Shown here: piece after piece, positions 1 to 64,000 of the stretch
Layout of the letters: the number at the start of each line of letters is the position of its first letter
Position numbering within the stretch: the first letter of the stretch is position 1
NCBI GenBank assembly: GCA_030765235.1
Contig: JAVCCW010000030.1
Span: 8,144 to 72,143 of the forward strand
DNA: 64,000 nucleotides
Reading direction: 5' to 3'
Origin: Candidatus Gorgyraea atricola
GTDB taxonomy: Bacteria; Omnitrophota; Gorgyraeia; Gorgyraeales; Gorgyraeaceae
Notes under the pieces: model-generated
Told to the model about the DNA's origin: nothing
Seen by the model: only the letters and a program-made list of their open reading frames with translations
Databases searched by the model: none
Translations under genes and position numbers: made by a program

Positions 1-1777
1 TGCTCGAAAGTTCTTTCTTTGCCCTTGTGTAAGATTCATCAATGATCCTGCGCACCTCTCCATCTATCTCCACCGCGGTCTGTTCGCTGTAATTCTTTTC
101 TTCGGTTATGTCGCGGCCCAGGAATACCTGATGTTCGCGCCTGCCAAAGGTAAGACTGCCTAGCTTCTCGCTCATGCCCCAGCGCATGACCATGTCTCTC
201 GCGATAGCAGTGGTCTTTTCGAGATCGTCCTGCGCGCCAGTTGAAAGCTCTTTAAACACGATTTCCTCGCTGGCCCTGCCTCCAAGTATCCCGACGATCT
301 TCCCAAGAAGCTCTTTTTTAGTAACGATGTGCCTGTCTTCTATGGGGAGTCTCATGGTATAGCCAAGCGCAAGACCCCGCGGTATAATCGAAACCTTATG
401 CAGCGGATCTGCGCCAGGTATAAGAAGCGCCAGAAGCGCGTGGCCTGCCTCATGATACGCGACGATCTTTTTTTCCTCTACATTTATCACACGCGTCTTT
501 TTTTCAGGGCCTGCGATCACCCTTTCTATGGACTCCTGCATATCTTTTATTTCGACACTATTTTTATTTTTCCGCGCAGCTAAAAGCGCTGCCTCATTTA
601 CCAGATTTGCCAGGTCTGCGCCTGAAAAACCAGGCGTCTGCCGCGCAATGTCCTTCAGATCAACGGTCTTATCTATCTTTATACTCCTAATATGGACCTT
701 TAGGATCTCTTCTCTGCCAATAATATCAGGACGTGTAATAACAACCATCCTATCAAACCTGCCTGGCCGCAAAAGCGCGGGATCAAGCACATCAGGCCGG
801 TTAGTCGCTGCGATCAATATAACGCCTTCCTGTGTATTAAAGCCGTCCATCTCCACCAGGAGCGCATTCAACGTCTGCTCTCGCTCGTCGTGCCCGCCGC
901 CAATACCCGCGAACCTCTGCCTGCCAACCGCGTCTATCTCATCCATAAAAATGATGGCGCCTTTACCGCCTGTCTTTGCAGCGCGCTTTGCCTGCTCAAA
1001 GAGATCCCGAACCCTTGAAGCGCCAACACCGACAAACATCTCTACAAAATCAGAACCGCTGATGCTGAAAAACGGCACGCCTGCCTCGCCGCTAACTGCC
1101 TTTGCCAGGAGCGTCTTGCCTGTGCCAGGCGGGCCCATCACCAACACGCCCTTGGGAATTTTTCCGCCAAGCTTCTGAAATTTTTTCGGGTCTTTTAAAA
1201 ATTCAATGATCTCTTTTAGTTCTTCCTTTGCCTCATCCACACCAGCGACATCCTTGAAGGTGATCTTTGTCTGTCCGCCAGCTATCTGCCTGGCGCGGCT
1301 CTTTCCGAATGAAAGGATCTTTCCTCCACCATGCGAAGCGCTTCTATACACAAAGAACCACAAAAATCCTATAAACAAGATCATCGGGCCAAGAGAATAA
1401 AAAAGATTTGCCAGTAATGTCCTTGAAGGCCTCACATCAAAATCCTCAACATTCTTTTTCAATAGCCGCAAGAGATCCTGGTCGCTGTCAGGGATATGCA
1501 CAGCAAAACTCGTGCCACTTGAAAAAACGCCCTTGATCCTAGAGTCAGTCTTAACAGCAGATGCTATGGCGCCTGTATCCATGTTGGTCTCGAGAAGTCT
1601 GTAGAATTCGCCGTAGCTTAATTCCTGTGGCACGCCCTGCGCAGAAAAAGAGCCTAGCCTAAGGATGTACGTAAGAAGCAGAAAAAGTCCTACCCACAGA
1701 AATATATTCTTGCTCATCTTGTTCTTATCATTGTCAGCCTTCTTAACAGGCTTTTTTACAGGGTTCGTCTTTTGCAT
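1..1777 (-). CDS. ftsH: ATP-dependent zinc metalloprotease FtsH; 3' end beyond window start, start codon ATG at 1775-1777
   Basis: Minus-strand translation gives the Walker [25 protein letters not shown], the AAA second region of homology, the HEAGHAL zinc motif and an N-terminal TM segment. Not in the ORF track because it is open at the window edge. Confidence 0.9.
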
Positions 1778-1811
1778 AGATAGTATATTTTAGCACCTAT
1801 GTGTTAAAAAA

Positions 1812-2807
1812 TCAACCCCTCAAACACAAAGATATGCTTTTTTTGTGCTTTACCACATCCACGCCTGAAGGTAGATCGACCTTTGAATTCACTGGCCTTA
1901 CATAAATCAACTGCTCCAGTTCCTTCCAATGTTGATAGGTAAGTCTCCTCAAGTTCCCTTTGATCTGAAGTAGCGCGGCTCTCAATATCCTCTTTCTTAC
2001 TGCCTCCGGCTGAGACTTGAATCTCTTAAGATCTATTAGAATGTGGCCGTTGTTAATTTTCGAAGAGCTTTTTAATTTTCTATTCGCGAACTTTTCTAAA
2101 AATTCATTTTCAACGCGCAGGTTCTCAGCCATATTAGCCAGGACCTCTTTTATGTTCGCATTAAAATTCTTTTCTAAGTAAGGCATCAATTCACGCCTGA
2201 TCTTGTTCCTGGTAAAAATGAGTTTTTCATTGGAAGAGTCTTGCCTGAATTGCAAGTCCTCATCTTTTATAAAAGCTTCTATCTCTTGGCGCGAGATCTC
2301 GATAAGAGGCCTGATTATTTTAATACCTCGCATCTCTTTTACTGGGTTCATGCCTCCCAGGCCTAACATGCCAGCTCCGCGAATCATCCTCATAAGAACT
2401 GTCTCTGCCTGGTCATCTTTATTGTGGGCGACTGCTATTTTTGTTATATCCTTGGCCTTAGCGATCTCTTTGAAAAAATCATACCTCTCTTGCCGGCCAG
2501 CCTCTTCAGGAGAAATACCTTTTTCCTTGGCGACCTGCGGGACGTTTATTTCTTTATAAGTTATTTCCAGCTTTAATTTTTTTGCAAGGCCTTCACAAAA
2601 CTTCCTATCACCCACAGACTCCTCACCCCTAAACATATGATCTAAATGCGCAATATGTATATATAGCGAGAATTCTTTTTTTAATGCCGAAAACGCATGG
2701 AGCAGGGCAACAGAATCAGCCCCGCCAGAAAGCCCCACTAAAATCCTGTCGCCTTTCTGCAGCATCTGATACTTTTTAATTGTAGCCCTGATTTTCTCAA
2801 TAAACAT
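1812..2807 (-). CDS. tilS: tRNA(Ile)-lysidine synthetase
   Basis: PP-loop motif LVGLSGGADSVALLH near the N-terminus, length 331 aa, conserved tilS-ftsH neighbourhood. Confidence 0.85.
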   Translation of the reverse strand: MFIEKIRATIKKYQMLQKGDRILVGLSGGADSVALLHAFSALKKEFSLYIHIAHLDHMFRGEESVGDRKFCEGLAKKLKLEITYKEINVPQVAKEKGISPEEAGRQERYDFFKEIAKAKDITKIAVAHNKDDQAETVLMRMIRGAGMLGLGGMNPVKEMRGIKIIRPLIEISRQEIEAFIKDEDLQFRQDSSNEKLIFTRNKIRRELMPYLEKNFNANIKEVLANMAENLRVENEFLEKFANRKLKSSSKINNGHILIDLKRFKSQPEAVRKRILRAALLQIKGNLRRLTYQHWKELEQLIYVRPVNSKVDLPSGVDVVKHKKSISLCLRG

Positions 2808-2920
2808 GGTGGTCTCCTACGCTCATGCGTTGCTAATCTCTGTAGCATGCTTCGGAGACTAAAGGTGGTGGCTTGCCATCCAAAGCATGCTTCGAAGATT
2901 CGCCCAATTTGAGCGTAGGA

Positions 2921-2997
2921 TGGTAGCGGCGAGTGGATTCGAACCACTGACGCGCCGGGTATGAGCCGACTGCTCTGACCAGCTGAGCTACGCCGCC
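2921..2997 (-). tRNA. tRNA with CAU anticodon (Met elongator or Ile2/lysidine substrate), CCA encoded
   Basis: Cloverleaf folded by eye: acceptor GGCGGCG/CGCCGCT, D-arm GCTC-AGCTGGTCA-GAGC, anticodon stem GTCGG/CCGGC with loop CTCATAC, T-arm AGTGG-TTCGAAT-CCACT, 3' ACCA. No C1-A72 mismatch or GGG anticodon stem, so not an initiator. Confidence 0.8.
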
Positions 2998-3029
2998 AAT
3001 TTTTGCGAAGCAAAAATTGATCCCGAGCA

Positions 3030-3056
3030 AGTCAAATAATGCGAAGCATTATTTGA
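3030..3056 (-). terminator. hairpin between the PP-loop ATPase gene and tRNA-CAU
   Basis: GTCAAATAATGC-GAA-GCATTATTTGAC perfect stem. Confidence 0.4.
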
Positions 3057-3079
3057 CGCGTCGAGGGACCTCCTTTGCT

Positions 3080-3826
3080 TCACAATACCTCATTCAAACT
3101 TCCTGTCCTATATCCCTCAAGATCCAGGGCAACATACTTAAAGCCTAGCCCCTTCAAATGCCTTACTATTTTATCACAAAATCTCTGATTAAAAAATTTT
3201 TTTACATCTTTTTTCTCAACCTCGAGCCTTGCTGTGTCATTGTGATACCTGACCCTTACCAGATCTACGCCCAGATCCCTGATAAAATTCTCAGCCTTTT
3301 CTATTCTTTGCAGTGTTACTTTACTGATCCGCTTACCATAAGGTATCCTTGATGCAAGGCACGGCATTGGAGGCAGATCCCATGTTTTTAGTCCCTGCCT
3401 TTTAGAAAATCTGCGTATCTCCTGTTTTGTTATTCCTGCCTCCTGCAAAGGGCTCCGCACCCCCAGCTCTTCTTTTGCCTTAGTTCCCGGGCGATAATCG
3501 CTTTTATCGTCGATATTTGACGCGTCAATAACGATACCTTTTGCCATGCGTTTCAGTTTTATAAATAATTCCTTTTTGCAGTAATAACATCTATCCTTTG
3601 GGTTCTTGATAAATCTTTTGTCTCTCATCTCATTTGTATAAATTATCTTGTGCCTGATCCCTAATGACTTCGCAAATTTTTTCGCCTGAGCCAATTCTCT
3701 CTTCGTATATGTATCTGAAACAGCAGTAACGGCCAGCACATCTTCTTTTGGCAATAGATCTCTCGTCATCTTCAGCAAAAAACTAGAATCCACGCCGCCA
3801 GAAAACGCCACCACCACGCTACCCAT
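3080..3826 (-). CDS. PP-loop superfamily ATPase, TIGR00268/LarE-like; track ORF extends to 3904, start MGSVVVAF at 3826 preferred
   Basis: SGGVDSS PP-loop motif plus a C-terminal CYYCK cysteine motif typical of this family. The shorter start removes the 47-nt overlap with mnmA. Confidence 0.65.
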   Translation of the reverse strand: MGSVVVAFSGGVDSSFLLKMTRDLLPKEDVLAVTAVSDTYTKRELAQAKKFAKSLGIRHKIIYTNEMRDKRFIKNPKDRCYYCKKELFIKLKRMAKGIVIDASNIDDKSDYRPGTKAKEELGVRSPLQEAGITKQEIRRFSKRQGLKTWDLPPMPCLASRIPYGKRISKVTLQRIEKAENFIRDLGVDLVRVRYHNDTARLEVEKKDVKKFFNQRFCDKIVRHLKGLGFKYVALDLEGYRTGSLNEVL

Positions 3827-3857
3827 CTTCCCTAAAACATTTTCTAGCCTCTTAAGC

Positions 3858-4907
3858 TTATCCAAACACTTTGTCGATCCAGCCGCCGCCAAGCACATAC
3901 TCACCGTCGTAAAATACTGCTGCCTGGCCCGGTGTAATCGCCTCCTGCTCCTGATTAAACTCCACTTCTAGATCCCCGTCCTTCGTCTCTTTCAAAGATG
4001 CCCTTGCTTTTTTATGAGAATATCTTATCTTGACCTCTGCCTCTTCGACCTTAGGCGAAAGCCAATTAACGCCCTTGACCATAAATCTCTTTTTCTTTAT
4101 CTCGGAGAAATCGCCCACCACTATCTCATTCTCTTCCGGCTTTATCTTTATAACATAAAGAGGGTTTTTGTGAGCTATGCCCAGACCTCTGCGTTGCCCT
4201 ATTGTGAAATTCCAAAATCCATTGTGAGAGCCCAGTATCTTGTTATTAGAATCGATTATGTCACCCTTCTCAGGCTCTTTTTTTATAAATTTAGCGTAAT
4301 CATTGTCCAGCACAAAACATATCTCCTGGCTATCTGCCTTTTCGTGAACTTTTAATCCTAGCTCTTTCGCCTTATTCCTCACGCTAAACTTGTCAAAGCC
4401 CCCTAAAGGCAGCAAGATCTTATCAATGCTGGGAAGAGAAAATAAAACGTAAGACTGATCCTTGGCTTTATCCGCAGATTCTTTTAATCTTAGCGCTCCA
4501 TTGCTTTCAATTCTTGCATAGTGGCCCGTGGAAATAAAATCGCATTCCAATTCTCCAGACTTTTTAAGCAGACTTCCAAATTTTATCTTTTCATTGCACA
4601 CGATACATGGATTAGGGGTCCGGCCCTTGAGGTATTCACTGATGAAATAATCAATGACCTCTTTTTTAAACACCTTTTCAAAATTTAATACATAATGCCT
4701 TATACCTAAAACATCACAGACCCTTTTTGCATCTTCTATGTCCTTAAGCGAGCAGCACGACTTATCCCTGTGTTTTCCGCAATACTCCTCTGGCCATATC
4801 TTCATGGTCGCGCCTATGACCTCGTAACCCTGCTCCTTTAATATAGCAGCAGCTACAGAACTATCCACACCCCCACTCATTGCAACCAGTACTCGCCTCT
4901 TATGCAT
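3858..4907 (-). CDS. mnmA: tRNA-specific 2-thiouridylase
   Basis: VLVAMSGGVDSSVAA PP-loop, 349-359 aa, conserved MnmA blocks. The track start at 4937 is a TTG inside a CCAATGACC repeat; ATG at 4905-4907 follows AAGGAG. Confidence 0.85.
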   Translation of the reverse strand: MHKRRVLVAMSGGVDSSVAAAILKEQGYEVIGATMKIWPEEYCGKHRDKSCCSLKDIEDAKRVCDVLGIRHYVLNFEKVFKKEVIDYFISEYLKGRTPNPCIVCNEKIKFGSLLKKSGELECDFISTGHYARIESNGALRLKESADKAKDQSYVLFSLPSIDKILLPLGGFDKFSVRNKAKELGLKVHEKADSQEICFVLDNDYAKFIKKEPEKGDIIDSNNKILGSHNGFWNFTIGQRRGLGIAHKNPLYVIKIKPEENEIVVGDFSEIKKKRFMVKGVNWLSPKVEEAEVKIRYSHKKARASLKETKDGDLEVEFNQEQEAITPGQAAVFYDGEYVLGGGWIDKVFG

Positions 4908-4916
4908 GCATCTCCT

Positions 4917-5036
4917 TACCAAATGACCAATGACCAATGACCAATGTCAAATAAATTTCCAATGCCCAATGACCAATTGGAAATTGGATAATTGGGAATT
5001 TATTGGGATTTGGTAATTGGGCATTTGTCATTGCGC
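4917..5036. repeat. CCAATGACC/CCAATTGG-rich imperfect palindrome between nfnB and mnmA
   Basis: Three direct CCAATGACC units, then ...CCAATGCCCAATGACCAATTGG AAATTGG...ATTGGGCATTTGTCATTG inverted arms. Confidence 0.6.
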
Positions 5037-6451
5037 CTTAGATAGTCATGTATCGCGCGGGCGGCGCGTTTGCCTGCGCCCATTGCTGCGATTACTGTGT
5101 CATCACCGTATGTGGCGTCGCCGCCAGCGTACACGCCTTTTAGATTCGTTGCTTGTGTCTCTGGATCCACAACTACCTTATTCCACTTATCGACTTTTAG
5201 TTCAGGTGTTGCTTTTAAAAATACTGGATTTGGGCTCTGGCCGACTGCCACTATAACTGTATCGACATCCATAGTAAACTCTGATCCCTCGATTGGGATC
5301 GGCCTTCTCCTGCCAGATGCGTCAGGCTCGCCCAGCTTCATCTTCACACACTCCATGCCTTTCACAAAATCCTTTTCATCCCCGAGTATTTTTTTAGGAA
5401 GCGTTAATATGTGCAGCTCGATCCCCTCTTCCTTCGCGTTCTCTACCTCTTCTCTTCGCGCAGGCATCTCTTTTTCTGAGCGCCTGTAAACTATATAGAC
5501 TTTTTCCGCGCCAAGCCTGAGAGAAACGCGGGCCGAGTCCATTGCAGTGTTGCCGCCGCCAATGACTGCCACACGTCTTCCTATATTTATAGGTGTGTCG
5601 TATTCTGGAAAAAGATACGCCTTCATTAGATTCGCCCTTGTTAAAAGCTCATTCGACGAGTAAACCCTGTTAAGATTCTCGCCTGGTATTTTCATGAAAC
5701 TCGGCAGTCCCGCGCCTGTACCAATAAAAACAGCCTTGTACCCCTCTTCGTACAGTTCCTTTAACGTCGAAACCTTCCCTACTATAAAATTCATCTTGAT
5801 CTCAACACCTAAAGACTTCAAATATTCTACTTCCTTTTTTACAATATCCTTGGGCAAGCGAAACTCAGGAATACCATAGACCAATACTCCTCCTGCAGTA
5901 TGCAATGCCTCAAATACAGTAACGCGATACCCAAGCCTTGCCAGATCCCCTGCGCAAGTAAGCCCAGCCGGCCCAGAACCAATGACTGCTACTTTAGCCC
6001 CACTCGTCCTTGTCCCTTGTCCCTTGTCACTTGCCTGCCCCGTACGAAATCTTTGATTTTCGTATGGGGTCCCTTCTTTAAGCTCCCAGTCTGCAGCAAA
6101 CCTCTCAAGCCCGCCTATATTTATAGGTGTCTTTTTCGCAGCCAGTACACACACGCCCTCGCATTGATCTTCCTGCGGGCAAACCCTGCCGCACACGCCA
6201 GGAAGATTATTTTTCTCTTTGATGATCTTAATGGCATCGTCGAATTTCTTATTTTTTATAGCTTCAATAAAACGCGGTATGTCTATTTCAACAGGGCACT
6301 TCGTCGAGCACCTGGGTTTTTTACAAAAAAGGCATCGGCTGGCTTCATTGACAGCCTCCTCCTGAGATAATCCAAACGCCACTTCATTGAAATTCTTGGT
6401 CCTATCTTTGGCGTTCTGCTTCTTCACTGTAATATCCCCCTTATCTTGCAC
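5000..6451 (-). CDS. nfnB: NfnB/GltD-like flavoprotein (glutamate synthase small-chain / SudA family), FAD/NAD(P) plus 2x[4Fe-4S]
   Basis: Cys cluster CLFCKKPRCSTKCP...CPQEDQCEGVC, dinucleotide fold KVAVIGSGPAG and a second GxGxxA. Lies downstream of a PyrK-like partner. Confidence 0.75.
   Translation of the reverse strand: MQDKGDITVKKQNAKDRTKNFNEVAFGLSQEEAVNEASRCLFCKKPRCSTKCPVEIDIPRFIEAIKNKKFDDAIKIIKEKNNLPGVCGRVCPQEDQCEGVCVLAAKKTPINIGGLERFAADWELKEGTPYENQRFRTGQASDKGQGTRTSGAKVAVIGSGPAGLTCAGDLARLGYRVTVFEALHTAGGVLVYGIPEFRLPKDIVKKEVEYLKSLGVEIKMNFIVGKVSTLKELYEEGYKAVFIGTGAGLPSFMKIPGENLNRVYSSNELLTRANLMKAYLFPEYDTPINIGRRVAVIGGGNTAMDSARVSLRLGAEKVYIVYRRSEKEMPARREEVENAKEEGIELHILTLPKKILGDEKDFVKGMECVKMKLGEPDASGRRRPIPIEGSEFTMDVDTVIVAVGQSPNPVFLKATPELKVDKWNKVVVDPETQATNLKGVYAGGDATYGDDTVIAAMGAGKRAARAIHDYLRRNDKCPITKSQ
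6004..6073. repeat. composite (CCCTTGT)n plus CCCCGTACGAAATCTTTGATTTTCGTATGGGG palindrome, in frame in nfnB
   Basis: Reads GTPYENQRFRTGQASDKGQGTRTSG immediately before the KVAVIGSGPAG FAD motif. Confidence 0.75.
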
Positions 6452-7245
6452 GCGTGTTTCTCCTGCTCCTTAAAAAGCCCTTGCCGCGCCATCAGCTCTT
6501 TAAAATTCACCTGGTGCGCGTCAAACTCAGGGCCGTCAACACATGCAAACTTTGTCTCGCCGCCCACTTCGATCCTGCATGAACCGCACATGCCAGTCCC
6601 ATCCACAAGAACTGTGTTTAAAGAGGCAAGTGTCTTTATTTTATGCGGTCGTGTCAGATCCGCAACCACCTTCATCATGATCGCTGGCCCAACAGCATAC
6701 ACTAGATCTATTTTTTTGTCGGAAGCAATAAGTCTCTTCAAGACATCTGAGACAAAACCCTTTTCTCCATCAGAGCCGTCATCAGTAGTAATAAAGATCT
6801 TATCGCACGCCTTGCTAAGTTTATCTTTAAATATAACAAGCTCTTTATTTCTCGCGCCCACGATAACGATCACCTCATTACCCGCGGCCTTGTACGCCTT
6901 TGCCACAGGATAAAGCTCTGCAATGCCAACACCTCCGCCAATACAACACACGGTTCCTATCTTCTTGTTATCTGTCTTGTGGCCCAATGGTCCAACAACA
7001 TCCAGCAAAGACTCGCCTTGTTTTTTCTCTGTGAGCCTGTGTGTTGTCACACCAACCACCTGATACACGATAGTGACAGTGTTTTCGCTACGATCAGCTA
7101 TAGTAAGCGGTATGCGCTCGCCTTTTTCATCGATCCTTACCATGACGAACTGGCCTGCCGCAGCCTTTTTAGCTACTACGCTCGCCTCGAGTTCCATCTT
7201 AAAAAGCGCTGGCGCTATTTTCTCATTCGATAAGATCTTATGCAT
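6424..7245 (-). CDS. nfnA: NfnA/SudB/PyrK-like FAD and 2Fe-2S electron-transfer subunit
   Basis: Ferredoxin-NADP reductase-like fold, C-terminal Cys cluster CGSC...CVDGP, 273 aa. Order small-then-large matches nfnAB. Confidence 0.7.
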   Translation of the reverse strand: MHKILSNEKIAPALFKMELEASVVAKKAAAGQFVMVRIDEKGERIPLTIADRSENTVTIVYQVVGVTTHRLTEKKQGESLLDVVGPLGHKTDNKKIGTVCCIGGGVGIAELYPVAKAYKAAGNEVIVIVGARNKELVIFKDKLSKACDKIFITTDDGSDGEKGFVSDVLKRLIASDKKIDLVYAVGPAIMMKVVADLTRPHKIKTLASLNTVLVDGTGMCGSCRIEVGGETKFACVDGPEFDAHQVNFKELMARQGLFKEQEKHACKIRGILQ

Positions 7246-7936
7246 CAGCTTCCTCCCCTATCAATCTCAAGCCTTTTAATGTCAATTCCGGGTCGATTTT
7301 ATCAACGCTTTTACAATAAGGCGCGATAAGACGCGACATTCCCCCTGTTGCTATAACTTTTTTTCGTCCATATCTCGCGATAATACCATCGCACATGCTG
7401 CTAAAACCATACACGGCGCCATTTATCATGCTCTGGCGAGTATCTTTTCCTAAAACACCTCTTGGCTTTCCCAGCTTCACCTTAGGTAAAAGCACGGCCT
7501 TGTTTGAGAGCGCTTCAAGTGAGATCTCAACACCAGGCATAATCACGCCTCCGAGATATTCCTTCCTATCGTTTACAACATCTATGGTAATAGCTGTGCC
7601 AAAATCTACTATAATACAGCTCCCGCCATACAGCTCGTAAGCTGCCCGAGCATTAACTAATCTATCCTGACCCACTTGTCTCGGGTTCTTATACATATTT
7701 TTTACTCCGCTATCAATATCCCTGCCCACAACCATAGCCTTCTTACCCAATGCCTTCTCAACATCCTTGAGCGCCTTTGGCACTACACTTACAGCAATAA
7801 CAGCGTCGAATCTCTTTTTGTATATTGATCTCAAATTCCTGCTATTAGTAGACACCCTGAAGCTCTCTTTCAAGACCTTGCCCTCAAATATGCCGTTATG
7901 AATATACGTATTTCCAATATCTATCGCCAATAACAT
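7238..7936 (-). CDS. coaX: type III pantothenate kinase
   Basis: MLLAIDIGNTYIH N-terminal motif, ~230 aa, ASKHA fold. Confidence 0.85.
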   Translation of the reverse strand: MLLAIDIGNTYIHNGIFEGKVLKESFRVSTNSRNLRSIYKKRFDAVIAVSVVPKALKDVEKALGKKAMVVGRDIDSGVKNMYKNPRQVGQDRLVNARAAYELYGGSCIIVDFGTAITIDVVNDRKEYLGGVIMPGVEISLEALSNKAVLLPKVKLGKPRGVLGKDTRQSMINGAVYGFSSMCDGIIARYGRKKVIATGGMSRLIAPYCKSVDKIDPELTLKGLRLIGEEADA

Positions 7937-7938
7937 AA

Positions 7939-8901
7939 TTACCTCAGCATTGTGATATCGCCGGCAAGGACGCGCTCGTTAAAACCAGAATCGAGCCTCA
8001 ATATAAGGGCCCCATCCCTATCCACATCTATGGCCTGGCCTGATATAAGCCTATTATGATAATTTATCTGGACGCGCCTGTCAAGCACTGCGGATAACTT
8101 TTTATATTCGGACAAAATGTCGCCTATCTTGCCTTTATTGAATATTTTATAGTATCTGTCAAGATTGACTAAAACTGTTTTAACAAATTCCAACCTTGAA
8201 ACCTGACAATGTCTTTCTTCTGCAAGAGATGTAGAGCCTTCAGGCAATAGTTCCTTTTTCGTATTTATATTAATACCTATCCCAGCTATAACAAAATTGA
8301 TCTTATCTGTTTCGCCATTCAATTCTGTCAATATACCGCACACCTTAAGGCCATTTATAAGAATATCGTTCGGCCACTTAATATATGCGGAAAGTCCTGC
8401 TGTTTCCCGCGCTGACTTTGCAACACTAAGCGCTGAGATAAGCGTGATCAAGGACACCTCTCTTGGCAAAATGTCCGGCCTTAATATTATTGAAAAATAA
8501 GCACCCTTGCCCCTTGGCGAAACCCATTTTCGCCCGAGTCTGCCGCGACCCTTTGTCTGATACTCTGCCACTACTACTGCGCCCTCTTTTTCGCCAGATA
8601 TAGCCAGCTCATGCACCGCGTCATTGGTAGAAGATATCTCTTTATAGGAATAGATCTTTTTACCTATTATCTCGGTCTTAAGATCTCGCCTCAACTCGAT
8701 CGAGCTCAAGATATCTGGAAGCGCCATTAATTTATAACCAAGGTGTGGAGACGCCATGATGTCATACCCTTCTTCACGCAGTTTTTCAATGTGCTTCCAT
8801 ATAGCTGTGCGCGAAACACCAAGCGCCTTGCTCAACTCTTCGCCCGAGGCATATTTATCTTTTCGCTTTTTAAAAAAATCTAATATCTTCTCGTCCATCA
8901 T
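7939..8901 (-). CDS. birA: bifunctional biotin-protein ligase / biotin operon repressor
   Basis: N-terminal HTH ([27 protein letters not shown]) plus BPL catalytic region (GRGRLGRKW). Confidence 0.85.
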
Positions 8902-10859
8902 GATTTTTTGAGTTGTTTGATCCTGTCCCGCAATTCTGCTGCACGCTCAAACTGCAGGTTTCTCGCGCAGAGTTCCATTTCTCTCTGCATCTCACCGACC
9001 AGGCTATCGACCTCATATTCCTCTTCGCTCTGGCCAGTTACATCAACAACAGTGCCCTCTGCTTTTTTGGCGATCTCTATGCCATCTTTAACAGCCTTCT
9101 CTATTGACTTTGGTGTAATATTGTTCTTCTTATTAAATTCGAGCTGCTTCTCTCTCCGCCTCTCTGTTTCTTGCATGGCCCTTTCCATGGATTTCGTTAC
9201 TGTGTCCGCGTACATGATCACCTGGCCGTCGATATTTCGCGCAGCCCTGCCTGCTACCTGAATAAGCGCTGTCTGCGACCTTAGAAATCCCTCCTTATCA
9301 GCGTCTAAAATCGCGACCAATGACACCTCAGGAAGATCCAGGCCTTCGCGCAATAGATTTATGCCCACCAGGCAATCGAATTTCTGCTTTCTTAAATCGC
9401 GTAATATCTCAACGCGTTCAATCGTCTGTACCTCAGAATGCAGATACCTGACCTTTAATTTCGCATCCTTTAAATACGCTGTAAGATCCTCTGCCATCCT
9501 CTTGGTCAAAGTCGTGACCAGCACCCTCTGGCCTTTTTTGGCGCGGTCCCTTATATTTTGCGCAAGATCATCTATCTGGCCATCAGTGGATTTAAGTATG
9601 ATCTCTGGATCAATAAGTCCTGTCGGCCTTATCAATTGCTCGACGACCTGACTGGATTCCTTTAGCTCATACTCGGACGGTGTAGCTGAAACAAATATCT
9701 TTTCATTGATCACGCTGGTAAATTCCTCGAAATTTAGCGGCCGGTTATCCAGCGCGGACGGGAGTCTAAATCCATAATCAACAAGCGTTTTTTTACGCGC
9801 CTGGTCGCCATTGTACATGCCCCTTATTTGCGGCACTGAGACATGTGATTCATCAAGAATAGTCAGAAAATCATCTGGAAAATAATCTATAAGACAATAC
9901 GGCCTTGACCCAGGAGAACGGCCGCTCAGATGCCTTGAATAATTTTCTATGCCATTGCAAAAGCCCAGCTCCCACAACATCTCAATATCATACCGCGTCC
10001 TGGAATTAAGACGCTGCGCCTCGAGTAATTTATTCTGAGACTTTAATTCCTCGAGCCTTTCCGCTAATTCAACGCGTATCGAAGCAATGGCCTTCTCTAT
10101 CTTTTCCTGCGTCGTGACAAAATGCTTCGCAGGATAAATAGCTATTTTTTCCACCTCTCCTAAAACCTCTCCCGTCAATGGATCTATCTCTAATATCTTC
10201 TCTATTGTGTCGCCAAAAGAATCCACCCTGAACACTGTTTCCTTATACGCGGGGAATATCTCCACGATATCGCCCCTTACTCTGAAACATCCACGCGTAA
10301 AATCAATATCATTCCGCGAATAGCGTATATTTATAAGCTTTAAAAGAAGGGTGTCCCTTTTTATCTTCTGTCCCCTTTCTAAAAATAACAGAAGTTTCTG
10401 GTAATCTTCCGGAGAACCCAGGCCATATATGCACGAGACACTGGAAATAATGATCACATCCCGCCGCGACATAAGACTGCTCGTAGCTGAAAGCCTGAGC
10501 CTGTCGATATTATCATTGATTGAGGCATCCTTCTCTATATAGGTATCTGTGTGCGGGACATACGCCTCTGGCTGGTAATAATCATAGTAACTTACGAAAT
10601 ACTCGACTGCGTTATGCGGGAAAAATTCCTTGAACTCAGCATAGAGTTGCGCGGCAAGTGTCTTATTATGCGATATTACAAGCGTTGGCCTCTGCACATC
10701 AGCAATGACATTTGCCATTGTAAATGTCTTGCCGCTGCCAGTAACGCCAAGAAGGGCCTGAGACCGAACGCCTTTTTTTAGCCCCTGCGTGATCTTCTCA
10801 ATAGCCTGAGGCTGGTCCCCCTGCGGCTTAAACGAACTGACTAACTTAAATTTAGACAT
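8898..10859 (-). CDS. uvrB: excinuclease ABC subunit B
   Basis: [17 protein letters not shown], Walker [13 protein letters not shown], helicase motifs and C-terminal UVR domain. Confidence 0.95.
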
Positions 10860-11700
10860 TTATTTCCAAGGAGAAATCTACAGATGGAGCTGAGTGGGTA
10901 AGAGCGCCTATTGAAATCCTGTCAACACCTGTACGTGCAATCTTCGCAACATTTTCTAAATTAATGCCCCCAGATACTTCTAACATCACCCTTGTCCCTT
11001 GTCTCTTGTTACTTGTCCCTAACCTCGTTGCTTTTCTTATATCTTCTAACGTCATGTTATCCAGCATTATAATATCAGCGCCTGAGGCCAGGGCCTTTTT
11101 AAAATCTCCCAGATTATCAACCTCTACCTCGATATTCTTATAATGTTTATTCTTTGCCCTTGCCACAGCATCCTCGATGCTGCACAGAGACAGGTGATTA
11201 TCCTTGATCAAGACCTGGTCCCATAACCCCATCCTGTGATTAGAGCCGCCCCCCACTCTCACAGCATATTTTTCCAAGACCCTCATGCCAGGCATGGTCT
11301 TTCTCGTATCAAATATCTTCGCCTTTGTCTTTTTTATCTTTTCTACAAACTCGGCTGTAAGCGTACTGACACCTGAAAGCCTGCTAAGAAAATTCAATGC
11401 AGTCCTCTCGCACGTCAGGATATTCTTTACAGGCCCTTTTATAGAAGCGATCTTCTTTCCCTTTTTAATGGTAGCTCCGTCATTATAAATCGATCTAAAG
11501 ATTATCCTTTCGTCCAGCGCGGTAAACACCCACTTTGCAACATCTATGCCGCAGAGCACGCATTCCTCTTTCGCGACAATGTCAGCCAGAACGATCATGT
11601 CTTTCTCAAAAATCGCTCCAGAGGTGATATCGCCGCCTCCCACATCTTCACCTAAGGCAGCCATTATTATTGGTAGGATTTTTTCTCTTACAGGTTTCAT
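10852..11700 (-). CDS. nadC: nicotinate-nucleotide pyrophosphorylase (carboxylating)
   Basis: QPRTase C-terminal blocks [12 protein letters not shown]...[13 protein letters not shown]; contains a heptamer-repeat insert. Confidence 0.85.
10987..11019. repeat. (CCCTTGT)-like heptamer tract in frame in nadC
   Basis: CACCCTTGTCCCTTGTCTCTTGTTACTTGTCCC; reads TSNKRQGTR at a site where E. coli NadC, from memory, is shorter. Confidence 0.6.
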
Positions 11701-14405
11701 AATGCTTTCAGGGTCTCGCTCAACCTTTTTATCTGTTCTTTCAACTTTAGACTCTTTTCCTTCTCCTGGCTTACTATTTTTTCAGGCGCCTTTTTAACAA
11801 AATTCTTGTCCTTTAGTCTTTTTTCAGTAAATCCCAGCTGCCTGTCAAGTTCCTCTCTCTTCTTACCAAGTCTTTTCTTTTCCGCATCAAGGTCTATAAT
11901 ACCTTTTAGCGGCACAAAGATATTAAAATCCTCTAACACTGCCGTAGCGCAGCCTTCAGGTTTTTTCATGTCCTTATCTATCACCAGCTCCTCTAATCGA
12001 GCAAGATTCTTTATGTAGTCAATGCCTCCTTTTAATTTACCCTCCGCGCCTTTTTTTAAAGGCGCCAGGTACACTTTAAATCTTTTCGTATGCGGGATAT
12101 TCATGTCAGCGCGTATATTTCTTATGCTCACGATAATGTTTTTTATGATCTCGACACTGTGCTCGATATCCTTTTTAATCGCCTTTTTATCTACGCTCGG
12201 CCATTTCTCTGTAATTATACTTTCTCTTTCCTTTATATTCTGCCACACCGCCTCTGTCACAAACGGCATAAACGGATGCAGTAACTTCAAAGAGCTTTCA
12301 AGGATATGTATTAATACGCATTCCGTTACCCGTTGGCCCGTTGGCCCGTTGGCCCGTTGCATTAGTTGCGGCTTTATTATCTCGAGGTACCAATCGCAGA
12401 ACTCATGCCAGAAAAAATCGTAGACCAATGACTCTGCCTCATTGAACCTGTACTGCTCGAGAGACTTTGTTGCAGCCTCGATTGTCTTATTGAGCCGGCT
12501 AAGTATCCACTTATCCGCCAAGCTAAAAGCCGAGGCTGGACCTCGGCTTTTTGAAAAAAGCCGAGGTCCAGCCTCGGCTTTTTGAATGTTCATCAACACA
12601 AATCTCGACGCATTCCAGATCTTGTTGGCAAAGTTTCTGCCGATCTCAAATTTTTCTTTGGAGAGAAATACGTCTTGCCCTGTCGCTGTTATGGCTATCA
12701 TGCTGTATCTCAATGCATCTGTGCCAAATTCATTGATGATGTCTATAGGATCTATGATATTGCCGAGCGACTTTGACATCTTCTTGCCTGTAAGATCCCT
12801 GACTGTGCCATGCAGATAGACATCACTGAATGGGATCTCTCCTGTAAATTCCATACCTGCCATGATCATTCTTGCCACCCAGAAAAATAATATCTCTGGC
12901 GCGGTAACCAAAACATCTGTTGGATAAAAATATTTGAGATCTTCTGTCTTTTCTGGCCAGCCAAGCGTAGAAAACGGCCACAGCCACGACGAAAACCATG
13001 TATCCAGCACATCCTCGTCTTGTCGTATCTTAGTAGAGCTGCACTCTGGGCATCTCTCTGGGTTCACCTTTGAAACAATCACCTCTCCACAAGTTTCACA
13101 ATAATAGACTGGAATCCGGTGGCCCCACCAAATTTGACGAGATATGCACCAATCCCTGATATTCTCCATCCAATTCAAGTACACCTTTGTCCATCTCTTG
13201 GGATAGAACTTGATCTTGCCTTTTTTCACTGCGTCAATGGCTGGCTTTGCGAGCGGCTTCATCTTAACGAACCACTGCTTCGACAAATAAGGTTCCACAG
13301 CAGTGTGGCATCTATAGCAATGCCCTACAGCATGATGATGCGATTCTATCTTCACAAGCAATCCTTTTTCTTCTAATTCTTTTACAATACCTTCTCTTGC
13401 CTGGAATCTATCTTTGCCGTTGTATGAGCCTGCATTCTCATTCATTGTAGCGTCAGGATTCATTACAAGAACAGGTTCTAAGTCGTGCCTATTGCCTATC
13501 TCAAAGTCATTTGGATCATGCGCTGGCGTGACCTTAACCGCGCCTGTGCCGAATTTTTTATCCACAAAATCATCCGCGATAATTGGTATCTCGCGGCCGA
13601 TTATTGGAAGGGTCAATTTTTTACCAACGAGTTTTTTGTATCTTTTATCCTTTGGATTAACAGCTACAGCCACATCCCCCAACATAGTCTCCGGCCTCGT
13701 AGTAGCAACTGTAACCCCTTGTCCTTTGCCTGCCCCGTACGAAATCTTCGATTTTCGTATGGGGTCCCTTGTCCCTTGTCCCTCCGCAAGTAGATACTTG
13801 ATATAGTACAGCTTCCCCTCAGTCTCCACATGTGGAGCTTCCTCATCAGAGAGAGCGGTCTTGCACCTTGGACACCAATTGATAATATAGTTTCCTCTAT
13901 ATATAAGGCCTTTTTTATGAAGACTTACAAATGCCTCCAAGACTGCGTCGGAAAGTCCTTTATCCATTGTGAAACGCGTCCTTGCCCAGTCACACGAGGC
14001 GCCCAGCCTCTTCAGCTGCATGATAATAGTGTTTCCATACTCCTCGCGCCACTTCCATACCTCTTTTACGAATCCCTCGCGGCCCAGATCGTCCCGCTTC
14101 TTTCCCTCCTTAGCGAGTTTTTTCTCCACGACGTTTTGCGTAGCAATGCCAGCATGGTCAGTACCTGGTACCCACAAGCTCGCAAAACCCTGCATCCTCT
14201 TCCAGCGGATCAAGATATCCTGCAGAGTATTATTCAATGCATGGCCCATGTGCAAAATGCCTGTTACATTCGGCGGAGGAATGACTATGGTAAAGGGTTT
14301 TTTGCCAGATTCTGGCTTAGCGCTAAAAACCCCCTGCGCCTCCCATTTCGAATATATAGACTTTTCAACTTCTTGAGGATTATATCGGGCAGGAATCTCT
14401 TTCAT
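11697..14405 (-). CDS. valS: valyl-tRNA synthetase
   Basis: HMGHALN (HIGH), KMSKSLGN, VATTRPETMLGD and a C-terminal coiled coil; 902 aa with three in-frame repeat inserts. Confidence 0.95.
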   Translation of the reverse strand: MKEIPARYNPQEVEKSIYSKWEAQGVFSAKPESGKKPFTIVIPPPNVTGILHMGHALNNTLQDILIRWKRMQGFASLWVPGTDHAGIATQNVVEKKLAKEGKKRDDLGREGFVKEVWKWREEYGNTIIMQLKRLGASCDWARTRFTMDKGLSDAVLEAFVSLHKKGLIYRGNYIINWCPRCKTALSDEEAPHVETEGKLYYIKYLLAEGQGTRDPIRKSKISYGAGKGQGVTVATTRPETMLGDVAVAVNPKDKRYKKLVGKKLTLPIIGREIPIIADDFVDKKFGTGAVKVTPAHDPNDFEIGNRHDLEPVLVMNPDATMNENAGSYNGKDRFQAREGIVKELEEKGLLVKIESHHHAVGHCYRCHTAVEPYLSKQWFVKMKPLAKPAIDAVKKGKIKFYPKRWTKVYLNWMENIRDWCISRQIWWGHRIPVYYCETCGEVIVSKVNPERCPECSSTKIRQDEDVLDTWFSSWLWPFSTLGWPEKTEDLKYFYPTDVLVTAPEILFFWVARMIMAGMEFTGEIPFSDVYLHGTVRDLTGKKMSKSLGNIIDPIDIINEFGTDALRYSMIAITATGQDVFLSKEKFEIGRNFANKIWNASRFVLMNIQKAEAGPRLFSKSRGPASAFSLADKWILSRLNKTIEAATKSLEQYRFNEAESLVYDFFWHEFCDWYLEIIKPQLMQRANGPTGQRVTECVLIHILESSLKLLHPFMPFVTEAVWQNIKERESIITEKWPSVDKKAIKKDIEHSVEIIKNIIVSIRNIRADMNIPHTKRFKVYLAPLKKGAEGKLKGGIDYIKNLARLEELVIDKDMKKPEGCATAVLEDFNIFVPLKGIIDLDAEKKRLGKKREELDRQLGFTEKRLKDKNFVKKAPEKIVSQEKEKSLKLKEQIKRLSETLKAL
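12324..12360. repeat. (CCCGTTGG)n octamer tract in frame in valS
   Basis: CCGTTACCCGTTGGCCCGTTGGCCCGTTGGCCCGTTGC; reads ANGPTGQRVTE. Confidence 0.65.
12527..12590. repeat. two tandem terminator-like hairpins (AGCCGAGGCTGGACCTCGGCT family) in frame inside valS
   Basis: AAAAGCCGAGGCTGGACCTCGGCTTTTTGAAAAAAGCCGAGGTCCAGCCTCGGCTTTTTGAA; reads as KAEAGPRLFSKSRGPASAF within the intact valS ORF. Confidence 0.75.
13717..13784. repeat. same composite palindromic element, in frame in valS
   Basis: CCCTTGTCCTTTGCCTGCCCCGTACGAAATCTTCGATTTTCGTATGGGGTCCCTTGTCCCTTGTCCC; reads EGQGTRDPIRKSKISYGAGKGQGV just before VATTRPETM. Confidence 0.75.
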
Positions 14406-14436
14406 GGTTTTGTCATTATGCTGAAGTTATTGCGCA

Positions 14437-14474
14437 GCTTCTGTAGGCCAGGTTTAAACCTGGCCTACAGAAGC
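14437..14474. repeat. GCCAGGTTTAAACCTGGC-core palindromic hairpin (copy 1), between cimA and valS
   Basis: GCTTCTGTAGGCCAGGTTTAAACCTGGCCTACAGAAGC perfect palindrome. Confidence 0.7.
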
Positions 14475-14500
14475 GGGAGACTGCTAAAGCGTAAAGATCT

Positions 14501-16069
14501 CTATTTGATTTTGTCTTTTAATAGTTTGTACTCGACGCTGTCTACTAGGGCTTGCCAGCTGGCTTCGATGATGTTCTCTGACACGCCAACAGTGCCCCAG
14601 GACGAACGCTCGTCCTGCGACTGGATCAACACACGGACCTTTGCTGCAGTGCCTGCTTTTTCATCCAGCACCCTTACCTTGAAGTCAGACAAATGCATCT
14701 TTGCGAGCGTTGGATAAAATTTGTTCAGTGCCTTACGCAGCGCATTGTCCAACGCATTCACAGGACCATCGCCCTCCGCGGCTGTGTGCTCCTCTTTCCT
14801 GTTTACCTTTACCTTTATAGTCGCCTCTGATATAAGGGTGTTATCTTCCCTTTTCTCAATGCTCACCTTAAAACCCTCGAGACTAAAAAATGGCTTATAT
14901 TTTTTCAGCGCCTTTTTCATCAAGAGCTGAAACGAAGCATCAGCTGCCTCAAAATAATATCCTTGATTCTCAAGATTCTGTATAAGCCTTAAGATCTTCT
15001 TGGTCTTTGGGTCCTCCTTTGAAAGATCTAGCTCCATCTCTTTTGCCTTAAGGATGATACTAGTCTTGCCTGAGAGCTCTGAAACAAGGATCCTTCTGTG
15101 ATTCCCCACTAACTCTGGCTTAATGTGTTCATATGTCTCGGGATTTTTCATGACCGCGTTGACATGCACGCCGCCTTTATGCGCGAAAGCGGACCTGCCA
15201 ACAAAAGGCTGATTATCCTTTTGTTTCATGTTCGAAAGCTCGCTCACGTACCGTGAAACTTCTGTAAGCTCCTTCAGCTTAGAATCTGACACGCACCTGC
15301 GCCCCATCTTTAATTGAAGATTTGGCACAATAACACACAGGTCTGCGTTCCCGCAGCGTTCGCCGTAACCATTGATCGTACCCTGCACCATGCTGCACCC
15401 TGCATCCACCGCGGCAATAGTATTTGCAACAGCCATGCCGCTGTCATTGTGTGTATGAATCCCTAAAGGCACCTGAAACTCACTTGCCAGAGCCATAACG
15501 ATCCTTGCCAGCTCATACGTAATCATGCCGCCATTTGTATCGCACAACACGATCTCGTCACACCCAGCTTTTACAGCTGTTCGCAGCGTCTCCAGCGCAT
15601 AATCCTTATTATTCAGATATCCGTCAAAAAAATGCTCTGCGTCGTAAAACACTTTACGCTTTTTAGACTTCAGATACTCGACTGTCTCTTTGATTATGTC
15701 CAGGTTTTCCTGCAAAGAAACGTTCAGGACGTCTTCTACGTGCAGATCCCAGGTCTTTCCAAACACAGTCACTGTTTTTGCGCCAGAGTTCAGGAGTGAC
15801 TTCAGATTACCGTCTTTTGCAGGGCTGATCTTTGCCCGTTTGGTGCTGCCAAAGGCAACTACCTCAGATTTTTTAAACCTGGTCTTCATAGCTTCTTTAA
15901 AAAATGCCATGTCTTTTGGATTAGACCCAGGCCACCCGCCTTCTATATAATGAATCCCCAGCAGATCCAGCTTCTTCGCGACCCTTAGTTTATCATTCAA
16001 AGAAAAGGAAACCCCTTCTCCCTGCGAACCATCCCGTAATGTAGTGTCATATAACTTGATTTCCTGCAT
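14501..16069 (-). CDS. cimA: (R)-citramalate synthase / 2-isopropylmalate synthase family, CimA-type; start MQEIKLYDTTLRDG at 16069 preferred
   Basis: DTTLRDGSQ, IEGGWPGSNPKD (TIGR00977-like) and a LeuA-dimer regulatory C-terminus. The shorter start has a GGGAAGAAGGG RBS and abuts the lysC stop. Confidence 0.75.
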   Translation of the reverse strand: MQEIKLYDTTLRDGSQGEGVSFSLNDKLRVAKKLDLLGIHYIEGGWPGSNPKDMAFFKEAMKTRFKKSEVVAFGSTKRAKISPAKDGNLKSLLNSGAKTVTVFGKTWDLHVEDVLNVSLQENLDIIKETVEYLKSKKRKVFYDAEHFFDGYLNNKDYALETLRTAVKAGCDEIVLCDTNGGMITYELARIVMALASEFQVPLGIHTHNDSGMAVANTIAAVDAGCSMVQGTINGYGERCGNADLCVIVPNLQLKMGRRCVSDSKLKELTEVSRYVSELSNMKQKDNQPFVGRSAFAHKGGVHVNAVMKNPETYEHIKPELVGNHRRILVSELSGKTSIILKAKEMELDLSKEDPKTKKILRLIQNLENQGYYFEAADASFQLLMKKALKKYKPFFSLEGFKVSIEKREDNTLISEATIKVKVNRKEEHTAAEGDGPVNALDNALRKALNKFYPTLAKMHLSDFKVRVLDEKAGTAAKVRVLIQSQDERSSWGTVGVSENIIEASWQALVDSVEYKLLKDKIK

Positions 16070-16071
16070 AT

Positions 16072-17298
16072 CTATCCCTTCTTCCCTAATCCAAACGCCT
16101 TGTGAAGCGTCCGGACTGCCTCCTCTGCGCGCTTCTTCTTTATCACGCACGATATCTTTATCTCAGAGGTCGAGATCATGTCTATATTAATCTTTTTTAA
16201 GGCCAGGGCCTGAAACATCTGCGCTGCTACTCCTGAGTGACTCTTCATACCAATGCCGACTATGGAAACCTTTGCAATGTCATTGTTATAAATCGCGCCC
16301 TTTGCCTTTACACCTTTCACTATCTTGTGCACAACCTGCTTGGTCCTGGCAAGCTCAGCAAGAGGCACTGTAAAAGAAACATCTGTATAGCCTGTCCTTG
16401 ATATATTTTGAATTATCATATCAACGTTTATATCTGCCTTTGCCAGATCCTTAAATATGACTGCTGCTATACCTGGCCTGTCAGGCACATCACATATAGT
16501 TACTTTTGCTTCGCCTTTATTTGCGGTAACACCGCTAACAAGAACATCTTCCATTGCCTTGACCTCCTCAGAAATAATAGTTCCCTGTTTATTGTTAAAA
16601 CTCGAACGTATGTGCAGCGGTACGGAAAATTTCTTCGCGACTTCCATTGACCTCGCCTGCATAACCTGCGCGCCCAGCGACGCCAGTTCAAGCATCTCTT
16701 CATAGCTTATGCGCGAAAGCTTCTTCGCATCCTTTACGATCCTTGGATCAGCAGTATAAACGCCCTCCACATCGGTATATATCTCGCACACCTTTGCCTT
16801 GAGCGTCTTGGCAAGCGCCACTGCTGTAATATCTGAACCTCCGCGGCCAAGCGTTGTGATCTCCTGCTCAGGATTTATACCCTGAAAACCAGCCACGATA
16901 ACCACCTTGCCTCTTTTTAGTTCTGCCTTTATTTTGCCAGCACTGACACCCACGATCCTTGCCTTTGTGTGGCTGTCATCTGTCATGATACCTACCTGCG
17001 CGCCGGTAAAAGAGATGGCTCCCACGCCCATCCTGTGTAACGCCATTGCCAGGAGCGAAACAGAAACCTGTTCACCCGTAGATATAAGCATGTCTATCTC
17101 TCGCTTGCTCGGCACAGGCGTGATCTCGTGCGCGAGATTCATGAGTTCATCTGTAGTATCTCCCAGCGCAGAAACCACCACCACAAGTCCATAGCCATTC
17201 TTCTTGTACCTGGCGATCCTCCTGGCTACATTCTTTATCCTGTCTATATTAGCGACAGAGCTCCCGCCGTATTTTTGTACGATTAAATTGTTTCGCAT
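16072..17298 (-). CDS. lysC: aspartate kinase
   Basis: MRNNLIVQKYGGSSV kinase N-terminus, two C-terminal ACT domains, 408 aa. Confidence 0.85.
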   Translation of the reverse strand: MRNNLIVQKYGGSSVANIDRIKNVARRIARYKKNGYGLVVVVSALGDTTDELMNLAHEITPVPSKREIDMLISTGEQVSVSLLAMALHRMGVGAISFTGAQVGIMTDDSHTKARIVGVSAGKIKAELKRGKVVIVAGFQGINPEQEITTLGRGGSDITAVALAKTLKAKVCEIYTDVEGVYTADPRIVKDAKKLSRISYEEMLELASLGAQVMQARSMEVAKKFSVPLHIRSSFNNKQGTIISEEVKAMEDVLVSGVTANKGEAKVTICDVPDRPGIAAVIFKDLAKADINVDMIIQNISRTGYTDVSFTVPLAELARTKQVVHKIVKGVKAKGAIYNNDIAKVSIVGIGMKSHSGVAAQMFQALALKKINIDMISTSEIKISCVIKKKRAEEAVRTLHKAFGLGKKG

Positions 17299-17997
17299 CT
17301 AAGCCTTCTTTTTTTAACTATCGTAAAAACATCAAAAACCATCGCGCCTGCCATTGCAATAAGCACGATTGAAACACTTACCAGCGCGAATTCTTTGTCT
17401 TTTATAAAATGCACTGCCTGATATAAAAGCGCTCCTATAGAGGTAACAAGCATAAAGACAGCTGGTAAAAAAGTAAACTTAATGCTTTTTCCTCTACACA
17501 AAAGCCAGCTCGATATCACCACAAAGCTAAGCGCTGCCACCAGCTGATTGCTGGCGCCAAATACAGGCCAGATCTTGCCCCATTTACCGCTTAGGGCCAA
17601 AAGACCACTGATAAATATTACCACAAAGGTAGAAAAGAATCTATTCTTTATTTTAAAAAGTTCTTCGGATAAGTACCTGCATATCCTTGTCGCTGTATCT
17701 AATGTCGTAAGGATGAATGCGTTAAGTATCATCACTGCTACAAGGCCACCATCCCCAGAGCGCTACACCTATAATAGGCCCTACGATCGGCCCTGCTCCG
17801 GCAATGCTCGCAAAATGATGACTAAAAAGGATTAACCAATTCCTGGCAGGTACGTAATCCACGCCGTCATAATACTTGTGGGCAGGCGTCACGTTTTTGG
17901 GATTTACTTCAAAGAATCTCTCTATGATCCGGGCATAAAAAAAATACCCGGCTCCGAGGAACACGAGCGAGGCTAGGATTACTGTGAGTGAATTCAT
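17283..17997 (-). pseudogene. cstA: carbon starvation protein CstA remnant: two out-of-frame fragments (17722-17997 N-terminal, 17283-17735 internal)
   Basis: Fragment 1 carries CstA N-terminal blocks (DYVPARNWLILFSHHFASIAGAGPIVGPIIG). Fragment 2 carries AFILTTLDTATR. Together ~240 aa versus ~600-700 aa for intact CstA, with a frame change at 17722-17735. Confidence 0.5.
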
Positions 17998-19245
17998 CTA
18001 TCGGATAAAGAATTCCATCAATTCGTAACCGCGGTCAATGCGGAATTTGGTCGAACGGGCCTCTTTCTCGTTAAAATACAGGATATCATCCTGCTCTATG
18101 TCAGTACCATACATCGCAAAACACACGTGATCGCGCGAATGTGTCCTGAGAGAGATGGGTGTCGCGTGATCAGAGGTAACAAGTATCCTGAATTCCTCTT
18201 TCGAAGACTTAAAATGCTCCAGCACTGTCCCGACGACAAATTTGTCAAACTTCTCAATGCTCGTGATCTTCTCTTTTAGATCCCCGTTATGACCAGCCTC
18301 GTCAGGCGCCTCCACATGCACAAATACAAAATCCCTATCCTTAAGAGAATCGATCGCATACTGCGCCTTGCCCAAATAATTCGTATCATAATAACCAGTT
18401 GCGCCAGGCACATCGATCACCTTTAGCCCAATGATCTTACCTATACCTTTAATAAGATCCACTGCTGAAATGATAGCGCCTTCTATCTTGTACTTCTCTG
18501 AAAACTTCGGCATGAATGGCCTTGTGCCTTGTCCCCATAGCCAGGTCGCATTCGCAGGATTTTCTTTCAGATCCAACCGCACCCTATTTACCTCGTGACT
18601 CAGCAGCACATCCCTGGAATCATCCATGAGCCTCTTTAAAAATTCAGCATAGTCACCTTTTTTCGGAAGACGAGGATCTATCTTTTTGCCGATAATGTCA
18701 TGCGGCGGCGCGCACTTCACCTTCATAAGCCCCTTTAGCTCATCTTTATTGTTGCACCTCAATATAAGCAAATGTCTATAGCTCATGCCCGCATAAAATC
18801 TTATATCTTTGGTACTCATCTTGGCATTCAGTTCATCAATAAGATGCCTGGCCTCTTCGCTCGATATATGGCCTGCGCTATAATCCGCCATCCGCCCGTT
18901 AGAAATAGTCACGAGATTGCACCTGAATGCTATCTCGTCGTCCTTCATATCTATGTCCATATTCGCTGCCTCGAGCGGTCCGCGGCCTGTATAATACTTG
19001 CGCGGACTATATCCTAATATAGAAAGATTTGCAACATCACTTGCAGGCGCAAAACGGCCAGGTATCATATTCGTAAGTCCGACCCTGCCCTTCTCTGCAA
19101 TAAAATTCATATTAGGGGTCTTGGCTGCCTCAAGAGGCGTCTTGCCTCCAAGTTCCTCCAGCGGCCTATCTCCCATACCATCGCCGACTAAAACAATATA
19201 TTTCATCTGCGCGCCCTTCTCTTTTTTATCTTCCCTTTTTTCCAC
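17998..19245 (-). CDS. ApgM-type cofactor-independent phosphoglycerate mutase family protein (possible non-orthologous homoserine kinase)
   Basis: MKYIVLVGDGMGDRPL...KTPLEAAKTPNMN metalloenzyme N-terminus, 415 aa, archaeal-type iPGM family. Confidence 0.75.
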   Translation of the reverse strand: MEKREDKKEKGAQMKYIVLVGDGMGDRPLEELGGKTPLEAAKTPNMNFIAEKGRVGLTNMIPGRFAPASDVANLSILGYSPRKYYTGRGPLEAANMDIDMKDDEIAFRCNLVTISNGRMADYSAGHISSEEARHLIDELNAKMSTKDIRFYAGMSYRHLLILRCNNKDELKGLMKVKCAPPHDIIGKKIDPRLPKKGDYAEFLKRLMDDSRDVLLSHEVNRVRLDLKENPANATWLWGQGTRPFMPKFSEKYKIEGAIISAVDLIKGIGKIIGLKVIDVPGATGYYDTNYLGKAQYAIDSLKDRDFVFVHVEAPDEAGHNGDLKEKITSIEKFDKFVVGTVLEHFKSSKEEFRILVTSDHATPISLRTHSRDHVCFAMYGTDIEQDDILYFNEKEARSTKFRIDRGYELMEFFIR

Positions 19246-21383
19246 GCCCTGAAAAATGCCTCTACTACAGCAGGGTCAAACTGTGTGCCCACGTTATCCT
19301 TGAGCTCTTTCAATGCCTGCTTCCCTGGCAATGCCTTTCTGTAAGGCCTGTCAGATACCATGGCATGATATGCATCCACAACAGCTATAATGCGAGACTC
19401 GATAGGGATCTCCTCGGCCTTTAGCCCGTCAGGGTAACCACTGCCATCATATTTTTCCTGATGGTGTTTGATTATAACAGCTACCTTTCTTAATCTAGCA
19501 ACAGGCTCCACGATCCTGGCGCCTACATCACAGTGCTGCTTCATTATGCCCCACTCCTCAGAACTGAGTTTCTTCTTTTTATTCAATATCGCGTCAGGCA
19601 CGCCTATCTTGCCTATATCGTGCAAGAGAAGCGCGACCTTTAATTCCTCCATATCAATGCTTGATTTCTGTAATTCAGGGAGCTCATTCGCAACTATCAT
19701 CCCATATTTTGTGACCTCATCCAAATGCCCGCGCGTATAAGAATCCTTCTCATCCACGGTCTTGGCCAGCGCCAACACTGTCTCGAAATGGTTCTTTTTT
19801 TCTTTCTCCCTGAGATTTTCCAGTTTGAGAAAATTCTTCGCATTCTCTATGGCAATAGCGACTTCGTTTGAAAGAGTGGAAAGCAGGCTGATCTCTTCAC
19901 TTGTATAAGGATCTCCCGAGAACTTCTCACCCAGGATCAAAAAACCTGTCAGATCCTTATTCCAGAAACTCGGCATACAAACCTGGCAACCCAACCCCCT
20001 TAATTCACGCTTTAGCTTCTTTTCTCCAACGCCCACGCTTGTATACAGGAGAGGCTTTACCTCTCTCTTTAACCACATAGGTACTGGATGATCACTCCCT
20101 AAAACACACCCTTCCAGGTCCTGGTTATCGCCTCGACGAAATCTTAAAACAAAGTCGCGCGTTTTCTCGTCATATAAAAAAATACAGACACTGCTCGAAC
20201 GCATGTATTTTTTTACAATTCGCGCTATTAGATTTATTAATTTCTGAAGATCAGTTATGAGCACCATGCCGCTACTTGCCTGTACCAGCATGCGCTCATA
20301 TGAAAACCTCTTCTGGAATAAAAATCTGTCTGTCAGCCTTACCAGGAGCCATTCCAGCGGCCTTATTGAAAACACTATGATGAGGACTGCTACGAGTTGA
20401 ATATGACGCGCCCAGTCAAATCTACTATAAAGGGCCTGCTGTATATGAAACACCGCGGATATAAAGCCAAAAAATACAAGCGTAAAGATAAACCAGAAAA
20501 TAAGCTTACGGCCGATCAAATGCCGTTTTTTAACAGTGACCTTTTTTTCGAGCCTCTCTGGCTCGACATACAGATTGTGCATTATGGCTGTGGCGCGCAC
20601 TATCCTGCCGAGCTTATCCATCTCCTCTGGCGCTAATTCAAGAGTAGCTGGATCAAACAATCCTCCTATAAAAGATGTCCCCTCTGTTTTATGTTTATCT
20701 TCAGCGCCTGGCGGCATACCATAAAGTATTACATCCTTTGGTGGTTCTGGCAGTCTTGTAAATCTCTCAGCCAGGTCATACAGCCTGAACATCCCTATAT
20801 CACTTAAAACAATGTTAGGCTTAAACGTCTTTATCTTCTTTAAGACCTCTTCTTTTGTAAAAGCGACGTCCAGCTGATACATGCCCTTGCAGCGCTCCTT
20901 ATCCTGGAAATACGCAAGTTTTGGACTGTACATTATCTTGTTCGGTTCTATAAAAAGAAGCCTTGCCTTGGTCAAGATATTAGAATCCTCAGTTAATTCT
21001 GAAAAACGCCCTCCATCGTATTTCTTTCGAGAAAGGGTCGTTTCTACAATGCTCGCGAGTGTCGCGACTGAAAAGGGTTTGTTTAAAACAGCGTCGCACC
21101 CTATTTTTTCTATCTCTTCCTTATAGTCATCCAAAAAACCTGAAAGCATAACAGTCTTGACGTCAGGATGCGCCTCCCTTACCACCTTCAGGACCTCCAG
21201 GCCGTCTACATCCGGTATTTGAATGTCTAAGAGGATCAAGTCAAACCTGCGTTCATTCAAATATTTTATTGCCTCCTGACCTGAAAAGACAACGCTGACC
21301 TCATAACCCTTTGAAACAAAGAGGTCCTTCAGTGTCAGGGCAATGACCTTTTCATCATCGACTATCAAGATGCGCTTGCTCAT
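19203..21383 (-). CDS. response regulator: receiver domain, membrane segment, GAF-like region, HD-GYP phosphodiesterase
   Basis: N-terminal REC (ILIVDDE...DLILLDIQIPDVDG), central hydrophobic stretch, C-terminal HD-GYP (HDIGKIGVP...HHQEKYDGSGYPDGL). Confidence 0.75.
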   Translation of the reverse strand: MSKRILIVDDEKVIALTLKDLFVSKGYEVSVVFSGQEAIKYLNERRFDLILLDIQIPDVDGLEVLKVVREAHPDVKTVMLSGFLDDYKEEIEKIGCDAVLNKPFSVATLASIVETTLSRKKYDGGRFSELTEDSNILTKARLLFIEPNKIMYSPKLAYFQDKERCKGMYQLDVAFTKEEVLKKIKTFKPNIVLSDIGMFRLYDLAERFTRLPEPPKDVILYGMPPGAEDKHKTEGTSFIGGLFDPATLELAPEEMDKLGRIVRATAIMHNLYVEPERLEKKVTVKKRHLIGRKLIFWFIFTLVFFGFISAVFHIQQALYSRFDWARHIQLVAVLIIVFSIRPLEWLLVRLTDRFLFQKRFSYERMLVQASSGMVLITDLQKLINLIARIVKKYMRSSSVCIFLYDEKTRDFVLRFRRGDNQDLEGCVLGSDHPVPMWLKREVKPLLYTSVGVGEKKLKRELRGLGCQVCMPSFWNKDLTGFLILGEKFSGDPYTSEEISLLSTLSNEVAIAIENAKNFLKLENLREKEKKNHFETVLALAKTVDEKDSYTRGHLDEVTKYGMIVANELPELQKSSIDMEELKVALLLHDIGKIGVPDAILNKKKKLSSEEWGIMKQHCDVGARIVEPVARLRKVAVIIKHHQEKYDGSGYPDGLKAEEIPIESRIIAVVDAYHAMVSDRPYRKALPGKQALKELKDNVGTQFDPAVVEAFFRAWKKGKIKKRRARR

Positions 21384-21619
21384 CCCTTGGTCAATTCCTT
21401 TCTTAAGGACTTTACTATCTCACCTATCTTCAAAGCATACTCCTCAAAATCATTTAAAAGCTGCACGAGTTTCTTCTTCTCGTCTTCTAATTTTTCTGGA
21501 TCAAGGCCTTTTGTCTCTAACTCATGCCTTGTCAGACCTGAGACTATCGTGATCTTGTTGAGCCAGTTATTCAGACTATGAAACTCTTTTCTCAGCGGAC
21601 TAAGCACTGTATCCTCCAT
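21380..21619 (-). CDS. small hypothetical protein inside the phosphorelay operon
   Basis: 79-aa ORF exactly filling the gap between the two receiver genes; no recognisable motif. Confidence 0.35.
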   Translation of the reverse strand: MEDTVLSPLRKEFHSLNNWLNKITIVSGLTRHELETKGLDPEKLEDEKKKLVQLLNDFEEYALKIGEIVKSLRKELTKG

Positions 21620-21988
21620 TTACTTTCCCTCCAGTAGTTTTTCTATGGTTTCTGTTAGACTCTTCAATGATGTGGGCTTGCTTAAAAAGGCATCTGCCCC
21701 AAGCGAGAGACAATTATCCTTTGCGTCATCCTCTTCTCCAAAGCCAGTAAACATGATCACCTTTATATCAGGCTTCAGCATCTTTGCTACCCTTAAGATC
21801 TGCGTGCCTGTCGGCCCTTCTTTTAAATGCAGATCCAGAACCATAAGATGCGGGTTATTTTTCTTCAATAGCTCGAGCCCTGAATCCCCATCTGTAGACG
21901 TGAACACCTGATACCCCTTCACTGTTAAAAAATCTGCTATATTCTTTAACAAGGCCTCTTCATCATCTACTATAAGTATCTTGTGCAC
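21620..21988 (-). CDS. single-domain response regulator (CheY-like receiver)
   Basis: ILIVDDEEAL...HLMVLDLHL...FTGFG receiver signature, 122 aa. Confidence 0.8.
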   Translation of the reverse strand: MHKILIVDDEEALLKNIADFLTVKGYQVFTSTDGDSGLELLKKNNPHLMVLDLHLKEGPTGTQILRVAKMLKPDIKVIMFTGFGEEDDAKDNCLSLGADAFLSKPTSLKSLTETIEKLLEGK

Positions 21989-24198
21989 TATTCCCCCCTC
22001 TTCTTTTTTCTTTTCTCGATAGGTAATTTAATGATAAAAGTCGCGCCCTTGCCATATTCAGACTCGCACCTTATCGAACCGCCGTGCATTTCAATAAAAT
22101 CCCTTATAACATACAGTCCCAGGCCGCTCCCTTTATTTGAGGTGGCCTTTGTTGTAAAATAAGGCGTGAAGAGTTTTTTCTGGCTTTCCTTTGTAAGGCC
22201 TGTGCCATTATCCTTTACCTGGACTGCAAGTATATTGCCTTCTCTTTTTAAGTTTACGATTACCTCGCCCTGGGTCATAACTCCGGCTTTTTCCTTTAAG
22301 GCATCACATATAGCATCAAACGCATTATCTATTAGATTGTAAAAACAGTCCTGCAGGAGCGCTTCACTTCCGAATATAACTGGTATATCGTTTAAAAATT
22401 TCAATTTAAACTTAGGCTCCTTAAATCCTCCGATCCCTGATCGCGAATGACTTATAAGAACAAGGCGGTATGCGTTTTCAATCAAGTTGCGCACATTCAC
22501 CTTTTGAAAATCCACCTTTGCCTTTGCCCTTTTTAATATTGCGGAGGTGATCTCTTTACCTTTATATACCTCTTTATCTATAAGTTCCAATGTGCTCTTT
22601 GCATCCTTTAAAACAGCCTTCACCTTTTCATCATTCACCTGATCCATCTTAAGCCCTTCAAGTTTCATAAGTAAAAGCTCAGCTGAAGAACTTATGGCGA
22701 CCAGACGATTATTAAACTGGTGACTCGCGCCAGGCGCCATATCTGCCAGGGCCTCCCTGCGGGATTTCTCGACTAAGACCATCTTTTCCTTTTGGTGAAA
22801 CTGCGCATTCTCAACTGCCAGGCCTACTTCGTTAGACAAAACCATCAAGAGATTCAGGTCCTCCTGGGTAAACGCTGCATTTGTTCTTTTATTAGAAAGG
22901 ATCACAAAACCTATAAGATCATTCCGTAAGAATGATGGGATTACGCTGTTTGCTTTTAGATGCGAAAGAGAGTTTATCAGTTCTTTTACATGAGGAGAAA
23001 CGCCCTTTGGCGCAAAAAGCCTTATCTCTTCTGTTACGATCGGAAGTCTCCTCATATAAAGATCCTTGATCAAAGCAGAATCTTTAGAAAATTCCCTGGT
23101 TGGCTCAAAAGTAGAATCCAAAGGCTGCATCGGCCTCCAGTAGTTCTTCAGTATATACTTATCCCTTTTGGCATCGAATAAATATATAGCAGCAAATTTG
23201 AGCTTCAAAATCTTGACCAGCTGATGCACTATCAATTTCAAAAGATTATTCAGATTTGCAAACCGAAGCATATTATGCGAAAGCCGCCTAAGGGCCTCTT
23301 GCGATTTAAACTCCTCAGCTCTCAATCTGGATTCGATCCTTTTCTGGAGTTTCATATAGATAAACGGGCCAAGGCTAGCCAAAAGCGCCATTAAAAATAC
23401 AGGCAAAAGCCACCAGCTAGAAGTTGCTCTGGATAAAGGCTCCTTAACCAAACCGCCGAGTCCAAATGGGATGCCTAAGACCACTGCATATACAAAAGCA
23501 AAAATACCTGCACGGGTGAGGGCAATGTTTACATTCATTATACGAAAACGGACGATTGCATAACTAATTGTCGCTAAACCTGCTAAAACAAATATAGAGC
23601 CAAAAGGATAAAATTCAAACCCATAATTAGGTAAGAAATCTATCGAACCTATGCTTGCAATTATGTATGCTATAAATATATATTTTATTTTATTATATTC
23701 TATAGAAGCAATGAACTTGTTTTTCTTGAAACCAGAATACAGCATACCAAGACAATAGAGATATAAAAAGCCATAACCTAATAAAAATATATTATGCAAG
23801 AAACCAACTTTCGTTTGATATCCCCAATAAAATTCATAAAAACCTGAAACAATTTGATCAGTTGTAATTGTTAAAATAACAAAAATAAAACCTACTAAAT
23901 AAACTAAAATAGTAAACTTCTTCTTTATTATCCCTAAAAAAGCAATGGTAAAATGATAAAAACAAACAGGAATAAATATAACTCCTACATAAGCAAATTT
24001 ACACCAAAAAATGGCATCTTCGGGCTTACTACGCGAATATACGACAAAGTATCCTAATAACCAAACAGAAACACTTATGCATTCAAATAGAAAAGTCCTA
24101 TTAATAAGCGATCTTGTGTTTTTGCTAAAAGCAAAGAAGCCTATAAATAAATATATGATACTTATGATTAAAGGTTGTATGGTATAAATAGTTATCAT
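21988..24198 (-). CDS. sensor histidine kinase with N-terminal multi-pass (7TM-like) membrane domain, GAF, HisKA, HATPase
   Basis: ~280 aa of repeated TM helices, then a GAF-like region, H-box SHQFNNRL and HATPase_c N/G boxes (DNGTGL...GSGLGL). Confidence 0.8.
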   Translation of the reverse strand: MITIYTIQPLIISIIYLFIGFFAFSKNTRSLINRTFLFECISVSVWLLGYFVVYSRSKPEDAIFWCKFAYVGVIFIPVCFYHFTIAFLGIIKKKFTILVYLVGFIFVILTITTDQIVSGFYEFYWGYQTKVGFLHNIFLLGYGFLYLYCLGMLYSGFKKNKFIASIEYNKIKYIFIAYIIASIGSIDFLPNYGFEFYPFGSIFVLAGLATISYAIVRFRIMNVNIALTRAGIFAFVYAVVLGIPFGLGGLVKEPLSRATSSWWLLPVFLMALLASLGPFIYMKLQKRIESRLRAEEFKSQEALRRLSHNMLRFANLNNLLKLIVHQLVKILKLKFAAIYLFDAKRDKYILKNYWRPMQPLDSTFEPTREFSKDSALIKDLYMRRLPIVTEEIRLFAPKGVSPHVKELINSLSHLKANSVIPSFLRNDLIGFVILSNKRTNAAFTQEDLNLLMVLSNEVGLAVENAQFHQKEKMVLVEKSRREALADMAPGASHQFNNRLVAISSSAELLLMKLEGLKMDQVNDEKVKAVLKDAKSTLELIDKEVYKGKEITSAILKRAKAKVDFQKVNVRNLIENAYRLVLISHSRSGIGGFKEPKFKLKFLNDIPVIFGSEALLQDCFYNLIDNAFDAICDALKEKAGVMTQGEVIVNLKREGNILAVQVKDNGTGLTKESQKKLFTPYFTTKATSNKGSGLGLYVIRDFIEMHGGSIRCESEYGKGATFIIKLPIEKRKKKRGE

Positions 24199-25490
24199 TT
24201 GTTTCGAGAATAGATTTTTTTAAAATATGAAACATTGTTTAAGAGCACTTTATCATCGTAAATAGTTTTATATACTTTTAGTAGCCCGTTTTGTAATTCG
24301 ATAGCAGACATATGTTTAGGGATAAAATTTACATCCCAAAAAGTATAATTATCCCAATTAAAAGATAGCAATCTATTCTCGTCTTTTAATCTTTCCCTTA
24401 GCCGAGTACCTGGTAAAGGAGTTAAAATAGTAAGTTGTGACGCATATATATGATTATTTATAATGAACTCTGCTGTGTTTTTAAAAACAGTTGTATCATC
24501 GTAATCAAAACCTAATACAAATGCTCCTATTATACCCATCCCTGCCTCTTGAATTTTCTGTATATAATCTTTATACTTGTCCAACATCCTAATTTTAAAA
24601 CCTGCCCTATCTACCGACTCCAAACTTTTTCTTGTAACAGATTCAAAACCTATAAATAAAAAACGACACCCACTTTTCTTCAATAATGCAAGCAATGCCT
24701 TATCCTTTGCTATTGAAATATCAGTCTGCGTCATCCATCTAATCTTTAAAGGAATTAATTTCTCTAATAATTCAAAAGCGTATTTCTTGTTCACAAACAT
24801 ATTATCATCACCAAACCCTATCCAAGGATTTTTAAAAATTGACTTTATTAATTTTACTTCTTTAATTACCTGTTTAATGGATTTGTGTCTAAATTTTGTC
24901 CCAAAAAGTCTAGACGCAATACAAAATTCACAATTATGCGGACATCCACGTGTTGTTTGTATCCAAATAGTCTTATAATTTTCAGGATTTAATAGCTCAT
25001 ATTTCGGGATTGGTGATTTTTCTAAATCAAAAGAGCGTGTAGAAAAATAAAAAGGTTGTGTATTGTTTTTTAAAAAATCATTTATAAATTGTGGCCAAGT
25101 TTCTTCTGCCTCACCTACAATTACACTATCACAATGCTCCTTGGCTTCTTTAGGTAAAATAGTGGCATGAATACCTCCAATTACTACTTTCACATTTCTC
25201 CTTCTAAATTCATCTGCAATCTGATACGCCCTCTGAGCCTGCTGAGTCATGGCAGATAATACTATCAAATCATAGCCCATATCAAAATCAATTGGCTCTA
25301 AATTTTCATCGATCAATTTACACTTCACATCTTTTGGCATTAATGCCCCGATTATTAATAAACCCGTACTCAGACCAGACCAAAAACGACTATAAAATTG
25401 TCTTATTTGATTCTTTTCCCAAAATTCTCTAAATTTAATATCTTTGCTAAAAAATGTTCCCTTTGGAGATATCAGAGCGACTTTTATCAT
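24195..25490 (-). CDS. B12-binding-domain radical SAM protein (class B)
   Basis: N-terminal cobalamin-binding Rossmann-like region and CxxxCxxC radical SAM motif TTRGCPHNCEFC. Confidence 0.8.
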   Translation of the reverse strand: MIKVALISPKGTFFSKDIKFREFWEKNQIRQFYSRFWSGLSTGLLIIGALMPKDVKCKLIDENLEPIDFDMGYDLIVLSAMTQQAQRAYQIADEFRRRNVKVVIGGIHATILPKEAKEHCDSVIVGEAEETWPQFINDFLKNNTQPFYFSTRSFDLEKSPIPKYELLNPENYKTIWIQTTRGCPHNCEFCIASRLFGTKFRHKSIKQVIKEVKLIKSIFKNPWIGFGDDNMFVNKKYAFELLEKLIPLKIRWMTQTDISIAKDKALLALLKKSGCRFLFIGFESVTRKSLESVDRAGFKIRMLDKYKDYIQKIQEAGMGIIGAFVLGFDYDDTTVFKNTAEFIINNHIYASQLTILTPLPGTRLRERLKDENRLLSFNWDNYTFWDVNFIPKHMSAIELQNGLLKVYKTIYDDKVLLNNVSYFKKIYSRNK

Positions 25491-25500
25491 ATGTCCTTCT

Positions 25501-26592
25501 TTATGCTTTCCGTCTAATATACTTCACATCCGCACAATACTTAAAGAGCCGCGAAAGCAGATCTTTGTCGATTACGGGCCATCTAAATTCTTTGCCGTTT
25601 ATGGCTGCGTCGAAGTTTTCAGCATCAAATATCACTGTACGATGATTAAAATATGGTAAATACGGCTCTATCACCTTTCTCCTGAAACCCTTTAGATCTT
25701 CAAAATGAAACTTTTGCTGCAATGTCAACTTGGGCTTTTGAAAACCAAAGTAAGAACTGGCCATCTCTAATAAGAAATCCAAGGCTATTGTATTAGGATT
25801 GGTCAGGTGATAATTTCTATTATTATTTTCCTTTTCGGACGATATAAGGTATATTGCCTGGGCCACATAATCTATAGGCACAAGATTATACCCGAGCGTC
25901 CTGTCAGCAGGGATCTCGTCAAATATTCCGAGTGAAAATATATGCAGAGGCTGGTAAAACATCTGAAAATTAGAGACCTCACCGGTCTTGGAATCCCCTG
26001 TTATTATGCTAGGTCGATATATGGATATAGATAGGCCTTTGTGTCTATATTCGGCTATCAACTTTTCTGCCTCAAATTTAGTCTCTTCATAAGTATTATT
26101 GAAACCCTGGCCTACATCCAGAGAGTCTTCATAAAAGATGCCACCAAACTTACCCACCACAGCCACTGTACTTATATGATGAAAAGAATCAAATTGATTA
26201 TTTTCATTGCACTGCAAGGCAAAATCCAGGACATTCTTTGTACCCAATACATTTATCTTTCTAATCGGCTCAAGCGGCATTCCAAATTCGCATAATGCCG
26301 CGCAATGATATATCGTCTCTATTTCTTTGCGTAGCTTATCGAGTGTGAATTTTTTAATCCCCATATCTTTCTTGGTTGTATCTCCATGCACGACCTCAAT
26401 TCTTTCATTTATGCCATCTCTCTTTGCCTTATCGTAACTCTTATTTATTAGCTTGGTTATCCTATCTTTGGCCTTCATATCTGAGTTTCCGCGGACAAGG
26501 AGATACAGCTTAGAATCCTGCTTTTTCAGCAAGTTCTTTACTATATCCCATCCCAAAAATCCTGTGGCCCCTGTAATAAATATATTCTTCAT
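25501..26592 (-). CDS. thioester-reductase / fatty acyl reductase (NAD_binding_4) family protein; track start 26649, MKNIFITGATG at 26592 preferred
   Basis: IFITGATGFLGWDIV Rossmann motif of TR domains and a catalytic YxxxK region. Confidence 0.7.
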   Translation of the reverse strand: MKNIFITGATGFLGWDIVKNLLKKQDSKLYLLVRGNSDMKAKDRITKLINKSYDKAKRDGINERIEVVHGDTTKKDMGIKKFTLDKLRKEIETIYHCAALCEFGMPLEPIRKINVLGTKNVLDFALQCNENNQFDSFHHISTVAVVGKFGGIFYEDSLDVGQGFNNTYEETKFEAEKLIAEYRHKGLSISIYRPSIITGDSKTGEVSNFQMFYQPLHIFSLGIFDEIPADRTLGYNLVPIDYVAQAIYLISSEKENNNRNYHLTNPNTIALDFLLEMASSYFGFQKPKLTLQQKFHFEDLKGFRRKVIEPYLPYFNHRTVIFDAENFDAAINGKEFRWPVIDKDLLSRLFKYCADVKYIRRKA

Positions 26593-27980
26593 TTTATCTT
26601 TACTGAGATCTTTCTGGGAATTTTGTAGATCGCCAGCCTCTCTTTGCAAAACGACTTTACATCTTTTTCTGTCACTTCTTTTCGTGAGGCGATCTCTAAT
26701 CGTGCATTGATCCTATGTCCCCACAAATCATCCGTTATAACATCCAGTTCTATATCCTTTGCCCCCGGGAAAGAAGACATTACATCTTTCACCTCCTTCA
26801 AATCAACATTGTTGCCCCCTATTTTGGCAATATCTTTCTTTAGGCCATTGAAATATATATACCCATCCTCATCCAGCTGCCCGTTATCTCCTGTATAAAA
26901 CCAGCCTTTTCTCAAAAATTTTTGATTCTCGCCGTTTTTATTATAATACCCCTGCATCACGGTTGGCCCGCCTATAAGGATCTCTCCGTCAGCGATCTTT
27001 ATCTCTACCTCATGTCCTGACACACCTAAGGAATCCGGCCTATTTCTTGATTTGGGATTACATGCTATCGGCATTGTCTCTGTCAGGCCATAACCCTGCA
27101 ACAACTCAATGCCCATCTCTTCTTTAATCGCTTTATGAATAGCTAACGGCATATAACTCCCGCCAGTAATGCCGTATTTAAGACTGCTTATGTCAAAGCG
27201 GCCCTTACTATAATTTTTAAGAAGAGAGATATACACTGTTGGTACAGCTATAATAAAGTCTATCTTGTGCGCCTCTATTACCTTGAGTATATGACTCGGT
27301 ATAAAACTTCGCGTTATGACTACAGTAGCCCCGCGCAACAGCGGCACGATCACACAGCTCACCAATGTGAAGATATGCGACATAGGAATGACCAATAAAA
27401 AGCGCTGGGCAGTCACGACTTCTGTAAGTCTTACATATCCGATGGCGCCGTGATGATAATTTCCATGCGTGAGCATTGCGCCCAAAGGTTTTCCTATGCC
27501 TCGATATGTATAGTTAATCGTAGCGACCTGATTATTGCTGGTGTTAAAATTCGGGAGAGGGCCCTCTTCTCCTATGCTTAACAATTCATTAATCTGTTTA
27601 TCAATAGCTATTATTAGCCTATCTTTACTAAGTATAGACGCGACCTTTTTGTCGTACAATGAAGAGGTAGTTATTATGCCTTTTGGCTTACAGTCATTGA
27701 AGATCTTTTTTAATTCAAAACTCGTAAGCTGTGGATTGAGCGGCACGCTTATGACATTTATCCTTGAAAGCGCATAGAAACTATATATGAACTCCTTGCA
27801 GTTTGGAAGAAAGATAACGATCTTATCGTCTTGCCTCAGCCCCATTTTTAAAAAGGCCTTTGCCAATAACTCAATATTCTTCCAAAGCTCGGAGTAAGAC
27901 ACCTTTACGTCATCCTGGATTATGCATGTCTTTTTTGACATCTTGGTTGATACCCAATGAAGTGAGGTGCCTAAGTTCAT
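26589..27980 (-). CDS. fatty acyl-AMP ligase / acyl-CoA synthetase family adenylating enzyme
   Basis: AMP-binding motifs INYTYRGIGKPLGAMLTH, YGLTET, YFTGDNGQLDEDGYIYFNGLKKD. Confidence 0.75.
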   Translation of the reverse strand: MNLGTSLHWVSTKMSKKTCIIQDDVKVSYSELWKNIELLAKAFLKMGLRQDDKIVIFLPNCKEFIYSFYALSRINVISVPLNPQLTSFELKKIFNDCKPKGIITTSSLYDKKVASILSKDRLIIAIDKQINELLSIGEEGPLPNFNTSNNQVATINYTYRGIGKPLGAMLTHGNYHHGAIGYVRLTEVVTAQRFLLVIPMSHIFTLVSCVIVPLLRGATVVITRSFIPSHILKVIEAHKIDFIIAVPTVYISLLKNYSKGRFDISSLKYGITGGSYMPLAIHKAIKEEMGIELLQGYGLTETMPIACNPKSRNRPDSLGVSGHEVEIKIADGEILIGGPTVMQGYYNKNGENQKFLRKGWFYTGDNGQLDEDGYIYFNGLKKDIAKIGGNNVDLKEVKDVMSSFPGAKDIELDVITDDLWGHRINARLEIASRKEVTEKDVKSFCKERLAIYKIPRKISVKIK

Positions 27981-27985
27981 ATACG

Positions 27986-28249
27986 CTATTTCTCCTTAAC
28001 ATAAAACATGACTAGATCTATCAGATCTCCAACAGTCACTATATCAAACGCCTTTGCCTCGTCAATCACTATACCTAACCTCTTTTCAACTGCAGCCAAT
28101 ATCTCCATTGCTGCTAAAGAATCAATGCCCAGATCATCTCTTATATCAGCGCTCTCCTTGACCTTTTTTACATCCATTCTTGCGATCTCAGCAACTAACC
28201 TTTTTATATCTTTCCTGATACCTGCTGCCTTAGAGGTTTTTTTAGCCAT
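27986..28249 (-). CDS. acyl carrier protein (phosphopantetheine attachment, DSL)
   Basis: 87 aa with DDLGIDSLAAMEI PP-binding motif. Confidence 0.7.
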   Translation of the reverse strand: MAKKTSKAAGIRKDIKRLVAEIARMDVKKVKESADIRDDLGIDSLAAMEILAAVEKRLGIVIDEAKAFDIVTVGDLIDLVMFYVKEK

Positions 28250-28259
28250 TTAGGTCTCC

Positions 28260-29570
28260 TTAATATTTATAGGTGAACCCCACTGCAAAAATATTCACGA
28301 ATTGTTCATATCTGCCGTCTATATCAGCATTACTGGTTGAACCTACGCCATTTGCTACATCTCTATCTTCGAAAAACAATGCAAGATATGAGATATCCAT
28401 TGTCATGTCTTTAAATGTATAACCAAATCCGCAAGTAATTCCATACCTGTCAGAATCAGGCAGAGCAGTGTCAAAATTTGCTTCAGATACAGGAGTTTGT
28501 TCATACATATATCCGCACCTTAGCTGTATCTTATCTGATGCGTCATAATTAACACCTATGCCAAGAGAAAACACGTCTTCCCAGTCCTTTGACGCTGGGT
28601 TACCGGCGTTTAAGATTTGGAGCTTTATGGGATGAGTTTCCGTCTCCCATTCTACCCAGTCTTGTACAACACTTGACCAACCTGTCCATTCCAAGTCAGC
28701 CTCGAAAGTTAATACATCGTTTACATCCCATGCATATCCTAAAGTAACAACCTCAGGAAGTGTCATGTCTGCCTTGATCGAGGTATCATAAGACGCGCCA
28801 AATAGTCCTGCAGTGGCATCAGCACCCAGGCCATTCAATGAAAGAGTGCCTTTTTGTGAAAAGTCTACCTCGCTCCTGTATGCTACAGCCAGTCTGTGCG
28901 AATCTTTAAAGCTATAAAGCATCCCCAAGTTATAGCCCCAGCTTTCATCATCAGCCTTAAGATAAAAATCACCGTCAGCCTCTACAGCAGAGCCACCTAA
29001 AAGCGTATTAACGCGTGTGACATTGAACTTCCTATACTTATTGACATTGCTTATCATATAGTTTAAACCAGCGCCGATTGATAGATTATCATTTACCTTA
29101 TATGCTACTGAAGGGTTTATATTCTCGACCCTCACATCTGATTCTGTGGCAACATACCGAGAATAGCTGTCATCTGGCCAGTCAGTGCCAAGTCCATATG
29201 GAATAGTAACGCCCAGACCAAATGTAAATTCCTCAAGGCCAAAGTCATCAACGAGGTAAAAATTTGGCACAAAAAAGCTCTGGCTTTCCATGTCTACTTC
29301 TCCTGCGCCTGTAGGCGTGCCTCTACCAATCGGCATCTCAAGGGTATAGCCTATACTTACTGCAGAACCGTCTAAATACGACATGGCAGCAGGGTTATAG
29401 TATACTGCTGCAGGATCATCTATCTGCGCAGCACCTGCTGAGCCCCTTCCCATACCTTTTGCGCTTACCACCTCATTCTTGAAGCCACCTGCGCCAACTG
29501 CAAAAGCTACATTAGTCGATACCATGATCAAAGTAAACAATAACAAGCCGCACCATAACTTCCTAAGCAT
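28260..29570 (-). CDS. fadL: FadL/TodX-family outer-membrane hydrophobic-compound transporter
   Basis: Signal peptide, then GSAGAAQIDDPAAVYYNPAAM N-terminal hatch motif; beta-rich sequence ending in aromatic FTYKY. Confidence 0.75.
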   Translation of the reverse strand: MLRKLWCGLLLFTLIMVSTNVAFAVGAGGFKNEVVSAKGMGRGSAGAAQIDDPAAVYYNPAAMSYLDGSAVSIGYTLEMPIGRGTPTGAGEVDMESQSFFVPNFYLVDDFGLEEFTFGLGVTIPYGLGTDWPDDSYSRYVATESDVRVENINPSVAYKVNDNLSIGAGLNYMISNVNKYRKFNVTRVNTLLGGSAVEADGDFYLKADDESWGYNLGMLYSFKDSHRLAVAYRSEVDFSQKGTLSLNGLGADATAGLFGASYDTSIKADMTLPEVVTLGYAWDVNDVLTFEADLEWTGWSSVVQDWVEWETETHPIKLQILNAGNPASKDWEDVFSLGIGVNYDASDKIQLRCGYMYEQTPVSEANFDTALPDSDRYGITCGFGYTFKDMTMDISYLALFFEDRDVANGVGSTSNADIDGRYEQFVNIFAVGFTYKY

Positions 29571-29764
29571 TACCCACCCCCATTTGTTTGCTGTTCACTC
29601 TCTTCTATCCACTTACTAATAGAATCCCTTCTTATTCTCCAGCTGGTACCTATCTTAAAAGCAGGGATCTTCCCGTTCTTCACATACTTGTAGATCGTCA
29701 TAGGATGCACATCCATATAGTCAGCCACATCCTTGATCGTTAAAATGTCCTTTGACTTAGTCAC
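29570..29764 (-). CDS. excisionase/MerR-type helix-turn-helix DNA-binding protein, GTG start
   Basis: LTIKDVADYMDVHPMTIYKYVKNGKIPAFKIG matches the TIGR01764-like HTH. Stop overlaps the fadL start; AAAGGAG RBS. Confidence 0.6.
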   Translation of the reverse strand: MTKSKDILTIKDVADYMDVHPMTIYKYVKNGKIPAFKIGTSWRIRRDSISKWIEESEQQTNGGG

Positions 29765-29804
29765 AATATACTCCTTTATATTCTATTAAACCAACGTATA
29801 AAGA

Positions 29805-29832
29805 AGTATACTGATTTTATACCCTTTGTCAA
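29805..29832 (-). promoter_or_regulatory. sigma70-like promoter for the HTH-fadL-ACP-ligase-reductase-rSAM operon
   Basis: Minus strand reads TTGACA, 16-nt spacer, TATACT, about 35 nt upstream of the AAAGGAG RBS and GTG start of the HTH gene. Confidence 0.5.
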
Positions 29833-29845
29833 GGGTAGCTGCCCT

Positions 29846-30733
29846 CTAGGAAAGAAGCGCTTCGAGATGGGAATAGGCTGAGTTTGCTAGACTTAGGAGG
29901 TTATAGCCGCCTTCTAGTACTGAAACAATAGGGGCTATATCCTTTATAAGACAGGTCATTTCGTGATATCCGGGTTCTGTTAGATTTATAGAAGATAATG
30001 GGTCGTCCTTGTGGCCATCGAATCCTGCTGAGATCAATATGAATTCCGGGTTAAAGTCTTTAAGCTTTGGGATTATGGCTTCTTTAAACGCTTTTATATA
30101 TTCTTTGTCGCCGCTCCCTCCTGGCATTGGGATATTTAGATTAAATGGCGAGGAAGTTTGGCCTGTTCCTGGATAGTGCGGGTATTGATGTAAGCTTATA
30201 TAGAAAACACTCTGGTCATTATAAAAGATCTCCTCTGTGCCATTTCCATGATGCACATCCCAGTCAATAATCGCAACTCGCTTTAAGCCATGCTTCCTCA
30301 GGACGTGCCTTGCGCCAATAGCAACATTATTGAATATGCAGAATCCCATTGCCTGTGAAGGCCCTGCGTGATGGCCTGGCGGCCGAACCATGCAGAATGC
30401 ATTGTCAGCATCTCCTCTAACCACCAGGTCTATACCTTTAATTACTGCACCTGCGGCAAAAAGCGCTGCATCAAAGGAATCCTTGGAAATCACTGTGTCA
30501 GGATCAAGGTTGCCAGGACCGTGCTCCTTTACGCGCAAAACATAGTCCTTGGCATGCACAGACACTATATCTTCTATAGTTGCGGCTTTCGGCTCAATAA
30601 GCTTTAACTTATCAATAAGCCTGGTCTTCTCTAATTTTCTAAGGATTGCCTGCAGCCTGGAAGCACGCTCTGGATGATGCGGCCCTGTATCGTGCTGCAG
30701 GAAGATGGGATGATATATTAATGCAGTCTTCAT
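29846..30733 (-). CDS. histone deacetylase-family amidohydrolase (AcuC/acetylpolyamine aminohydrolase-like)
   Basis: HDAC motifs MVRPPGHHA, DWDVHHGNGT, SAGFDGHKDDPL. Confidence 0.8.
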   Translation of the reverse strand: MKTALIYHPIFLQHDTGPHHPERASRLQAILRKLEKTRLIDKLKLIEPKAATIEDIVSVHAKDYVLRVKEHGPGNLDPDTVISKDSFDAALFAAGAVIKGIDLVVRGDADNAFCMVRPPGHHAGPSQAMGFCIFNNVAIGARHVLRKHGLKRVAIIDWDVHHGNGTEEIFYNDQSVFYISLHQYPHYPGTGQTSSPFNLNIPMPGGSGDKEYIKAFKEAIIPKLKDFNPEFILISAGFDGHKDDPLSSINLTEPGYHEMTCLIKDIAPIVSVLEGGYNLLSLANSAYSHLEALLS

Positions 30734-30739
30734 ATTGCT

Positions 30740-30776
30740 AAAAAAAGCCGAGGTCCAGCCTCGGCTTTTTTAGTCC
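30740..30776. terminator. AGCCGAGGTCCAGCCTCGGCT hairpin flanked by A/T runs, between trpF and the HDAC gene
   Basis: AAAAAAAGCCGAGGTCCAGCCTCGGCTTTTTT; same family as 12527-12590 and 61684-61727. Confidence 0.6.
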
Positions 30777-31417
30777 TCTTCTGCGCGGCGGACTTCTTTT
30801 ATGAATTCCTCCATCAGCTCCACATTTTTCTTGCCTGGACTTGATTCTATGCCGCTTGAAACATCTACAGCGTATGGCCTGATCTCTTTTACTATGTCAT
30901 AGACATTATCAGAGGTAAGTCCGCCTGATATTATAATGCGCCTGTCATATTCTTTTGCCAGAACAGCTAGCGTCCTGTCAAAACCCTTACCTGTGCCGCC
31001 ATACACACTGCTTATATACGCGTCCAGTAAAAATGCATCTGCTGGACATTCCTCTATGGAATCAAGGCTTTCTTTATCCTTGACCCTGATGGCCTTTATT
31101 AATTTAATGCCTTTGAATCGTAAGGATTTAAATCCTAAACAATATTTCACATCCTCATCGCCATGTAACTGCACAGCATTTAATCCATATCTTTCAACAC
31201 ATTCTTCAATAAATCCCAGATCTTCATTAACAAAAACACCTACTGCGCTTACATAGGGCGGAAGTCTCCTTATTATATCTCCCGCGTCTTTAGGGCTGAT
31301 ATAGCGAGGACTTTCTTTAAAAAATACAAACCCAAGGGCATCTGCTCCTACTGCAACAGCCTTCTCAGCATCCCGCGCCGAAGTTATCCCGCAAAACTTC
31401 ACCCTAACCCTTATCAT
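30770..31417 (-). CDS. trpF: phosphoribosylanthranilate isomerase
   Basis: KFCGITSARDA...GADALGFVF TIM-barrel PRAI signature. Confidence 0.85.
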   Translation of the reverse strand: MIRVRVKFCGITSARDAEKAVAVGADALGFVFFKESPRYISPKDAGDIIRRLPPYVSAVGVFVNEDLGFIEECVERYGLNAVQLHGDEDVKYCLGFKSLRFKGIKLIKAIRVKDKESLDSIEECPADAFLLDAYISSVYGGTGKGFDRTLAVLAKEYDRRIIISGGLTSDNVYDIVKEIRPYAVDVSSGIESSPGKKNVELMEEFIKEVRRAEED

Positions 31418-32198
31418 CCCCCATTACCTCCCTTATTTTTCCCTCAATATCCTTAGCCCCAAGAAAAGCCCCTCCTATCAAAACCGCATTTACGCCTGCA
31501 TCCCTGAGTCTGGCAATATCATGGTCTGACGCTATCCCGCTCTCGCTTACCTTTATTATTTGATCCGGCATCTTTGAAATTAATTTGAATGTGGCATCGA
31601 TATTCACCTTGAATGTATCAAGATCCCTATTGTTAATGCCTATTATTTTTGCATCGCTAATAATAGCCTTTTCCAGATCCTTCTCATCATGAACTTCAAC
31701 GAGGCACTCCATACCTATCCTCTTGGCCAAATACATAAAGCTTTTTATCTCTTCCTTTGTCAGAATCCTGGCGATCAGAAGGATCGCATCCGCTCCAGCA
31801 TAACGCGATTCATAGACCTGATACTCGTCTATGATAAAATCTTTTCGAAGCACAGGTAGATCTGTGACACGCCGCACCTCGCTGATATGCGAAATGTTGC
31901 CTCCAAAGTATTTTTTATCTGTCAATACGGATATCGCGGCAGCACCTGAGTCTGCATATATCTTGGCGAGACGCGCAACATCAAACTTTTTTGAGAAGCC
32001 CTTTTTATGTGAAGGCGATTTGGATTTTATCTCGGCAATGAGATTTACGCGATTGGCTATTGATATTGCTTCCCTGAAAGACCGTACACCTTTAAGAAGT
32101 CGTTTTGAATCAACAAAATGCGTAATCGGCCTCTTGACCTTCAAGGCCTCTACTTCTTTTTTCTTCAGATTGATTATTTCTTTTAAAAAATTGGTCAT
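31404..32198 (-). CDS. trpC: indole-3-glycerol phosphate synthase
   Basis: IAEIKSKSPS, LRKDFIIDEYQ, GINNRDL blocks. Confidence 0.85.
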   Translation of the reverse strand: MTNFLKEIINLKKKEVEALKVKRPITHFVDSKRLLKGVRSFREAISIANRVNLIAEIKSKSPSHKKGFSKKFDVARLAKIYADSGAAAISVLTDKKYFGGNISHISEVRRVTDLPVLRKDFIIDEYQVYESRYAGADAILLIARILTKEEIKSFMYLAKRIGMECLVEVHDEKDLEKAIISDAKIIGINNRDLDTFKVNIDATFKLISKMPDQIIKVSESGIASDHDIARLRDAGVNAVLIGGAFLGAKDIEGKIREVMGDDKG

Positions 32199-32214
32199 GC
32201 TTCTATCCCTAGTA

Positions 32215-32264
32215 AGCCTGGCTTCCGTAGGCCAGGTTTAAACCTGGCCTACGGAAGCCAGGCT
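32215..32264. repeat. GCCAGGTTTAAACCTGGC-core palindromic hairpin (copy 2), between trpD and trpC
   Basis: AGCCTGGCTTCCGTAGGCCAGGTTTAAACCTGGCCTACGGAAGCCAGGCT. Confidence 0.7.
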
Positions 32265-32268
32265 CAAG

Positions 32269-33279
32269 TTATTTATTTGTAAATACTATCAATTTCTCTA
32301 ATTTCTCCATCGCCCTGCCCGACGCGATGGATTCCCTTGTCAGCTCAATGCCTTTTTTGAAATCCTGGGCAAGTCCGCCCGCAACCAATGCACTAGATGC
32401 ATTTAAGAGTACAACATCTTGCTTTGCGCCTGAGACTCCTTTAAGCACCTCTTTTATGATTCGAGCATTATCTTCAGCGCTGCCGCCTTTTATATCTTCA
32501 AGCCGCGCGACCTTTATTTTAAAATCCTGAGGCTTCACGCAAAAAGTCTTTATCTTTCCATCCTTTAATTCAGACACCTGAGTCTTTCCTGTAATAGTGA
32601 TCTCGTCAAGGCCATCAAGTCCGTGAACCACAAATGAATGCCTTTCCCCAAGATTTTTCAATACACTTGCCATGACCTCTGTAAGTTCCTTGCGATATAC
32701 GCCCAGCACCTGACAATTAGCCCCTGCAGGATTTGTAAGGGGGCCGAGTATGTTAAATATAGTGCGTATACCTATTTCTCGTCGAGGATCTATGGCATAT
32801 TTCATCGCTCCATGAAAAAGAGGGGCAAATAAAAATCCAATGCCGACCTCTTTTATACAGGTCTCGACTTTATTTGGGGCAATATCGATATTCACCCCAA
32901 GCGCCTTTAAGACATCTGCGCTGCCGCATTGGCTTGAGACAGCCCTGTTGCCATGCTTGGCGACCTTTAGGCCTGCTCCGCTCACAACAAAACCAGCTGC
33001 TGTCGAGATATTAAAACTACCAGTGTTACTCCCGCCAGTTCCACAGGTATCAATAACTGTATCGCCGCCAACATTTATCTTAACTGCCTTTTCGCGCATA
33101 ACCATACTAGCGCCAGTAATCTCATCCACTGTCTCGCCCTTTAATCTAAGCGCAGTAATAAAGCTGGCTATCTGCGCAGAAGTTGCCCGGCCTGTCATTA
33201 TCTCACCCATGCACACGACCATCTCTTCACGCGTCAAATTAACTCCATCAACTACCTTACCTATGGCTTGTTTTATCAT
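32269..33279 (-). CDS. trpD: anthranilate phosphoribosyltransferase
   Basis: IDTCGTGGSNTGSFNISTAA and KHGNRAVSS motifs. Confidence 0.9.
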   Translation of the reverse strand: MIKQAIGKVVDGVNLTREEMVVCMGEIMTGRATSAQIASFITALRLKGETVDEITGASMVMREKAVKINVGGDTVIDTCGTGGSNTGSFNISTAAGFVVSGAGLKVAKHGNRAVSSQCGSADVLKALGVNIDIAPNKVETCIKEVGIGFLFAPLFHGAMKYAIDPRREIGIRTIFNILGPLTNPAGANCQVLGVYRKELTEVMASVLKNLGERHSFVVHGLDGLDEITITGKTQVSELKDGKIKTFCVKPQDFKIKVARLEDIKGGSAEDNARIIKEVLKGVSGAKQDVVLLNASSALVAGGLAQDFKKGIELTRESIASGRAMEKLEKLIVFTNK

Positions 33280-33282
33280 AGT

Positions 33283-33849
33283 CTACCTCATATTAACAAA
33301 GTTCTTTAATAGCGTCTTCCCGAAATTGGTCAGAATTGACTCAGGATGAAACTGTACGCCCCACACAGAAAATCTCTTGTGCTTCAATGCCATGATCTCC
33401 CTGTCTTTTGTACGGGCAATAATTTGCAAAACCTTGGGCAAGGATTTTTTCTCTACTATCAAAGAATGATACCGCGTTGCCTCAAATGGACTTGCAATAC
33501 CTTTAAAGATGCTGCCTGTCTTATGATAGATCATTGAGGTCTTACCATGCATCAACTGCTTAGCCCTTATAATTTTTCCCCCAAAGACTTCTGCAATGCA
33601 TTGGTGACCAAGACACACGCCCAATATTGGGATCTTTCCAGAAAATTCTTTTATAACAAGCTTGGAAATGCCTGCATCTTTAGGCCTGCCTGGACCAGGG
33701 GATATAATTATGTGGCTCGGCCTTAAAGCGCGAATATCCTTTAAAGATATCTTGTCATTTCTATGGATAACTAATTTCTCGCCGAGCTCAGACAAATACT
33801 GCACAAGATTATAGGTAAAGGAATCGTAATTGTCGATCATGAGAATCAT
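33283..33849 (-). CDS. trpG: anthranilate synthase component II (glutamine amidotransferase)
   Basis: Class I GATase with GVCLGHQ nucleophile and catalytic His-Glu at the C-terminus. Confidence 0.85.
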   Translation of the reverse strand: MILMIDNYDSFTYNLVQYLSELGEKLVIHRNDKISLKDIRALRPSHIIISPGPGRPKDAGISKLVIKEFSGKIPILGVCLGHQCIAEVFGGKIIRAKQLMHGKTSMIYHKTGSIFKGIASPFEATRYHSLIVEKKSLPKVLQIIARTKDREIMALKHKRFSVWGVQFHPESILTNFGKTLLKNFVNMR

Positions 33850-33854
33850 TCTAT

Positions 33855-33960
33855 GATACCTCTCGCATTAAAATCCCAAATCCCAATAAATACCAATACT
33901 ACCAAATAAATCCCAATTTCCAAATCCCAAACATGGTTTTGGATTTGGGATTTTGGATTT
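33855..33960. repeat. CCCAAT-rich palindrome between trpE and trpG
   Basis: AAATCCCAAATCCCAATAAATACCAATACTACCAAATAAATCCCAATTTCCAAATCCCAAACATGGTTTTGGATTTGGGATTTTGGATTT; related to 4917-5036. Confidence 0.6.
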
Positions 33961-35389
33961 ATTCAAGTCCTTCCTCTGCTATTTCAATAGCCTTGACCAT
34001 GGCCTTTGCCTTATTGACTGTCTCCTGATATTCTCTCGATGGCACTGAATCAGCTACTATGCCAGCGCCTGCCTGTATAAACGCGTCTTTTCCTTTTACG
34101 AGTATAGTCCTTATGTTAATGCAGGTGTCCATGTTGCCGTTAAAACTAAAATAACCTACTGCGCCTGCGTAAGGTCCGCGCCTCGAGTTTTCCAGCTCAT
34201 CTATTATCTCCATCGCGCGTATCTTTGGCGCGCCAGCCACAGTACCTGCAGGAAAAGCGGCCCTTAAAACATCGTACGCATTCTTGCCTCTGGCAAGCTT
34301 GCCTACGCAATTGCTTACTATGTGCATGACATGCGAATATTTTTCTACAAACATAAACTCTGACACCTTTACGCTGCCAGCCTTACACACCCTGCCTATA
34401 TCATTTCTGCCAAGATCAACAAGCATGACGTGTTCGGCCCTTTCCTTTGCATCCTGTAAAAGCTCCTTCTCGAGACGCGCGTCATCCTCTGCATCTTTTC
34501 CTCTCGGCCTTGTCCCGGCAATAGGACGCGTCTCAACAATCCCGTTCTCGCATCTTACAAGGACTTCGGGCGAAGCGCCTATCATCTTTACGTCGCCAAA
34601 ATTTAAATAGTACATATATGAGGAGGGATTCAGGGATCTTAGCTCACGATATACATCCAGTGGATCACAATTCAGGGTAGTGCGAAAACGCTGCGAAAGC
34701 ACTACCTGTATAATATCGCCAGCCTTGATATATTTTTTAGCCTTCCGCACAGCGTTCTCAAACCCCTTTTTTGTAAAATTTGATTTGATCTTGTGAGGGG
34801 TTTTTGTCTTTCTCTCCTTTTTTTCTTTTAGTGGTCTATTTAATTTTTTTATAATCTTGTCTATTTTCTTTACCACGCTATCATAACTCCCTTGTCCCTT
34901 GTCCCTTGTCCCTTGTCCCTCAGGATAAGCATTCACCACCACTTTAATCTTATGCGTTGAATGGTCAAAGATTATATGACTATCTGCCATCATAAAGATA
35001 GCGCCTGGGACATTTAGATCATCTGGATTTTCATCTGGCAGATCTTCGAAAAACCTAACTGTGTCATATCCCATATAACCTACGAGTCCCCCTGAAAATC
35101 TTGGCAGGCCCATTACTTTAGCCGGCTTAAAAACGCTCATGATCTTCGCGATCTCTTTTAAGGGCGAATCTGAGGTCTTAAAAATAATTGACGGCTCTAT
35201 GCCAATAAAAGAAAACCTCGCTATCTTCTCCTCACCTTCAACAGACTCCAGGAGATACGAATAATCGCCTTTCATCTTTACAAAGGCAGACACTGGCGTA
35301 AGTAAATCCGCGAGTATCTCGCGATATACCGGTATTACATTCGCTTTCTTTGCCAGTTTTACGAATTCTTTTTTTGACGGATAATACAT
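33959..35389 (-). CDS. trpE: anthranilate synthase component I
   Basis: Chorismate-binding C-terminus (GAVGYFSFNGNMDTCINIRT); contains a GQGTRDKGQG heptamer-repeat insert. Confidence 0.9.
   Translation of the reverse strand: MYYPSKKEFVKLAKKANVIPVYREILADLLTPVSAFVKMKGDYSYLLESVEGEEKIARFSFIGIEPSIIFKTSDSPLKEIAKIMSVFKPAKVMGLPRFSGGLVGYMGYDTVRFFEDLPDENPDDLNVPGAIFMMADSHIIFDHSTHKIKVVVNAYPEGQGTRDKGQGSYDSVVKKIDKIIKKLNRPLKEKKERKTKTPHKIKSNFTKKGFENAVRKAKKYIKAGDIIQVVLSQRFRTTLNCDPLDVYRELRSLNPSSYMYYLNFGDVKMIGASPEVLVRCENGIVETRPIAGTRPRGKDAEDDARLEKELLQDAKERAEHVMLVDLGRNDIGRVCKAGSVKVSEFMFVEKYSHVMHIVSNCVGKLARGKNAYDVLRAAFPAGTVAGAPKIRAMEIIDELENSRRGPYAGAVGYFSFNGNMDTCINIRTILVKGKDAFIQAGAGIVADSVPSREYQETVNKAKAMVKAIEIAEEGLE
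34889..34921. repeat. (CCCTTGT)x4 heptamer tract in frame in trpE
   Basis: CCCTTGTCCCTTGTCCCTTGTCCCTTGTCCC; reads GQGTRDKGQG. Confidence 0.7.
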
Positions 35390-35390
35390 C

Positions 35391-35705
35391 CTACGCCTTC
35401 CTATAGAAACAGCTTCTGTTTCCAGTGTGGCATGCCACGCCTTTTTGTCTTACCTTTATAAGGAGGGTGTCCATGTCACAGTCATAATAAACGCCTTTTA
35501 CGAATTGAAAATTCCCTGAAGTCTCGCCCTTTACCCAGTATTTCTTTCTGGAACGTGACCAGTAACAAGTCTTGCCTGAAGTAAGCGTCCTTTTTACTGA
35601 CGCCTTATTCATGTACGCCAGCATCAAGACCTCGCGGGTCTTATAGTCCTGCACTATCGCCGGTATCAGTCCATTTTTATCAAACTTCAAATCTTTGATC
35701 TTCAT
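35391..35705 (-). CDS. hisI: phosphoribosyl-AMP cyclohydrolase
   Basis: 104 aa, GLIPAIVQD...[16 protein letters not shown]...DCDMDTLL. Confidence 0.8.
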
Positions 35706-36478
35706 GTCCGCACTCCTACGCCTTTCTCTTTCAAATATTCTTTTGTGTCTTTTATTGAATATTCTCTAAAATGAAAAATAGATGCGGCAAGCGCCGCGTC
35801 TGCCTTGCCATCTGTCAAAACCTCATGTAAATGCTGGAGGCCTCCTGCGCCGCCAGACGCTATAATTGGGATGTTTAAATTCTCAGAGAATGCCTTTGTC
35901 AATTCGATATCGTACCCGTCTTTAGTGCCGTCCTTGTCCATGCTTGTAAGAAGGATCTCACCCGCGCCAAGCTTTTCTACTTTTTTGCCCCACTCTAAAG
36001 CATCTATGCCTGTTGGCGTGCGACCTCCATTAATATATACTTCCCAGCTTGCTCCTTGTCCCTTGTCACTTGTTGCTTGTCGCTTTGCGTCAATGGCCAC
36101 CACAATACACTGACTCCCAAACCTCTCCGAAGCCTTCTTGACAAGTTCAGGGTCTTTTACTGCAGCTGTATTGATCGAGACCTTATCTGTACCTGCATTC
36201 AATAACTCCCTGATATCATCGAGATTTCTTATGCCACCTCCGACTGTCAGCGGCATAAAAACCGTCTCTGCTGTGTGCCTCACCACATCCAGCATGATCT
36301 GCCTCTTCTCGTGGCTCGCTGTAATGTCCAAAAACACGATCTCGTCTGCCTCTTCCTTGTCGTAAAACTGAGCGACCTCTACAGGATCACCTGCATCCTT
36401 CAGGTTCAAAAACTTAACGCCCTTTACGACCCTGCCATCCTTAACGTCTAAACATGGAATAATTCTCTTGGTTAGCAT
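35702..36478 (-). CDS. hisF: imidazole glycerol phosphate synthase cyclase subunit
   Basis: [16 protein letters not shown] and IIASGGAG blocks. Confidence 0.9.
36052..36085. repeat. degenerate heptamer tract in frame in hisF
   Basis: GCTCCTTGTCCCTTGTCACTTGTTGCTTGTCGC; reads [10 protein letters not shown]. Confidence 0.55.
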
Positions 36479-37191
36479 ATTTTAATAGCTTCCTCAAGGT
36501 CGACCTTGCCCTCATACAGGGCTCGGCCAACAATAACTCCCTCTAAATTCTTGCTTCCAATATCCTTTAGCCTCTTGATGTCCTCCAGGTTCGAGACACC
36601 GCCAGATGCAATCACTGAGATATCTACGGAATTCAAAATCTTTTTCAATCTCTCTATATTAGGCCCTTTTAATGTCCCATCCACTGTAATATCAGTTACA
36701 ACAATTGTCTTTACGCCTATATTCTTGATCTTTTTAAGCATTGCCTCAGGCGTTAAGTCTGTAGCCTCGGTCCATCCCTTTTTTGCTATTTTTTCTCCTG
36801 AAAAATCAATACCAAGCACTATTCTTTGGTTGAATCTGGAGATCATGTCCTTTAAAAACTCAAGATCTTCAAAGGCCCTTGTGCCGATTACTACACGGCT
36901 AGCGCCCTGTTTTAAAAAATATTCTACATCTTTATCGCTGCGCAGCCCTCCTCCGACTTCACATGACATGTTTACGCTTTTTATAATACTGGTTATGATA
37001 TCCCTATTCCTGATCTCACCGTATTTTGCGCCATCCAGATCCACTATGTGCAAAAAAGAAGCGCCCTTATTCTGCCACTTGAGCGCCATCTTCACCGGAT
37101 CCTCTGAATAGAGCTTCTCCTTATTGAAATCGCCCTGATATAACCTAACAACCTTTCCGCCAATTATATCTATTGCAGGAATAACTATCAT
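36472..37191 (-). CDS. hisA: ProFAR isomerase
   Basis: [17 protein letters not shown] and VIASGGVS blocks. Confidence 0.85.
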
Positions 37192-37862
37192 AGCTTTACA
37201 AAATTCTCCACGATCTTTAATCCAACGCCCTGGCTCTTCTCAGGATGAAACTGAAATGCGTATATATTATCTTTTTGAATACCAGAGGTAAATTTCACAC
37301 CATAATCTGTCTCACAAAGAACCATACTCCTATCCTCAGGCTCCACATAATAAGAATGCACAAAATACATAAAACTCCCATCAGCCACGCCATCTAGAGC
37401 CCTTGTCCCGCCTGTCCCGAGCGAAGTCGAGGGATGTCCCTTGCCTGCCCCGTACGAAATCTCTGATTTTCGTATGGGGTCCCTTGTCCCTATCTGATTC
37501 CAGCCCATATGCGGAATTTTTAAGCCGCTTCCAGCATTAAACCTCTTGACCTTACCCTTTAAAACATCAAGCCCCTTGATCCTACCGCCTTCTTCGCTCT
37601 CTGAAAATAAAAGCTGCAGGCCCAGACATATACCCAAGAAAGGTTTTCCTTTTTTTATTGTTTCCAGTATAGCCTTGATCAAACCCCTTTTTCGCAGTTC
37701 TTCCATTGCATTGCTAAATGCGCCCACGCCCGGCAGGATGATCTTATCAGCTGCAAGAATATCGCGGCTAGACGAAGTCACCTTGACATCAGGACAAAAG
37801 AGCTCTACTGCCTTTTGCACGCTCCTAAGATTTCCCATGCCATAATCAATAACAACAATCAC
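37188..37862 (-). CDS. hisH: imidazole glycerol phosphate synthase glutaminase subunit
   Basis: MIVVIDYGMGN, GICLGLQLL, FQFHPEKS; carries a ~30-aa palindromic-element insert. Confidence 0.85.
   Translation of the reverse strand: MIVVIDYGMGNLRSVQKAVELFCPDVKVTSSSRDILAADKIILPGVGAFSNAMEELRKRGLIKAILETIKKGKPFLGICLGLQLLFSESEEGGRIKGLDVLKGKVKRFNAGSGLKIPHMGWNQIGTRDPIRKSEISYGAGKGHPSTSLGTGGTRALDGVADGSFMYFVHSYYVEPEDRSMVLCETDYGVKFTSGIQKDNIYAFQFHPEKSQGVGLKIVENFVKL
37400..37490. repeat. composite element with an extra CGCCTGTCCCGAGCGAAGTCGAGGGATGTCCC module, in frame in hisH
   Basis: Reads GTRDPIRKSEISYGAGKGHPSTSLGTGGTRALDG between conserved HisH blocks. Confidence 0.75.
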
Positions 37863-38470
37863 AGACGTCCTTTAGTGGAAGGGATGCCTTCTATCCTTGG
37901 ATCGATCTGAGTTGCCTCATCCAGGGCCTTGGCAGCAGATTTAAAAATCGCCTCCAGGAGATGATGCATATCAGAACTTGCCTGCAGAATAGAAATGTGC
38001 ATTGTAATAGGAAAATTATTTATCAGCGCCTGAAAAAACTGGCGCACATATTCTAGATTATATCCGCCTTGAACATCTTTTTCCTCACGAAGCCCTTCTG
38101 ATTTAATGCCATTAAAAAACGGCCTGCCGCTTATATCCACTACCACGCGAACATTGACTAGGGTCTCGTCCATTGGAATCGTCTTTTCACCAAACCGCTT
38201 GATCCCTTTTTTGTCACCCAGCGCTTTACTAAAGGCCTGGCCCAGACAAATCCCAAGATCCTCATTAGTGTGGTGCATATCCACATTTAAATCACCCTTT
38301 GCCTTTATCTTCAGATCAAAAAGCCCGTGCTTTGCAAAGAGCGCAAGCATGTGATCCAGAAAAGGTATACCGGTATTGATGCTGGACCTACCCTTCCCAT
38401 CTATCACCAGCTCTACAGCTATCTTCGTCTCCCCTGTCTTCCGCTCTATCCTAGCCTTCCTCTTCCCCAT
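37859..38470 (-). CDS. hisB: imidazoleglycerol-phosphate dehydratase
   Basis: RKTGETKIAVEL...GIPFLDHML...DMHHTNED...SDMHHLLEA metal-binding motifs. Confidence 0.85.
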   Translation of the reverse strand: MGKRKARIERKTGETKIAVELVIDGKGRSSINTGIPFLDHMLALFAKHGLFDLKIKAKGDLNVDMHHTNEDLGICLGQAFSKALGDKKGIKRFGEKTIPMDETLVNVRVVVDISGRPFFNGIKSEGLREEKDVQGGYNLEYVRQFFQALINNFPITMHISILQASSDMHHLLEAIFKSAAKALDEATQIDPRIEGIPSTKGRL

Positions 38471-38506
38471 ATCCCTTCTCCCCTTAGCTTAACTTTACAC
38501 TTGTGC

Positions 38507-38560
38507 AAAGCTCCTTCTCTGTAGGCCAGGTTTAAACCTGGCCTACAGAGAAGGAGCTTT
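38507..38560. repeat. GCCAGGTTTAAACCTGGC-core palindromic hairpin (copy 3), between proA and hisB
   Basis: AAAGCTCCTTCTCTGTAGGCCAGGTTTAAACCTGGCCTACAGAGAAGGAGCTTT. Confidence 0.7.
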
Positions 38561-38564
38561 AAAG

Positions 38565-39821
38565 TTATTTTCTGATTTGCCCAGTGCCAAGGACTACATA
38601 CTTATAGGTACATAGCTCTTCGAGCGCCATTGGGCCGCGCGCGTGGATCTTGTCTGTTGAAATGCCTATCTCTGCGCCCATGCCAAATTGATATCCGTCT
38701 GTAAATCTGGTGGATGCATTCCAATACACACAGGCCGAGTCCACCCTGCTCAAAAATTCATCCGCTACCTTTTTATTTTTCGTCACTATCGCGTCTGAAT
38801 GAGCTGAGCCATACTTATTTATGAAATCAATCGCCTCGCCCGCGTCGCTAACCACCTTGATGGCCAGCGTCAAGTCCAGATATTCTGCATACCAGTCTTT
38901 CTCAGTCGCTGCCTTTATGTCCTTCAATATCTTACGCGTCTTTTCGCATCCCCGCAGCTCAACGCCCGGCTCTTTTAAAATATCAGCCAAGAGCGGCAAA
39001 AACTTCTGCGCCACAGCCTTATGCACCAAAAGAGTCTCTATGGCATTGCACACGCCAGGTCTCTGCACTTTTGCATTAAATGCGATCTTAAGCGCTTTTT
39101 TTAAATCAGCGAAGTTATCAACATAAAGATGACACACGCCCTTATAATGTTTTATGACAGGTATTGTGGAGATACCTGCAACATGTTTTATCAATCCCTC
39201 GCCGCCCCTCGGTATTACAACATCCACTAACTCAGGGGCCTTTAGTAAGACCTCCACTGCTAGCCTATCAGCAATATCTATCATGCTGATAGCTGAACGC
39301 GGGATACCGAACTTTTCAATATCCTGCGTGATCACCTTATGGATAGCAATATTGGAATCGATCGCTTCACTCCCGCCCCGCAAAACGCATGCATTGCCAG
39401 ACTTCAGGCACAACCCTGCGCAATCGCTTGTCACGTTGGGCCTTGATTCATAGATAATACCGACCACACCTATGGGCACGCGCACCTTTTTTATCTTAAG
39501 TCCATTCGGCCGCTTCCATTGCCTCATTACCTCACCAACAGGATCCTTTAAACCCGCGACTGAACGCAGACCCTCAGCCATATCTTTTATGCGGCTATTT
39601 GTAAGAGTGAGCCTGTCTATCATGGCCTTTGAGAGACCTTTTTTCTTAGCAGATGCAACATCCTTGGCATTCCGCAAAAGTATAAATCTGGAATTCTTCA
39701 AAAGCGCCTGCGCCATTGCCGCTAGGGCTCTATTTTTATTCTTAGTAGAGATACCCGCCAGCACTCTCGAAGCATCCTTGGCCTGCATCAACATTTTTAA
39801 GATCTTATCCTTTAGTCGCAT
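38565..39821 (-). CDS. proA: gamma-glutamyl phosphate reductase; track start 39863, MRLKDKIL at 39821 preferred
   Basis: Aldehyde dehydrogenase fold with GPR blocks (IYESRPNVT, catalytic Cys region); preferred start lies just downstream of the proB stop. Confidence 0.85.
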   Translation of the reverse strand: MRLKDKILKMLMQAKDASRVLAGISTKNKNRALAAMAQALLKNSRFILLRNAKDVASAKKKGLSKAMIDRLTLTNSRIKDMAEGLRSVAGLKDPVGEVMRQWKRPNGLKIKKVRVPIGVVGIIYESRPNVTSDCAGLCLKSGNACVLRGGSEAIDSNIAIHKVITQDIEKFGIPRSAISMIDIADRLAVEVLLKAPELVDVVIPRGGEGLIKHVAGISTIPVIKHYKGVCHLYVDNFADLKKALKIAFNAKVQRPGVCNAIETLLVHKAVAQKFLPLLADILKEPGVELRGCEKTRKILKDIKAATEKDWYAEYLDLTLAIKVVSDAGEAIDFINKYGSAHSDAIVTKNKKVADEFLSRVDSACVYWNASTRFTDGYQFGMGAEIGISTDKIHARGPMALEELCTYKYVVLGTGQIRK

Positions 39822-40605
39822 CTGAGACCCTTCCTTTAGCTGGCACAAAAACCGTGCCCACATTTTCTCCTCTTGTGATCTTCAAAAGGATTCCTTTGGT
39901 GCGTCCATTTGCAATAACACACGAAACCCCTGAACCTATTACGATCTTACATGCCTCCAGCTTCGTCTTCATGCCACCCAGCGAATATTCTTTATTCGTG
40001 CCGCAAGCGGCCTTCTCTATTTTAGCATCAATATTTGCAACAAGATCGATACATCTATCATCAACGCACAATCCATCGACATCTGTCAGCATGATCAAAA
40101 GATCCGCGCTCACAAGGTTCGCCACCAATGCAGAAAGTTTATCGTTATCCCCGAATCTTATTTCATCTACAGATACTGTATCGTTTTCATTTATGACAGG
40201 TACGACCTTTCTGCTCAACAATGTATTAAGTGTATTCTCGGCATTCAAATACCTGCGCTTATCACGTATGTCCTCCCATGTCAAAAGCACCTGCGCAGCA
40301 TGAAAACCTAGCTTCCTGAAATGCTCCTCGTAAGTCCTCATTAAATGCCCCTGGCCAACAGCCGCGCATGCCTGCTGCTCAGGTAAAATGCTCGGCCGCT
40401 TCTTCATGCCCAATATATGCATGCCCGCGCCGATTGCGCCAGACGAAACCACGATCACCTCGCGCCCCTGTTTCAAAAGAATCGCTATCTGCTTTGCAAA
40501 ATTCCTTATCCACGCCTTATCCAGGGCAAAGTCCTTGGAAGCGAGCACACTGGTGCCTACTTTTACTACTATTCTTCTGGCTTTTTTTAAAGCTTGTCTA
40601 TTCAT
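39805..40605 (-). CDS. proB: glutamate 5-kinase (short form, no PUA domain)
   Basis: RIVVKVGTSVL...VVSSGAIGAG amino-acid kinase motifs, 266 aa. Confidence 0.8.
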   Translation of the reverse strand: MNRQALKKARRIVVKVGTSVLASKDFALDKAWIRNFAKQIAILLKQGREVIVVSSGAIGAGMHILGMKKRPSILPEQQACAAVGQGHLMRTYEEHFRKLGFHAAQVLLTWEDIRDKRRYLNAENTLNTLLSRKVVPVINENDTVSVDEIRFGDNDKLSALVANLVSADLLIMLTDVDGLCVDDRCIDLVANIDAKIEKAACGTNKEYSLGGMKTKLEACKIVIGSGVSCVIANGRTKGILLKITRGENVGTVFVPAKGRVSDATKG

Positions 40606-40610
40606 GTCAG

Positions 40611-41570
40611 CTATTTTAATTTCCTATACGTTTCTTCCAACAACTCCTTTATGCCCTCTCCAGTAGCACACGATATCGGGTATATTTTCTTGCGTGTCTT
40701 TTTCTTAAAGTCCTTGAGATTCTCTGAGGCCTGCGGAAGATCCATTTTATTCGCTGCTAGGATTTGAGGTCGCTTCAAAAGTGAGGAGCTGTACAGGCCT
40801 AGCTCGTTATTTATAGAATCTAGATCGTGAATAGGAGAACGCCCTTCTACAGCTGCCATATCTACCATATGAATGAGGACCTTGGTTCTTTCGACATGTC
40901 TTAGGAATTCATCTCCCAGACCCCTGCCAGAATGAGCGCCTTCTATTAATCCAGGTATATCACAAATAACAAGACTTCTTTCTTCGCCCAAACGCACCAC
41001 GCCCAGAGTAGGTGTCTTTGTCGTAAAAGAATAACTGGCTACCTTGGGCTTTGCATTGGATACGCGAGAAATCAAACTGGACTTCCCGACATTCGGATAG
41101 CCAATGATACCGACATCAGCGACTAATTTGAGCTCCAGTACAAGATCTTTTTCTTCGCCGTCTTTTCCAGGAGTAGCATCCTTGTGCCTAGAATTGCCTC
41201 TGCCACCTTCGCCACCCTTGGTAATTACTATTGAACGGCCTGATTTGTTCAGATCACAATACGTAATGTCTTCGTGCTTGTCTTTGACAAGCGTACCAAC
41301 ACTGACCCTTATTATACAATCCCTGCCTTCAGATCCTTTTTTGTGATTGCTGCTGGCATTGGAACCTGACTCAGCCTTAAAATGCTTGCGATAATAAAAA
41401 TCTACAAGGGTCTGCACATTGTTATCTGCAATAATTACAACATCCCCGCCCTTGCCGCCGTCTCCTCCATCAGGCCGCTTCCATCTTTGAAACTTGCCTT
41501 TGGAAAAACTGTGACAGCCATCTCCACCATCACCGGCCTTGATATTGATTGCTGCGTGATCGATAAACAT
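40611..41570 (-). CDS. obg: GTPase Obg
   Basis: Glycine-rich Obg fold N-terminus (KAGDGGDGCHSF...GGDGGKGGDV) and G-domain GYPNVGKSSL. Confidence 0.85.
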   Translation of the reverse strand: MFIDHAAINIKAGDGGDGCHSFSKGKFQRWKRPDGGDGGKGGDVVIIADNNVQTLVDFYYRKHFKAESGSNASSNHKKGSEGRDCIIRVSVGTLVKDKHEDITYCDLNKSGRSIVITKGGEGGRGNSRHKDATPGKDGEEKDLVLELKLVADVGIIGYPNVGKSSLISRVSNAKPKVASYSFTTKTPTLGVVRLGEERSLVICDIPGLIEGAHSGRGLGDEFLRHVERTKVLIHMVDMAAVEGRSPIHDLDSINNELGLYSSSLLKRPQILAANKMDLPQASENLKDFKKKTRKKIYPISCATGEGIKELLEETYRKLK

Positions 41571-41578
41571 TTGCGCTT

Positions 41579-41815
41579 TTAAATAATATTTATCTTACGT
41601 GCATTGCCGAATTTTACCACACCGTCTTTGAGCGCGAACAAGGTCCTGTCTCTACCCATGCCTACGCCAATGCCAGGAAAAAACTTAGTGCCTTTCTGCC
41701 TGACAAGGATGCTGCCAGCGCTCACTAACTGGCCCTCAAAGCGTTTCACTCCAAGCCGCTGTGAGTTACTATTTCTTCCGTTTTTGGAACTTCCCTGTGA
41801 TTTGGTATGTGCCAT
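41579..41815 (-). CDS. rpmA: 50S ribosomal protein L27
   Basis: [16 protein letters not shown]...LGVKRF...VRQKGTKF; AGGAGG RBS. Confidence 0.9.
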
Positions 41816-41841
41816 CTTACTCCTCCTTGATTTCGACGCTT

Positions 41842-41918
41842 GTGTAATGTTTAATGTTTAATGTGTAATGAACTAAGCTACCCTACCTACATTACACTTT
41901 ACACCTTACACATTACAC
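41842..41918. repeat. imperfect inverted repeat in the rplU-rpmA intergenic region
   Basis: GTGTAATGTTTAATGTTTAATGTGTAATG ... CATTACACTTTACACCTTACACATTACAC. Confidence 0.5.
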
Positions 41919-41924
41919 AAATCT

Positions 41925-42239
41925 TTACGTTGTGATGTTTTTGACTTTAAGCATAGTATACGTCTGCCTGTGCCCGATCTTTTTTCTGGAATTACCAAGC
42001 CTTCTTCTGTACTTAAAAGATATTGTCTTTTTGTCGCGCTTTTCTCCTACGACCTCGCAGACAACAGATGCCCCCTTTATATATGGCTTGCCTACTGATA
42101 TCTCTTTTTCATCAGAGACAAAAAGTACTTTATCCAGTTTTACCTCTTTCTTATCCTTTAAGTCCAATCTTTCGACTTTTAACAAGTCTCCTTTGCCTAC
42201 CCTGTATTGCTTTGCGCCTGTCTCAACTATTGCGTACAT
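41925..42239 (-). CDS. rplU: 50S ribosomal protein L21
   Basis: MYAIVETGAKQYRV start, 104 aa. Confidence 0.9.
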   Translation of the reverse strand: MYAIVETGAKQYRVGKGDLLKVERLDLKDKKEVKLDKVLFVSDEKEISVGKPYIKGASVVCEVVGEKRDKKTISFKYRRRLGNSRKKIGHRQTYTMLKVKNITT

Positions 42240-42281
42240 TATAACCCCCCTTTTATAAACTTTTAATTATACACTATTTGC

Positions 42282-43775
42282 CTATTTCTGTATACGGAAA
42301 TTTTCTATATGCATTTCTGGCTCAGCTATCACTACAATCCTGGTCCTGCACTGGGATTCGAGCTTGGTTATGGATGGTCTATCCTCATTCAGAAGATAAT
42401 TCGCCACATTAGGATGCACATACACGCGAATCTCCTTTATGCGAACACGCTCCACTTCCTTCCTTATTGCCCTTAGTGCCTCTATTGCCATTGTGGTAGC
42501 TGACTTTACTGCGCCACGACCTTTACAATACGGGCACTTCTGATATGATACTCTCCTCACGCCCCTACGTATGCGCTGCCTGGTGATCTGCACTATGCCA
42601 AACTCGGACATCCTGAGTATCTTGATCCTTGCCTTGTCCCTCTTGAAACATGTGACCAATATATTAAATATCTCACGGCTGTGCCTGTCCCTCATCATGT
42701 CAATAAAATCTATTATTACTATGCCGCCAATGTCCCTCAGCCGTATCTGCCTGGCGATCTCCACTGCTGCCTCAGAGTTAACTTTAAAGGCTGTGTCTTC
42801 CATGTTCTTTCTGCTAAAAGAACCGCTATTTACATCTATAGCAATAAGCCCTTCTGTCTCTTCTATGAAAATATATCCGCCACACTTAATCGGCACCTTT
42901 TTTCCGTAAAGCCTTTCTATCTCCTTCTCTATGCCACGTGAATCAAAAAGACTCGTCTTCTCCCTGTAAAGCATGAGTTTTCTCTTCATGCTCGGCATGA
43001 TATTATTCGCGAAATGCCGCAATTTATTATATTCTTCCTTGCTGTCAACAAGAACCCTGCTTACGTCCTCGCTAAAGGTATCGCGCAGGATCCTGAATGT
43101 AAGGCCATGCTCTTCATGCACAAGGCCAGGCGGTTTGACCCGGGTAGCATCGCGCTTTATGTTTTTCCAGAGCGCGGCCAAATATTTCACCTCGCGACTG
43201 AAATCATTCTCAGACTTACCAACTCCTGCCGTCCGCACAATAAGTCCCATCTTATAGGCAGGTGCTATCTTTTTCAGGATCTTGTGCAGCCTCTGGCGCT
43301 CTGCCCGATCAACAACCTTTTTAGAAACACCTATATGATGGTCAAAAGGCATCAGCACAACAAACCTGCCAGGTATGCCTATGTGTGTCGTAAGCCGCGG
43401 CCCCTTATTTCCTATGGGCTCTTTTCCCACCTGCACCAGGACATCCTGTTTTTCCCTTACAAGCCTGTTTATATCTGACGGCTTTGGTCTGGGTATTTTT
43501 CTTGGCGCGTGCTTACCCTCTTCATCCAGCACATCGAACTCCCGAGTCGAAGAAAGCATATCAGAAACATACAAAAATCCATTCTTTGACTGCCCTATGT
43601 CCACAAACGCAGCGCCTATACCAGAAACGACTGAATTAACGACTCCCCTGTAAATATTCCCTACCATGGTCACTTCAGACGGCCTCTCTATAAAATACTC
43701 CTGCAGGACCCCGCCCTCTACGACCGCTACTCTTTTTTCCTGCGATTCAACATTGATTAAAATCTCTTTCTGCAC
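42282..43775 (-). CDS. rng: ribonuclease G/E family (Rng/CafA-like)
   Basis: N-terminal S1 domain, RNase E/G catalytic core, ~497 aa without the RNase E scaffold tail. Confidence 0.8.
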   Translation of the reverse strand: MQKEILINVESQEKRVAVVEGGVLQEYFIERPSEVTMVGNIYRGVVNSVVSGIGAAFVDIGQSKNGFLYVSDMLSSTREFDVLDEEGKHAPRKIPRPKPSDINRLVREKQDVLVQVGKEPIGNKGPRLTTHIGIPGRFVVLMPFDHHIGVSKKVVDRAERQRLHKILKKIAPAYKMGLIVRTAGVGKSENDFSREVKYLAALWKNIKRDATRVKPPGLVHEEHGLTFRILRDTFSEDVSRVLVDSKEEYNKLRHFANNIMPSMKRKLMLYREKTSLFDSRGIEKEIERLYGKKVPIKCGGYIFIEETEGLIAIDVNSGSFSRKNMEDTAFKVNSEAAVEIARQIRLRDIGGIVIIDFIDMMRDRHSREIFNILVTCFKRDKARIKILRMSEFGIVQITRQRIRRGVRRVSYQKCPYCKGRGAVKSATTMAIEALRAIRKEVERVRIKEIRVYVHPNVANYLLNEDRPSITKLESQCRTRIVVIAEPEMHIENFRIQK

Positions 43776-44056
43776 TCTACTATCCTCACTTCCTCAGGTA
43801 ATTTTCCATTGATCCTATTCATAAATTCGTCCGGTTCGATCCATTTATCTAAAGAAAAACCCGCCTTTTCGCTTTCGCTTTCAACACCCAACTTTAACGC
43901 CTGCCCAAAACTTATTTTATAATGAGGGGAAAAACCCTGACTCAGGCTAACCGGAAGAGAGGCCCTTCTCACAGATCTCTGAAAAAGCCTTACAATGTCC
44001 AGGTGGGAAATATACCTTAGATCGCCTCTTTTGCAGAACGTCGCCTCTAACTTCAT
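43757..44056 (-). CDS. DUF2344 (TIGR03936-like) protein, unusually short
   Basis: RYISHLDIVRLFQRSVRRASLPVSLSQGFSPHYKISF matches the DUF2344 N-terminus. Only 99 aa; overlaps the rng start. Confidence 0.55.
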   Translation of the reverse strand: MKLEATFCKRGDLRYISHLDIVRLFQRSVRRASLPVSLSQGFSPHYKISFGQALKLGVESESEKAGFSLDKWIEPDEFMNRINGKLPEEVRIVECRKRF

Positions 44057-45459
44057 TTAGTTACTGCGACCGCAGTGCTGGAATCAGGATTGACTATGTT
44101 AACTGTTATAAAAAATAAAAGGTCAGTAGTATCGACCTCTTTTTCTTTTTTCTTAAACAATAAACTCAATATAGGTATATCCCCCAGGATCGGAATCTTG
44201 TACACCCTGTCTATTATCTGCTCTCTTATAAGTCCTCCTACAACTATTGTATCTCCATCTTTTACCATGACCTGTGTTGAGGCCTTGCGCGTAGAAAATC
44301 TCGGGGCCTGAATACTTCCTGAGCCACTTGTAAAGGTATCCCATGTTATAAAAGACGATACCTCTGGTTCCATGTTAACAACGATATAACCCGCTGGATT
44401 TATCTGAGGCGTAACTGAAAGAGTAATACCCAGTTCTTTCTCGTCATACCCAGTGACTTCTATCCTGCCTGTAGAATCGTCACGTTCATAAGTCGGTATG
44501 CTAAATGTAGTCGCAACCACTATCCTTGCTTCCTGATTATCCAAGGTCGTTATCCTTGGGTTTGAGATTATCTTTGTGTTTGCCCTGGACTTCAATACCT
44601 CGAGCACTGCCTGAAAAGAGGCAAAACTAAGTGTGCCAAAAGTATAATTACTTGGCAAGGCCAAAGGAAAAGCAGACGCAGGATTATTCACAAATGTTCC
44701 AACGTTTGTGCCTGCCTCTGCGCTAGAATCTCCGTCAGGATAAAAATGGCCCCCGTAGTCTCCAGTATGCCACGGCGCTGTTATGGGCCGCGATGCCCCG
44801 CTCGCGCTTATCTGTGATGTCCATCTAATGCCGAGCTTGTCGTCTTTATCAAGTGTTGTCTCTATGATCTTGGCCTCTATGTTCACCTGTTGTGTGCGCT
44901 TGTCGATCTTTTCTATGACCTGCTTGATCTTGTATATATTCGTAGGGATGTCTGTCACTATTACCAGGTTTGCTCGTTCATCAAACTTCACGCTCCCCCT
45001 GTCGCTCAGCATCTCTTCTATTACTGCTGGCACATCCCCTGCGTTTGCATAATTAAGCGAGAATACCTCTGTCGCGAGCTCTTCCTTTGCCAGGTTTTCT
45101 GTCGTAGTAACTCGAATAATATTCCCCTCTCGCTCGTATGTATAGCCGTAAGTCCTGAGTATGACATCCAATGCCTTTTCCCACGGCACATCTGTCAGCC
45201 TTATAGTCACAGGCCCTGTAACATCCTTGCCAGCAACAATGTTTATGCCGCTCTTATAGGAAAGTATCCTGAGTACATTTGTGATGTCAGCGTCTTTAAA
45301 ATCCAGGGTCACATTGCCGGGCAATGTACTCACCTCACCAGCAGCTAACATACCTGTCTGCGGCGGCGTCTCGGCCTGTTCAGCATCTTCTGCAAAAACC
45401 AGCCCTGTAATTCCAAAAAATAAAACGACAAAAATAACAAGACATTTTAATTCTTTCAT
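44053..45459 (-). CDS. pilQ: type IV pilus secretin
   Basis: Signal peptide, secretin/TonB short N-domain (ITNVLRILSYKSGINIVAG), C-terminal secretin (GGLIREQ...IPILGDIPILSLLF). Confidence 0.8.
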   Translation of the reverse strand: MKELKCLVIFVVLFFGITGLVFAEDAEQAETPPQTGMLAAGEVSTLPGNVTLDFKDADITNVLRILSYKSGINIVAGKDVTGPVTIRLTDVPWEKALDVILRTYGYTYEREGNIIRVTTTENLAKEELATEVFSLNYANAGDVPAVIEEMLSDRGSVKFDERANLVIVTDIPTNIYKIKQVIEKIDKRTQQVNIEAKIIETTLDKDDKLGIRWTSQISASGASRPITAPWHTGDYGGHFYPDGDSSAEAGTNVGTFVNNPASAFPLALPSNYTFGTLSFASFQAVLEVLKSRANTKIISNPRITTLDNQEARIVVATTFSIPTYERDDSTGRIEVTGYDEKELGITLSVTPQINPAGYIVVNMEPEVSSFITWDTFTSGSGSIQAPRFSTRKASTQVMVKDGDTIVVGGLIREQIIDRVYKIPILGDIPILSLLFKKKEKEVDTTDLLFFITVNIVNPDSSTAVAVTK

Positions 45460-45473
45460 ATCTCTCTCCTTTT

Positions 45474-45806
45474 TTAGTCGGTGACTAGCTCTACCCTTAC
45501 CTCGTCACCTTCTACTTCAAAGACCACAGCGCCTTTTTCTATTTTTAAAACCTTTACAATGCCTATTTTCTGACCTTCCTCAGCGATCTCTCCGTTTATA
45601 ATAGCGATGGAACCATTTGCCTCATCCCAGACTATTCCTTCCAATCTGATATCCTTTATGCTGGTTATCCCGTATGCGTCAGAGACATACATGCCGTCTT
45701 TTGAAATAAGCGGAATAAACGGATCCCTCTTAGCCTTAATATCATACTTAAACCCTGATATCAACAATATAGCAATGAAACAAAAAATGATGTATGTTTT
45801 TTTCAT
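45474..45806 (-). CDS. pilP: PilP-like pilus assembly lipoprotein
   Basis: Small signal-peptide protein placed between pilO and pilQ; assigned by position. Confidence 0.45.
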   Translation of the reverse strand: MKKTYIIFCFIAILLISGFKYDIKAKRDPFIPLISKDGMYVSDAYGITSIKDIRLEGIVWDEANGSIAIINGEIAEEGQKIGIVKVLKIEKGAVVFEVEGDEVRVELVTD

Positions 45807-46360
45807 AGTGTCTTTGTAATATATGTACTGACCCTTAACCTTATGTCATGACGCCTGGGATCTTCAGACCTACCCTTTATGTCCACATCGTCTATCCTTA
45901 TGAACGTAGTCATGCTTTCAAGATTGTTCACAAATACGCCGCACTGATGATAACCTCCTCTTGCCTCTATCAAAATCGGGAACTCAGAATAAAGCCCGCC
46001 TGCCTGAGAAATATTGTCCAGCGTCTCAAGGGGCTTGATCCTGAGTATCTTTACGCCCGAAGACTCCGCTACGCTGGAAAAATCCTCGAGCAGGACAGCT
46101 ATCTCATCATGGCCAGCCAGCTGCTGCTCGGAAAGCCTCACCTGCTTGCTTAACTCATCATGTTGTTTTTTTATCCTGGCCTCATTTGTAATCAAATTCT
46201 CAGAGTTTCTTACTCTGACCCTTACTGCGCAGTACTCCCTGTTATTCGCGATAAAACTTCTAAACTGCGGTTTCAGTAGAAGATTAAAATAAATCACAAG
46301 CGCTGCAATTCCAAAAATCCCAAAAAGTATATATAGTTTTTGTTTTTCTTTAAGCTCCAT
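45803..46360 (-). CDS. pilO: type IV pilus assembly protein PilO
   Basis: Single N-terminal TM plus coiled-coil, position after pilN. Confidence 0.55.
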   Translation of the reverse strand: MELKEKQKLYILFGIFGIAALVIYFNLLLKPQFRSFIANNREYCAVRVRVRNSENLITNEARIKKQHDELSKQVRLSEQQLAGHDEIAVLLEDFSSVAESSGVKILRIKPLETLDNISQAGGLYSEFPILIEARGGYHQCGVFVNNLESMTTFIRIDDVDIKGRSEDPRRHDIRLRVSTYITKTL

Positions 46361-46374
46361 ATTAACTCGCCCTG

Positions 46375-46953
46375 TTATTTAAGATACAACACGATCCTGA
46401 AATCCACTATGTCCCTCTCATCTATGCTTTTTCTCTGCACAGATTCGAGCTTGATGTTACTGAAATCTTTAAAGAATGTCTTATTATCGCGTACATTTTT
46501 CATGAACTTGCCTACTGTTGCCATAGCCTCTTCCTGCTTAGGTATCACACTGCCCTCTACTACCAGCTTATCTTCTGAATCTGTCCGGATCCTCGTAAAC
46601 CAGATCCCCGGCAGAATCAGATCAGAAAGATAGTTCAGCTTCTCTGCCCATAAAAATCTGCGGCTGGTGACCCCATCCATCATGTTCATCTTTGCCTTTA
46701 GGGTGACTATCTCTTTATTGATCGTCTCTATGTCTAATGTCTCTGCTGCAAAATTTTGCTCCTTAAGAAGCAGCCTCTGCGTCTGCTTCTTTCTGACGAA
46801 AGAGCCCACCAGACAAAACAGAACGAGTATTATTAATATGCCTGCAGCTGCAGCGCCTCCTATGACCTTGACTTTTTCCATCTCAAGGTCCAGCTTAAAC
46901 TGCGGCTGCCTTTTCTTACGCATCTCCTCCGGCAATAAATTTATCTCTATCAT
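46375..46953 (-). CDS. pilN: type IV pilus assembly protein PilN
   Basis: MIEINLLPEE start typical of PilN, single TM, ~190 aa. Confidence 0.6.
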   Translation of the reverse strand: MIEINLLPEEMRKKRQPQFKLDLEMEKVKVIGGAAAAGILIILVLFCLVGSFVRKKQTQRLLLKEQNFAAETLDIETINKEIVTLKAKMNMMDGVTSRRFLWAEKLNYLSDLILPGIWFTRIRTDSEDKLVVEGSVIPKQEEAMATVGKFMKNVRDNKTFFKDFSNIKLESVQRKSIDERDIVDFRIVLYLK

Positions 46954-46954
46954 A

Positions 46955-47926
46955 TCACTGCCTCAGCGCCAGGCCGATTGCTACTGCAAATAAGGCCGGC
47001 GATCCTTCTGGCTCGCTAACAGGACCCGCTAATGAAACAGCCTCAAACGGATCCCACATCACTACAGGTAAGCCTAAATTATCTTTAAGAAAATCCAGCA
47101 TATTAAAGAGATACGAAGTCCCGCCGCTTATGTAGACCTTTTCAACGCCCCTGCCGAACTGACTTTCAAAATAATCAAAAGACATCCGCATCTGCGACGA
47201 GAGCCTTTCAAGCACAGGATTAATAACGCTTATCACTTCTTCCCTTTTCTCAGCAGGGTTCTTCTTTAATGCCTCCGCGTCTTCCAGGCTGAGCGCCATT
47301 GCATCCCTGATCCTTTTTGTAATATCTGCGCCGCCCCACAATATATCCCTTGTAAAATATACATTTCCCTTTGTTACGATATTCATATTGGAAAAACGCT
47401 CACCCATATTGATAAGACCGTATGCCGCGTCTTCCTTTTTCTCTGCCGCTGCATGGAAACAATTTAAAAATGCAAAACTGTCTACGTCTATAGTGCCTAT
47501 CTCGAGTCCAAAATTTTTAAAAAGCTCTATCAGTCTATCCACTTCCGGCTTCTTTGCCGCGACCAGCAAAACCCTTTGACTCCCGGAACTCGTCTTGTCA
47601 AGCACCGCACAATCTATTATGGACTGATCTATGTCAAATGGTATATACTTCCCTGCCTCGAACTTTATTGCGCTTTCTATCTCTTCTTTTTTCATGGGCG
47701 GCATCTCGATGTAGCGCACTATCACTGACGGGCCTGCGAGTGAGACATTTACACGCTTCAAAGACAGCTTTGCCTGGCCCAGCAGTGTCTTGAGCGCTGA
47801 GGCTGGATTTCCATCAGCTACAGACGTGATGAGACACTTGGAGACTACAGGCTTGCCTTTTTTATGCTCCAGCTCCACTAACTTTACATTATATTGCCCG
47901 AGATCTATTCCAATGACTTTTTTCAC
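46955..47926 (-). CDS. pilM: type IV pilus assembly ATPase-like protein PilM
   Basis: Actin-like ATPase fold, VIGIDLGQYNVKLV start, 323 aa. Confidence 0.8.
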   Translation of the reverse strand: MKKVIGIDLGQYNVKLVELEHKKGKPVVSKCLITSVADGNPASALKTLLGQAKLSLKRVNVSLAGPSVIVRYIEMPPMKKEEIESAIKFEAGKYIPFDIDQSIIDCAVLDKTSSGSQRVLLVAAKKPEVDRLIELFKNFGLEIGTIDVDSFAFLNCFHAAAEKKEDAAYGLINMGERFSNMNIVTKGNVYFTRDILWGGADITKRIRDAMALSLEDAEALKKNPAEKREEVISVINPVLERLSSQMRMSFDYFESQFGRGVEKVYISGGTSYLFNMLDFLKDNLGLPVVMWDPFEAVSLAGPVSEPEGSPALFAVAIGLALRQ

Positions 47927-47973
47927 TCTATAGCTCCTATATATAAAAAATATTTAATATATACTTACCACAT

Positions 47974-48417
47974 TTATTGCACTACTGGATCATTTACGCT
48001 TGCCGGACCATTAGGATTTGCTTTTATTATGCTGGACTCATCAGAAAAAAAGTATCTCGTGCCTGTTTTTCCAGCAGAAACAGGATTGGCATTCAATGTA
48101 AAGGTCTCGCTGTCAACAAGGGCATAATTAAACGTATAGCCCTGCTTTGTGCCACTGGCAAGTATAGTATCAATGTATGGCGGAATAGAAATCGGCGGAA
48201 CAAGATCCAACATGCTAGATGGATAGGCATGCGGGTAAGAACTCGCGTAAAAGTTCTGTGCCGCAGTAACAACGGTCCTGCATGAAGCCACTGCAGCCAT
48301 CTCATTCGCATTATGCCTGGCGCGCAATACGCTAGAAATAGCCAAGGTCGCAAGCGTCATAACCACTGCGACAACTATCATTATTTCAACTAGGGTAAAC
48401 CCCTGACGCCCTTTCAT
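47974..48417 (-). CDS. type IV pilin / pseudopilin (prepilin cleavage-methylation domain)
   Basis: MKGRQG|FTLVEIMIVVAVV class III signal with Glu+5. Confidence 0.75.
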   Translation of the reverse strand: MKGRQGFTLVEIMIVVAVVMTLATLAISSVLRARHNANEMAAVASCRTVVTAAQNFYASSYPHAYPSSMLDLVPPISIPPYIDTILASGTKQGYTFNYALVDSETFTLNANPVSAGKTGTRYFFSDESSIIKANPNGPASVNDPVVQ

Positions 48418-48462
48418 TTATAACAAATCTATACTAATATAGACAAAAAGTCAATAAAAAAA

Positions 48463-48548
48463 AGTGCCACGTACTAATTTTCCATCGTACGTGGCACTAT
48501 AACAAAACAGAAAAAGTAGACCAGGTTTAAACCTGGTCTACTTTTTTA
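48463..48548 (-). terminator. tandem hairpins downstream of the major pilin gene
   Basis: AAAAAGTAGACCAGGTTTAAACCTGGTCTACTTTTTT (48511-48548) and GTGCCACGTAC-N12-GTACGTGGCAC (48463-48498), both with T-runs in the minus sense. Confidence 0.6.
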
Positions 48549-48559
48549 TTCCTTACTAA

Positions 48560-49006
48560 TTATTCTATCGGTACGCCAGCAGCATTAGTAAGTCTGATAA
48601 CACCGCTCTCATCCACGAAAAATACTCGCGTACCTGTTGTCCCGCTGACAGCTGGTGAAGCAGTGCATGTAAACTGGTTCGCGTTTACAAGTACATAGGC
48701 ATAAAAATACCCTTGCTTTGCATTCGCGGCCGCAGTTGCTCCTCCAAGTCCTCCATCGATGTATGCTGGAGTCGCTCCACTAAGCGCTGCTAAGTTAGCA
48801 GGATACGTGGGTGGCGTCTGCGCTGAACGGAAGCTCTCGCATGCAGTGCTAATGGTTCGGCTAGCTGCAATAGATGCTGCTTCGTTAGCGTTGTGCCTTG
48901 CTCGTAGCAAATTCGGTATGGCAATTGCTGCCAATAAAGATATGATTGCGACGACTATCATGATCTCTACGAGCGTGAAACCATGCCTTTCTCTTAATTT
49001 AAGCAT
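48560..49006 (-). CDS. pilA: type IV major pilin (PilA-like)
   Basis: MLKLRERHG|FTLVEIMIVVAII prepilin signal. Near-consensus sigma70 promoter and AAGGAGG RBS upstream, double hairpin downstream. Confidence 0.8.
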   Translation of the reverse strand: MLKLRERHGFTLVEIMIVVAIISLLAAIAIPNLLRARHNANEAASIAASRTISTACESFRSAQTPPTYPANLAALSGATPAYIDGGLGGATAAANAKQGYFYAYVLVNANQFTCTASPAVSGTTGTRVFFVDESGVIRLTNAAGVPIE

Positions 49007-49037
49007 ATTTCATCCTCCTTTCCTTTAGTGTGCAAAA

Positions 49038-49066
49038 AGTATATCATGCGATATGCGGTTTGTCAA
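49038..49066 (-). promoter_or_regulatory. near-consensus sigma70 promoter of the major pilin gene
   Basis: Minus strand reads TTGACA, 17-nt spacer, TATACT, then AAGGAGG and ATG of the pilin at 49006. Confidence 0.6.
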
Positions 49067-49077
49067 GGCAGGGTCGG

Positions 49078-49095
49078 CCTCCGCAACCCCGGAGG
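49078..49095 (-). terminator. short hairpin after the 1062-aa gene, upstream of the pilin promoter
   Basis: CCTCCG-CAACCC-CGGAGG; shares the GCAACCCCGGAGGTT core with 52476-52524. Confidence 0.35.
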
Positions 49096-49202
49096 TTCTT
49101 TATATATTAGACACATTTGGGAGGGTGGTTTCTTTCAAATTTTTTTGAAATATTTATAAGGAGGGTTAAAAATGTGAAATGTGTAGGCCTACTTCTAGAT
49201 AC

Positions 49203-52200
49203 CTAGATATTATGTATAAAACCTTTTGCTCTCTTGAGAATTTCGGGTATAAAAGGTACCCCGATAATAAAACTACGCATCATCTTGTTCTCAGGTTTAT
49301 TTCTAATTCTAATCATGTCGCCGTTTTTGTCTTTAATAATGTAATCTATAATATATAGGCCGCGTTTCGTTTTCTGTCCTTGATTATTTAAGCCGTTCCA
49401 TTTTAATCTATATTTACCAACACCTTTTGACAAGTTATTAAAACTTCTGACTTCTTTGCCTTCTATATTATAAATCCTTATCTCTAGGCTTTCAATAGAC
49501 TCATCTATGCTATAAGGGATAGTAGTCCTATTAGTAAACGGATTAGGGCGGTTCTGCTCAAGACTTATTGGCTGTTCAGTTGGGTCTATCTCAGCAAGGC
49601 GCCTATGGTCTTTTACTGAAGTGTCTATGGATTCTCCACCTCCTGGCTTAAAAGGATTAAGGCCTTTTTCTACAAGATTCAACCAAGAACCTGCGGCAGT
49701 ATGCTCTACACCTTCAGGAGGAACAATCCAACCATGCTTAGTGTACACAAGTCCTAATTCAGCATATAAGACTGCAAGCATATTATCTCTTTCGACAACA
49801 AGACGAGTATCAGGAGAAGTAACTATGCCATCATAAAGCTCTCCAGCCCATCGCATTAATTCTGTACGCCAAGCATCTGCATTAGCAGGATCTACATTAG
49901 GGTTCTTCCTATAATATGTCGCTGCATCCCTGCATGCAAGGATCATAAATATAGACCATTCTGCAGATCTATTATTTCGTGTATCACTATAATCAACGCC
50001 TGTTAGATTCCCATCTGCATCAAGAATACCAGCCTTATACATTGCGTTTTCTATTATCTTGAAGGTTTCGCCTGGGCCTCCTAAATTATCATCAATCCAT
50101 TTAGGGCCCTTAGACAAAGAAGCCCATAACTGGACATCTGTAGCAAAAACCTCATCCTTGGTCCATGTCTGGCTACCAATGTCAAAACTGGCACCTCGAC
50201 AAAATTCATGCTTACTCGAATCATGTGACCAGCTAAGAAACTCATCTATCCACTGTATGCCTTGTGACAATTTTATTTCCTTACCGTCATGTAAGGTTTC
50301 ATCGTATCCGCCAATAAGTTCATGATACTGCTCGTAAAAGTTAAGCATTGACTGATTATTCTCTAAAGATGCTGTATTATTAAAATGATCCATGCCAAGC
50401 CAATGATATGTACCTCTTGGCGCCATAGGAACAGGTTTTAAATCTGCACCCTGATTTTCTTTATCCTTTTGAAGTATCAATGATGCGCGCAAAATCTCTT
50501 CAGCTAATTGTGCTCGAACATCATTCTTCCAATCAATTTGATTCTTAAAGTCTGCTCCATGCTCTAACACCAGGCTCTGTAAACACATAATCCCTATCCA
50601 TGCAGCCTCACCTGCTATTGGCTGCCATTGACTCCAGGTGATATCCCTGCCTTTATATGTTATGATATACCTCTCGCTTATAAATTTAAAAGGCCATCCC
50701 CTTGTTCTTTTATTATTATTATCCTTGCCTATTACTGTGGGGTCGTTTTCGTAATAATTAAATGGATTTGCATAATCATTTGGACCGCCCCAATTACCGC
50801 GTATATTACTTAACCCGCCTGTCCTGCCTGACCAATAAACATCTGCTATTCTCTTAGTCCTTTCAATAAAGTCCTGGTCACTTTCATCCTTTCCATGTTT
50901 AGCAAGGGCCATGCCAGCTAGTGCCTGATCATAGCCTAAAATACCATGTATTAAAATCTGCAGCATATGATCGTCTACTGCTTGATCATAGATACTCTCA
51001 TTTTCGCCTGGAACATTTAATGTCTTGATAAGCCTTTGTGCCTCATCCGGGGCATCGGGCCAACCCATAATCCCTATGTACAGCTTAGCTCTTACATTCT
51101 CAATCCAGTTTATTATTCTTTCGGCATATCCCTGAACTACCGGTGGTTTGTGAAGTTCATCTATCTCTTGTACCTGCTCCCTGATTTGCTTTACCCTCGG
51201 AACTAAATATTCAGCTATTCCCGCTTGTTCCTGGTTAACCTCATCAAGAGCACCCTCAAGTGCATCCATGTCTAAATCTTTCTTTAGGCCCCAGAATGTC
51301 AACAACACCGCATCATATCCAGTTTCTCCTATATCGCTCAATACACTCTTTAATGTGTCTTTATCGCCAAACAACTTCTTTACCCTGCGCAATTCCCTGA
51401 ATCCATTTTTCAGATCACTTGTTATTTTCTTTTTAACCCTCTCTCTTGCAGGATTCGTCATGCTTTTGCGCTCTCTTCCGCATGTAAGATTACTCAAATC
51501 TATAGGAATCATATAGTACCTTGCCTTATTAAATATGGCGGTAAGCTTCCCTATGTTTTCTTTGGCAAGATTAATCTTTTGCTCCGCAGTCATGGGCTCT
51601 TGAGGAGCACTAGCTGTAAGAGTTGAAGCGGGATTAAGAGCTATTGCAGCAGTAAAAAGTCCTGTAATTTTTAAAAATGTCTTCCTATCTATTCCTGGCA
51701 TTCCAGCTGTCATTGTAAACTGGCCGCCACGGAAATAATATATCGCAATAAGGGCCTGAAGGCTCCGAAAATTGTCTTTCTTGAGAAGCTTTATTAAATC
51801 ACTATCTGAATACTCCCCTTCAGGATCTCCCATCTGTATTACAGCGCTAGTATCAAGATCATCAATTCCTTTATTTAGCTTATAAAGAATTTTTTCTATG
51901 TCATCTAGCTTGAAAACAATCTTCTGGCCCGAGAGTACTGCACTAGGTAAAGTTACGCCTTGAACAATTATCTCGTCTGTCTCTCCAGATGCTTTATGAA
52001 ACTCTAGAGGATCTGTATAAAGCAACAAAATATCCTCTCCCTTAAAACCTAAAACGAATTTTTTGCTTTTAATGCCTTTGATTGCCTGAGCCTTAGTAAT
52101 ATGCACTGTGGACTTATTTGCTAAGAGAATTGGGATCTTAGTCTCTTTTGAGTTTTCAATAGAAGCTAAAGCAGTCTCTTCATTAATAGCAATACCTTGC

Positions 52201-52391
52201 ACATCATAATTAGTCCTATAGAATTCACCTAAAGCTGTTAAGTTAAAACGGTCTTTTCCTTCTTCTGTCTGGAGTTGCGACTGGAGTCTTAGTATATCAG
52301 ATGAGGCATACAAGGTGTGGCTGGATAGAAACGTTGCGAGGAGTATGAAACTAATTAACCTGATTGTCAGACCTTTTTTAAATTTAAGCAT
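49203..52391 (-). CDS. large secreted protein (1062 aa) with C-terminal FlgD-Ig/T9SS-like beta-sandwich sorting-type domain
   Basis: N-terminal signal peptide. C-terminal NRPNPFTNRTTIPYSI...LEIRIYNIEGKEV...GKYRLKWNGLNNQG resembles Por-secretion-tail/FlgD-Ig domains; central region unassigned. Confidence 0.5.
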   Translation of the reverse strand: MLKFKKGLTIRLISFILLATFLSSHTLYASSDILRLQSQLQTEEGKDRFNLTALGEFYRTNYDVQGIAINEETALASIENSKETKIPILLANKSTVHITKAQAIKGIKSKKFVLGFKGEDILLLYTDPLEFHKASGETDEIIVQGVTLPSAVLSGQKIVFKLDDIEKILYKLNKGIDDLDTSAVIQMGDPEGEYSDSDLIKLLKKDNFRSLQALIAIYYFRGGQFTMTAGMPGIDRKTFLKITGLFTAAIALNPASTLTASAPQEPMTAEQKINLAKENIGKLTAIFNKARYYMIPIDLSNLTCGRERKSMTNPARERVKKKITSDLKNGFRELRRVKKLFGDKDTLKSVLSDIGETGYDAVLLTFWGLKKDLDMDALEGALDEVNQEQAGIAEYLVPRVKQIREQVQEIDELHKPPVVQGYAERIINWIENVRAKLYIGIMGWPDAPDEAQRLIKTLNVPGENESIYDQAVDDHMLQILIHGILGYDQALAGMALAKHGKDESDQDFIERTKRIADVYWSGRTGGLSNIRGNWGGPNDYANPFNYYENDPTVIGKDNNNKRTRGWPFKFISERYIITYKGRDITWSQWQPIAGEAAWIGIMCLQSLVLEHGADFKNQIDWKNDVRAQLAEEILRASLILQKDKENQGADLKPVPMAPRGTYHWLGMDHFNNTASLENNQSMLNFYEQYHELIGGYDETLHDGKEIKLSQGIQWIDEFLSWSHDSSKHEFCRGASFDIGSQTWTKDEVFATDVQLWASLSKGPKWIDDNLGGPGETFKIIENAMYKAGILDADGNLTGVDYSDTRNNRSAEWSIFMILACRDAATYYRKNPNVDPANADAWRTELMRWAGELYDGIVTSPDTRLVVERDNMLAVLYAELGLVYTKHGWIVPPEGVEHTAAGSWLNLVEKGLNPFKPGGGESIDTSVKDHRRLAEIDPTEQPISLEQNRPNPFTNRTTIPYSIDESIESLEIRIYNIEGKEVRSFNNLSKGVGKYRLKWNGLNNQGQKTKRGLYIIDYIIKDKNGDMIRIRNKPENKMMRSFIIGVPFIPEILKRAKGFIHNI

Positions 52392-52475
52392 ATTCTAGAC
52401 AAAAAAATAGCTCTATTTGTACTATAATTATACCATAACTTTACATTTAAAGCAAGACCTAAAATGTAAAGGACC

Positions 52476-52524
52476 CCCCGCAACCCCGGAGGTTGCCAGC
52501 ACGGCAACCTCCGGGGTTGCGGGG
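52476..52524 (-). terminator. GC-rich hairpin downstream of pilC
   Basis: CCCCGCAACCCCGGAGGTTGCC-AGCAC-GGCAACCTCCGGGGTTGCGGGG perfect inverted repeat. Confidence 0.5.
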
Positions 52525-52534
52525 TAGGAGAGGA

Positions 52535-53737
52535 TTAATGTGCGAGGATCTCTGTCATCTTGAATACTGGCAGGAACATGGCTATTACTATGCCGCCTAT
52601 CACTACACCTAGAACGGCTATTATAAGCGGCTCTATGAGGCTGGTCAATCCACTCACAGCAGCATCCACCTGGTCATCGTAAAAATCCGCGATCTTCCCG
52701 AGCATCTTTTCGAGTTCGCCTGTCTGCTCGCCTACATTTATCATCCTCACCACCATAGGAGGAAAAACGCCGCTTTTCGCGAGCGGATCAGCTATATTCT
52801 GTCCCTCTTTTATACTCTTGCGAACATCTTCAAGCGCTTTTTCTATTACCGCATTCCCTGAGGTCTTCGCTACTATCTCGAGTGAAACCAGTATCGGCAC
52901 CCCGCTCTTCACAAGTGTCGCGAGCGTTCTTGTAAACTTCGCAACTGCCACCTTTCTCAAGAGTGTACCCAGGATCGGTAGTTTCAAAGTAATACTGTCA
53001 AACACCATTTTGCCCTGTGAAGTCTTAAAATATCTCGCCAGCGCAAAACCAACCACGCCAAGAACAGCGACGACATACAAGAACATACTGCGCAATGTAT
53101 CGCTGACAAGGATCAAGATCCTTGTCGGGAGAGGCAGCGTGCCTCCCAGCGTCGCAAATATGCCCTTGAATGTGGGAATGACCTTTAGGAGCATGACAAG
53201 CGTTATAAGCATTGCCATAGTGACCACCACTGCGGGATAGATCAGGCTGGACTGCACCTTTCTCTGTAAGGCGCTTGCCTTTTCTAAATAACTGGCGAGC
53301 CGATCCAGAATATCATCCAACGCGCCGCTTGATTCACCGGCCTTGACCATATTTATATAAAGGGGTGAAAAAACAGCTGAGTGTTTCAAAAGCGAGTCTG
53401 AAAAACTAGCCCCTGCCTCTATGTCATCCCTGATAGTCGCCACGATGTTTTTAAAGTGCGGCTTTTCTATCTGGTCATATAAAATATCCATGGCCTGTAC
53501 AAGCGGTATTCCGCTATCTACCATTGTGGCCAGCTGCCGGGAAAATATGACGATCTCCTCGAGCTTTACGCCTCTGGAGCTAAAAGGAGCTGTTCTCTTT
53601 TTGGTCTCATTTATAGAGACTATGGTAAGGCCTTTTCTGCGGAGCGCGTCCATTAACACAGCCTTGTCAGAATATTCTAAGGTACCGCTTACTGTCTTGC
53701 CTGTATTTTCTTTTGCAACATATCTAAACGTCGGCAT
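52535..53737 (-). CDS. pilC: type IV pilus inner-membrane platform protein
   Basis: Two T2SS-F domains, 400 aa, 3 TM segments. Confidence 0.85.
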   Translation of the reverse strand: MPTFRYVAKENTGKTVSGTLEYSDKAVLMDALRRKGLTIVSINETKKRTAPFSSRGVKLEEIVIFSRQLATMVDSGIPLVQAMDILYDQIEKPHFKNIVATIRDDIEAGASFSDSLLKHSAVFSPLYINMVKAGESSGALDDILDRLASYLEKASALQRKVQSSLIYPAVVVTMAMLITLVMLLKVIPTFKGIFATLGGTLPLPTRILILVSDTLRSMFLYVVAVLGVVGFALARYFKTSQGKMVFDSITLKLPILGTLLRKVAVAKFTRTLATLVKSGVPILVSLEIVAKTSGNAVIEKALEDVRKSIKEGQNIADPLAKSGVFPPMVVRMINVGEQTGELEKMLGKIADFYDDQVDAAVSGLTSLIEPLIIAVLGVVIGGIVIAMFLPVFKMTEILAH

Positions 53738-53739
53738 GT

Positions 53740-55371
53740 TTAATCCTCCGATGTAACTCTCGAAACCTCTTCCATGGTAGTGACCCCGTCTTTATATTTC
53801 TCCATCGCATCATCTCTAAGCGTCTTCATTCCTTTAGAAATAGCGTATTCCCTTATATCATCTGTCGAGGCCTTTCCTATGATCATTTCCCGCATCTTAT
53901 CATCTACGCTCAAGACTTCCAGTATAGCACACCTTCCGTAATAGCCAGTGCCTGAACACTTTTTGCAAGTTTCTTTTTTTCCTTTACAGTCTGGGCAAAT
54001 TACCCTGCATAATCTCTGCGCTGCCACCAATATCACTGACGAGGCGATCAAAAAAGGCTCGACACCCATATCCATAAGTCGGTTAACAGCTGTTGGCGCG
54101 TCATTGGTGTGGAGTGTACTCAAGACAAGCTGGCCTGTCAACGACGCCTTTATTGCTATATCAGCAGTTTCAGAATCGCGTATCTCTCCGATCATTATCA
54201 CATCAGGGCTCTGTCTTAAAAGAGACCGTAGCCCACTCGCAAAATTAAGGCCTATATCTGAATTCGCCTGCATCTGAGTTATACCCTCGACCTGATATTC
54301 CACAGGGTCTTCTATTGTTATAATATTTTTGTCCGGCGTATTTAACTGACTTATTACGGAATAGAGTGTGGTGGATTTACCGCTGCCTGTCGGACCAGTT
54401 ACCAGTATCATGCCAAAGGGTTTAGCGACTGCCTTTTCGAATCTCGTCAGGGCATATTTTGAAAAACCTAATTTATTAAGTCCTATAGAAAGACTGGATT
54501 TATCAAGCGCCCTCAATACTATCTTGCTTCCAAATGATGTAGGCAAGGCCGAGACCCTGAAATCTACTTCTTTGTTCCGTGTACGTATCTTAAACCTGCC
54601 GTCCTGAGGCGTGCGCGATTCTGTTATATCCATACCTGACATGATCTTAAGCCTTGCCAGGATCGCATTTTGATTTTTCTTGGGGATCTTAAGTACGTCA
54701 TGAAGATTGCCGTCGATCCTGTATCTGACCCGCAGATCATCTTCTTCTGGCTCAACATGAATATCTGACGCCCTTTTCTTTAATGCCTCCACAAGGATCA
54801 GATCCACCATCTTTACGATCGGAGGCGCCTCTCCCTCAAGGGCCGCATCAGTTATATCAAACTCTTCTTTTATAGCGCCTATTACTTCGACATCACCATC
54901 TTCGGCGTCTTTAATAATATCCGATAGCGTCCTTCCCTCTGAGGCGTAAAACTTATCTATTGCCTGGAATATCTCTGTCTCTGTGCTCAAGACTGGTTCT
55001 ACATTGCACTTTGTGATCATCTTTAAATCGTCTATTGCAAATATATTCAGCGGATCGACCATGGCCACAACAAGTGTTGTGGAAAATTTACATATGGCAA
55101 TTGCCCTGTATTGCCTTGCCACCTTTTCAGGTATAAGGGGAACAGACTCCTTTTCTACTTTATATTTCGAGAGATTTATGGCGGGGATACTAAAAGTGCT
55201 GCTCATGACAACCAGCAAGTCCTTTTCGCTTACCAATCCTTCCTTAAGAAGTATCTCAGGCAAACTCCCGCCTTCCCTTGCCTGCTTTTCCCTAACGCGC
55301 TTAAGGTCTTTCTCTGAGATAAGCTTGTTTTTAATCAGGACCTGACTTAATTTATAGTGTGTGGTTGCCAT
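53740..55371 (-). CDS. pilB: type IV pilus assembly ATPase PilB/GspE family (copy 1)
   Basis: T2SSE_N domain, Walker A GPTGSGKSTT, Asp/His boxes, tetracysteine CPDC...CKKC. Confidence 0.85.
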   Translation of the reverse strand: MATTHYKLSQVLIKNKLISEKDLKRVREKQAREGGSLPEILLKEGLVSEKDLLVVMSSTFSIPAINLSKYKVEKESVPLIPEKVARQYRAIAICKFSTTLVVAMVDPLNIFAIDDLKMITKCNVEPVLSTETEIFQAIDKFYASEGRTLSDIIKDAEDGDVEVIGAIKEEFDITDAALEGEAPPIVKMVDLILVEALKKRASDIHVEPEEDDLRVRYRIDGNLHDVLKIPKKNQNAILARLKIMSGMDITESRTPQDGRFKIRTRNKEVDFRVSALPTSFGSKIVLRALDKSSLSIGLNKLGFSKYALTRFEKAVAKPFGMILVTGPTGSGKSTTLYSVISQLNTPDKNIITIEDPVEYQVEGITQMQANSDIGLNFASGLRSLLRQSPDVIMIGEIRDSETADIAIKASLTGQLVLSTLHTNDAPTAVNRLMDMGVEPFLIASSVILVAAQRLCRVICPDCKGKKETCKKCSGTGYYGRCAILEVLSVDDKMREMIIGKASTDDIREYAISKGMKTLRDDAMEKYKDGVTTMEEVSRVTSED

Positions 55372-55379
55372 ATTTCGTT

Positions 55380-57095
55380 TTATTCATCCGCTACAGTAAC
55401 TCTTAATATCTCTTCTAAGCTGGTAACGCCTTCGAGCACTTTTATAAGGCCGTCTTCTCTGAGTGTCCGCATGCCTTCTTTTCTTGCCTGGTTTTTCATC
55501 TCACTTTCCCGTACATTTTTCAAAATCATATTTTTTATCGACGGGCTCATGGTCAGGATTTCGCATATGCCCAACCTTCCGCTATATCCTGTGTTAAAAC
55601 AGTGCTCGCATCCCTTTGGCCTGTAAAGAGTCGAGTTCTTTGACTTATCCTTACCAATGCGCAGGTCAGCAATAATCGCATCACTTGGCTTATAAGATTC
55701 TTTGCACTTTGGACATAACTTACGGATCAATCTTTGGGCAACTATAGATATTAAAGAGGCGCTTATAAGAAAAGGCTCTACGCCCATATTTATAAGCCTC
55801 ACTACTGAACCACACGCGGTTGTCGTGTGTAATGTTGAAAAAACAAGATGTCCCGTAAGCGCAGACTTTATAGCGATGTCCACTGTATCAAAATCCCTTA
55901 TCTCTCCTATCATTATCACATCAGGATCCTGCCTCAAGATAGAGCGCAATGAACTTGCGAACGTAAGGCCTACTTCAGTCCTTACCGTGACCTGATTCAC
56001 ACCCTGGATCTGGTACTCAACAGGATCTTCAACTGTTATAAGATTTTTCTCAGAAGAGTGGACATGTTTCAATAATGAATAAAGCGTGGTGGTCTTTCCA
56101 CTGCCTGTAGGCCCGCACACCAGTATCATTCCATGAGGATGGGACGCTGATTTTTTAAACACTGCTACATTATTTTTTTCAAAGCCGAGTTTTTCAATAT
56201 CCAGCATAGCGCTAGACTTATCCAGCACCCTGAGCGCCACCTTTTCGCCTTTAGAGGAAGGTAAGATAGAGACCCTGAAATCCACTTCATTATCCTTTAC
56301 CCTTAATTTGAAACGGCCGTCCTGAGGAAGCCTGCGCTCAGCAATATTCAGTCGAGACATGACCTTTATCCTTGAGACAATAGACTCATGCCTGCTCTTT
56401 GGCAAAGACTCTATTGTCTTAAGCACTCCGTCTACCCTGTATCGTATGCGCAGAGATTTTTCCATTGGCTCTATCAGGATGTCGCTCGATCGCGCCTTTA
56501 TACCATTTTCAAGGATCGTGTTTGTCAATCTCACAACAGGCGCCTCTTCTACTAATTTATAGAGGCGTGCGGAATCAACTTCCTCTTCAGCCTCTGCCCT
56601 GATGATCTCAAGGTCTGCAATTTTCATGTCCTCCATCAGGTCTTCTATTGCTGCATGAGAATATCCGCCATAATGCTCTGCTATTACATCCTGTACTTCT
56701 TTCTGTGACGCGATAATAGTGCCTGTCTCGAATCCTGTAAGCGAACGGATATCATCTATCGCAAATACGTTCAGGGGGTCAGCCGTTGCTATCGTAAGGA
56801 TATTTCCTACTTTAGAGACAGGGACGATCTGATATTTTTTCGCTATATCAGCTGGCACTAGCTTCAATATCTCAGGATCGATTTTAAAACGGGAGAGTGC
56901 TATGGGTGGAATGCCTAAGCCCTGACTTAAGGCTGCCATTAGATCTCTTTCGCTCGCAAATCCAAGATTAACAAGAACATCCTTTAGCAAGCCGCCCTTC
57001 TGCTTCTGGACCTTCAAGGCCTTTTTTAGCTGGGCGTCAGTGATGACCTTGTTTTTTATCAATATCTCAGTAATGCGTTCTTTGAGAGAATACAT
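55380..57095 (-). CDS. pilB: type IV pilus assembly ATPase PilB/GspE family (copy 2)
   Basis: T2SSE_N domain, Walker A GPTGSGKTTT, tetracysteine CPKC...CEHC, 571 aa. Confidence 0.85.
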   Translation of the reverse strand: MYSLKERITEILIKNKVITDAQLKKALKVQKQKGGLLKDVLVNLGFASERDLMAALSQGLGIPPIALSRFKIDPEILKLVPADIAKKYQIVPVSKVGNILTIATADPLNVFAIDDIRSLTGFETGTIIASQKEVQDVIAEHYGGYSHAAIEDLMEDMKIADLEIIRAEAEEEVDSARLYKLVEEAPVVRLTNTILENGIKARSSDILIEPMEKSLRIRYRVDGVLKTIESLPKSRHESIVSRIKVMSRLNIAERRLPQDGRFKLRVKDNEVDFRVSILPSSKGEKVALRVLDKSSAMLDIEKLGFEKNNVAVFKKSASHPHGMILVCGPTGSGKTTTLYSLLKHVHSSEKNLITVEDPVEYQIQGVNQVTVRTEVGLTFASSLRSILRQDPDVIMIGEIRDFDTVDIAIKSALTGHLVFSTLHTTTACGSVVRLINMGVEPFLISASLISIVAQRLIRKLCPKCKESYKPSDAIIADLRIGKDKSKNSTLYRPKGCEHCFNTGYSGRLGICEILTMSPSIKNMILKNVRESEMKNQARKEGMRTLREDGLIKVLEGVTSLEEILRVTVADE

Positions 57096-57097
57096 AG

Positions 57098-57535
57098 CTA
57101 TTTATAATGATTATTTATTGCGTTCTTGATATCCGTCGCTGTGCTTACAAAAATTTGGACGCACAGACCTGAAACAAGCTCTATGTCTTCTATTGCGAGA
57201 CTGTTCAAAGGGTTTGACATCGCTATTGTAAGATTATTGCCGATCTTATCCACGGGAATGAGACAAAACTGCGTAGCCACATTCTTTGGCACGATCTTAA
57301 CGATCTCAGAATCTATATCATAATTATCGAGCGGCAGGTAAGGGAATCCGTATTGCGCGGTCAAGGCCTGCGCAATAGCTTCTTCAGTCGCATATTTCAG
57401 ACCCACAAGGACTTGGCCAATGAGCCCGCCCTTTGTTTTTTGCACCTCAAGCGCATGCTGAAGCTGCTTTTTATTGATAATTCCTCTTTCAATAAGAAGC
57501 TCTCCTAATTTTTTCTTAATGATCTTTTTCGCCAT
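57098..57535 (-). CDS. stand-alone T2SSE_N / MshEN-like domain protein (putative c-di-GMP receptor)
   Basis: 145 aa carrying two tandem 24-residue MshEN-like motifs, KLGELLIERGIINKKQLQHALEVQ and LIGQVLVGLKYATEEAIAQALTAQ. Confidence 0.65.
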   Translation of the reverse strand: MAKKIIKKKLGELLIERGIINKKQLQHALEVQKTKGGLIGQVLVGLKYATEEAIAQALTAQYGFPYLPLDNYDIDSEIVKIVPKNVATQFCLIPVDKIGNNLTIAMSNPLNSLAIEDIELVSGLCVQIFVSTATDIKNAINNHYK

Positions 57536-58636
57536 TTATGTCTTCTCTTTAAACATCCTCTCTAAATCCTGCACCTCAGTGGTCCTGCCCAGCGCGTCTT
57601 CCTTTGTAATCTGTCCTTGTACAAAAAGATCAAAGAGTGACTGGTTCATTGTCTGCATACCTTCTCTCTGAGCAGTCTGCATAGTAGAATAAACCTGATG
57701 CGCTTTTGATTCCCTGATCTGACTCCGCACCGCAGCGCTGTTCACAAGAACCTCTACTGCCAGCACCCTGTCCTTTCCGGATCGGCTTGGTATCAGCTGC
57801 TGCGACAAAACACCCATCATCACAAACGAGAGCTGTGCCCTGACCTGGGGCTGCTGCCTCGCAGGAAAAACATCGATGATACGATTTATTGTCTGTACGC
57901 TATCTGATGTGTGCAGTGTCGCTAAAACCAGATGGCCTGTCTCTGCAATAGTCAATGCTGCCTCTACTGTCTCGAGATCTCTCATTTCCCCTATCAAGAT
58001 GACATCAGGATCTTCTCTCAGAACATGCTTGAGCGCTTTTGCAAAAGTAAGCGTATCGCTGCCGACCTCTCTTTGGTCTATTATTGACTTCTTATTAGTA
58101 TGTACATACTCTATGGGGTCTTCAACCGTAATTATATGACAATCCTTGCGGCTATTGATCCAGTCTACCATCGAGGCCAGCGTCGTTGATTTTCCACTGC
58201 CAGTAGCGCCTGTAACAAGCACAAGCCCTTTGGGCTTTTCGCAGAAGCCCTCCATTACATTTATTGGCAGGCCGCATTCTTCAAAACTCCGTATCTTAAA
58301 AGGCAATGCCCTGATAGCAGCGCCAACGTATCCCCTCTGCCAAAACACATTGACCCTGAATCTGCCAAATTCTTCTTTAGTAAACGCGAAATCCAACTCT
58401 CTGTCTCTTTCAAAGTGCGCCTTCTGCTCATTGGTAAGAATAGAATATATTAAATCCTTTGACGAATTCTCAGTCAATTCCTTCTCGCTAAGCGCCACAA
58501 GGCCCCCATGCACTCTTAGATGCGGGACAGACCCGACTCCCAAATGTAGATCCGATGCATTCTGTTTTACCATCTCCTTCAGTAATTGATTTAGATCTAT
58601 TGCCATGCAATTCTCCTTTCGATATTCACACCACAA
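57536..58636 (-). CDS. pilT: twitching-motility retraction ATPase
   Basis: GLVLVTGATGSGKSTT Walker A, PilT AIRALPF-like and GEMRD motifs; ~356 aa from MAIDLNQLL. Confidence 0.85.
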   Translation of the reverse strand: MWCEYRKENCMAIDLNQLLKEMVKQNASDLHLGVGSVPHLRVHGGLVALSEKELTENSSKDLIYSILTNEQKAHFERDRELDFAFTKEEFGRFRVNVFWQRGYVGAAIRALPFKIRSFEECGLPINVMEGFCEKPKGLVLVTGATGSGKSTTLASMVDWINSRKDCHIITVEDPIEYVHTNKKSIIDQREVGSDTLTFAKALKHVLREDPDVILIGEMRDLETVEAALTIAETGHLVLATLHTSDSVQTINRIIDVFPARQQPQVRAQLSFVMMGVLSQQLIPSRSGKDRVLAVEVLVNSAAVRSQIRESKAHQVYSTMQTAQREGMQTMNQSLFDLFVQGQITKEDALGRTTEVQDLERMFKEKT

Positions 58637-60038
58637 CCCTGTTTTTACCTAATGATTTCGCGCTCTTAATAAGCTCCTCTGCCTTTTTCATAAGCTCATC
58701 TGCGCTTGAACCATCTATGGGATTCTCGCTCACGGCTATACTTACAGTCAGTTTCCCGCTGATCTCCATAAGTTTTGCAAGTCCAGATTCTACTTTTTTC
58801 TTTATCTCCTCTGCAACGTTTGCAACTTGTTTTTTATTTTTCTCAGGAACAATTATTGCAAACCTGTCTGTGGACAGGCGGCCGACTTTATCTACCGCTG
58901 TCACGCTGCTATTGAGCATCTCACCTAAACATTTTAGCAGAGTCTCTGCTTTTGATTCGCCAAAGCGCTCGTTAAAATCTTTAAAATTATCAATATCTAC
59001 GAGCAGATAACCGCATGGCCTCTGGTAAAGACACGCCCTTTTTATTTCTTCGTCAAGCCTTGCATGTATAAAACCTTCGTTGTAAAGTCCTGTTAATTCA
59101 TCCTTTACTGCGAGCTCCTTTGCTTTCTTTACCAGGATATCGTTCTCAACGGCTATTGTAACCTGTTTAACAAATATCCTCAGAAGCTCCTTTTCGTCTT
59201 CTTTGAACAGAAAATCCTCTTTTGCATTGCCTAACACGAGCATGCCGTAAGGCCTTCTGGAAATAACTATTGGAAGGATAGCAATGTTTTTCAAACCAAG
59301 CGAGGCGATAATCTTATTCGCTGCTATACTCCTAGGCTTCGAAGCCTTATCTATAATAAGCATATCTGTAACAAGATCACCTCTCTTAAGCACTAATTCA
59401 CTCACTCTCTTTTTTTCAATATTTGACTGTGAAAATACCCCGGGTTCTCCTGAAACGCTGTCCGGCAGCATAATAAACGAGCAAGAACCGTTCCCGAGCT
59501 CTGATATCTTTTGCGATATAAAATCAAGGATCCTTAGAAGATCCGTTGAAGAAGATATGAGATTGCCTACCTGCAAAAGCCCTGAAAGCGCAAGTACCTT
59601 CTTATTTATCTCCATATTGATCAACTTTGTCTTTTCACCATAGTTCTTCAGCTCTTCTATGTTATCCTTGATCTTCTGCGTCATAATATTTAAAGACATT
59701 GATAGCTCACCGATCTCGTCCTCGCGATCCACCTTGATCACTCTCTCCATGTCTCCTTCTGCGATTCCCCTTGCGTCAACCGCCATCTGGACCACAGGAT
59801 CTATCATCTGCTTTGTCGTATACAGCCCAAGAAGGGATATAATAATAGATATAACCAATATTAGACTTATATTGCCCAGTGAGAGACCAAGAAATAAAGC
59901 AATGTTAGGAAAGATGTAAGTCGTAACAAGCCATACGCATATCAAAAGCGGTATAAGCGACATCAGAGAAAAGGCGATCATCGTCTTGTACTTCAAACCT
60001 TTAGGAACCAGGGACATCTTTTTCAAGAAATTAATCAT
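58626..60038 (-). CDS. membrane protein with HAMP, GAF and a degenerate GGDEF domain
   Basis: Two N-terminal TM segments; HAMP-like IMTQKIKDNIEEL; GGDEF fold (LTGLYNEGF...DIDNFKDFNERFGESKAETLL) but the signature reads GRLSTDRF instead of GGDEF/GGEEF. Confidence 0.65.
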   Translation of the reverse strand: MINFLKKMSLVPKGLKYKTMIAFSLMSLIPLLICVWLVTTYIFPNIALFLGLSLGNISLILVISIIISLLGLYTTKQMIDPVVQMAVDARGIAEGDMERVIKVDREDEIGELSMSLNIMTQKIKDNIEELKNYGEKTKLINMEINKKVLALSGLLQVGNLISSSTDLLRILDFISQKISELGNGSCSFIMLPDSVSGEPGVFSQSNIEKKRVSELVLKRGDLVTDMLIIDKASKPRSIAANKIIASLGLKNIAILPIVISRRPYGMLVLGNAKEDFLFKEDEKELLRIFVKQVTIAVENDILVKKAKELAVKDELTGLYNEGFIHARLDEEIKRACLYQRPCGYLLVDIDNFKDFNERFGESKAETLLKCLGEMLNSSVTAVDKVGRLSTDRFAIIVPEKNKKQVANVAEEIKKKVESGLAKLMEISGKLTVSIAVSENPIDGSSADELMKKAEELIKSAKSLGKNRVVV

Positions 60039-60092
60039 ATTAACCTCCGTTTATCTTCATTTACTTTAGTATACATTACAACTCATCTAACT

Positions 60093-61676
60093 TCAAGCAA
60101 CAATAAAGCTCCAGGGAAACTTAGTATCTCTGTTTTTAGTCAGGTACGGATCTGGATTAATTCCAGATTCTTCAAAGCATTGCAGCCAGAGATCGTAGTT
60201 AAAATGCTCTGTCCATGCCTGAAGTCTGGCACCCTTTTGCCAGGCCATTTGTATAACCTGGCCTACTTTCCTGTCTCCCCTGGATAAAATCGCTTCGATC
60301 CTGCTCATGCGAAGATCATGAAAATCCATTCTTATTTTTGTCTTTGAACGTAAATATTCTCTTTTATTTTTCAACACTTCTATATCTTCCATGCCTTCTC
60401 TTTCAAATTCCGAATGCGGCTTTGGTATAAATGGAGAGATGCTCAGGTTGACTCTTTTTATGCTCGAGGCAAGCTCTATGATCGCGTCTAAATCCTCTTC
60501 TCTTTCACCTGGCAGCCCTATCATAAAATAAAGTTTGACCTTTTTCCATCCTGATTTAAGCGCGATCTCAGATCTCTGTATTATATCTTTATTTTCAATA
60601 TCCTTGTTCAAAAGTTTCCTTAATCGATCACTGCCGGATTCTGGCGCGAATGTCAATCCAGCCCTTTTCACAACACCACCTGCCTTGCCAGCATCAAAAC
60701 TTTTGACCCTAAGAGAGGGTAAGGATATCTTTATGCCCAGCGGTTTAAACTTCTCCCCTAACTTTCCAACAAGTTCCTCGAGATATGGATAATTTCCGCT
60801 GGAAAGAGATAAAAGTGAGATCTCTTCATACCCTGTGCTTTTTATTGACTCTTCTGCTATTTCCAAAATCCTTTTTACTGAGCGTATGCGAAGAGGTTGA
60901 AATATTTTACACGCCTGACAAAACCTGCAGCGGTGTGGACATCCACGCATGATCTCAATACTGATCCTATCATGCACGATCTGAAGATACGGGACGATCG
61001 GATCTGTAGGAAAATACGCGCTGTCGAGATCCCCTATGATGCGCTTCGTGATATTTGATGCCCGATATGTTGGAACGTACACACCTTTAATCTTCGCAAG
61101 CTCTCTCAACACCTTGTCCCTTGTCCCGCCTGTCCCGAGCGAAGTCGAGGGATGTCCCTTGTCCCTAATAATGCCCGTAATCTCAAGTACCGCCTCTTCA
61201 GCCTCGCCGATCACAAACGCATCGACAAAGTCTGCCATTGGCTCAGGATTAAACGCGCATGGCCCGCCAGCTATGACCAATGGATGCTCGTCTCCTCTAT
61301 CAGCGCTACGAAGCGGGATCTCGCCGAGCTCTAAAATATTCAAGACATCCACAAAACTCATCTCGTACTGGAGAGAAAAGCCAAGTATGTCAAAATCCTT
61401 CAGCGGCCTTCTGCTTTCCAGCGACGTAAGCACAGTCCCTTCCGTTCTCATCTTTCGCTCCATGTCAACCCACGGCGAAAACACCCGCTCACAAAGAATA
61501 TCCTTTTTGCTATTCAAGAGACCGTATATTATCTTCATCCCCAAATGACTCATACCTATTTCGTATATATCAGGAAAACAAAGCGCCACCTTTAACCTGT
61601 CACTCGTCCATTCCTTATGGACAGCATTCCACTCCTTATTTATATATCTGCCTGGTTTTAAAATAGTTTTCTCCAT
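60093..61676 (-). CDS. radical SAM protein, TIGR03960-like (usual partner of DUF2344 next to rng)
   Basis: B12-like N-terminal domain, CPHRCRFCQA motif, ~527 aa; carries a palindromic-element insert. Confidence 0.75.
   Translation of the reverse strand: MEKTILKPGRYINKEWNAVHKEWTSDRLKVALCFPDIYEIGMSHLGMKIIYGLLNSKKDILCERVFSPWVDMERKMRTEGTVLTSLESRRPLKDFDILGFSLQYEMSFVDVLNILELGEIPLRSADRGDEHPLVIAGGPCAFNPEPMADFVDAFVIGEAEEAVLEITGIIRDKGHPSTSLGTGGTRDKVLRELAKIKGVYVPTYRASNITKRIIGDLDSAYFPTDPIVPYLQIVHDRISIEIMRGCPHRCRFCQACKIFQPLRIRSVKRILEIAEESIKSTGYEEISLLSLSSGNYPYLEELVGKLGEKFKPLGIKISLPSLRVKSFDAGKAGGVVKRAGLTFAPESGSDRLRKLLNKDIENKDIIQRSEIALKSGWKKVKLYFMIGLPGEREEDLDAIIELASSIKRVNLSISPFIPKPHSEFEREGMEDIEVLKNKREYLRSKTKIRMDFHDLRMSRIEAILSRGDRKVGQVIQMAWQKGARLQAWTEHFNYDLWLQCFEESGINPDPYLTKNRDTKFPWSFIVA
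61112..61165. repeat. heptamer plus CGCCTGTCCCGAGCGAAGTCGAGGGATGTCCC module, in frame in the TIGR03960 radical SAM gene
   Basis: Reads DKGHPSTSLGTGGTRDK. Confidence 0.7.
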
Positions 61677-61683
61677 ATGAAGT

Positions 61684-61727
61684 AAAAGCCGAGGCTGGAC
61701 CTCGGCTTTTCCGAGGTCCAGCCTCTA
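61684..61727. repeat. paired AGCCGAGGCTGGACCTCGGCT-family hairpins between rodA and the TIGR03960 radical SAM gene
   Basis: AAAAGCCGAGGCTGGACCTCGGCTTTTCCGAGGTCCAGCCTC. Confidence 0.6.
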
Positions 61728-62804
61728 CCTGTGTATTGCTATGCTCTGCAAGAGGCCCAGCGCCATCATTGTGACCAAAAGTGATGAGCCGCCGTAACTC
61801 ACAAGAGGCAAAGGTAGTCCCACAACTGGCATAAATCCCATGGTCATACTCAGATTTACAATTACCTGCACGCCTATCATCGTCAATAGTCCTGCAGCCA
61901 GAAGCCTGCCGCAGGGATCAGTAGTCTTTTCAACTATAGCCATTGCCCGTCTTATTAAAATATAATAAAGGGCGATTAAAACAATGCCCCCGAAAAATCC
62001 CCATTCTTCTCCTGCTACAGAAAATATAAAATCTGTATGCCTTTCTGCCAGAAAATTTAACTGGTTTTGCGTGCCAGCCAGCCAACCCTTTCCAAAAATC
62101 CCCCCTGAACCTATGGCTATCTTCGACTGGATAATCGTATAGCCAGCGCCTAACGGATCCACGCCAGGATCAATGAACACCAGGAGTCTTTCCTTCTGAT
62201 AGTCCTTTAATAAAAACCACGCTAACGGAGATAGTAAAACGCCAGCGCCTATCATAGAAAATAAATATTTAATTGGCGCGCCCCAGACGTACAACAACAT
62301 AAATAATATCGGGACAAAGATAAGCGCAGTCCCTAGATCAGGCTCTTTAAGTATGAGAATAAACGGGGCTATTGTCATGAGTAAAGGTACGAAAATATTC
62401 TTAAGCCTCGCGTAGGCTTTATGAGTCGTGAGATACTGCACGAGCGCCAGCGTTATAAAAAGCTTTCCAAATTCAGAAGGCTGGATATTAAAAGCGCCTA
62501 TTGCAAGCCACCTTTGCGCGCCAAGCCTGCGACTGCCAAATAAAAGCACAGCAAAAAGAAGCGCTATCGTCAGAAAATAAAATATATTTCCTATTCCCAC
62601 GATCTTTCTGTAGTTTACGTTTATCATCCACATAAATATCAAAGACCCCAGCAAAAACCAAACTACCTGCCTCAACACAAAACCCCCATTATAAGGATAT
62701 GTAGCGCTAAATAAAAACAAAAGCCCTAGCGCAAAAATCCCCAGAGCGCTCCCCATCAACACCCAATCAAAACCCTTATACTTTTTCAAGTCTAATTTAA
62801 GCAT
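61725..62804 (-). CDS. rodA: SEDS-family peptidoglycan glycosyltransferase (RodA/FtsW); RodA favoured by adjacency to mrdA
   Basis: 10-TM FtsW/RodA/SpoVE topology; conserved VSYGGSSLL near the C-terminus. Confidence 0.8.
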   Translation of the reverse strand: MLKLDLKKYKGFDWVLMGSALGIFALGLLFLFSATYPYNGGFVLRQVVWFLLGSLIFMWMINVNYRKIVGIGNIFYFLTIALLFAVLLFGSRRLGAQRWLAIGAFNIQPSEFGKLFITLALVQYLTTHKAYARLKNIFVPLLMTIAPFILILKEPDLGTALIFVPILFMLLYVWGAPIKYLFSMIGAGVLLSPLAWFLLKDYQKERLLVFIDPGVDPLGAGYTIIQSKIAIGSGGIFGKGWLAGTQNQLNFLAERHTDFIFSVAGEEWGFFGGIVLIALYYILIRRAMAIVEKTTDPCGRLLAAGLLTMIGVQVIVNLSMTMGFMPVVGLPLPLVSYGGSSLLVTMMALGLLQSIAIHR

Positions 62805-62807
62805 ATT

Positions 62808-62908
62808 CGTTTAGCCCGTTTGCCCGTTTGCCCGTTTGCCCGTTTAGCCCGTTACCCGTTGACCGACGAAACGGGCAAACGGGCTAAACGGGCAACGGGC
62901 TAACGGGT
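62808..62908. repeat. inverted tandem (GCCCGTTT)n ... (AAACGGGC)n array between rodA and mrdA
   Basis: CGTTTAGCCCGTTTGCCCGTTTGCCCGTTTGCCCGTTTAGCCCGTTACCCGTTGACCGACGAAACGGGCAAACGGGCTAAACGGGCAACGGGCTAACGGG. Confidence 0.75.
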
Positions 62909-64000
62909 ATACCAGTATTCTATCGCCTTTCTCGCGATAAGCGCGGCAACATCACCGCCTGATCCGCCGTGTTCCAAAAAAACTACAAAACTAATCTCGG
63001 GTTTTTCATAAGGCGCGAATCCAGCAAACCACGCATGCGTCCTCAGGTCTCCCCCGGCCTGAGAAGTGCCGGTCTTGCCAGCAATAGAAACGTCACTGCT
63101 CCATGCCCGAAACCCTGTGCCGTCCTTATCATCGACAACGCCCCTCATCGCGCTTCTGATCAATTGTAGATTTTTTTCCTGCAGCTTTAACTTTATCTTC
63201 CTGGGCTTTCTCTCCAATATATGCGGTTCAATAAGATAGCCTCCGTTTGCCACAGCTGCTACCATGCGAACTATCTGTAAAGGCGTAACAAGCACATAAC
63301 CCTGACCTATTGAAAGATTCGCAGTGTCACCCGCATACCAGCTTTCTCTTCTCTCTGTCTTCTTCCATGCCCGCGATGGCAAAAAACCCTGCATCTCACC
63401 CAAAAGCTCTATACGCATCTTTTTCCCAAAGCCTAAACTCTTAGCATATTCCAAAATCTTTTCAGCACCTATTGAAAGTCCCACGTTATAAAAATAAATA
63501 TTGCACGACTGCGCAATCGCATCTCTAATATGCATCGCTCCATGACCGTCCCTATTCCAGCAGTGAAAATTGCCTGCACCGACCTTTAATCTTCCCCGGC
63601 AAAGAAAATCCGTCTCTGGCGTTATTTTATCAGACTCCAGGCCCGCAAGCGCAACAACTATTTTAAAAATTGAACCGGGTGGATATTGGCCCATGATAGC
63701 CCTATTTAAAAGAGGCGCATCGCTGTCGTTAAGGACGCTAAGGATCGAACCTCCGGGATCATAAGAAGGTGTGCTGACCATAGCCAGGATCTCCCCGCTC
63801 GAAACATCCATAAAGACTGCTGCGCCTTTTTTTTCTTTCATCGCTCTCCATAAAAAATTCTGCAGTTTCGCGTCTATTGTAAGAGAGATATCATTGCCCT
63901 TCCTTGGCCTTTTAAAATTCAAGATCTTCACCTGTCGGCCGCGATTATCAACCTGCACCTGCATGCCTCCATCCCTGCCACGCAGATGACCATCAATAAC
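62900..64000 (-). CDS. mrdA: penicillin-binding protein 2 (transpeptidase), 5' part beyond window end
   Basis: Transpeptidase motifs SIFKIV (SxxK), SCN, KTGT. Confidence 0.8.
   Translation of the reverse strand, partial: VIDGHLRGRDGGMQVQVDNRGRQVKILNFKRPRKGNDISLTIDAKLQNFLWRAMKEKKGAAVFMDVSSGEILAMVSTPSYDPGGSILSVLNDSDAPLLNRAIMGQYPPGSIFKIVVALAGLESDKITPETDFLCRGRLKVGAGNFHCWNRDGHGAMHIRDAIAQSCNIYFYNVGLSIGAEKILEYAKSLGFGKKMRIELLGEMQGFLPSRAWKKTERRESWYAGDTANLSIGQGYVLVTPLQIVRMVAAVANGGYLIEPHILERKPRKIKLKLQEKNLQLIRSAMRGVVDDKDGTGFRAWSSDVSIAGKTGTSQAGGDLRTHAWFAGFAPYEKPEISFVVFLEHGGSGGDVAALIARKAIEYWYTR

Follow-up and report, generated by a model that had tools for sequence, protein, structure and literature searches.

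The DNA window analysed here, a 64,000-nt stretch of Candidatus Gorgyraea atricola, contains a family of short repeats lodged in intact genes. The family is built of three nested layers that vary independently: a heptamer array, a 36-nt hairpin and a 24-nt module. We favor, with a probability of roughly 0.55, the interpretation that these are nested, very small, non-coding selfish repeats whose modules are mobilized in trans and which survive in genes through the selection of harmless insertions. A preliminary description of this DNA had treated the family as a single composite element. That view was abandoned, since the nfnB gene of the compared locus L012 and the nadC gene of the window carry an array on its own, while cysS of L005 and L006 carries a hairpin without any array. 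Throughout, L001-L029 and P0122 denote the compared loci and proteins.

Repeat copies in intact reading frames

The palindrome CCCCGTACGAAATCnnnGATTTTCGTATGGGG was located at 6038-6069, 13733-13764 and 37448-37479 with 0-2 mismatches; none of these three copies is expected by chance, and all of 100 shuffles gave no match. The second module, CGCCTGTCCCGAGCGAAGTCGAGGGATGTCCC, is present at 37409-37440 and 61127-61158 (0 expected), exact in both places, just as an extra module had been reported from two copies. CCCTTGT dimers gave 16 matches in the window compared to 0.26 expected. The host ORFs of all copies are intact and lie on the minus strand:

5000-6451, minus strand: NfnB-like ORF, intact, carries an insert
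11697-14405, minus strand: ValRS ORF, intact, carries inserts
37188-37862, minus strand: HisH ORF, intact, carries an insert
60093-61676, minus strand: TIGR03960-type radical SAM protein ORF, intact, carries an insert

The four sites originally listed are all genuine, although only three of them contain the palindrome; the fourth, at 61112-61165, has heptamers and the second module only, and heptamer-only arrays in nadC, trpE and hisF had been overlooked. A repeated DNA family that keeps the frame within coding sequence is confirmed for all copies, and since the ORFs are intact, the copies are necessarily in frame. As every gene of the window lies on one strand, the gene orientation of the copies cannot be told apart, within the window, from a bias of strand or of replication.

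The inserts are not conserved parts of the protein families concerned and are missing from solved homologs in the ValRS, HisH and NfnB comparisons. The ValRS insert corresponds to an 18-aa gap relative to 1GAX, and about 27 unaligned residues separate two aligned blocks of HisH in the comparison with homologs. NfnB has about 10 additional residues ahead of GSGPAG, directly before the FAD-binding motif as first noticed, and the radical SAM slot is unfilled in P0122 (85% identical). All sequences come from metagenome-assembled genomes (MAGs) or metagenome contigs, which raises the question of assembly or binning artefacts. This explanation is scarcely conceivable: arrays or modules are present in five independent assemblies and are thus not assembly artefacts, and identical or orthologous inserts recur in independent ENA, NCBI and JGI assemblies. 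Moreover, the ORFs are intact, the lengths are multiples of 3, and catalytic motifs to either side of the inserts are preserved (HMGH and KMSKS in ValRS, GSGPAG in NfnB, and Cys/His motifs in HisH).

Heptamer arrays and their slots

Tandem GGGACAA arrays (sense strand) occupy loop slots in at least 7 of approximately 55 window genes, and four such arrays were found in L012. All GGGACAA arrays seen are inside ORFs on the coding strand and mostly comprise three units; intergenic arrays in the analysed sequences use different, AT-rich units. The arrays of the window, including those that flank modules, are as follows:

6007-6033, minus strand: heptamer array in nfnB, sense (CAAGGGA)n, on the gene-3' side of the hairpin; L012 has the same array without the hairpin
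13716-13728, minus strand: heptamer flank in valS, gene-3' side of the hairpin
13765-13785, minus strand: heptamer flank in valS, gene-5' side of the hairpin
37400-37410, minus strand: heptamer flank in hisH
37435-37443, minus strand: single heptamer unit in hisH, between the second module and hairpin A
37480-37491, minus strand: heptamer flank in hisH
61111-61128, minus strand: heptamer flank in the radical SAM gene
61153-61169, minus strand: heptamer flank in the radical SAM gene
10989-11020, minus strand: heptamer-only array in nadC, the 'empty' counterpart of an array plus hairpin in L012
34888-34920, minus strand: heptamer-only array in trpE, 4.7 perfect GGGACAA units, G-quadruplex predicted
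36054-36085, minus strand: heptamer-only array in hisF
12329-12359, minus strand: octamer array (CAACGGGC)n in the second valS slot; relatives have other units there

Across Omnitrophota, the ValRS and radical SAM slots are empty, extended by 7 aa (three heptamers) or extended further, with a lineage-specific unit. The slot lengths are quantized: that of ValRS site A has modes at 7-8, 14-15, 21-22 and 26 residues, while the radical SAM slot measures about 10-12 residues and then 17 (53 of 79 sequences), 25 and 33, with the 7 additional residues in most orthologs. According to our preferred interpretation, arrays of 7-nt units (GGGACAA here, with 8-nt variants) would be found in many proteins, but only in a restricted number of permissive loop slots. 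They would typically add 21 nt (three units, 7 aa), the fewest heptamers that keep the frame, and would turn over by slippage with occasional replacement of entire arrays.

Slots are also re-used by different units. The valS slot near 686 holds the octamer in the window and L027 and GGGACAA in L012; the same substitution occurs in all units of one array (CAACGGGC versus CAACGAGC), and L028 shows array-specific one-step unit variants. Units are pure in the window and L012, but a rule of one unit per genome is only partly true, as L028 and L014 hold several related units. The nfnB array of L014 is in the reverse-complement orientation of L014's own unit, and an independent event is needed to explain it. 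Equal array lengths in the window, L012 and L014 were considered as evidence for common descent or in situ conversion; this argument was downgraded because an addition of 21 nt is the modal state everywhere and because of the reversed L014 array.

The replacement of an entire array by the dominant unit of the genome, as in the valS slot near 686, and the uniform substitutions, together with the one-step variants of L028, would also be produced if no dedicated enzyme existed. In this possible, though less probable, account, replication or repair errors would spread arrays and hairpins via microhomology-mediated template switching or short-tract gene conversion, in combination with selection. 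A heptamer-ended nascent strand would stall at a hairpin or G-rich array, re-anneal out of register or to an array of the same unit elsewhere, copy units or a resident hairpin, and switch back.

Hairpin and 24-nt modules

The window modules of the second and third layers, and a further pair of hairpins, are as follows:

6034-6069, plus strand: 36-nt hairpin module A in nfnB, CCTG followed by the palindrome at 6038-6069; encodes PYENQRFRTGQA directly ahead of the GSGPAG FAD-binding motif
13729-13764, plus strand: 36-nt hairpin module A in valS; encodes PIRKSKISYGAG
37444-37479, plus strand: 36-nt hairpin module A in hisH; encodes PIRKSEISYGAG
37411-37434, minus strand: 24-nt module 2 in hisH, sense TCCCTCGACTTCGCTCGGGACAGG; encodes HPSTSLGT
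61129-61152, minus strand: 24-nt module 2 in the radical SAM gene, where hairpin A is missing
12525-12586, no strand assigned: two back-to-back terminator-like hairpins (family D3) in the third valS slot, in frame

The hisH copy of hairpin A is identical in sequence to one in an independent metagenome contig (L015), and the only D3 hairpins in L012 are the valS pair. Besides hairpin A, the modules comprise at least two further 36-nt hairpins, a 27-nt relative and the 24-nt ...CTTCGCTC... module. Module lengths (36, 36, 36, 27 and 24 nt) are all multiples of 3, and every module is stop-free in six frames, compared to 2.3% of the 36-mers in the window. Three unrelated 36-nt hairpins have the same length and a common GGRCAGG end. 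A hairpin structure was rejected for module 2, with z of about 0 on both strands. A CRISPR-like array, considered for the 36-nt length, was likewise rejected, since repeat-spacer organization is absent. A separate repeat of the window (14437-14474 and three others) has a GTAG-type REP layout.

Hairpin A has a conserved outer stem, GCCCCGTAC/GTACGGGGY, and a CAGG-type tail. It forms a stem-loop of 32-34 nt that is more stable antisense (-18.7 kcal/mol, z -5.7) than on the gene strand (-14.0 kcal/mol, z -3.5), its mispair being G:U on the antisense strand and A.C on the mRNA. Altogether seven copies are available from Candidatus Gorgyraea atricola, three in the window and four in metagenome Ga0075122. 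Their stems are identical down to the G:T mismatch and they share one junction, which suggests recent amplification. All seven are inside ORFs and, like both copies of module 2, within arrays that have the same unit. The stem is common to at least eight Omnitrophota MAGs. The cross-species identity of its 20-nt core results from searching with an exact-match pattern, and the independent evidence for conservation is confined to the flanking G/CCC...GGG/Y positions. Loci L004 and L017 (Saccharibacteria), L010, L020 and L021 were set aside as chance matches to the 20-nt core, being without the CCCC/GGGG extension and context. The hairpin had no match in viral contigs and so gave no sign of phage origin.

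These properties could point to a functional nucleic-acid signal, formed by the hairpin and perhaps the G-rich array, that lies in genes because the genome is 93% coding. Candidates are a binding site for a conserved protein that recognizes DNA or RNA, a signal for uptake or recombination, an antisense-transcript terminator and a translational pause site. The greater antisense stability and the wide occurrence of the stem agree with such a role, as do the nfnB copy, which folds best on the plus strand, antisense to the gene, and is terminator-like there, and the G-quadruplexes predicted for arrays of at least four units. We nevertheless consider a signal unlikely. Only one of the three window copies is terminator-like, and the antisense terminator role was rejected on this count. 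The stem shows no compensatory covariation and only one single-sided G:C/G:T change; tRNA is the sole Rfam match in the whole window at gathering thresholds, and nothing matched over the composite element even at E<=1. Since most arrays have three units and the units of other lineages are without G-runs, the G-quadruplex cannot be a general rationale. Some cellular function of the hairpin may still exist.

Filled and empty sites in relatives

Comparison with relatives without the insert, as proposed at the outset, revealed empty or array-only sites somewhere for nfnB, nadC, valS and the radical SAM gene. For instance, nfnB has array and hairpin in the window and the array alone in L012, separated by a clean 36-nt indel, and nadC has the array alone in the window and array plus hairpin in L012. 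The window, L012 and L027 each have a hairpin of their own at valS site A, all three exactly 36 nt long, with the junctions of the first two one unit apart; L014 and L028 have an array only and L029 is empty, genomes of the L029 type being devoid of arrays. Hairpin presence varies among relatives that are 87-91% identical, either without equivalent replacement or with an unrelated hairpin instead, which also speaks against a signal. We regard such filled and empty sites among close relatives as a signature of mobility, and the initial proposal of a mobile element is upheld in this respect. As nfnB of L027 carries, at the junction used in the window, a related hairpin of 27 nt, the nfnB hairpin could be ancestral, with precise loss in L012 instead of gain.

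In other species, hairpin A is flanked by other heptamers (CGAACGA in L001 and GTGATCC in L002) or, in cysS of L005 and L006, by no array; in L003 it is nested in another palindromic repeat, and in L008, L016 and L018 it is intergenic. Both orientations occur there in genes and intergenic DNA, a further argument against a signal. The same orientation relative to the host gene, claimed earlier for all copies, thus applies to 7/7 copies in this genome but not to the whole family, since the in-frame hairpins of TsaD (L002) and a YfhO-like protein (L009) are reversed.

Modules interrupt the arrays at GGGA^CAAG (sense) in the window, in L012 and in the nfnB copy of L027, a junction also written GGGGCAGG^C. 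No target duplication was found at the window, L012 and L027 junctions, and 4-nt direct repeats flank the perfect-palindrome subtype only, so that duplication is absent or ambiguous; clear terminal inverted repeats were not seen beyond the hairpin itself. The missing duplication and the constancy of the junctions in unit phase would both be expected from template switching, as would the location of all seven copies of hairpin A and both of module 2 within arrays of the same unit. The 30 window ORFs scanned and the genes called in the syntenic loci, together a small fraction of any genome, yielded no gene for a transposase, HUH/Y1, RAYT, TnpB or a reverse transcriptase; the lack of a transposase there is again in line with template switching. 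However, array homology would be unable to carry the hairpin into sites with unrelated units or without an array (cysS, and the intergenic copies of L008, L016 and L018). The three unrelated 36-nt hairpins with their common end resemble a processed unit rather than the outcome of random copying. In nfnB, the array on one side of the hairpin amounts to just about 5 nt, which is too short for ordinary homologous recombination and favors targeted insertion.

Under the interpretation of nested selfish repeats, modules of 24-36 nt would insert secondarily and precisely at an array unit junction, with no visible target duplication. As non-autonomous mobile elements, they would depend on a sequence-specific enzyme, encoded at another place in the genome and acting in trans, that copies them as single-stranded hairpins. 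With 93% of the genome coding, the modules able to spread would be those with a length divisible by 3, no stop in any frame and a hydrophilic product in the orientation that is tolerated.

A bolder extension, which we put forward as doubtful, is that Omnitrophota possess a trans-acting system writing 24-36 nt hairpins, and perhaps arrays, into tandem-repeat junctions genome-wide, including loops of essential enzymes. This would constitute a new minimal class of mobile elements with a repeat array as the target, maybe with an SDR-related mechanism; array replacement would then be templated re-synthesis (e.g., by a reverse transcriptase or HUH enzyme) and not passive slippage.

Consequences for the host proteins

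Two reading frames of the hairpin are used within this genome, and L001 and L011 translate their orthologous RluD inserts in frames that differ. The insert peptide therefore appears to be incidental, a by-product of a DNA element. The translations quoted originally as related peptides are correct, but the frame differs between copies. Sense-strand peptides are hydrophilic, with mean hydropathy from -0.6 to -2.4; one predicted translation is GTRDPIRKSKISYGAGK. The suggested check against structural models was made for ValRS, where the inserts coincide with the only long loops of pLDDT <50 in the AlphaFold model (residues 211-227 at site A and 610-623 at the D3 slot).

Hydrophilic peptides in exposed loops might also be adaptive at the protein level, as flexible or charged loops selected, for example, for interaction surfaces or solubility. 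This is very improbable: identical DNA is read in different frames, one and the same slot is filled with unrelated peptides in close relatives or, in other relatives, not filled at all, and the same modules are also intergenic. The frame and slot comparisons have already largely refuted it. In the selfish-repeat interpretation, the encoded peptides would have no function of their own and the tolerated insertions would be neutral.

Implications

About 13% of the window genes have an array, and there is approximately one hairpin per 20 kb. Should the rest of this small genome resemble the window, repeat-derived insertions would be present in several hundred core-enzyme loops. The repeats would then show, for the whole phylum, where conserved proteins naturally tolerate insertions. 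They would also be a steady supply of new disordered loops and would offer a second independent lineage for studying the movement of elements far smaller than transposons. This question can be addressed directly by comparative genomics, since many Omnitrophota MAGs have slots that are filled, empty or filled differently. On a practical level, the inserts inflate apparent divergence and yield spurious 'hypothetical' peptides in MAG annotation.

Comparison with known repeat systems

The literature searched yielded nothing on Omnitrophota. MITEs have IS-related terminal inverted repeats and target site duplications and are usually longer than 50 bp. The modules described here are 24-36 nt long, with no duplication at the window, L012 and L027 junctions and no parent IS seen.

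REPs are extragenic, are marked at one end by GTAG or CGTC, and are mobilized by RAYT, an IS200/IS605-like Y1 enzyme (PMC3733652, PMC3184786). Hairpin A resembles them as an imperfect palindrome of 20-40 nt with many copies, a hairpin that differs between the strands, and a short conserved tail adjoining the stem. In contrast to REPs, it ends in (C)CTG-CCCC...GGGG-T without GTAG or CGTC, it is mostly intragenic (7/7 in ORFs in this organism), and no RAYT was found among the 30 window ORFs or the genes of syntenic loci. RAYT-type recognition and cleavage of a single-stranded hairpin would be a plausible mechanistic model.

G-rich heptamer repeats (GGGAATC and GGGGAYT) are known from Xanthomonas and Nostoc (PMC4692102), and TAACTGA repeats from Beggiatoaceae and cyanobacteria (PMC4679880). 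[quoted passage not shown] The intragenic repeat units of Borgs are multiples of 3 nt. Borg tandem repeats create disordered regions (PMC9879509) and are similar to the present arrays as fast-evolving tandem repeats in ORFs that add disordered hydrophilic segments; with our units of 7 or 8 nt, however, only the array as a whole keeps the frame, and hairpin modules lie on top of it.

The closest precedents are the Rickettsia RPEs, which are larger, and the cyanobacterial STRR/SDR elements. RPEs are presented in PMC10969869 as palindromic repeats in frame in unrelated metabolic genes, apparently compatible with fold and function (citing Ogata et al. 2000). They measure about 100-150 bp, encode a conserved peptide that is always read in one frame, and are known only from Rickettsia. 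The in-frame palindromic repeat in unrelated protein genes is found here as well, and the parallel drawn earlier is valid by analogy, but size, architecture and target differ: our modules are 4-6 times smaller, use several frames and target arrays in an Omnitrophota host, while RPEs are not nested in tandem arrays.

For the cyanobacteria, STRR heptamer arrays with nested SDR4-6 were reportedly described by Elhai and colleagues in 2008. SDRs are 21-27 nt long and their host genomes are rich in tandem heptamers; we know of no mobilizing enzyme for them, nor of any explanation of their movement since 2008. The GGGACAA arrays are, like STRRs, dispersed short arrays of a genome-characteristic heptamer, but they are not predominantly intergenic. 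According to PMC5861425 and PMC4390886, SDR5 inserts between nucleotides 3 and 4 of HIP1, and no SDR-like repeats are reported there outside Nostocaceae. Our elements differ in their host (Omnitrophota, not Nostocaceae), in module length (24-36 nt), in having a heptamer array as the target, and in that most copies are in frame within housekeeping genes; the sequences are probably unrelated. The two systems are alike in their hairpin modules of tens of nucleotides, in filled and empty sites between relatives (nfnB, nadC and valS here), which make the modules appear mobile, in being placed exactly at one position within a different short repeat (GGGA^CAAG here) and in nesting.

Repeat families of the window

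The following repeats were located.

6038-6069, 13733-13764 and 37448-37479: 32-nt palindrome, at most two mismatches per copy
37409-37440 and 61127-61158: second module, two occurrences in the window, both exact
10989-11020: heptamer-only array in nadC
34888-34920: heptamer-only array in trpE
36054-36085: heptamer-only array in hisF
14437-14474, 32221-32258, 38515-38552 and 48510-48547: perfect 38-nt palindrome GCTTCTGTAGGCCAGGTTTAAACCTGGCCTACAGAAGC, four intergenic copies
30741-30771 and 61682-61745: terminator-like hairpin AAAAGCCGAGG-n6-CCTCGGCTTTT, after two genes
12525-12586: two back-to-back inverted copies of the terminator-like hairpin, in frame inside valS
4920-5027, 33871-33960, 41841-41919 and 62808-62907: intergenic tandem arrays of 7-8-nt units, mostly AT-rich

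The 32-nt palindrome had no match in 100 shuffles of the sequence, and CCCTTGT dimers occupy 16 positions in the window versus 0.26 expected, which bears out the repeated palindrome, second module and heptamers of the preliminary description. Its fourth, partial copy of the element at 61112-61165 contains no palindrome, and the three heptamer-only arrays were absent from its list. The window belongs to Candidatus Gorgyraea atricola (phylum Omnitrophota): its radical SAM protein has 100% identity to one encoded by this MAG on a 118-kb contig. The repeat hosts are an NfnB/GltD-type oxidoreductase, ValRS, HisH and a TIGR03960-type B12-binding radical SAM protein. Because all but one of about 55 window genes lie on the minus strand, the array unit is read on the sense strand as GGGACAA or, in another phase, CAAGGGA; the GC skew of the plus strand is about -0.2, uniform over 64 kb.

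The GTAG...CTAC layout of the 38-nt palindrome resembles that of classical GTAG-tagged REP elements. Stop codons occur in this palindrome, whereas the intragenic modules have none. The valS pair at 12525-12586 scores as a bidirectional terminator with mutually complementary loops; these are CTGGAC/GTCCAG in the window and CCGAAC/GTTCGG in the related locus L012, so that both loops differ with complementarity kept and hence changed together. Two intergenic arrays are inverted pairs (TGTGTAA/ACATTAC and CGTTTGCC/AAACGGGC) with the potential to fold into long hairpins, and the octamer AAACGGGC is identical at 7 of 8 positions to the coding valS octamer CAACGGGC. A tandem cluster at 53740-58636 consists of three paralogous T2SSE/PilB-type ATPase genes, and repeat families D1 and D8 are segments common to these paralogs.

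Filled and empty sites among relatives

Five relatives' loci syntenic with window positions 1-17000 were aligned at the DNA level on the sense strand, with ValRS identities to the window of 91% (L012), 87% (L014) and about 79% (L027, L028 and L029). In nfnB, the window reads ...AGGGA|CCCCATACGAAAATCAAAGATTTCGTACGGGGCAGG|CAAGTGACAAGGGA... and L012 reads ...AGGGA|CAAGGGACAAGGGA..., a clean 36-nt difference in an otherwise identical array. This difference is hairpin A, the 36-nt palindromic module of nfnB, valS and hisH. At the same junction L027 carries a 27-nt relative of the hairpin, CCCCGTACC-ACAAG-GGTACGGGG-CAGG, while the nfnB arrays are (CAGCCTT)n in L014 and (CGAACGA)n in L028. For nadC, the window has an array without a hairpin, L012 has an array with its own 36-nt hairpin CCCAGCACCAGTCGCTTCGCTCCGGTGCGAGGCAGG, and the site is empty in L027 and L029. 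The valS slot that holds hairpin A in the window (site A) is empty in L029 (KEGQ|GQG), and is filled by an array without a hairpin in L028, by an array with a third 36-nt hairpin in L027 and by an array of another unit in L014; the hairpin of L012 lies one unit further 5'.

Arrays and hairpins thus vary independently of each other, which does not agree with the single composite element proposed earlier. The suggested comparison with insert-free relatives yielded precise filled and empty sites in nfnB, nadC and valS. The modules that land in arrays comprise the 24-nt module 2 of hisH and the radical SAM gene (TCCCTCGACTTCGCTCGGGACAGG), one 27-nt hairpin family and at least three hairpin families whose length is exactly 36 nt; they have a GGRCAGG-type 3' end in common. 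The repeats are nested layers, with arrays as landing sites, rather than one element.

Most other indels between close relatives are small palindromic or repeated intergenic insertions. Examples occur in L012 at about 8215-8235 and 10200-10245 (68 nt with many GTTCCGCG motifs, and a perfect hairpin of 46 nt) and in L014 at about 6485-6530 and 7257-7366 (44-nt and 131-nt inserts).

Slot lengths and array turnover

Among 74 aligned ValRS sequences of Omnitrophota and 95 aligned radical SAM orthologs, length variation is confined mostly to a few positions, and slot length is quantised. ValRS site A measures 7-8 residues when empty (n=14), 14-15 with seven added (n=33), 21-22 (n=6) or 26 (+7+12, n=5); the radical SAM slot measures about 10-12 residues when empty, 17 with seven added (53 of 79) and 25 or 33 in larger states. 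The +7 state shows a 7-residue periodicity with a unit that differs in nearly every lineage (GEGCRVK, AQGSRLK, IEHRAKS), and thus corresponds to three heptamers, the smallest in-frame number. As +21 nt is the mode everywhere, equal array length in relatives counts little as a sign of common descent.

All arrays of the window and L012 are nearly pure GGGACAA; in L028 each array has its own one-step unit variant, L014 uses several units, and no arrays were found in the 18 kb of L029 covering the same genes. In-place replacement of whole arrays sometimes happens: the valS slot near residue 686 holds (CAACGGGC)n in the window, (CAACGAGC)n in L027 and (GGGACAA)n in L012, and the nfnB array of L014 is the reverse complement of the valS unit of L014. 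In other Omnitrophota (P0027, P0043, P0022, P0039 and others) the ValRS zinc-knuckle region near residue 441 is another hot slot; its inserts, e.g., CHCEEPKATKQSPEIASL..ARND and ANELTVDSSPRTKTSLVRGRQLTEKN, resemble the translation products of further small palindromic repeats that are widespread. The window valS has no insert there.

Inserts in host proteins

The segments are genuine insertions placed in loops rather than conserved parts of their protein families. The ValRS hairpin region is an 18-residue gap in the alignment with T. thermophilus ValRS (1GAX), in which the two other repeat-bearing regions are gapped as well; HisH has two well-aligned blocks separated by about 27 residues without alignment; and the radical SAM slot is empty in a homolog with 85% identity (P0122). 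As described earlier, the NfnB insert immediately precedes the FAD-binding motif, the linker before GSGPAG having about 10 extra residues. Mapping onto an AlphaFold2 structure predicted for the window ValRS (mean pLDDT 79.8) agreed with loop placement: the only long segments with pLDDT <50 are residues 211-227, the hairpin A insert at the tip between strands 192-206 and 230-235, and residues 610-623, the double-hairpin insert. The octamer slot is located at the break between two helices, and catalytic motifs are intact on either side of the inserts.

Hairpin A is read as PIRKSKISYGA in eight coding copies and as PYENQRFRTGQ in three. The related peptides of the preliminary description were correct, but they are a by-product: a differing number of upstream units puts the orthologous RluD inserts of L001 and L011 in different frames. 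The encoded peptide is incidental. Modules and units have no stop codons in six frames, a property of 2.3% of window 36-mers. Sense-strand translations are hydrophilic (mean hydropathy of the heptamer, -2.3) versus +1.5 for the antisense LSLVPCP, so selection alone can explain the orientation bias. The claimed uniform orientation holds for all seven hairpin A copies in the window's organism but not across the family: in-frame copies are reversed in TsaD (L002) and a YfhO-like protein (L009), and intergenic copies occur in both orientations.

Distribution of hairpin A

When one genome per species was scanned with an exact pattern, the 20-nt stem core turned up in eight Omnitrophota MAGs and one 'Planctomycetia' MAG; these 20 bases are conserved by construction of the pattern, and the independent evidence is a common G-CCC(C)...(G)GGG-Y extension. 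A few further matches were rejected as chance hits. The Planctomycetia-labelled copy (L008/L019) is a true family member with ends CCTGCCCC...TGGGG, intergenic between divergent genes, and reflects either mis-binning or the presence of the family in a second phylum of the PVC group. Comparisons with viral contigs and Rfam gave no match.

A metagenome scan added four copies from the window's organism in sample Ga0075122, in a SPOR protein, Tgt, a ferredoxin-domain protein and the HhH-BRCT linker of LigA. Stems, the G:T mismatch and the junction are identical in all seven copies of this organism. In other species hairpin A lies in RluD, CysRS, TsaD, a YfhO-like protein and intergenic DNA, flanked by unrelated heptamers (CGAACGA, GTGATCC) or, in cysS of L005/L006, by none. 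At L003 7640-7760 it occupies the loop of another palindromic repeat (gtcattgcgagg...cgaagcaatc) that recurs just downstream, one mini-element nested in another.

Mechanism of insertion

The modules are nested, divisible by three in length, placed in loops and rapidly turned over, and their filled and empty sites are precise, with a fixed unit phase (GGGA^CAAG) and without target duplication. We infer that they are non-autonomous mobile DNA, which a trans-acting enzyme would recognise as hairpins. Hairpin stability differs by strand (-18.7 vs -14.0 kcal/mol), and the conserved outer stem with a short 3' tail recalls REP/RAYT and IS200/IS605 logic. Enzyme-free template switching is the main rival: it explains several of these features equally well, and no mobilising enzyme was found in the limited DNA examined (30 window ORFs and the gene tables of syntenic loci). 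Recombination between arrays is disfavoured as the sole route, because array homology on one side of the nfnB hairpin is only about 5 nt and hairpin A occupies array-free sites in other species. A functional signal in the hairpin or array is a weak alternative. The trpE array, whose coding strand comprises 4.7 perfect GGGACAA units, is predicted to form an RNA G-quadruplex (-8.4 kcal/mol), but such predictions are limited to arrays of at least four units and were not obtained for three-unit arrays; moreover, only one of the three window hairpins resembles an antisense terminator, and the hairpin shows no covariation.

Comparison with known systems

Hairpin A is not a REP, as it lacks the GTAG/CGTC tag and is not extragenic, and does not fit the definition of a MITE. 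Rickettsia RPEs, invoked in the preliminary description, are an analogue for in-frame gene colonisation (PMC10969869), while cyanobacterial STRR heptamers, in which SDR mini-elements are nested, come closest overall. According to citing papers, SDR5 inserts precisely into HIP1 and no SDR-like repeat is reported outside Nostocaceae (PMC5861425, PMC4390886). The G-rich heptamers of Xanthomonas and Nostoc (PMC4692102) and TAACTGA repeats (PMC4679880) are mainly intergenic. The literature searched yielded no such repeats for Omnitrophota, and the phylum-wide combination of in-frame heptamer triplets in core enzymes, acting as landing pads for 24-36-nt modules, appears to be undescribed.

Follow-up and report, generated by a model that had tools for sequence, protein, structure and literature searches.

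The three repeat elements carried in frame by the valine-tRNA ligase gene (valS) of Candidatus Gorgyraea atricola are probably passengers of genome-wide small-repeat families, the hairpin among them being of the REP/REPIN type, and not regulators of valS. Within the window, i.e., the whole 64,000-nucleotide stretch analysed, valS occupies positions 11697-14405 of the minus strand as an intact host gene of 902 aa, unbroken as the first-pass annotation of this DNA had stated, whose product matches the Pfam families tRNA-synt_1 (6e-145), Anticodon_1, and Val_tRNA-synt_C. The nearest Omnitrophota ValS is 91% identical to it. Compared with the closest orthologue (L001), the inserts have a dN/dS of 0.70 and the rest of the gene one of 0.06; the gene is under strong purifying selection, and the hairpin insert has lasted through a synonymous divergence of dS = 0.58. 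Copy counts confirm the earlier proposal that the three inserts are members of dispersed-repeat families.

The most structured of them, site B (12525-12582, without strand), is a REPIN-like inverted doublet of the unit AAAAGCCGAGG-CTGGA-CCTCGGCTTTT, which spans valS codons 607-627 and is translated as QKAEAGPRLFSKSRGPASAFS. Its two arms (12525-12552 and 12555-12582), of 28 nt each, are 100% complementary and lie 2 nt apart, and the minimum-free-energy fold is a single 27-bp hairpin (-56.5 kcal/mol, z = -10.5), where two separate hairpins would give -20.6 and -18.8 kcal/mol. Read along valS, TTTTTT comes after the first unit and TTTTAGCTT after the second, and a consensus scan gave these units the highest rank among terminator-like sites in 5-20 kb. 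The annotation had described two terminators here; their shape and T-runs hold, but the two separate hairpins give way to one perfect palindrome. Copies of the unit are found at 30742-30769 (no mismatches) and 61684-61711 (one mismatch), with four matches against 0.00 expected, and the family amounts to 4.5 units in the window. The single unit at 30742-30769 (no strand) fills the 36-nt gap between a PRAI (trpF-like) gene, with its stop at 30770, and a deacetylase-like gene starting at 30733. At 61684-61725 (no strand), a doublet with a truncated second unit, folding into a 15-bp hairpin (-38.4 kcal/mol), fills the 48-nt gap that separates a RodA/FtsW-like gene, whose stop adjoins the element, from a radical-SAM gene; an unrelated hairpin occupies the orthologous gap in the relative L152. 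Both copies touch a stop codon and end 9-10 nt short of the next start, between co-directional genes; they had been taken for intergenic terminators matching those of valS, and they are indeed outside genes, but intercistronic rather than at operon ends.

A related MAG and four JGI samples contributed a further 51 units at approximately 27 distinct sites. Core (19-27 nt) and A/T tracts are the same in all of them, their consensus is aaAAAGCCGAGGCTGGACCTCGGCTTTttt, and the 5-nt loop is invariant. Every distinct doublet site is inverted (17/17, with none direct; P = 8e-6 under random orientation), with spacers of 0-12 nt, and one orthologous site that is occupied by a single unit in L126 has a doublet in L138. 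About nine of the ~27 distinct sites are inside Pfam-confirmed ORFs, the intragenic copies being located in valS, uvrA, leuS, dxs (in an inter-domain linker), queA, pfkB, and the genes of DUF362 and GH94 proteins, and, of the six readings possible, all five single intragenic units use the one that gives KSRGPASAF (P ~8e-4). Among the loci compared, neither an empty site nor a target-site rule nor a transposition intermediate was found for the hairpin unit.

The other two inserts are built on tandem arrays. Site C (12324-12360, minus strand), in agreement with the octamer tract noted in the annotation, reads CAACGGGC in the valS sense, with 3.9 units plus a degenerate one, and is translated as QRANGPTGQRVT; the octamer CCCGTTGG is repeated 3.9 times at 12329-12359 with 100% matches, its sixteen-mer matches six times against 0.03 expected, and a canonical G-quadruplex motif is present on the sense strand at 12329-12355. 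Site A (13715-13784, minus strand), translated as EGQGTRDPIRKSKISYGAGKGQG, is an ACAAGGG heptamer array (13764-13784 and 13715-13727) interrupted after GGGAC by a 36-nt hairpin core (13728-13763, minus strand; CCCATACGAAAATCGAAGATTTCGTACGGGGCAGGC in the sense direction). This composite of heptamers and palindrome, also recognized before, is real: copies of 13720-13776 exist at 6025-6081 (86%) and 37435-37491 (95%), and the CCCTTGT heptamer has 13 matches in the window against 0.04 expected. Filled and empty orthologous arrays in nadC and gltD differ by an exact 36-nt indel, and six of eight cores, considering both the 36-nt and the 26-27-nt types, follow GGGAC.

Similar elements, all on the minus strand and in frame, populate other genes of the window. 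A heptamer array with the 36-nt core lies at 6007-6081 in a gltD-like gene (5000-6451; five-way alignment), and an ACAAGGG-type array at 10989-11020 in nadC (10852-11700; repeat scan and alignment). The repeat scan also located 4.7 copies of ACAAGGG, with a sense-strand G-quadruplex motif, at 34888-34920 in trpE (33959-35389) and a degenerate ACAAGGG array at 36053-36085 in hisF (35702-36478). Two different hairpin cores, each after the GGGAC of a heptamer array, are at 37400-37491 in a hisH-like glutamine amidotransferase gene (37188-37862), and heptamers with a 44-nt second-type core, identical to 37400-37443, are at 61111-61161 in the radical-SAM gene (60093-61676). Transcription of the essential valS through terminator-like hairpins had been considered unexpected, but the presence of such elements in an essential gene is no surprise in view of these examples and of those in relatives, where repeats of this kind occupy uvrA, leuS, dxs, queA, and pfkB, and have even entered the transposase gene discussed below. 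Over 227 kb, 44 arrays of period 7-8 were counted, 26 of them inside ORFs, and the ACAAGGG arrays are all sense-oriented, encoding TRDKGQG where the antisense would encode PLSLVPC. The 7-8-nt arrays appear to be landing pads for hairpin cores in coding loops, which is among the less familiar features of this system. A second REP-like family, with GTAG...CTAC ends, is represented by the 38-nt perfect palindrome GCTTCTGTAGGCCAGGTTTAAACCTGGCCTACAGAAGC at 14437-14474 (no strand; -34.8 kcal/mol, z = -6.9), between the stop of a cimA-like gene and the start of valS, and by copies at 32221, 38515, and 48510, all shortly past stop codons.

The positions of the inserts in the protein are as had been proposed, in loops between conserved blocks. 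Relative to the shortest ValS orthologues, the three sites add 19, 8, and 8 aa, and the alignment with the Thermus ValRS (1GAX) has gaps of 18 and 10 aa at the first two, that of 18 aa (site A) falling between residues 208 and 209, while the octamer region is merely 1-2 aa longer than in Thermus. In the AlphaFold model, pLDDT falls below 50 in the well-modelled C-terminal half only at residues 610-624 (site B) and 685-687, the latter (site C) between helices 654-682 and 687-709, and also falls below 50 at residues 210-227 (site A). All three sites are length-hypervariable loops, and the comparison with orthologues, including those 87-91% identical, showed that the inserts are lineage-specific, as each site in close relatives has a different repeat of another sequence and length, or is empty. 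Site C contains CAACGAGC in L149, four copies of ACAAGGG in L001, and ATAGCGG-like units in L003, and is empty in L150, which is 27 nt shorter there; site B holds an unrelated 28-bp stem in L149, another inverted doublet in L150, and a plain octamer array in L003, and many orthologues are devoid of structure at this point. This re-use of the same valS loops by unrelated elements is also among the less familiar features, as is the marked conservation of the site B doublet at the nucleotide level.

A candidate for the mobilization of the hairpin unit was found in the related genome L151, in which a gene at 3685-4317 encodes a 210-aa protein that matches Pfam Y1_Tnp (25.5 against a threshold of 23) and whose only NCBIfam match is REP_Tyr_transpos. 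With 20-40 bits against the cut-off of 80 of the curated RAYT model NF047646, it would be a distant relative of the curated RAYTs at best. A doublet of the hairpin family lies upstream of this gene, one unit directly past its stop codon, and another inside its ORF. The orthologue in L152 is in conserved synteny and carries, at the same position of the ORF, a doublet of a diverged family (GCGGAGG-CGAAA-CCTCCGC) whose stem change relative to the family of the window is compensatory. Since positions 17342-20705 of L152 align to 64000-60664 of the window (83-86%), the transposase gene of the window's own genome is expected, by synteny, approximately 7-8 kb past the window end.

From these observations we propose that the three valS inserts belong to families of very small repeats that would pervade this Omnitrophota clade. 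The hairpin unit, a 28-nt near-palindrome with the shape of a bidirectional intrinsic terminator, present singly or as inverted doublets that would form one long hairpin, most likely owes its mobility, as single-stranded DNA, to a RAYT-like Y1 transposase of the IS200 type, domesticated and probably with one gene per genome. The remaining two inserts would be 7-8-nt tandem arrays, in one of which a 36-nt core may have entered at a constant position, 3' of GGGAC, resembling insertion by a Y1 transposase, with a short target and no duplication, although the link of arrays and cores to any transposase is pure inference. Intragenic copies would then pass through a survivorship filter, being kept if their length is a multiple of three bases, if they are stop-free in the translated frame, and if they encode small or hydrophilic peptides in permissive surface loops, a filter that would explain why the G-rich arrays lie in the sense orientation and why the unit prefers a single reading frame. 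Translating ribosomes should hold the RNA hairpin melted, so that termination within valS is probably suppressed, provided that transcription and translation are coupled, whereas intergenic units placed directly after stop codons may act as leaky terminators, 3'-end stabilizers, or RNase III sites.

A terminator function of site B inside valS is unlikely, and it is improbable that the hairpins throttle valS transcription as working rho-independent terminators or attenuators. Their shape is textbook: a 7-bp GC stem, lengthened by A-U pairs, carries a 5-nt loop and, in the valS direction, precedes a U6 tail. A loop-degenerate version of the unit pattern was found in more than 120 unrelated bacterial genomes, once at each locus, which is suggestive of ordinary terminators. 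However, unlike canonical intrinsic terminators, the Omnitrophota units are multi-copy, invariant in the loop, paired as palindromes, and located inside ORFs or squeezed between a stop and the next start; neither site B nor the other two copies in the window is at the 3' end of a transcription unit. Identical units are present within at least eight other housekeeping ORFs, the gaps of 36-48 nt in co-directional operons are too tight for a new promoter, an Rfam search returned no leader or riboswitch, and the insert was kept through dS = 0.58 in a gene under strong purifying selection. In E. coli, moreover, the ribosome represses terminators inside or abutting translated regions, almost completely when the distance to a translated gene is only a few bp (PMC4824070). 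We also give a low probability to the idea that nucleic-acid structures were selected inside valS, with the inserts being co-opted beyond mere tolerance, for instance if the 27-bp RNA duplex were an RNase III or decay entry site tuning the valS mRNA, or the hairpin and G-quadruplex were DNA-level signals. The orthologous doublet of L001, with loops CCGAA/TTCGG, remains a perfect palindrome, differing from that of the window in four of 58 nt against approximately 40% at synonymous sites (P = 9e-9), and the four changes form two mirror-image complementary pairs, a symmetry with a chance of ~7e-5. To this are added the compensatory stem change of the L152 family, the unrelated long hairpins at site B in L149 and L150, and the canonical sense-strand G-quadruplex motif of the octamer tract, in a window with five such motifs against 0.37 expected. 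The conservation of the doublet points to selection on structure or to copy correction, and is unexplained by a purely passive passenger model; nevertheless, the same pattern is expected if an active REPIN population corrects or replaces its copies, or if the transposase needs the structure. The identical units in many unrelated genes and intergenic gaps, the plain octamer array at site B in L003, and the structureless orthologues also speak against this idea.

It is very doubtful that the inserts are adaptive features of the protein, i.e., lineage-specific loops of ValRS that selection favoured for binding a partner or contacting tRNA. They are on the surface, at the editing-domain junction and in the anticodon-binding helical region, and class I synthetases are known to gain idiosyncratic insertions, but the peptides are plain translations of DNA repeats seen in unrelated genes and between genes, the dN/dS of the inserts is 0.70, and each site varies in sequence and length even between orthologues that are 87-91% identical. 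The DNA-uptake signals of Neisseria (DUS) and Haemophilus (USS) form terminator-like inverted pairs, have preferred frames in ORFs, and are identical across species. That our unit is a signal of this type, spread by biased uptake and recombination, has only a slight chance of being correct, in spite of its preferred reading frame, of cores identical across genomes whose genes are just 85-91% identical, and of the type IV pilus genes present in the window: the half-site GCCGAGG is inside complete units in eight of its nine occurrences in the window and the 5-nt loop does not vary among 51 units, so the copied entity is the whole hairpin, and the family flanks the Y1 transposase gene. As for an assembly or chimera artefact, a reservation already present in the annotation, assembly can go wrong at short palindromes and tandem repeats, but valS keeps its frame, L001 and L002, which are independent ENA assemblies, have the doublet at the same valS codon, and insertions at orthologous positions of uvrA, leuS, dxs, and glyQS are shared by a MAG and JGI contigs, which excludes it for practical purposes.

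REP elements accompanied by RAYT transposases were reportedly described by Nunvar in 2010. The REPINs and their RAYTs (Bertels and Rainey 2011, PMC3116915) are similar to the passenger families proposed here in being high-copy, short imperfect palindromes, found mostly just downstream of genes between co-directional ORFs, with doublets that are inverted, never direct, and fold into a larger hairpin, and with lineage-specific sequence variants; a Y1 transposase gene that is syntenic, present once, and bordered by the repeats may be a further similarity, our candidate being that of a related genome. Intragenic REPs have been published in uvrA and tRNA synthetase genes, mostly as dimers encoding 20-30 aa, with the most numerous cases in the PVC bacterium Opitutus terrae (Di Nocera 2013, PMC3733652), and the Omnitrophota copies in the same kinds of genes are often dimers as well, encoding ~20 aa. 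Differently from REPs and REPINs, the GCCGAGG unit bears neither a GTAG nor a CGTC tag, with only A/T tracts beyond the stem in the 51-unit consensus, although the separate 14437 family does have GTAG...CTAC; these tracts give the unit a perfect bidirectional terminator shape. It also has a single preferred reading frame, doublet spacing of 0-12 nt instead of the fixed spacing typical of REPINs, and a transposase distant from the curated RAYT model. Approximately one-third of the sampled sites are intragenic, in disagreement with the extragenic location that defines REPs, although accepted REP families also have such copies (PMC3733652). In the literature searched, REP/REPIN elements such as these are not described for Omnitrophota.

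The Rickettsia palindromic elements (RPEs), which had been suggested as a close analogue, are a more distant one than REP/REPINs with their RAYT-like transposase. They are also palindromic selfish repeats in frame in many unrelated housekeeping genes, at fold-compatible positions, but they measure approximately 100-150 bp and encode 30-50 aa (Ogata 2000, summarized in PMC10969869), whereas the Omnitrophota elements have 28-58 nt (hairpin) or 36 nt (core) and belong to another lineage. The RPE families showed no resemblance in sequence to those of Omnitrophota, and RPEs are neither terminator-shaped nor associated with a known dedicated transposase. SPRITE is likewise a dispersed family with a terminator-like unit, clustered with and inserted into other small repeats, but it is longer, essentially intergenic, and without doublet/REPIN organization, and in-frame coding copies are unreported for it. 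For the arrays, comparable repeats are said to be the cyanobacterial STRR heptamer arrays (Mazel, in 1990) and small dispersed repeats, or SDR (Elhai, in 2008). The units ACAAGGG and CAACGGGC presumably differ from the published STRR ones. Together with the G-rich heptamer repeats of Xanthomonas and Nostoc (PMC4692102), these systems share with ours dispersed 7-nt tandem arrays, a preference for about four units, and quadruplex-capable G-runs, and the STRR/SDR type also shares hairpin modules of 21-36 nt nested at precise points in arrays and in each other. In contrast to STRR and SDR, more than half of the Omnitrophota arrays (26/44) are inside ORFs, in sense orientation and translated, the host is not one of the Nostocales, and the unit sequence at orthologous sites changes with the lineage.

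Understood as passengers of small-repeat families, the in-frame repeats in surface loops represent an already known kind of colonization by selfish DNA. A possible alternative, which we put forward tentatively, is that the surface-loop codons of housekeeping genes constitute a managed landing zone for repeats, in which the arrays would serve as GGGAC^ targets for Y1-type hairpin modules, the loops would be repeatedly overwritten, and dispersed repeats would change together with the lineage. Variants at orthologous sites, such as GGGACAA, GGCTCAA, and GGGTGAA in arrays, and the loops CTGGA, CCGAA, and CGAAA with compensatory stem changes in hairpins, differ in this lineage-dependent manner. If that alternative were true, it would imply that translated repeats evolve in concert, or are corrected from a template, across the genome, and that selection acts on nucleotides inside coding sequence whatever the encoded peptide.

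The valS gene (11697–14405, minus strand) encodes a 902-aa protein with the full ValRS domain set in a window of 43% G+C, and its closest relatives are valine–tRNA ligases of Candidatus Omnitrophota (91% and 87% identity). The three repeat features named for it by the first-pass annotation are present and lie far above chance: a 57-nt composite element within CCCTTGT heptamers (site A, 13720–13776), with copies at 6025–6081 and 37435–37491; two 28-nt hairpin units (site B, 12525–12552 and 12555–12582; 0.00 matches expected), with further copies outside valS at 30742–30769 and 61684–61711; and an octamer array of 3.9 copies of CCCGTTGG (site C, 12329–12359). That these are lineage-specific, in-frame repeats inserted in loops was borne out by orthologue alignments and by a comparison with Thermus ValRS (1GAX). 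In the latter, the gap at site A, at the editing-domain entry, measures 18 aa, site B adds 10 residues directly ahead of the anticodon-binding domain, and site C is merely 1–2 residues longer. An AlphaFold model of ValS, built from 31 sequences (mean pLDDT 62.9), was too poor for fold work and its use was restricted to the well-modelled C-terminal half, in which only residues 610–624 and 685–687 have a pLDDT below 50; residues 210–227 also fall below 50, in a model that is mediocre overall. Compared with the related Omnitrophota DNA L001, valS has a dN/dS of 0.70 within the inserts but 0.06 in the rest of the gene, which is clearly functional.

ValS proteins of Omnitrophota are 872–969 aa long, and the three insert sites range over 9–28, 14–29 and 14–40 residues among 31 of them. 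Site contents were compared by DNA alignment of five syntenic lineages (the window and the related L001, L003, L149 and L150). At site A, the GGGACAA array with its 36-nt hairpin core in the window corresponds to a GGGACAA array with a different core in L001, a GGCTCAA array in L003, and GGGTGAA arrays in L149, with a third kind of core, and in L150. Site B holds the hairpin doublet in the window, the same doublet with CCGAA/TTCGG loops in L001, an octamer array in L003, an unrelated palindrome with a 28-bp stem in L149 and another inverted doublet in L150, while site C carries CAACGGGC in the window, ACAAGGG in L001, an ATAGCGG-like unit in L003 and CAACGAGC in L149, and is empty in L150. Unrelated elements occupy the same valS loops in different lineages. 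Two further loops, which follow the zinc-binding region's first CxxC pair and the WPE motif (alignment columns 443–478 and 523–545), are empty in the window and carry repeat-like peptides, such as TQRTEDRGQRTEG and ARGQKTEDRGQRKGKNL, in ValS proteins of other lineages (P0009, P0011, P0022, P0039 and P0052).

The two valS units are perfect reverse complements (28/28 nt) separated by 2 nt, and each is palindromic save for a 5-nt loop, which reads CTGGA in one unit and TCCAG in its partner. Folded in the valS sense, the doublet at minimum free energy forms one 27-bp hairpin (−56.5 kcal/mol, z = −10.5), against −20.6 and −18.8 kcal/mol for the separately folded units. What had been described as a pair of textbook terminators is accordingly a single palindrome, although each unit is indeed terminator-shaped and took the top rank in a consensus scan. 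This shape is generic, since the terminator pattern with an unconstrained loop was found, once per locus, at at least 120 loci in unrelated bacteria when 185,579 species genomes were scanned; among the matches listed, same-loop units, i.e., the true family, occurred in a single related MAG, CAZWYD01, at four loci. An Rfam scan of the whole window returned a tRNA and nothing else, so the elements fall outside the known RNA families. Several arguments, all of them indirect, suggest that the valS hairpins do not act as terminators: the units are ubiquitous within essential ORFs and within operons, the valS doublet has persisted through a dS of 0.58, and repression is almost complete for a terminator no more than a few bp from translated sequence (PMC4824070). 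Each of the window's two intergenic copies takes up a gap between genes of the same direction, one of 36 nt and one of 48 nt, adjoining the upstream stop codon and ending 9–10 nt before the next start, and efficient termination would be difficult to square with such tight intercistronic placement.

A metagenome scan found the unit on 25 more contigs. Throughout the material, units are single or form inverted doublets, of either order, that are spaced by 0–12 nt, all 17 distinct doublet sites being inverted and none direct. About one third of the sites lie within Pfam-confirmed genes (uvrA, leuS, dxs, where the unit falls in an inter-domain linker, queA, pfkB, a DUF362 ferredoxin and a GH94 enzyme), and the others are immediately 3' of stop codons or in narrow intercistronic gaps. 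All five single intragenic units read KSRGPASAF, one of six possible frames. The half-site count led us to reject an uptake-sequence role for the unit. One orthologous intergenic site, with a single unit in L126 (approximately 230–280) and an inverted doublet in L138 (approximately 1745–1825), two metagenome contigs, differs by about 30 nt and may be polymorphic for singlet and doublet.

The REP/REPIN–RAYT pattern is defined by short palindromes, by their inverted doublets and by a single-copy, syntenic Y1 transposase that these repeats flank (PMC3116915). Intragenic REPs, often dimers that encode 20–30 aa, are known from uvrA and tRNA synthetase genes and reach their highest numbers in the PVC bacterium Opitutus terrae (PMC3733652). 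This system fits the elements better than the Rickettsia palindromic elements (RPEs) proposed earlier as a close analogue, and is more apt than the former emphasis on terminators. A motif screen of the collected Omnitrophota ORFs yielded one transposase candidate, at the start of the related contig L141; a hairpin unit includes the stop codon of this gene. It passes Pfam Y1_Tnp and its sole NCBIfam match is the REP-associated tyrosine transposase model, at 20–40 bits, below its cut-off of 80; a PDB sequence search with the protein gave no match. An identical, full-length gene in L151 has a doublet upstream, a unit directly past its stop codon and a unit within its own ORF (3841–3875), and the orthologue in L152, from the same MAG as L003, carries at that internal position the doublet GCGGAGG-CGAAA-CCTCCGC / GCGGAGG-TTTCG-CCTCCGC (10160–10208), a diverged family in which the stem change is compensatory. 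A repeat of its own family thus lies in frame inside this RAYT-like gene at one position in two lineages. The L152 gene order is conserved (TPR, Y1_Tnp, sigma70, anti-sigma, SpoVG ... murA, mreB, mreC, PBP2, rodA, radical SAM), and because the end of this block aligns with window positions 64000–60664 at 83–86%, we infer that the window genome's own transposase gene should lie approximately 7–8 kb beyond the window end. Right after the first gene of L151 there is also a perfect palindrome with 24-bp arms, ATCGAAAAGTAGACAAAACAGTCA / TGACTGTTTTGTCTACTTTTCGAT (2211–2259).

The same repeat families as in valS are found in frame in gltD-like, nadC, trpE, hisF, hisH-like (with two cores in tandem) and radical-SAM genes of the window. 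Tandem arrays of period 7–8 are extremely dense, with 44 across 227 kb, of which 26 lie within ORFs, and a typical length of 4.4–4.7 units. ACAAGGG arrays are in sense orientation without exception, encoding the hydrophilic TRDKGQG, where the antisense would give PLSLVPC. The minus strand carries approximately 56 of 62 window ORFs in a greedy map as well as the G-rich strand of every ACAAGGG array, so orientation to transcription and to replication are inseparable within the window. Filled and empty orthologous nadC and gltD arrays differ by a core insertion of exactly 36 nt; cores follow GGGAC of the heptamer in six of eight instances and share a CAGGC(A/G) end, their hairpins being different. 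IS200/IS605-type Y1 transposases do not duplicate their target and insert on the 3' side of a fixed pentanucleotide, and by analogy core insertion may be linked to Y1-type transposition. Cyanobacteria have heptamer arrays with nested small dispersed repeats, which the anatomy of array plus core resembles. Xanthomonas and Nostoc have G-rich heptamer repeats (PMC4692102) to which it is also similar.

In valS, nadC and gltD, every large internal indel that was examined is a repeat element; none derived from repeats was found inside seven other aligned genes of the 16-kb syntenic block, so that in this region such indels are confined to the former three genes, and coaX has three indel blocks of 15–28 nt unrelated to the repeats. 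At orthologous dispersed sites, the array unit is uniform within a genome and different between genomes. The arrays make five canonical G-quadruplex motifs (G3 N1–7, four runs) in the window against 0.37 expected, including 12329–12355 (valS) and 34896–34919 (trpE) on the sense strand, 62831–62857 on the minus strand and 62873–62899 on the plus strand. Intergenic tandem arrays also occur as inverted pairs (62808–62907, 4922–5027, 33871–33960 and 41841–41919), e.g., (CGTTTGCC)5.5 facing (AAACGGGC)4.9, which are hairpins with arms of 7–8-nt repeats; an L152 gap orthologous to one of these has inverted arrays too, of quite different heptamers.

The valS doublet differs from that of L001 at only 4 of 58 nt, against approximately 40% of synonymous sites (P = 9e-9), and the four changes are two complementary mirror-image pairs. 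We used only this comparison, as element-versus-flank divergence in pattern-ascertained pairs is biased and was discarded. Doublet conservation, lineage-specific array units and loop reuse suggest that structure is under selection, that copies are corrected by an active master copy or that re-insertion is targeted, and the combination of apparent landing-pad arrays, loop reuse and a translated palindrome strongly conserved in nucleotide sequence hints at an undescribed copy-correction or targeting mechanism. A further family of palindromes, GTAGGCCAGGTTTAAACCTGGCCTAC (14437–14474, 32221–32258, 38515–38552 and 48510–48547), has GTAG...CTAC ends and stems that are perfect over up to 27 bp, and looks like a GTAG-tagged REP family; all copies follow minus-strand genes, approximately 10–30 nt past the stop codon, one of them between a cimA-like gene and valS. 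Another stands between the two pilin genes of a type IV pilus/pseudopilus cluster (45474–49006 and 53740–58636; PilO, two N-methyl pilins and an MshEN-domain protein). A perfect 22-bp inverted repeat, CCCCGCAACCCCGGAGGTTGCC / GGCAACCTCCGGGGTTGCGGGG (52476–52524), in the gap after a 1062-aa ORF, is unrelated to the other families.

The tolerance of selfish palindromes in protein loops is already documented for RPEs and intragenic REPs, which takes most of the surprise out of the earlier claim that an essential gene is transcribed through terminators. The case is new for an unstudied phylum, and the behavior of arrays, cores and reused sites is its most interesting part. Terminator-shaped hairpins persist in at least nine housekeeping genes, which makes the idea of ribosome shielding directly testable, and the repeats provide a natural experiment on which repeat-encoded peptides and frames proteins tolerate. 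Within this Omnitrophota clade they lengthen proteins, and alignments, gene calling and binning will suffer from them. REPIN/RAYT-type biology probably reaches the Omnitrophota, an uncultured PVC-related phylum.

Follow-up and report, generated by a model that had tools for sequence, protein, structure and literature searches.

REP sequences and their REP-associated tyrosine transposases (RAYTs) are the most thoroughly studied example of a transposase that has been domesticated and coexists with non-autonomous repeats of its own, and nearly all work on them has been carried out in Proteobacteria. In GTAG-type systems, known as REPtrons (E. coli REP/TnpArep, Stenotrophomonas SMAG, group 3 perfect-stem repeats), the repeat carries a GTAG head, is located mostly between co-directional genes and occasionally within a gene, and belongs to a RAYT with HUH and tyrosine motifs; this RAYT is flanked by its own repeat, with which it co-varies, CT adjoins the repeats, and sub-families differ by complementary changes in the stem (PMC2817692, PMC3733652, PMC3479197, PMC8266576). 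The cleavage site of RAYTs is a CT or CA adjacent to the REP, with GTAG serving as a guide (PMC8266576). Classical GTAG REPs carry an unpaired GTAG, at one end only (PMC3733652). GTAG REPs have already been reported in the PVC group, in Planctomycetes and Opitutus terrae (PMC2817692, PMC3733652, PMC3479197, PMC8266576). The GTAG head, the gene placement, the RAYT motifs and flanks, the co-variation, the adjoining CT and the complementary stem changes of REPtrons recur in the palindromes described here, which are very probably copies of a GTAG-type REP family of Omnitrophota with a cognate RAYT.

The window, which is the whole 64-kb stretch of DNA analysed here, contains four perfect and spacerless palindromes with arms of 18–27 nt. 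All four are intergenic, and all of the bordering genes are located on the minus strand (cimA>valS, trpD>trpC, proA>hisB and pilin>pilin):

14437..14474, copy 1: perfect palindrome of 38 nt with 19-nt arms and a 26-nt core at 14443-14468 (GTAGGCCAGGTTTAAACCTGGCCTAC), flanked by the cimA stop (14501) and the valS start (14405); CT immediately 5' of GTAG on both strands
32215..32264, copy 2: perfect palindrome of 50 nt with 25-nt arms and the core at 32227-32252, between trpD and trpC within the trp operon
38507..38560, copy 3: perfect palindrome of 54 nt with 27-nt arms and the core at 38521-38546, between proA and hisB; CT immediately 5' of GTAG
48511..48546, copy 4: perfect palindrome of 36 nt with 18-nt arms and the core at 48516-48541, downstream of a pilin gene (48560-49006, minus strand); symmetric variant GTAGACC...GGTCTAC, bordered by A5/T5(6) runs

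Exact matches to GCCAGGTTTAAACCTGGC are found at 14447, 32231 and 38525, and the fourth core site (48520) deviates from it by two mismatches, which are symmetric (ACCAGG...CCTGGT). The chance expectation is 0.03 matches, and four matches were reached in none of 100 shuffles. A palindrome family at these four intergenic sites had been described in the first-pass annotation, and both the positions and the neighbouring genes are confirmed, except that the end of copy 4 had been placed at 48548 and thus included two T outside the palindrome; its start at 48511 is retained. The conserved core likewise stands, but not its strict invariance over 18 nt, since common to all four copies are the 16 nt CCAGGTTTAAACCTGG plus GTAG/CTAC, and the variable palindromic flanks measure 5–14 nt per side instead of 8–16 nt. 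The proposal that each copy could fold as a hairpin agrees with predicted single-strand folding energies of −16 to −31 kcal/mol for DNA and −25 to −50 kcal/mol for RNA (z-scores −7 to −13).

The conserved unit comprises 26 nt, GTAG[G/A]CCAGGTTTAAACCTGG[C/T]CTAC (GTAG-N-CCAGGTTTAAACCTGG-N'-CTAC), and reads identically in both orientations at the level of DNA, RNA and peptide. Among 160 copies with GTAG on at least one side, 155 carry it on both arms, as do all four copies of the window. Changes in the unit are almost always symmetric. Of these 155 copies, 142 have G:C at position 5 and its partner, nine have A:T, two have C:G, and one each has T:A and G:T. A double change from G:C to A:T also distinguishes orthologous copies, the pair at the site of copy 4 being G:C in L128 and L153 and A:T in the window and in L127. 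Of 310 arms, 97 (31%) have CT immediately ahead of GTAG, versus a background of 7%. Arms of at least 17 nt are present in 48% of the copies, and including its flanks the palindrome reaches up to 60 nt. The copies are perfect up to a sharp edge, and past the first mismatch complementarity is random (2.0 of 8 positions).

A search beyond the window located the core at 61 non-orthologous loci in 22 species-level assemblies, nearly all of which are Omnitrophota and 16 of which are titled Omnitrophota or Omnitrophica, and in 106 metagenome stretches; overall, 155 unique copies with GTAG...CTAC were obtained. Where an ORF was called on both sides of an intergenic copy, the neighbouring genes are co-directional in 29 of 34 cases. 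The window holds four copies in 64 kb (1 per 16 kb), all of them singletons. The richest MAG contains 20 exact-core copies and one contig of 830 kb only two; local density is higher in the metagenome contigs L127 (four copies in 1.7 kb) and L184 (four in 13.6 kb), and pairs of copies are seen beside RAYT genes. This copy number is modest for a REP, of which genomes often contain more than 100, and counts against the REP reading.

A RAYT gene was found neither in the 64-kb window nor in the first 116 loci, which likewise counts against the REP reading. It is present in L136 (2808-3292) and L201 (6831-7316) and encodes a product of 161 amino acids, whose HUH motif reads PDHLHLI and whose tyrosine motif reads YIHNNPV. 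This protein matches E. coli RayT with an E-value of 1.7e-8 and the Pfam family Y1_Tnp with 1.7e-14. The NCBIfam model NF047646 'REP-associated tyrosine transposase' scores 130 bits (cut-off 80), whereas the IS200 model reaches 30.5 bits (cut-off 55). The best relative in the PDB is 4er8, TnpArep, with which the HUH and tyrosine motifs align. By these matches the enzyme falls into the RAYT clade of HUH/Y1 enzymes and not with IS200/IS605 TnpA. Its homologues come from, among other sources, Ca. Gorgyraea atricola, Ca. Aadella gelida and Ca. Omnitrophota. The core of the window is identical to that at the RAYT gene, and the contigs carrying this gene stem from metagenomes that also hold window sequence: L218 matches at 100% (window 30877-32388, the region of copy 2) and L127 at 96%, and the contigs identical to the window stem from the same collection scan as the RAYT contigs. 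The inference that the window's own genome still encodes a RAYT depends on this link.

The RAYT is the gene next after comM (Mg-chelatase family) in L201, L232, L233, L234, L235 and L236, at protein identities of 53–100%, and in L238/L239 it is located about 0.9 kb downstream of comM, beyond an ORF6N gene and a small ORF. Placement downstream of comM applies to six of seven further genomic contexts. Exceptions are L237, where the RAYT lies in a different neighbourhood, and L235, which has a second RAYT copy beside a 3' fragment of comM. The conserved neighbourhood indicates a vertically inherited gene that is near single-copy.

In L136/L201 the RAYT gene is flanked upstream by GTAGGCCAGGTTTAAACCTGGCCTAC and GTAGGCCGGG...CCCGGCCTAC and downstream by GGTGCCAGG...CCTGGACTAC and GTAGTCCAGG...CCTGGACTAC. 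The identical GGCCAGG core surrounds the gene in L136/L201, L231, L232/L233 and L234 (related genomes and metagenome contigs), variant stems are found in L235, L236, L237 and L238, and the homologues in seven further contexts are flanked by palindromes of the form GTAG-N6-GTTTAAAC-N6-CTAC. At RAYT identities of 74–100%, one of the flanking stems matches the GGCCAGG of the window, the others being GGCCGGG, GTCCAGG, GACCAGG, GACCGGG and GGCAGGG. The stem reads GGTCGGG at 63% identity, GCCGGGG in A. gelida, GCTGAYG or GGGGASG at 53%, and GAGCACCA with the centre ATTAAT at 47%. Across RAYT divergence the stem shifts stepwise; none of the homologues has lost GTAG, and only the most distant one has lost the GTTTAAAC centre. 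Comparison across genomes thus shows a dispersed family, a RAYT bordered by this palindrome in related genomes, and a palindrome that co-varies with the RAYT. The first-pass annotation had suggested a REP- or BIME-like dispersed element and a look for an associated RAYT gene. The RAYT association is present in related genomes, with co-varying palindromes at the homologues, and the dispersed REP holds; regular arrays of the BIME type were not seen in the window, where the copies are singletons.

Two further features of the window bear on how the copies reached their sites:

32199..32268, minus strand: trpD-trpC spacer of 70 nt, comprising copy 2 and about 20 nt of non-palindromic sequence, with the purine-rich TAGGGATAGAAGC just ahead of the trpC ATG
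38490..38503: left arm (TAACTTTACACTTG) of another palindromic repeat family, a complete copy of which is located at L201 625-661 (TAACTTTACACTTGTGCAATGCTCAAGTGTAAAGTTA)

Relatives lack the trpD-trpC spacer: in L118-L120 the ends of the two genes overlap by 4 nt, and the distance between them is 1 nt in L121 and 11 nt in L122/L123. These relatives with an empty junction share 88–90% TrpC identity with the window, and the core is absent from the seven syntenic stretches L118-L124 (6–21 kb each). The insert of about 70 nt exceeds the palindrome, neither arm pre-exists in the relatives, and neither the comparison of filled and empty sites nor the copy lists revealed direct repeats bounding the palindromes. 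Aligned to these close relatives, the REP copies are insertions. Beyond copy 3, only AAAGTTA (38561-38567) is left of the right arm of the TAACTTTACACTTG family. Copy 3, bordered by the split arms of this family, thus sits inside an older hairpin element; the same nesting is observed in L105, L028 and L037/L047.

Copies are also found within coding regions. In L022 the REP forms an in-frame insertion of 10 amino acids in TGT, relative to the Z. mobilis TGT, and further in-frame copies are located in GT2, LpxL-ELM1 and TonB-receptor genes. They always encode RPGLNLAY, since the palindrome has a single open frame, which is identical on both strands. Among the Rickettsia palindromic elements (RPE), RPE-1 is roughly 100–150 nt long; unlike the RPE, the Omnitrophota element is far shorter (26–30 nt) and gives rise to one constant peptide. 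It resembles both the RPE and the intragenic REPs of Opitutus terrae (PMC3733652) in that genes for conserved proteins tolerate it as an in-frame insertion.

Under the REP reading, the palindromes would be non-autonomous elements. As a single strand, the 26-nt unit would fold into a hairpin with GTAG at the foot, TTAA at the tip and a stem of about 9 bp in between. The RAYT, an HUH/Y1 enzyme with one gene per genome, would recognise this hairpin together with GTAG. The enzyme would cut at a nearby CT, bond covalently via its tyrosine and rejoin the strand elsewhere, thereby generating new copies. Due to the perfect palindrome, the same GTAG-hairpin would be offered by both strands. That the RAYT mobilises these REP copies is suggested by the comparative data. 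The standard RAYT model does not explain the variable, perfectly palindromic flanks and the perfect symmetry. Tentatively, and with more doubt than confidence, a 'two-faced', self-symmetrising REP can be proposed, in which the RAYT may act on either strand and, after cleavage at the foot, extension of the folded-back 3'-OH along the opposite flank may lengthen the palindrome outward in a single step. If true, such fold-back growth would account for the long arms, the sharp undecayed edges and the symmetric variants. This mode of propagation and growth may be undescribed for known REP families.

Copies between co-directional genes would in addition be transcribed into very stable RNA hairpins, which probably hinder 3' exonucleases or terminate transcription in part. 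Within the window, only copy 4 receives an intrinsic-terminator score; in the scanned region no terminator was called at copies 2 and 3, and copy 1 lacks a T-run. Like a Rho-independent terminator, copy 4 combines a GC-containing stem with a T-run after a gene, most likely terminates the pilin transcript and, given the A-run on the opposite side, could work bidirectionally. Otherwise the family differs from intrinsic terminators: a T-run is missing from the three other window copies and from about 95% of copies overall, the stems are much longer than is usual for terminators, and different loci and species share a conserved sequence.

It might be argued that the palindromes act primarily at the RNA level, as intrinsic terminators or stabilising 3' hairpins selected at gene ends, their common sequence being incidental or due to descent from a terminator. 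All four window copies lie just past a stop codon between co-directional genes, their predicted RNA hairpins are highly stable, copy 4 is terminator-like, and proA-hisB has a long hairpin in every lineage examined, albeit a different one each time. We nevertheless regard this explanation as improbable. An A4/T4 run adjoins the core in just 8 of 155 copies and in one of the four window copies, in line with the earlier view that these are not independent terminators; copy 2 is located inside the trp operon, where the genes of relatives overlap, and several copies lie in-frame within coding regions. Moreover, a hairpin function needs neither the conservation of 26 nt over 22 species nor a spacerless palindrome, and it leaves the RAYT flanks unexplained. 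Even less probable is an origin independent of the RAYT, by template switching or snap-back synthesis or as a miniature element of another transposase, with the RAYT flanks as one more insertion site. The sharp-edged perfection with random complementarity beyond, the occurrence of other long spacerless palindromes without GTAG (such as AAGCTT-centred ones of 52–56 nt in L122) and the fact that most copies have no RAYT nearby are compatible with such an origin. The expected MITE features, target-site duplications or DDE-type terminal inverted repeats, were not seen in the comparison of filled and empty sites or in the copy lists, whereas GTAG and the enrichment of CT are hallmarks of RAYTs, and the presence of the palindrome at the RAYT flanks in every genome examined, with co-varying stems, is unlike a chance site.

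The perfect two-fold symmetry and a centre of 16–18 bp conserved across species would also suit a conserved dimeric DNA-binding protein, be it nucleoid-associated, a global regulator or of the partition type, for which the core would serve as operator or binding site at many positions, in chromosome organisation or regulation. This is very improbable, because the copies arise as insertions of 30–70 nt and not by point mutation, occur in-frame in unrelated genes and have stems that drift with the adjacent RAYT gene, and because a palindrome of up to 60 nt is superfluous for a protein site; the dimeric protein considered in the first-pass annotation is better read as the putative action of a RAYT on a folded single strand. 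Hardly any credence can be given to a role of the core as DNA uptake sequence in natural transformation via type IV pili, enriched throughout the genome and often present as inverted repeats behind genes, as in Neisseria, although the core is conserved across the phylum, copies are found between and inside genes, and the window contains a large type IV pilus cluster with one copy following a pilin gene. Known DNA uptake sequences are short, oriented motifs that occur about once per kb, and the density found here (four in 64 kb, two in 830 kb of one contig, none in 20 kb of close relatives) is far too low. In addition, the copies are insertions and not mutational accumulations, and an association with a RAYT would be unexpected.

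Among the REPs, the Omnitrophota family has features of its own. According to Bertels and Rainey (2011), REPINs reportedly consist of two inverted REPs, each an imperfect palindrome, with a spacer between them. The Omnitrophota element resembles REPINs in that a symmetric, hairpin-forming replicating unit is accompanied by a vertically inherited single-copy RAYT, but its unit is one hairpin, and the 13-nt halves are not themselves palindromes. In classical REPs the complementary iREP strand is inactive; in contrast, the 26-nt unit is a spacerless palindrome, in which GTAG is matched by CTAC and the identical GTAG-hairpin is found on both strands. Further differences from classical REPs are the copy-specific, sharp-edged palindromic flanks, the singletons of the window, the modest copy number and the sharing of one core by many species.

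In conclusion, the palindromes represent selfish or domesticated DNA of a known kind in a phylum, the Omnitrophota, in which it was previously undescribed. The family provides a clean natural series from an uncultivated phylum, with a RAYT at a fixed chromosomal position in many species, mostly beside comM, and a stem that drifts with the protein. Since the GTAG foot and mostly the GTTTAAAC tip stay constant while the stem drifts, the recognition code would be readable from comparative data. For the annotation of Omnitrophota MAGs, REP hairpins explain odd short RPGLNLAY insertions, extra operon spacers and possibly contig breaks. Finally, the perfect symmetry and the sharp-edged flanks may indicate a fold-back step in REP propagation.

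The window contains four sites matching GCCAGGTTTAAACCTGGC with at most three mismatches, against 0.03 expected by chance. Each is a perfect, spacerless palindrome in an intergenic position, confirming the placement given in the first-pass annotation:

14437-14474, copy 1, 19-nt arms, after cimA and before valS
32215-32264, copy 2, 25-nt arms, after trpD and before trpC
38507-38560, copy 3, 27-nt arms, after proA and before hisB
48511-48546, copy 4, 18-nt arms, after the pilin gene and before a second pilin gene

The invariant 18-nt core described there holds for three copies, with exact GCCAGGTTTAAACCTGGC matches at 14447, 32231 and 38525. Copy 4, however, is a variant with two symmetric mismatches at site 48520 (ACCAGG...CCTGGT), and the conserved unit is longer, comprising 26 nt common to all four copies, GTAG[G/A]CCAGGTTTAAACCTGG[C/T]CTAC. 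The proposed folding into hairpins is borne out by predicted single-strand energies, which run from -16 to -31 kcal/mol for DNA and from -25 to -50 kcal/mol for RNA and are far more stable than those of shuffled controls. Scanning the window with Rfam at gathering thresholds returned tRNA-Met only and no match at the palindromes. The genes adjoining all four copies lie on the minus strand (NCBIfam), as do all the long ORFs in 1-64000 that could be real genes. GC skew is strongly negative throughout the window (about -0.2). At 22-28 kb, GC content falls to 0.33-0.40 and identity to the syntenic stretch L118 of a relative is also down, to about 75%.

The palindromes are insertions. Syntenic contigs of relatives, fetched via TrpC homologues as seven stretches of 6-21 kb each, all lack the core. 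While the trpD/trpC spacer of the window measures 70 nt and contains the 50-nt palindrome of copy 2, the two genes overlap by 4 nt in L118-L120 (TrpC identity 88%) and are separated by 1 nt in L121 (90%) and by 11 nt in L122/L123 (74%). At proA/hisB, all four compared lineages have a long hairpin, which belongs to a different repeat family each time:

window 38471-38564, the copy 3 junction
L118 3680-3724, GTAGAC...GTCTAC
L122 3681-3732, 52-nt perfect palindrome with AAGCTT centre
L124 about 3420-3470, TTTACA...TGTAAA

This junction is either selected for carrying some hairpin or an insertion hot spot. Spacerless perfect palindromes of 52-56 nt with an AAGCTT centre and without GTAG occur in L122.

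Dispersal well beyond the window was established by scanning RCCAGGTTTAAACCTGGY in one genome per prokaryotic species (596 Gb), which gave 116 loci with an estimated chance yield of about 35. The extended family signature, GTAG[G/A]CC...GG[C/T]CTAC or the GC-rich variant GGTGCC...GGCACC, is present in 61 of the 116 loci, from 22 assemblies titled Omnitrophota/Omnitrophica (16), 'uncultured Planctomycetia' (5) and, for one short contig, a 'Nanoarchaeota' bin; a single MAG, KR13_N2.mb.45, holds 20 copies. A JGI metagenome scan with the 26-mer added 106 further stretches. Among these metagenome sequences, L218 (100% identical to the window over 1,512 nt) and L127 (96% identical) come from the organism of the window itself or from a closely related strain. 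The window is Omnitrophota DNA. Its TrpC finds its best match, at 90% identity, among metagenome proteins, and is 60-75% identical to proteins named Omnitrophota/Omnitrophica. Of 34 intergenic copies with an ORF on both sides according to crude calling, 29 occupy short spacers between co-directional genes. In an all-against-all BLASTP of the neighbours of the 61 genome copies, only glycosyltransferases and syntenic duplicates recur, and the copies are therefore dispersed independently of the kind of gene. Literature searches with the core sequence and with 'Omnitrophota + palindromic' found nothing relevant.

Neither an HUH...Y..NPV pattern search nor phmmer with E. coli RayT detected a REP-associated tyrosine transposase (RAYT) in the window or the 116 genome loci. 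A RAYT surfaced only after the metagenome scan, when E. coli RayT matched one ORF in the contigs L136 (2808-3292) and L201 (6831-7316) with an E-value of 1.7e-8. The encoded protein of 161 aa carries the HUH motif PDHLHLI and the tyrosine motif YIHNNPV, matches Pfam Y1_Tnp, and scores 130 bits with the NCBIfam equivalog 'REP-associated tyrosine transposase' (cut-off 80) and 30.5 bits with the IS200 model. Among solved structures, E. coli TnpArep (4er8) is nearest to it. The 64 homologues found include named proteins of Ca. Gorgyraea atricola (91%), Ca. Aadella gelida and Ca. Omnitrophota, and one already bears the NCBI name REP-associated tyrosine transposase. In five contexts (L201, L232-L236) the gene directly follows comM (Mg-chelatase family) in the same direction, an association spanning 53-100% RAYT identity in Omnitrophota. 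In L238/L239 about 0.9 kb, holding an ORF6N gene and another small ORF, separates comM from the RAYT gene downstream; the neighbourhood differs in L237, and L231, a contig of 973 nt, is too short for it to be judged. The comM-RAYT regions are:

L201 5209-7316
L232 8396-10486
L234 8301-10483
L235 8398-10501
L236 3298-5461
L238 7363-10315

In L136/L201 the RAYT cassette has a duplicate of about 55 nt of the comM 3' end on each side, and L235 has a second RAYT at a comM 3' fragment (19142-20079). The RAYT of Ca. Aadella gelida (L238/L239 9832-10315) is split by a frameshift, which may reflect a decaying REP-RAYT system or a sequencing error; the 20 kb of L238/L239 hold just two REPs (GTAGCCGGGGTTTAAACCCCGGCTAC), both flanking this gene. 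With a frameshifted RAYT and a different flanking stem (GCCGGGG), A. gelida is unlikely to be the source of the window.

The association with a RAYT gene raised in the first-pass annotation was found in metagenome contigs, where the gene lies between copies of the palindrome seen in the window. In L136/L201, GTAGGCCAGGTTTAAACCTGGCCTAC and GTAGGCCGGGTTTAAACCCGGCCTAC lie upstream of the gene, and a chimeric GGTGCC...GGACTAC together with GTAGTCCAGG...CCTGGACTAC downstream. Spacerless 26-nt palindromes built as GTAG-N6-GTTTAAAC-N6-CTAC (centre ATTAAT in L237) flank all fetched homologues, and their stems track the divergence of the protein:

REP stems flanking RAYT homologues, by RAYT identity
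74-100%, one flank GGCCAGG, as in the window; beside it GGCCGGG, GTCCAGG, GACCAGG, GACCGGG and GGCAGGG
63%, GGTCGGG
A. gelida (RAYT frameshifted), GCCGGGG
53%, GCTGAYG and GGGGASG
47%, GAGCACCA, ATTAAT centre

Judged by sequence, the RAYT gene with its co-varying flanking palindromes constitutes the arrangement known as a REPtron, for which such co-variation has been described (Nunvar et al., PMC2817692; Di Nocera et al., PMC3733652).

The fine structure was analysed in 155 unique copies. The pair formed by the base that follows GTAG and its partner is G:C in 142, A:T in 9, C:G in 2, T:A in 1 and G:T in 1, so that changes are almost always double and pairing is kept; the orthologous post-pilin copy, for instance, has A:T in the window and L127 and G:C in L128 and L153. 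Immediately 5' of GTAG, CT is found in 31% of arms compared with 7% in nearby sequence. RAYTs cleave at CT (or CA) adjoining the REP, with GTAG as guide (PMC8266576). Short tandem repeats of GTAGCT adjoin the core in several copies. In 68% of copies the palindrome is longer than the 26-nt unit, and arms of at least 17 nt occur in 48% compared with 0.4% expected.

As to the origin of these flanks, the extended pairing has no mismatch until it ends at a sharp edge. Decay of old palindromes by mutation was rejected as the source of the outer arms, since past the first mismatch complementarity is at exactly the random level (2.0 of 8 positions). The idea that the flanks always represent stems of pre-existing host hairpins entered via the loop does fit certain copies, among them those nested in the TAACTTTACACTTG family. 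As a general rule it was rejected, since the trpD/trpC site of relatives is without any hairpin. The six bases adjoining GTAG are shared in 196 pairs of copies, compared with 45 for control hexamers, indicating that the flank is partly inherited in sub-families, e.g. CTCTCTGTAGG. Chimeric or one-sided cores with halves from different sub-families (GGTGCC...GGCCTAC, GGTGCC...GGACTAC, GTAGACC...GGCCTAC) were observed in L004, L136 (3316-3341), L011 and L127 (about 1608-1633) and suggest exchange between copies at the central TTTAAA.

Some copies lie in frame within genes, where the palindrome is open in one frame only, identical on both strands (RPGLNLAY). An in-frame copy in a 307-aa plus-strand ORF of the window was rejected as an antisense artefact; ORF hits without support were therefore left uncounted, and only Pfam-supported cases retained:

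L022, TGT, the element being an insertion of 10 residues that Z. mobilis TGT lacks
L035 1487-1516, L077 5029-5064 and L044 2877-2894, GT2 glycosyltransferase, same codon position in three species
L038, LpxL-ELM1 fusion
L040, TonB-dependent receptor, GGTG variant reading VPGLNLAP

The orthologous GT2 copies suggest an old, vertically inherited insertion; the one in L044 is half-decayed, with ACAAGCC replacing GTAGGCC.

Further repeat families accompany the REPs:

window 12525-12582 (within valS), 30741-30771 and 61684-61725, second family, AAAAGCCGAGG-CTGGA/TCCAG-CCTCGGCTTTT
window 38490-38503 with 38561-38567, L201 625-661, L124 2111-2143 and 6629-6659, and the L124 trpD/trpC and proA/hisB spacers, third family, TAACTTTACACTTG...CAAGTGTAAAGTTA, with a relative GTTTACACTTAAGTCAATGACTTAAGTGTAAAC
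window 49076-49097 and 52476-52524, hairpins sharing CGCAACCCCGGAGGTT

The second family resembles a bidirectional intrinsic terminator. In valS, two back-to-back copies lie in frame within a variable loop (peptide QKAEAGPRLFSKSRGPASAFS), which exceeds that of T. thermophilus ValRS (1gax) by about 10 residues, and the copy at 30741-30771 recurs in L118 at the orthologous site between trpF and a deacetylase gene. The third family occupies intergenic sites of related genomes, and its loop often hosts a GTTTAAAC palindrome; copy 3 is nested in it, the left arm being kept at 38490-38503 and the right side as AAAGTTA only (38561-38567). The two CGCAACCCCGGAGGTT hairpins, one upstream of the pilin gene and the other with 22-nt arms between the genes 49203-52391 and 52535-53737, may form a fourth small family.

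Regarding the nature of the palindromes, copy 4 alone among the window copies scores as an intrinsic terminator, and A/T runs occur in 8 of the 155 copies, so that the family as a whole does not consist of terminators. Together with the palindromes flanking RAYT, this supports the original preference for a REP-like element over independent terminators. As far as defining features can be tested in sequence, the family has those of GTAG-type REPs with a cognate RAYT. The PVC group already has known GTAG REPs, among them copies inside genes of Opitutus terrae (PMC3733652). However, in described families GTAG is unpaired and sits at one end, and the complementary strand is inactive, whereas in the Omnitrophota family CTAC mirrors GTAG, giving the same GTAG-hairpin on both strands. 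Copy-specific palindromic flanks with sharp edges and a core common to many species likewise set it apart.

Copies inserted after genes will be transcribed as very stable hairpins, and it is reasonable to infer from the behaviour of other REPs (PMC3733652) that these may act as exonuclease barriers or partial terminators. Around the pilin gene, L127 (1-1695) is 96% identical to window 48297-49022 and then diverges completely, with four REP copies in 1.7 kb compared with one in the window, and the homology of L128 and L153 with the window stops just downstream of the post-pilin REP. Given these breaks, REPs may delimit a variable pilin region.
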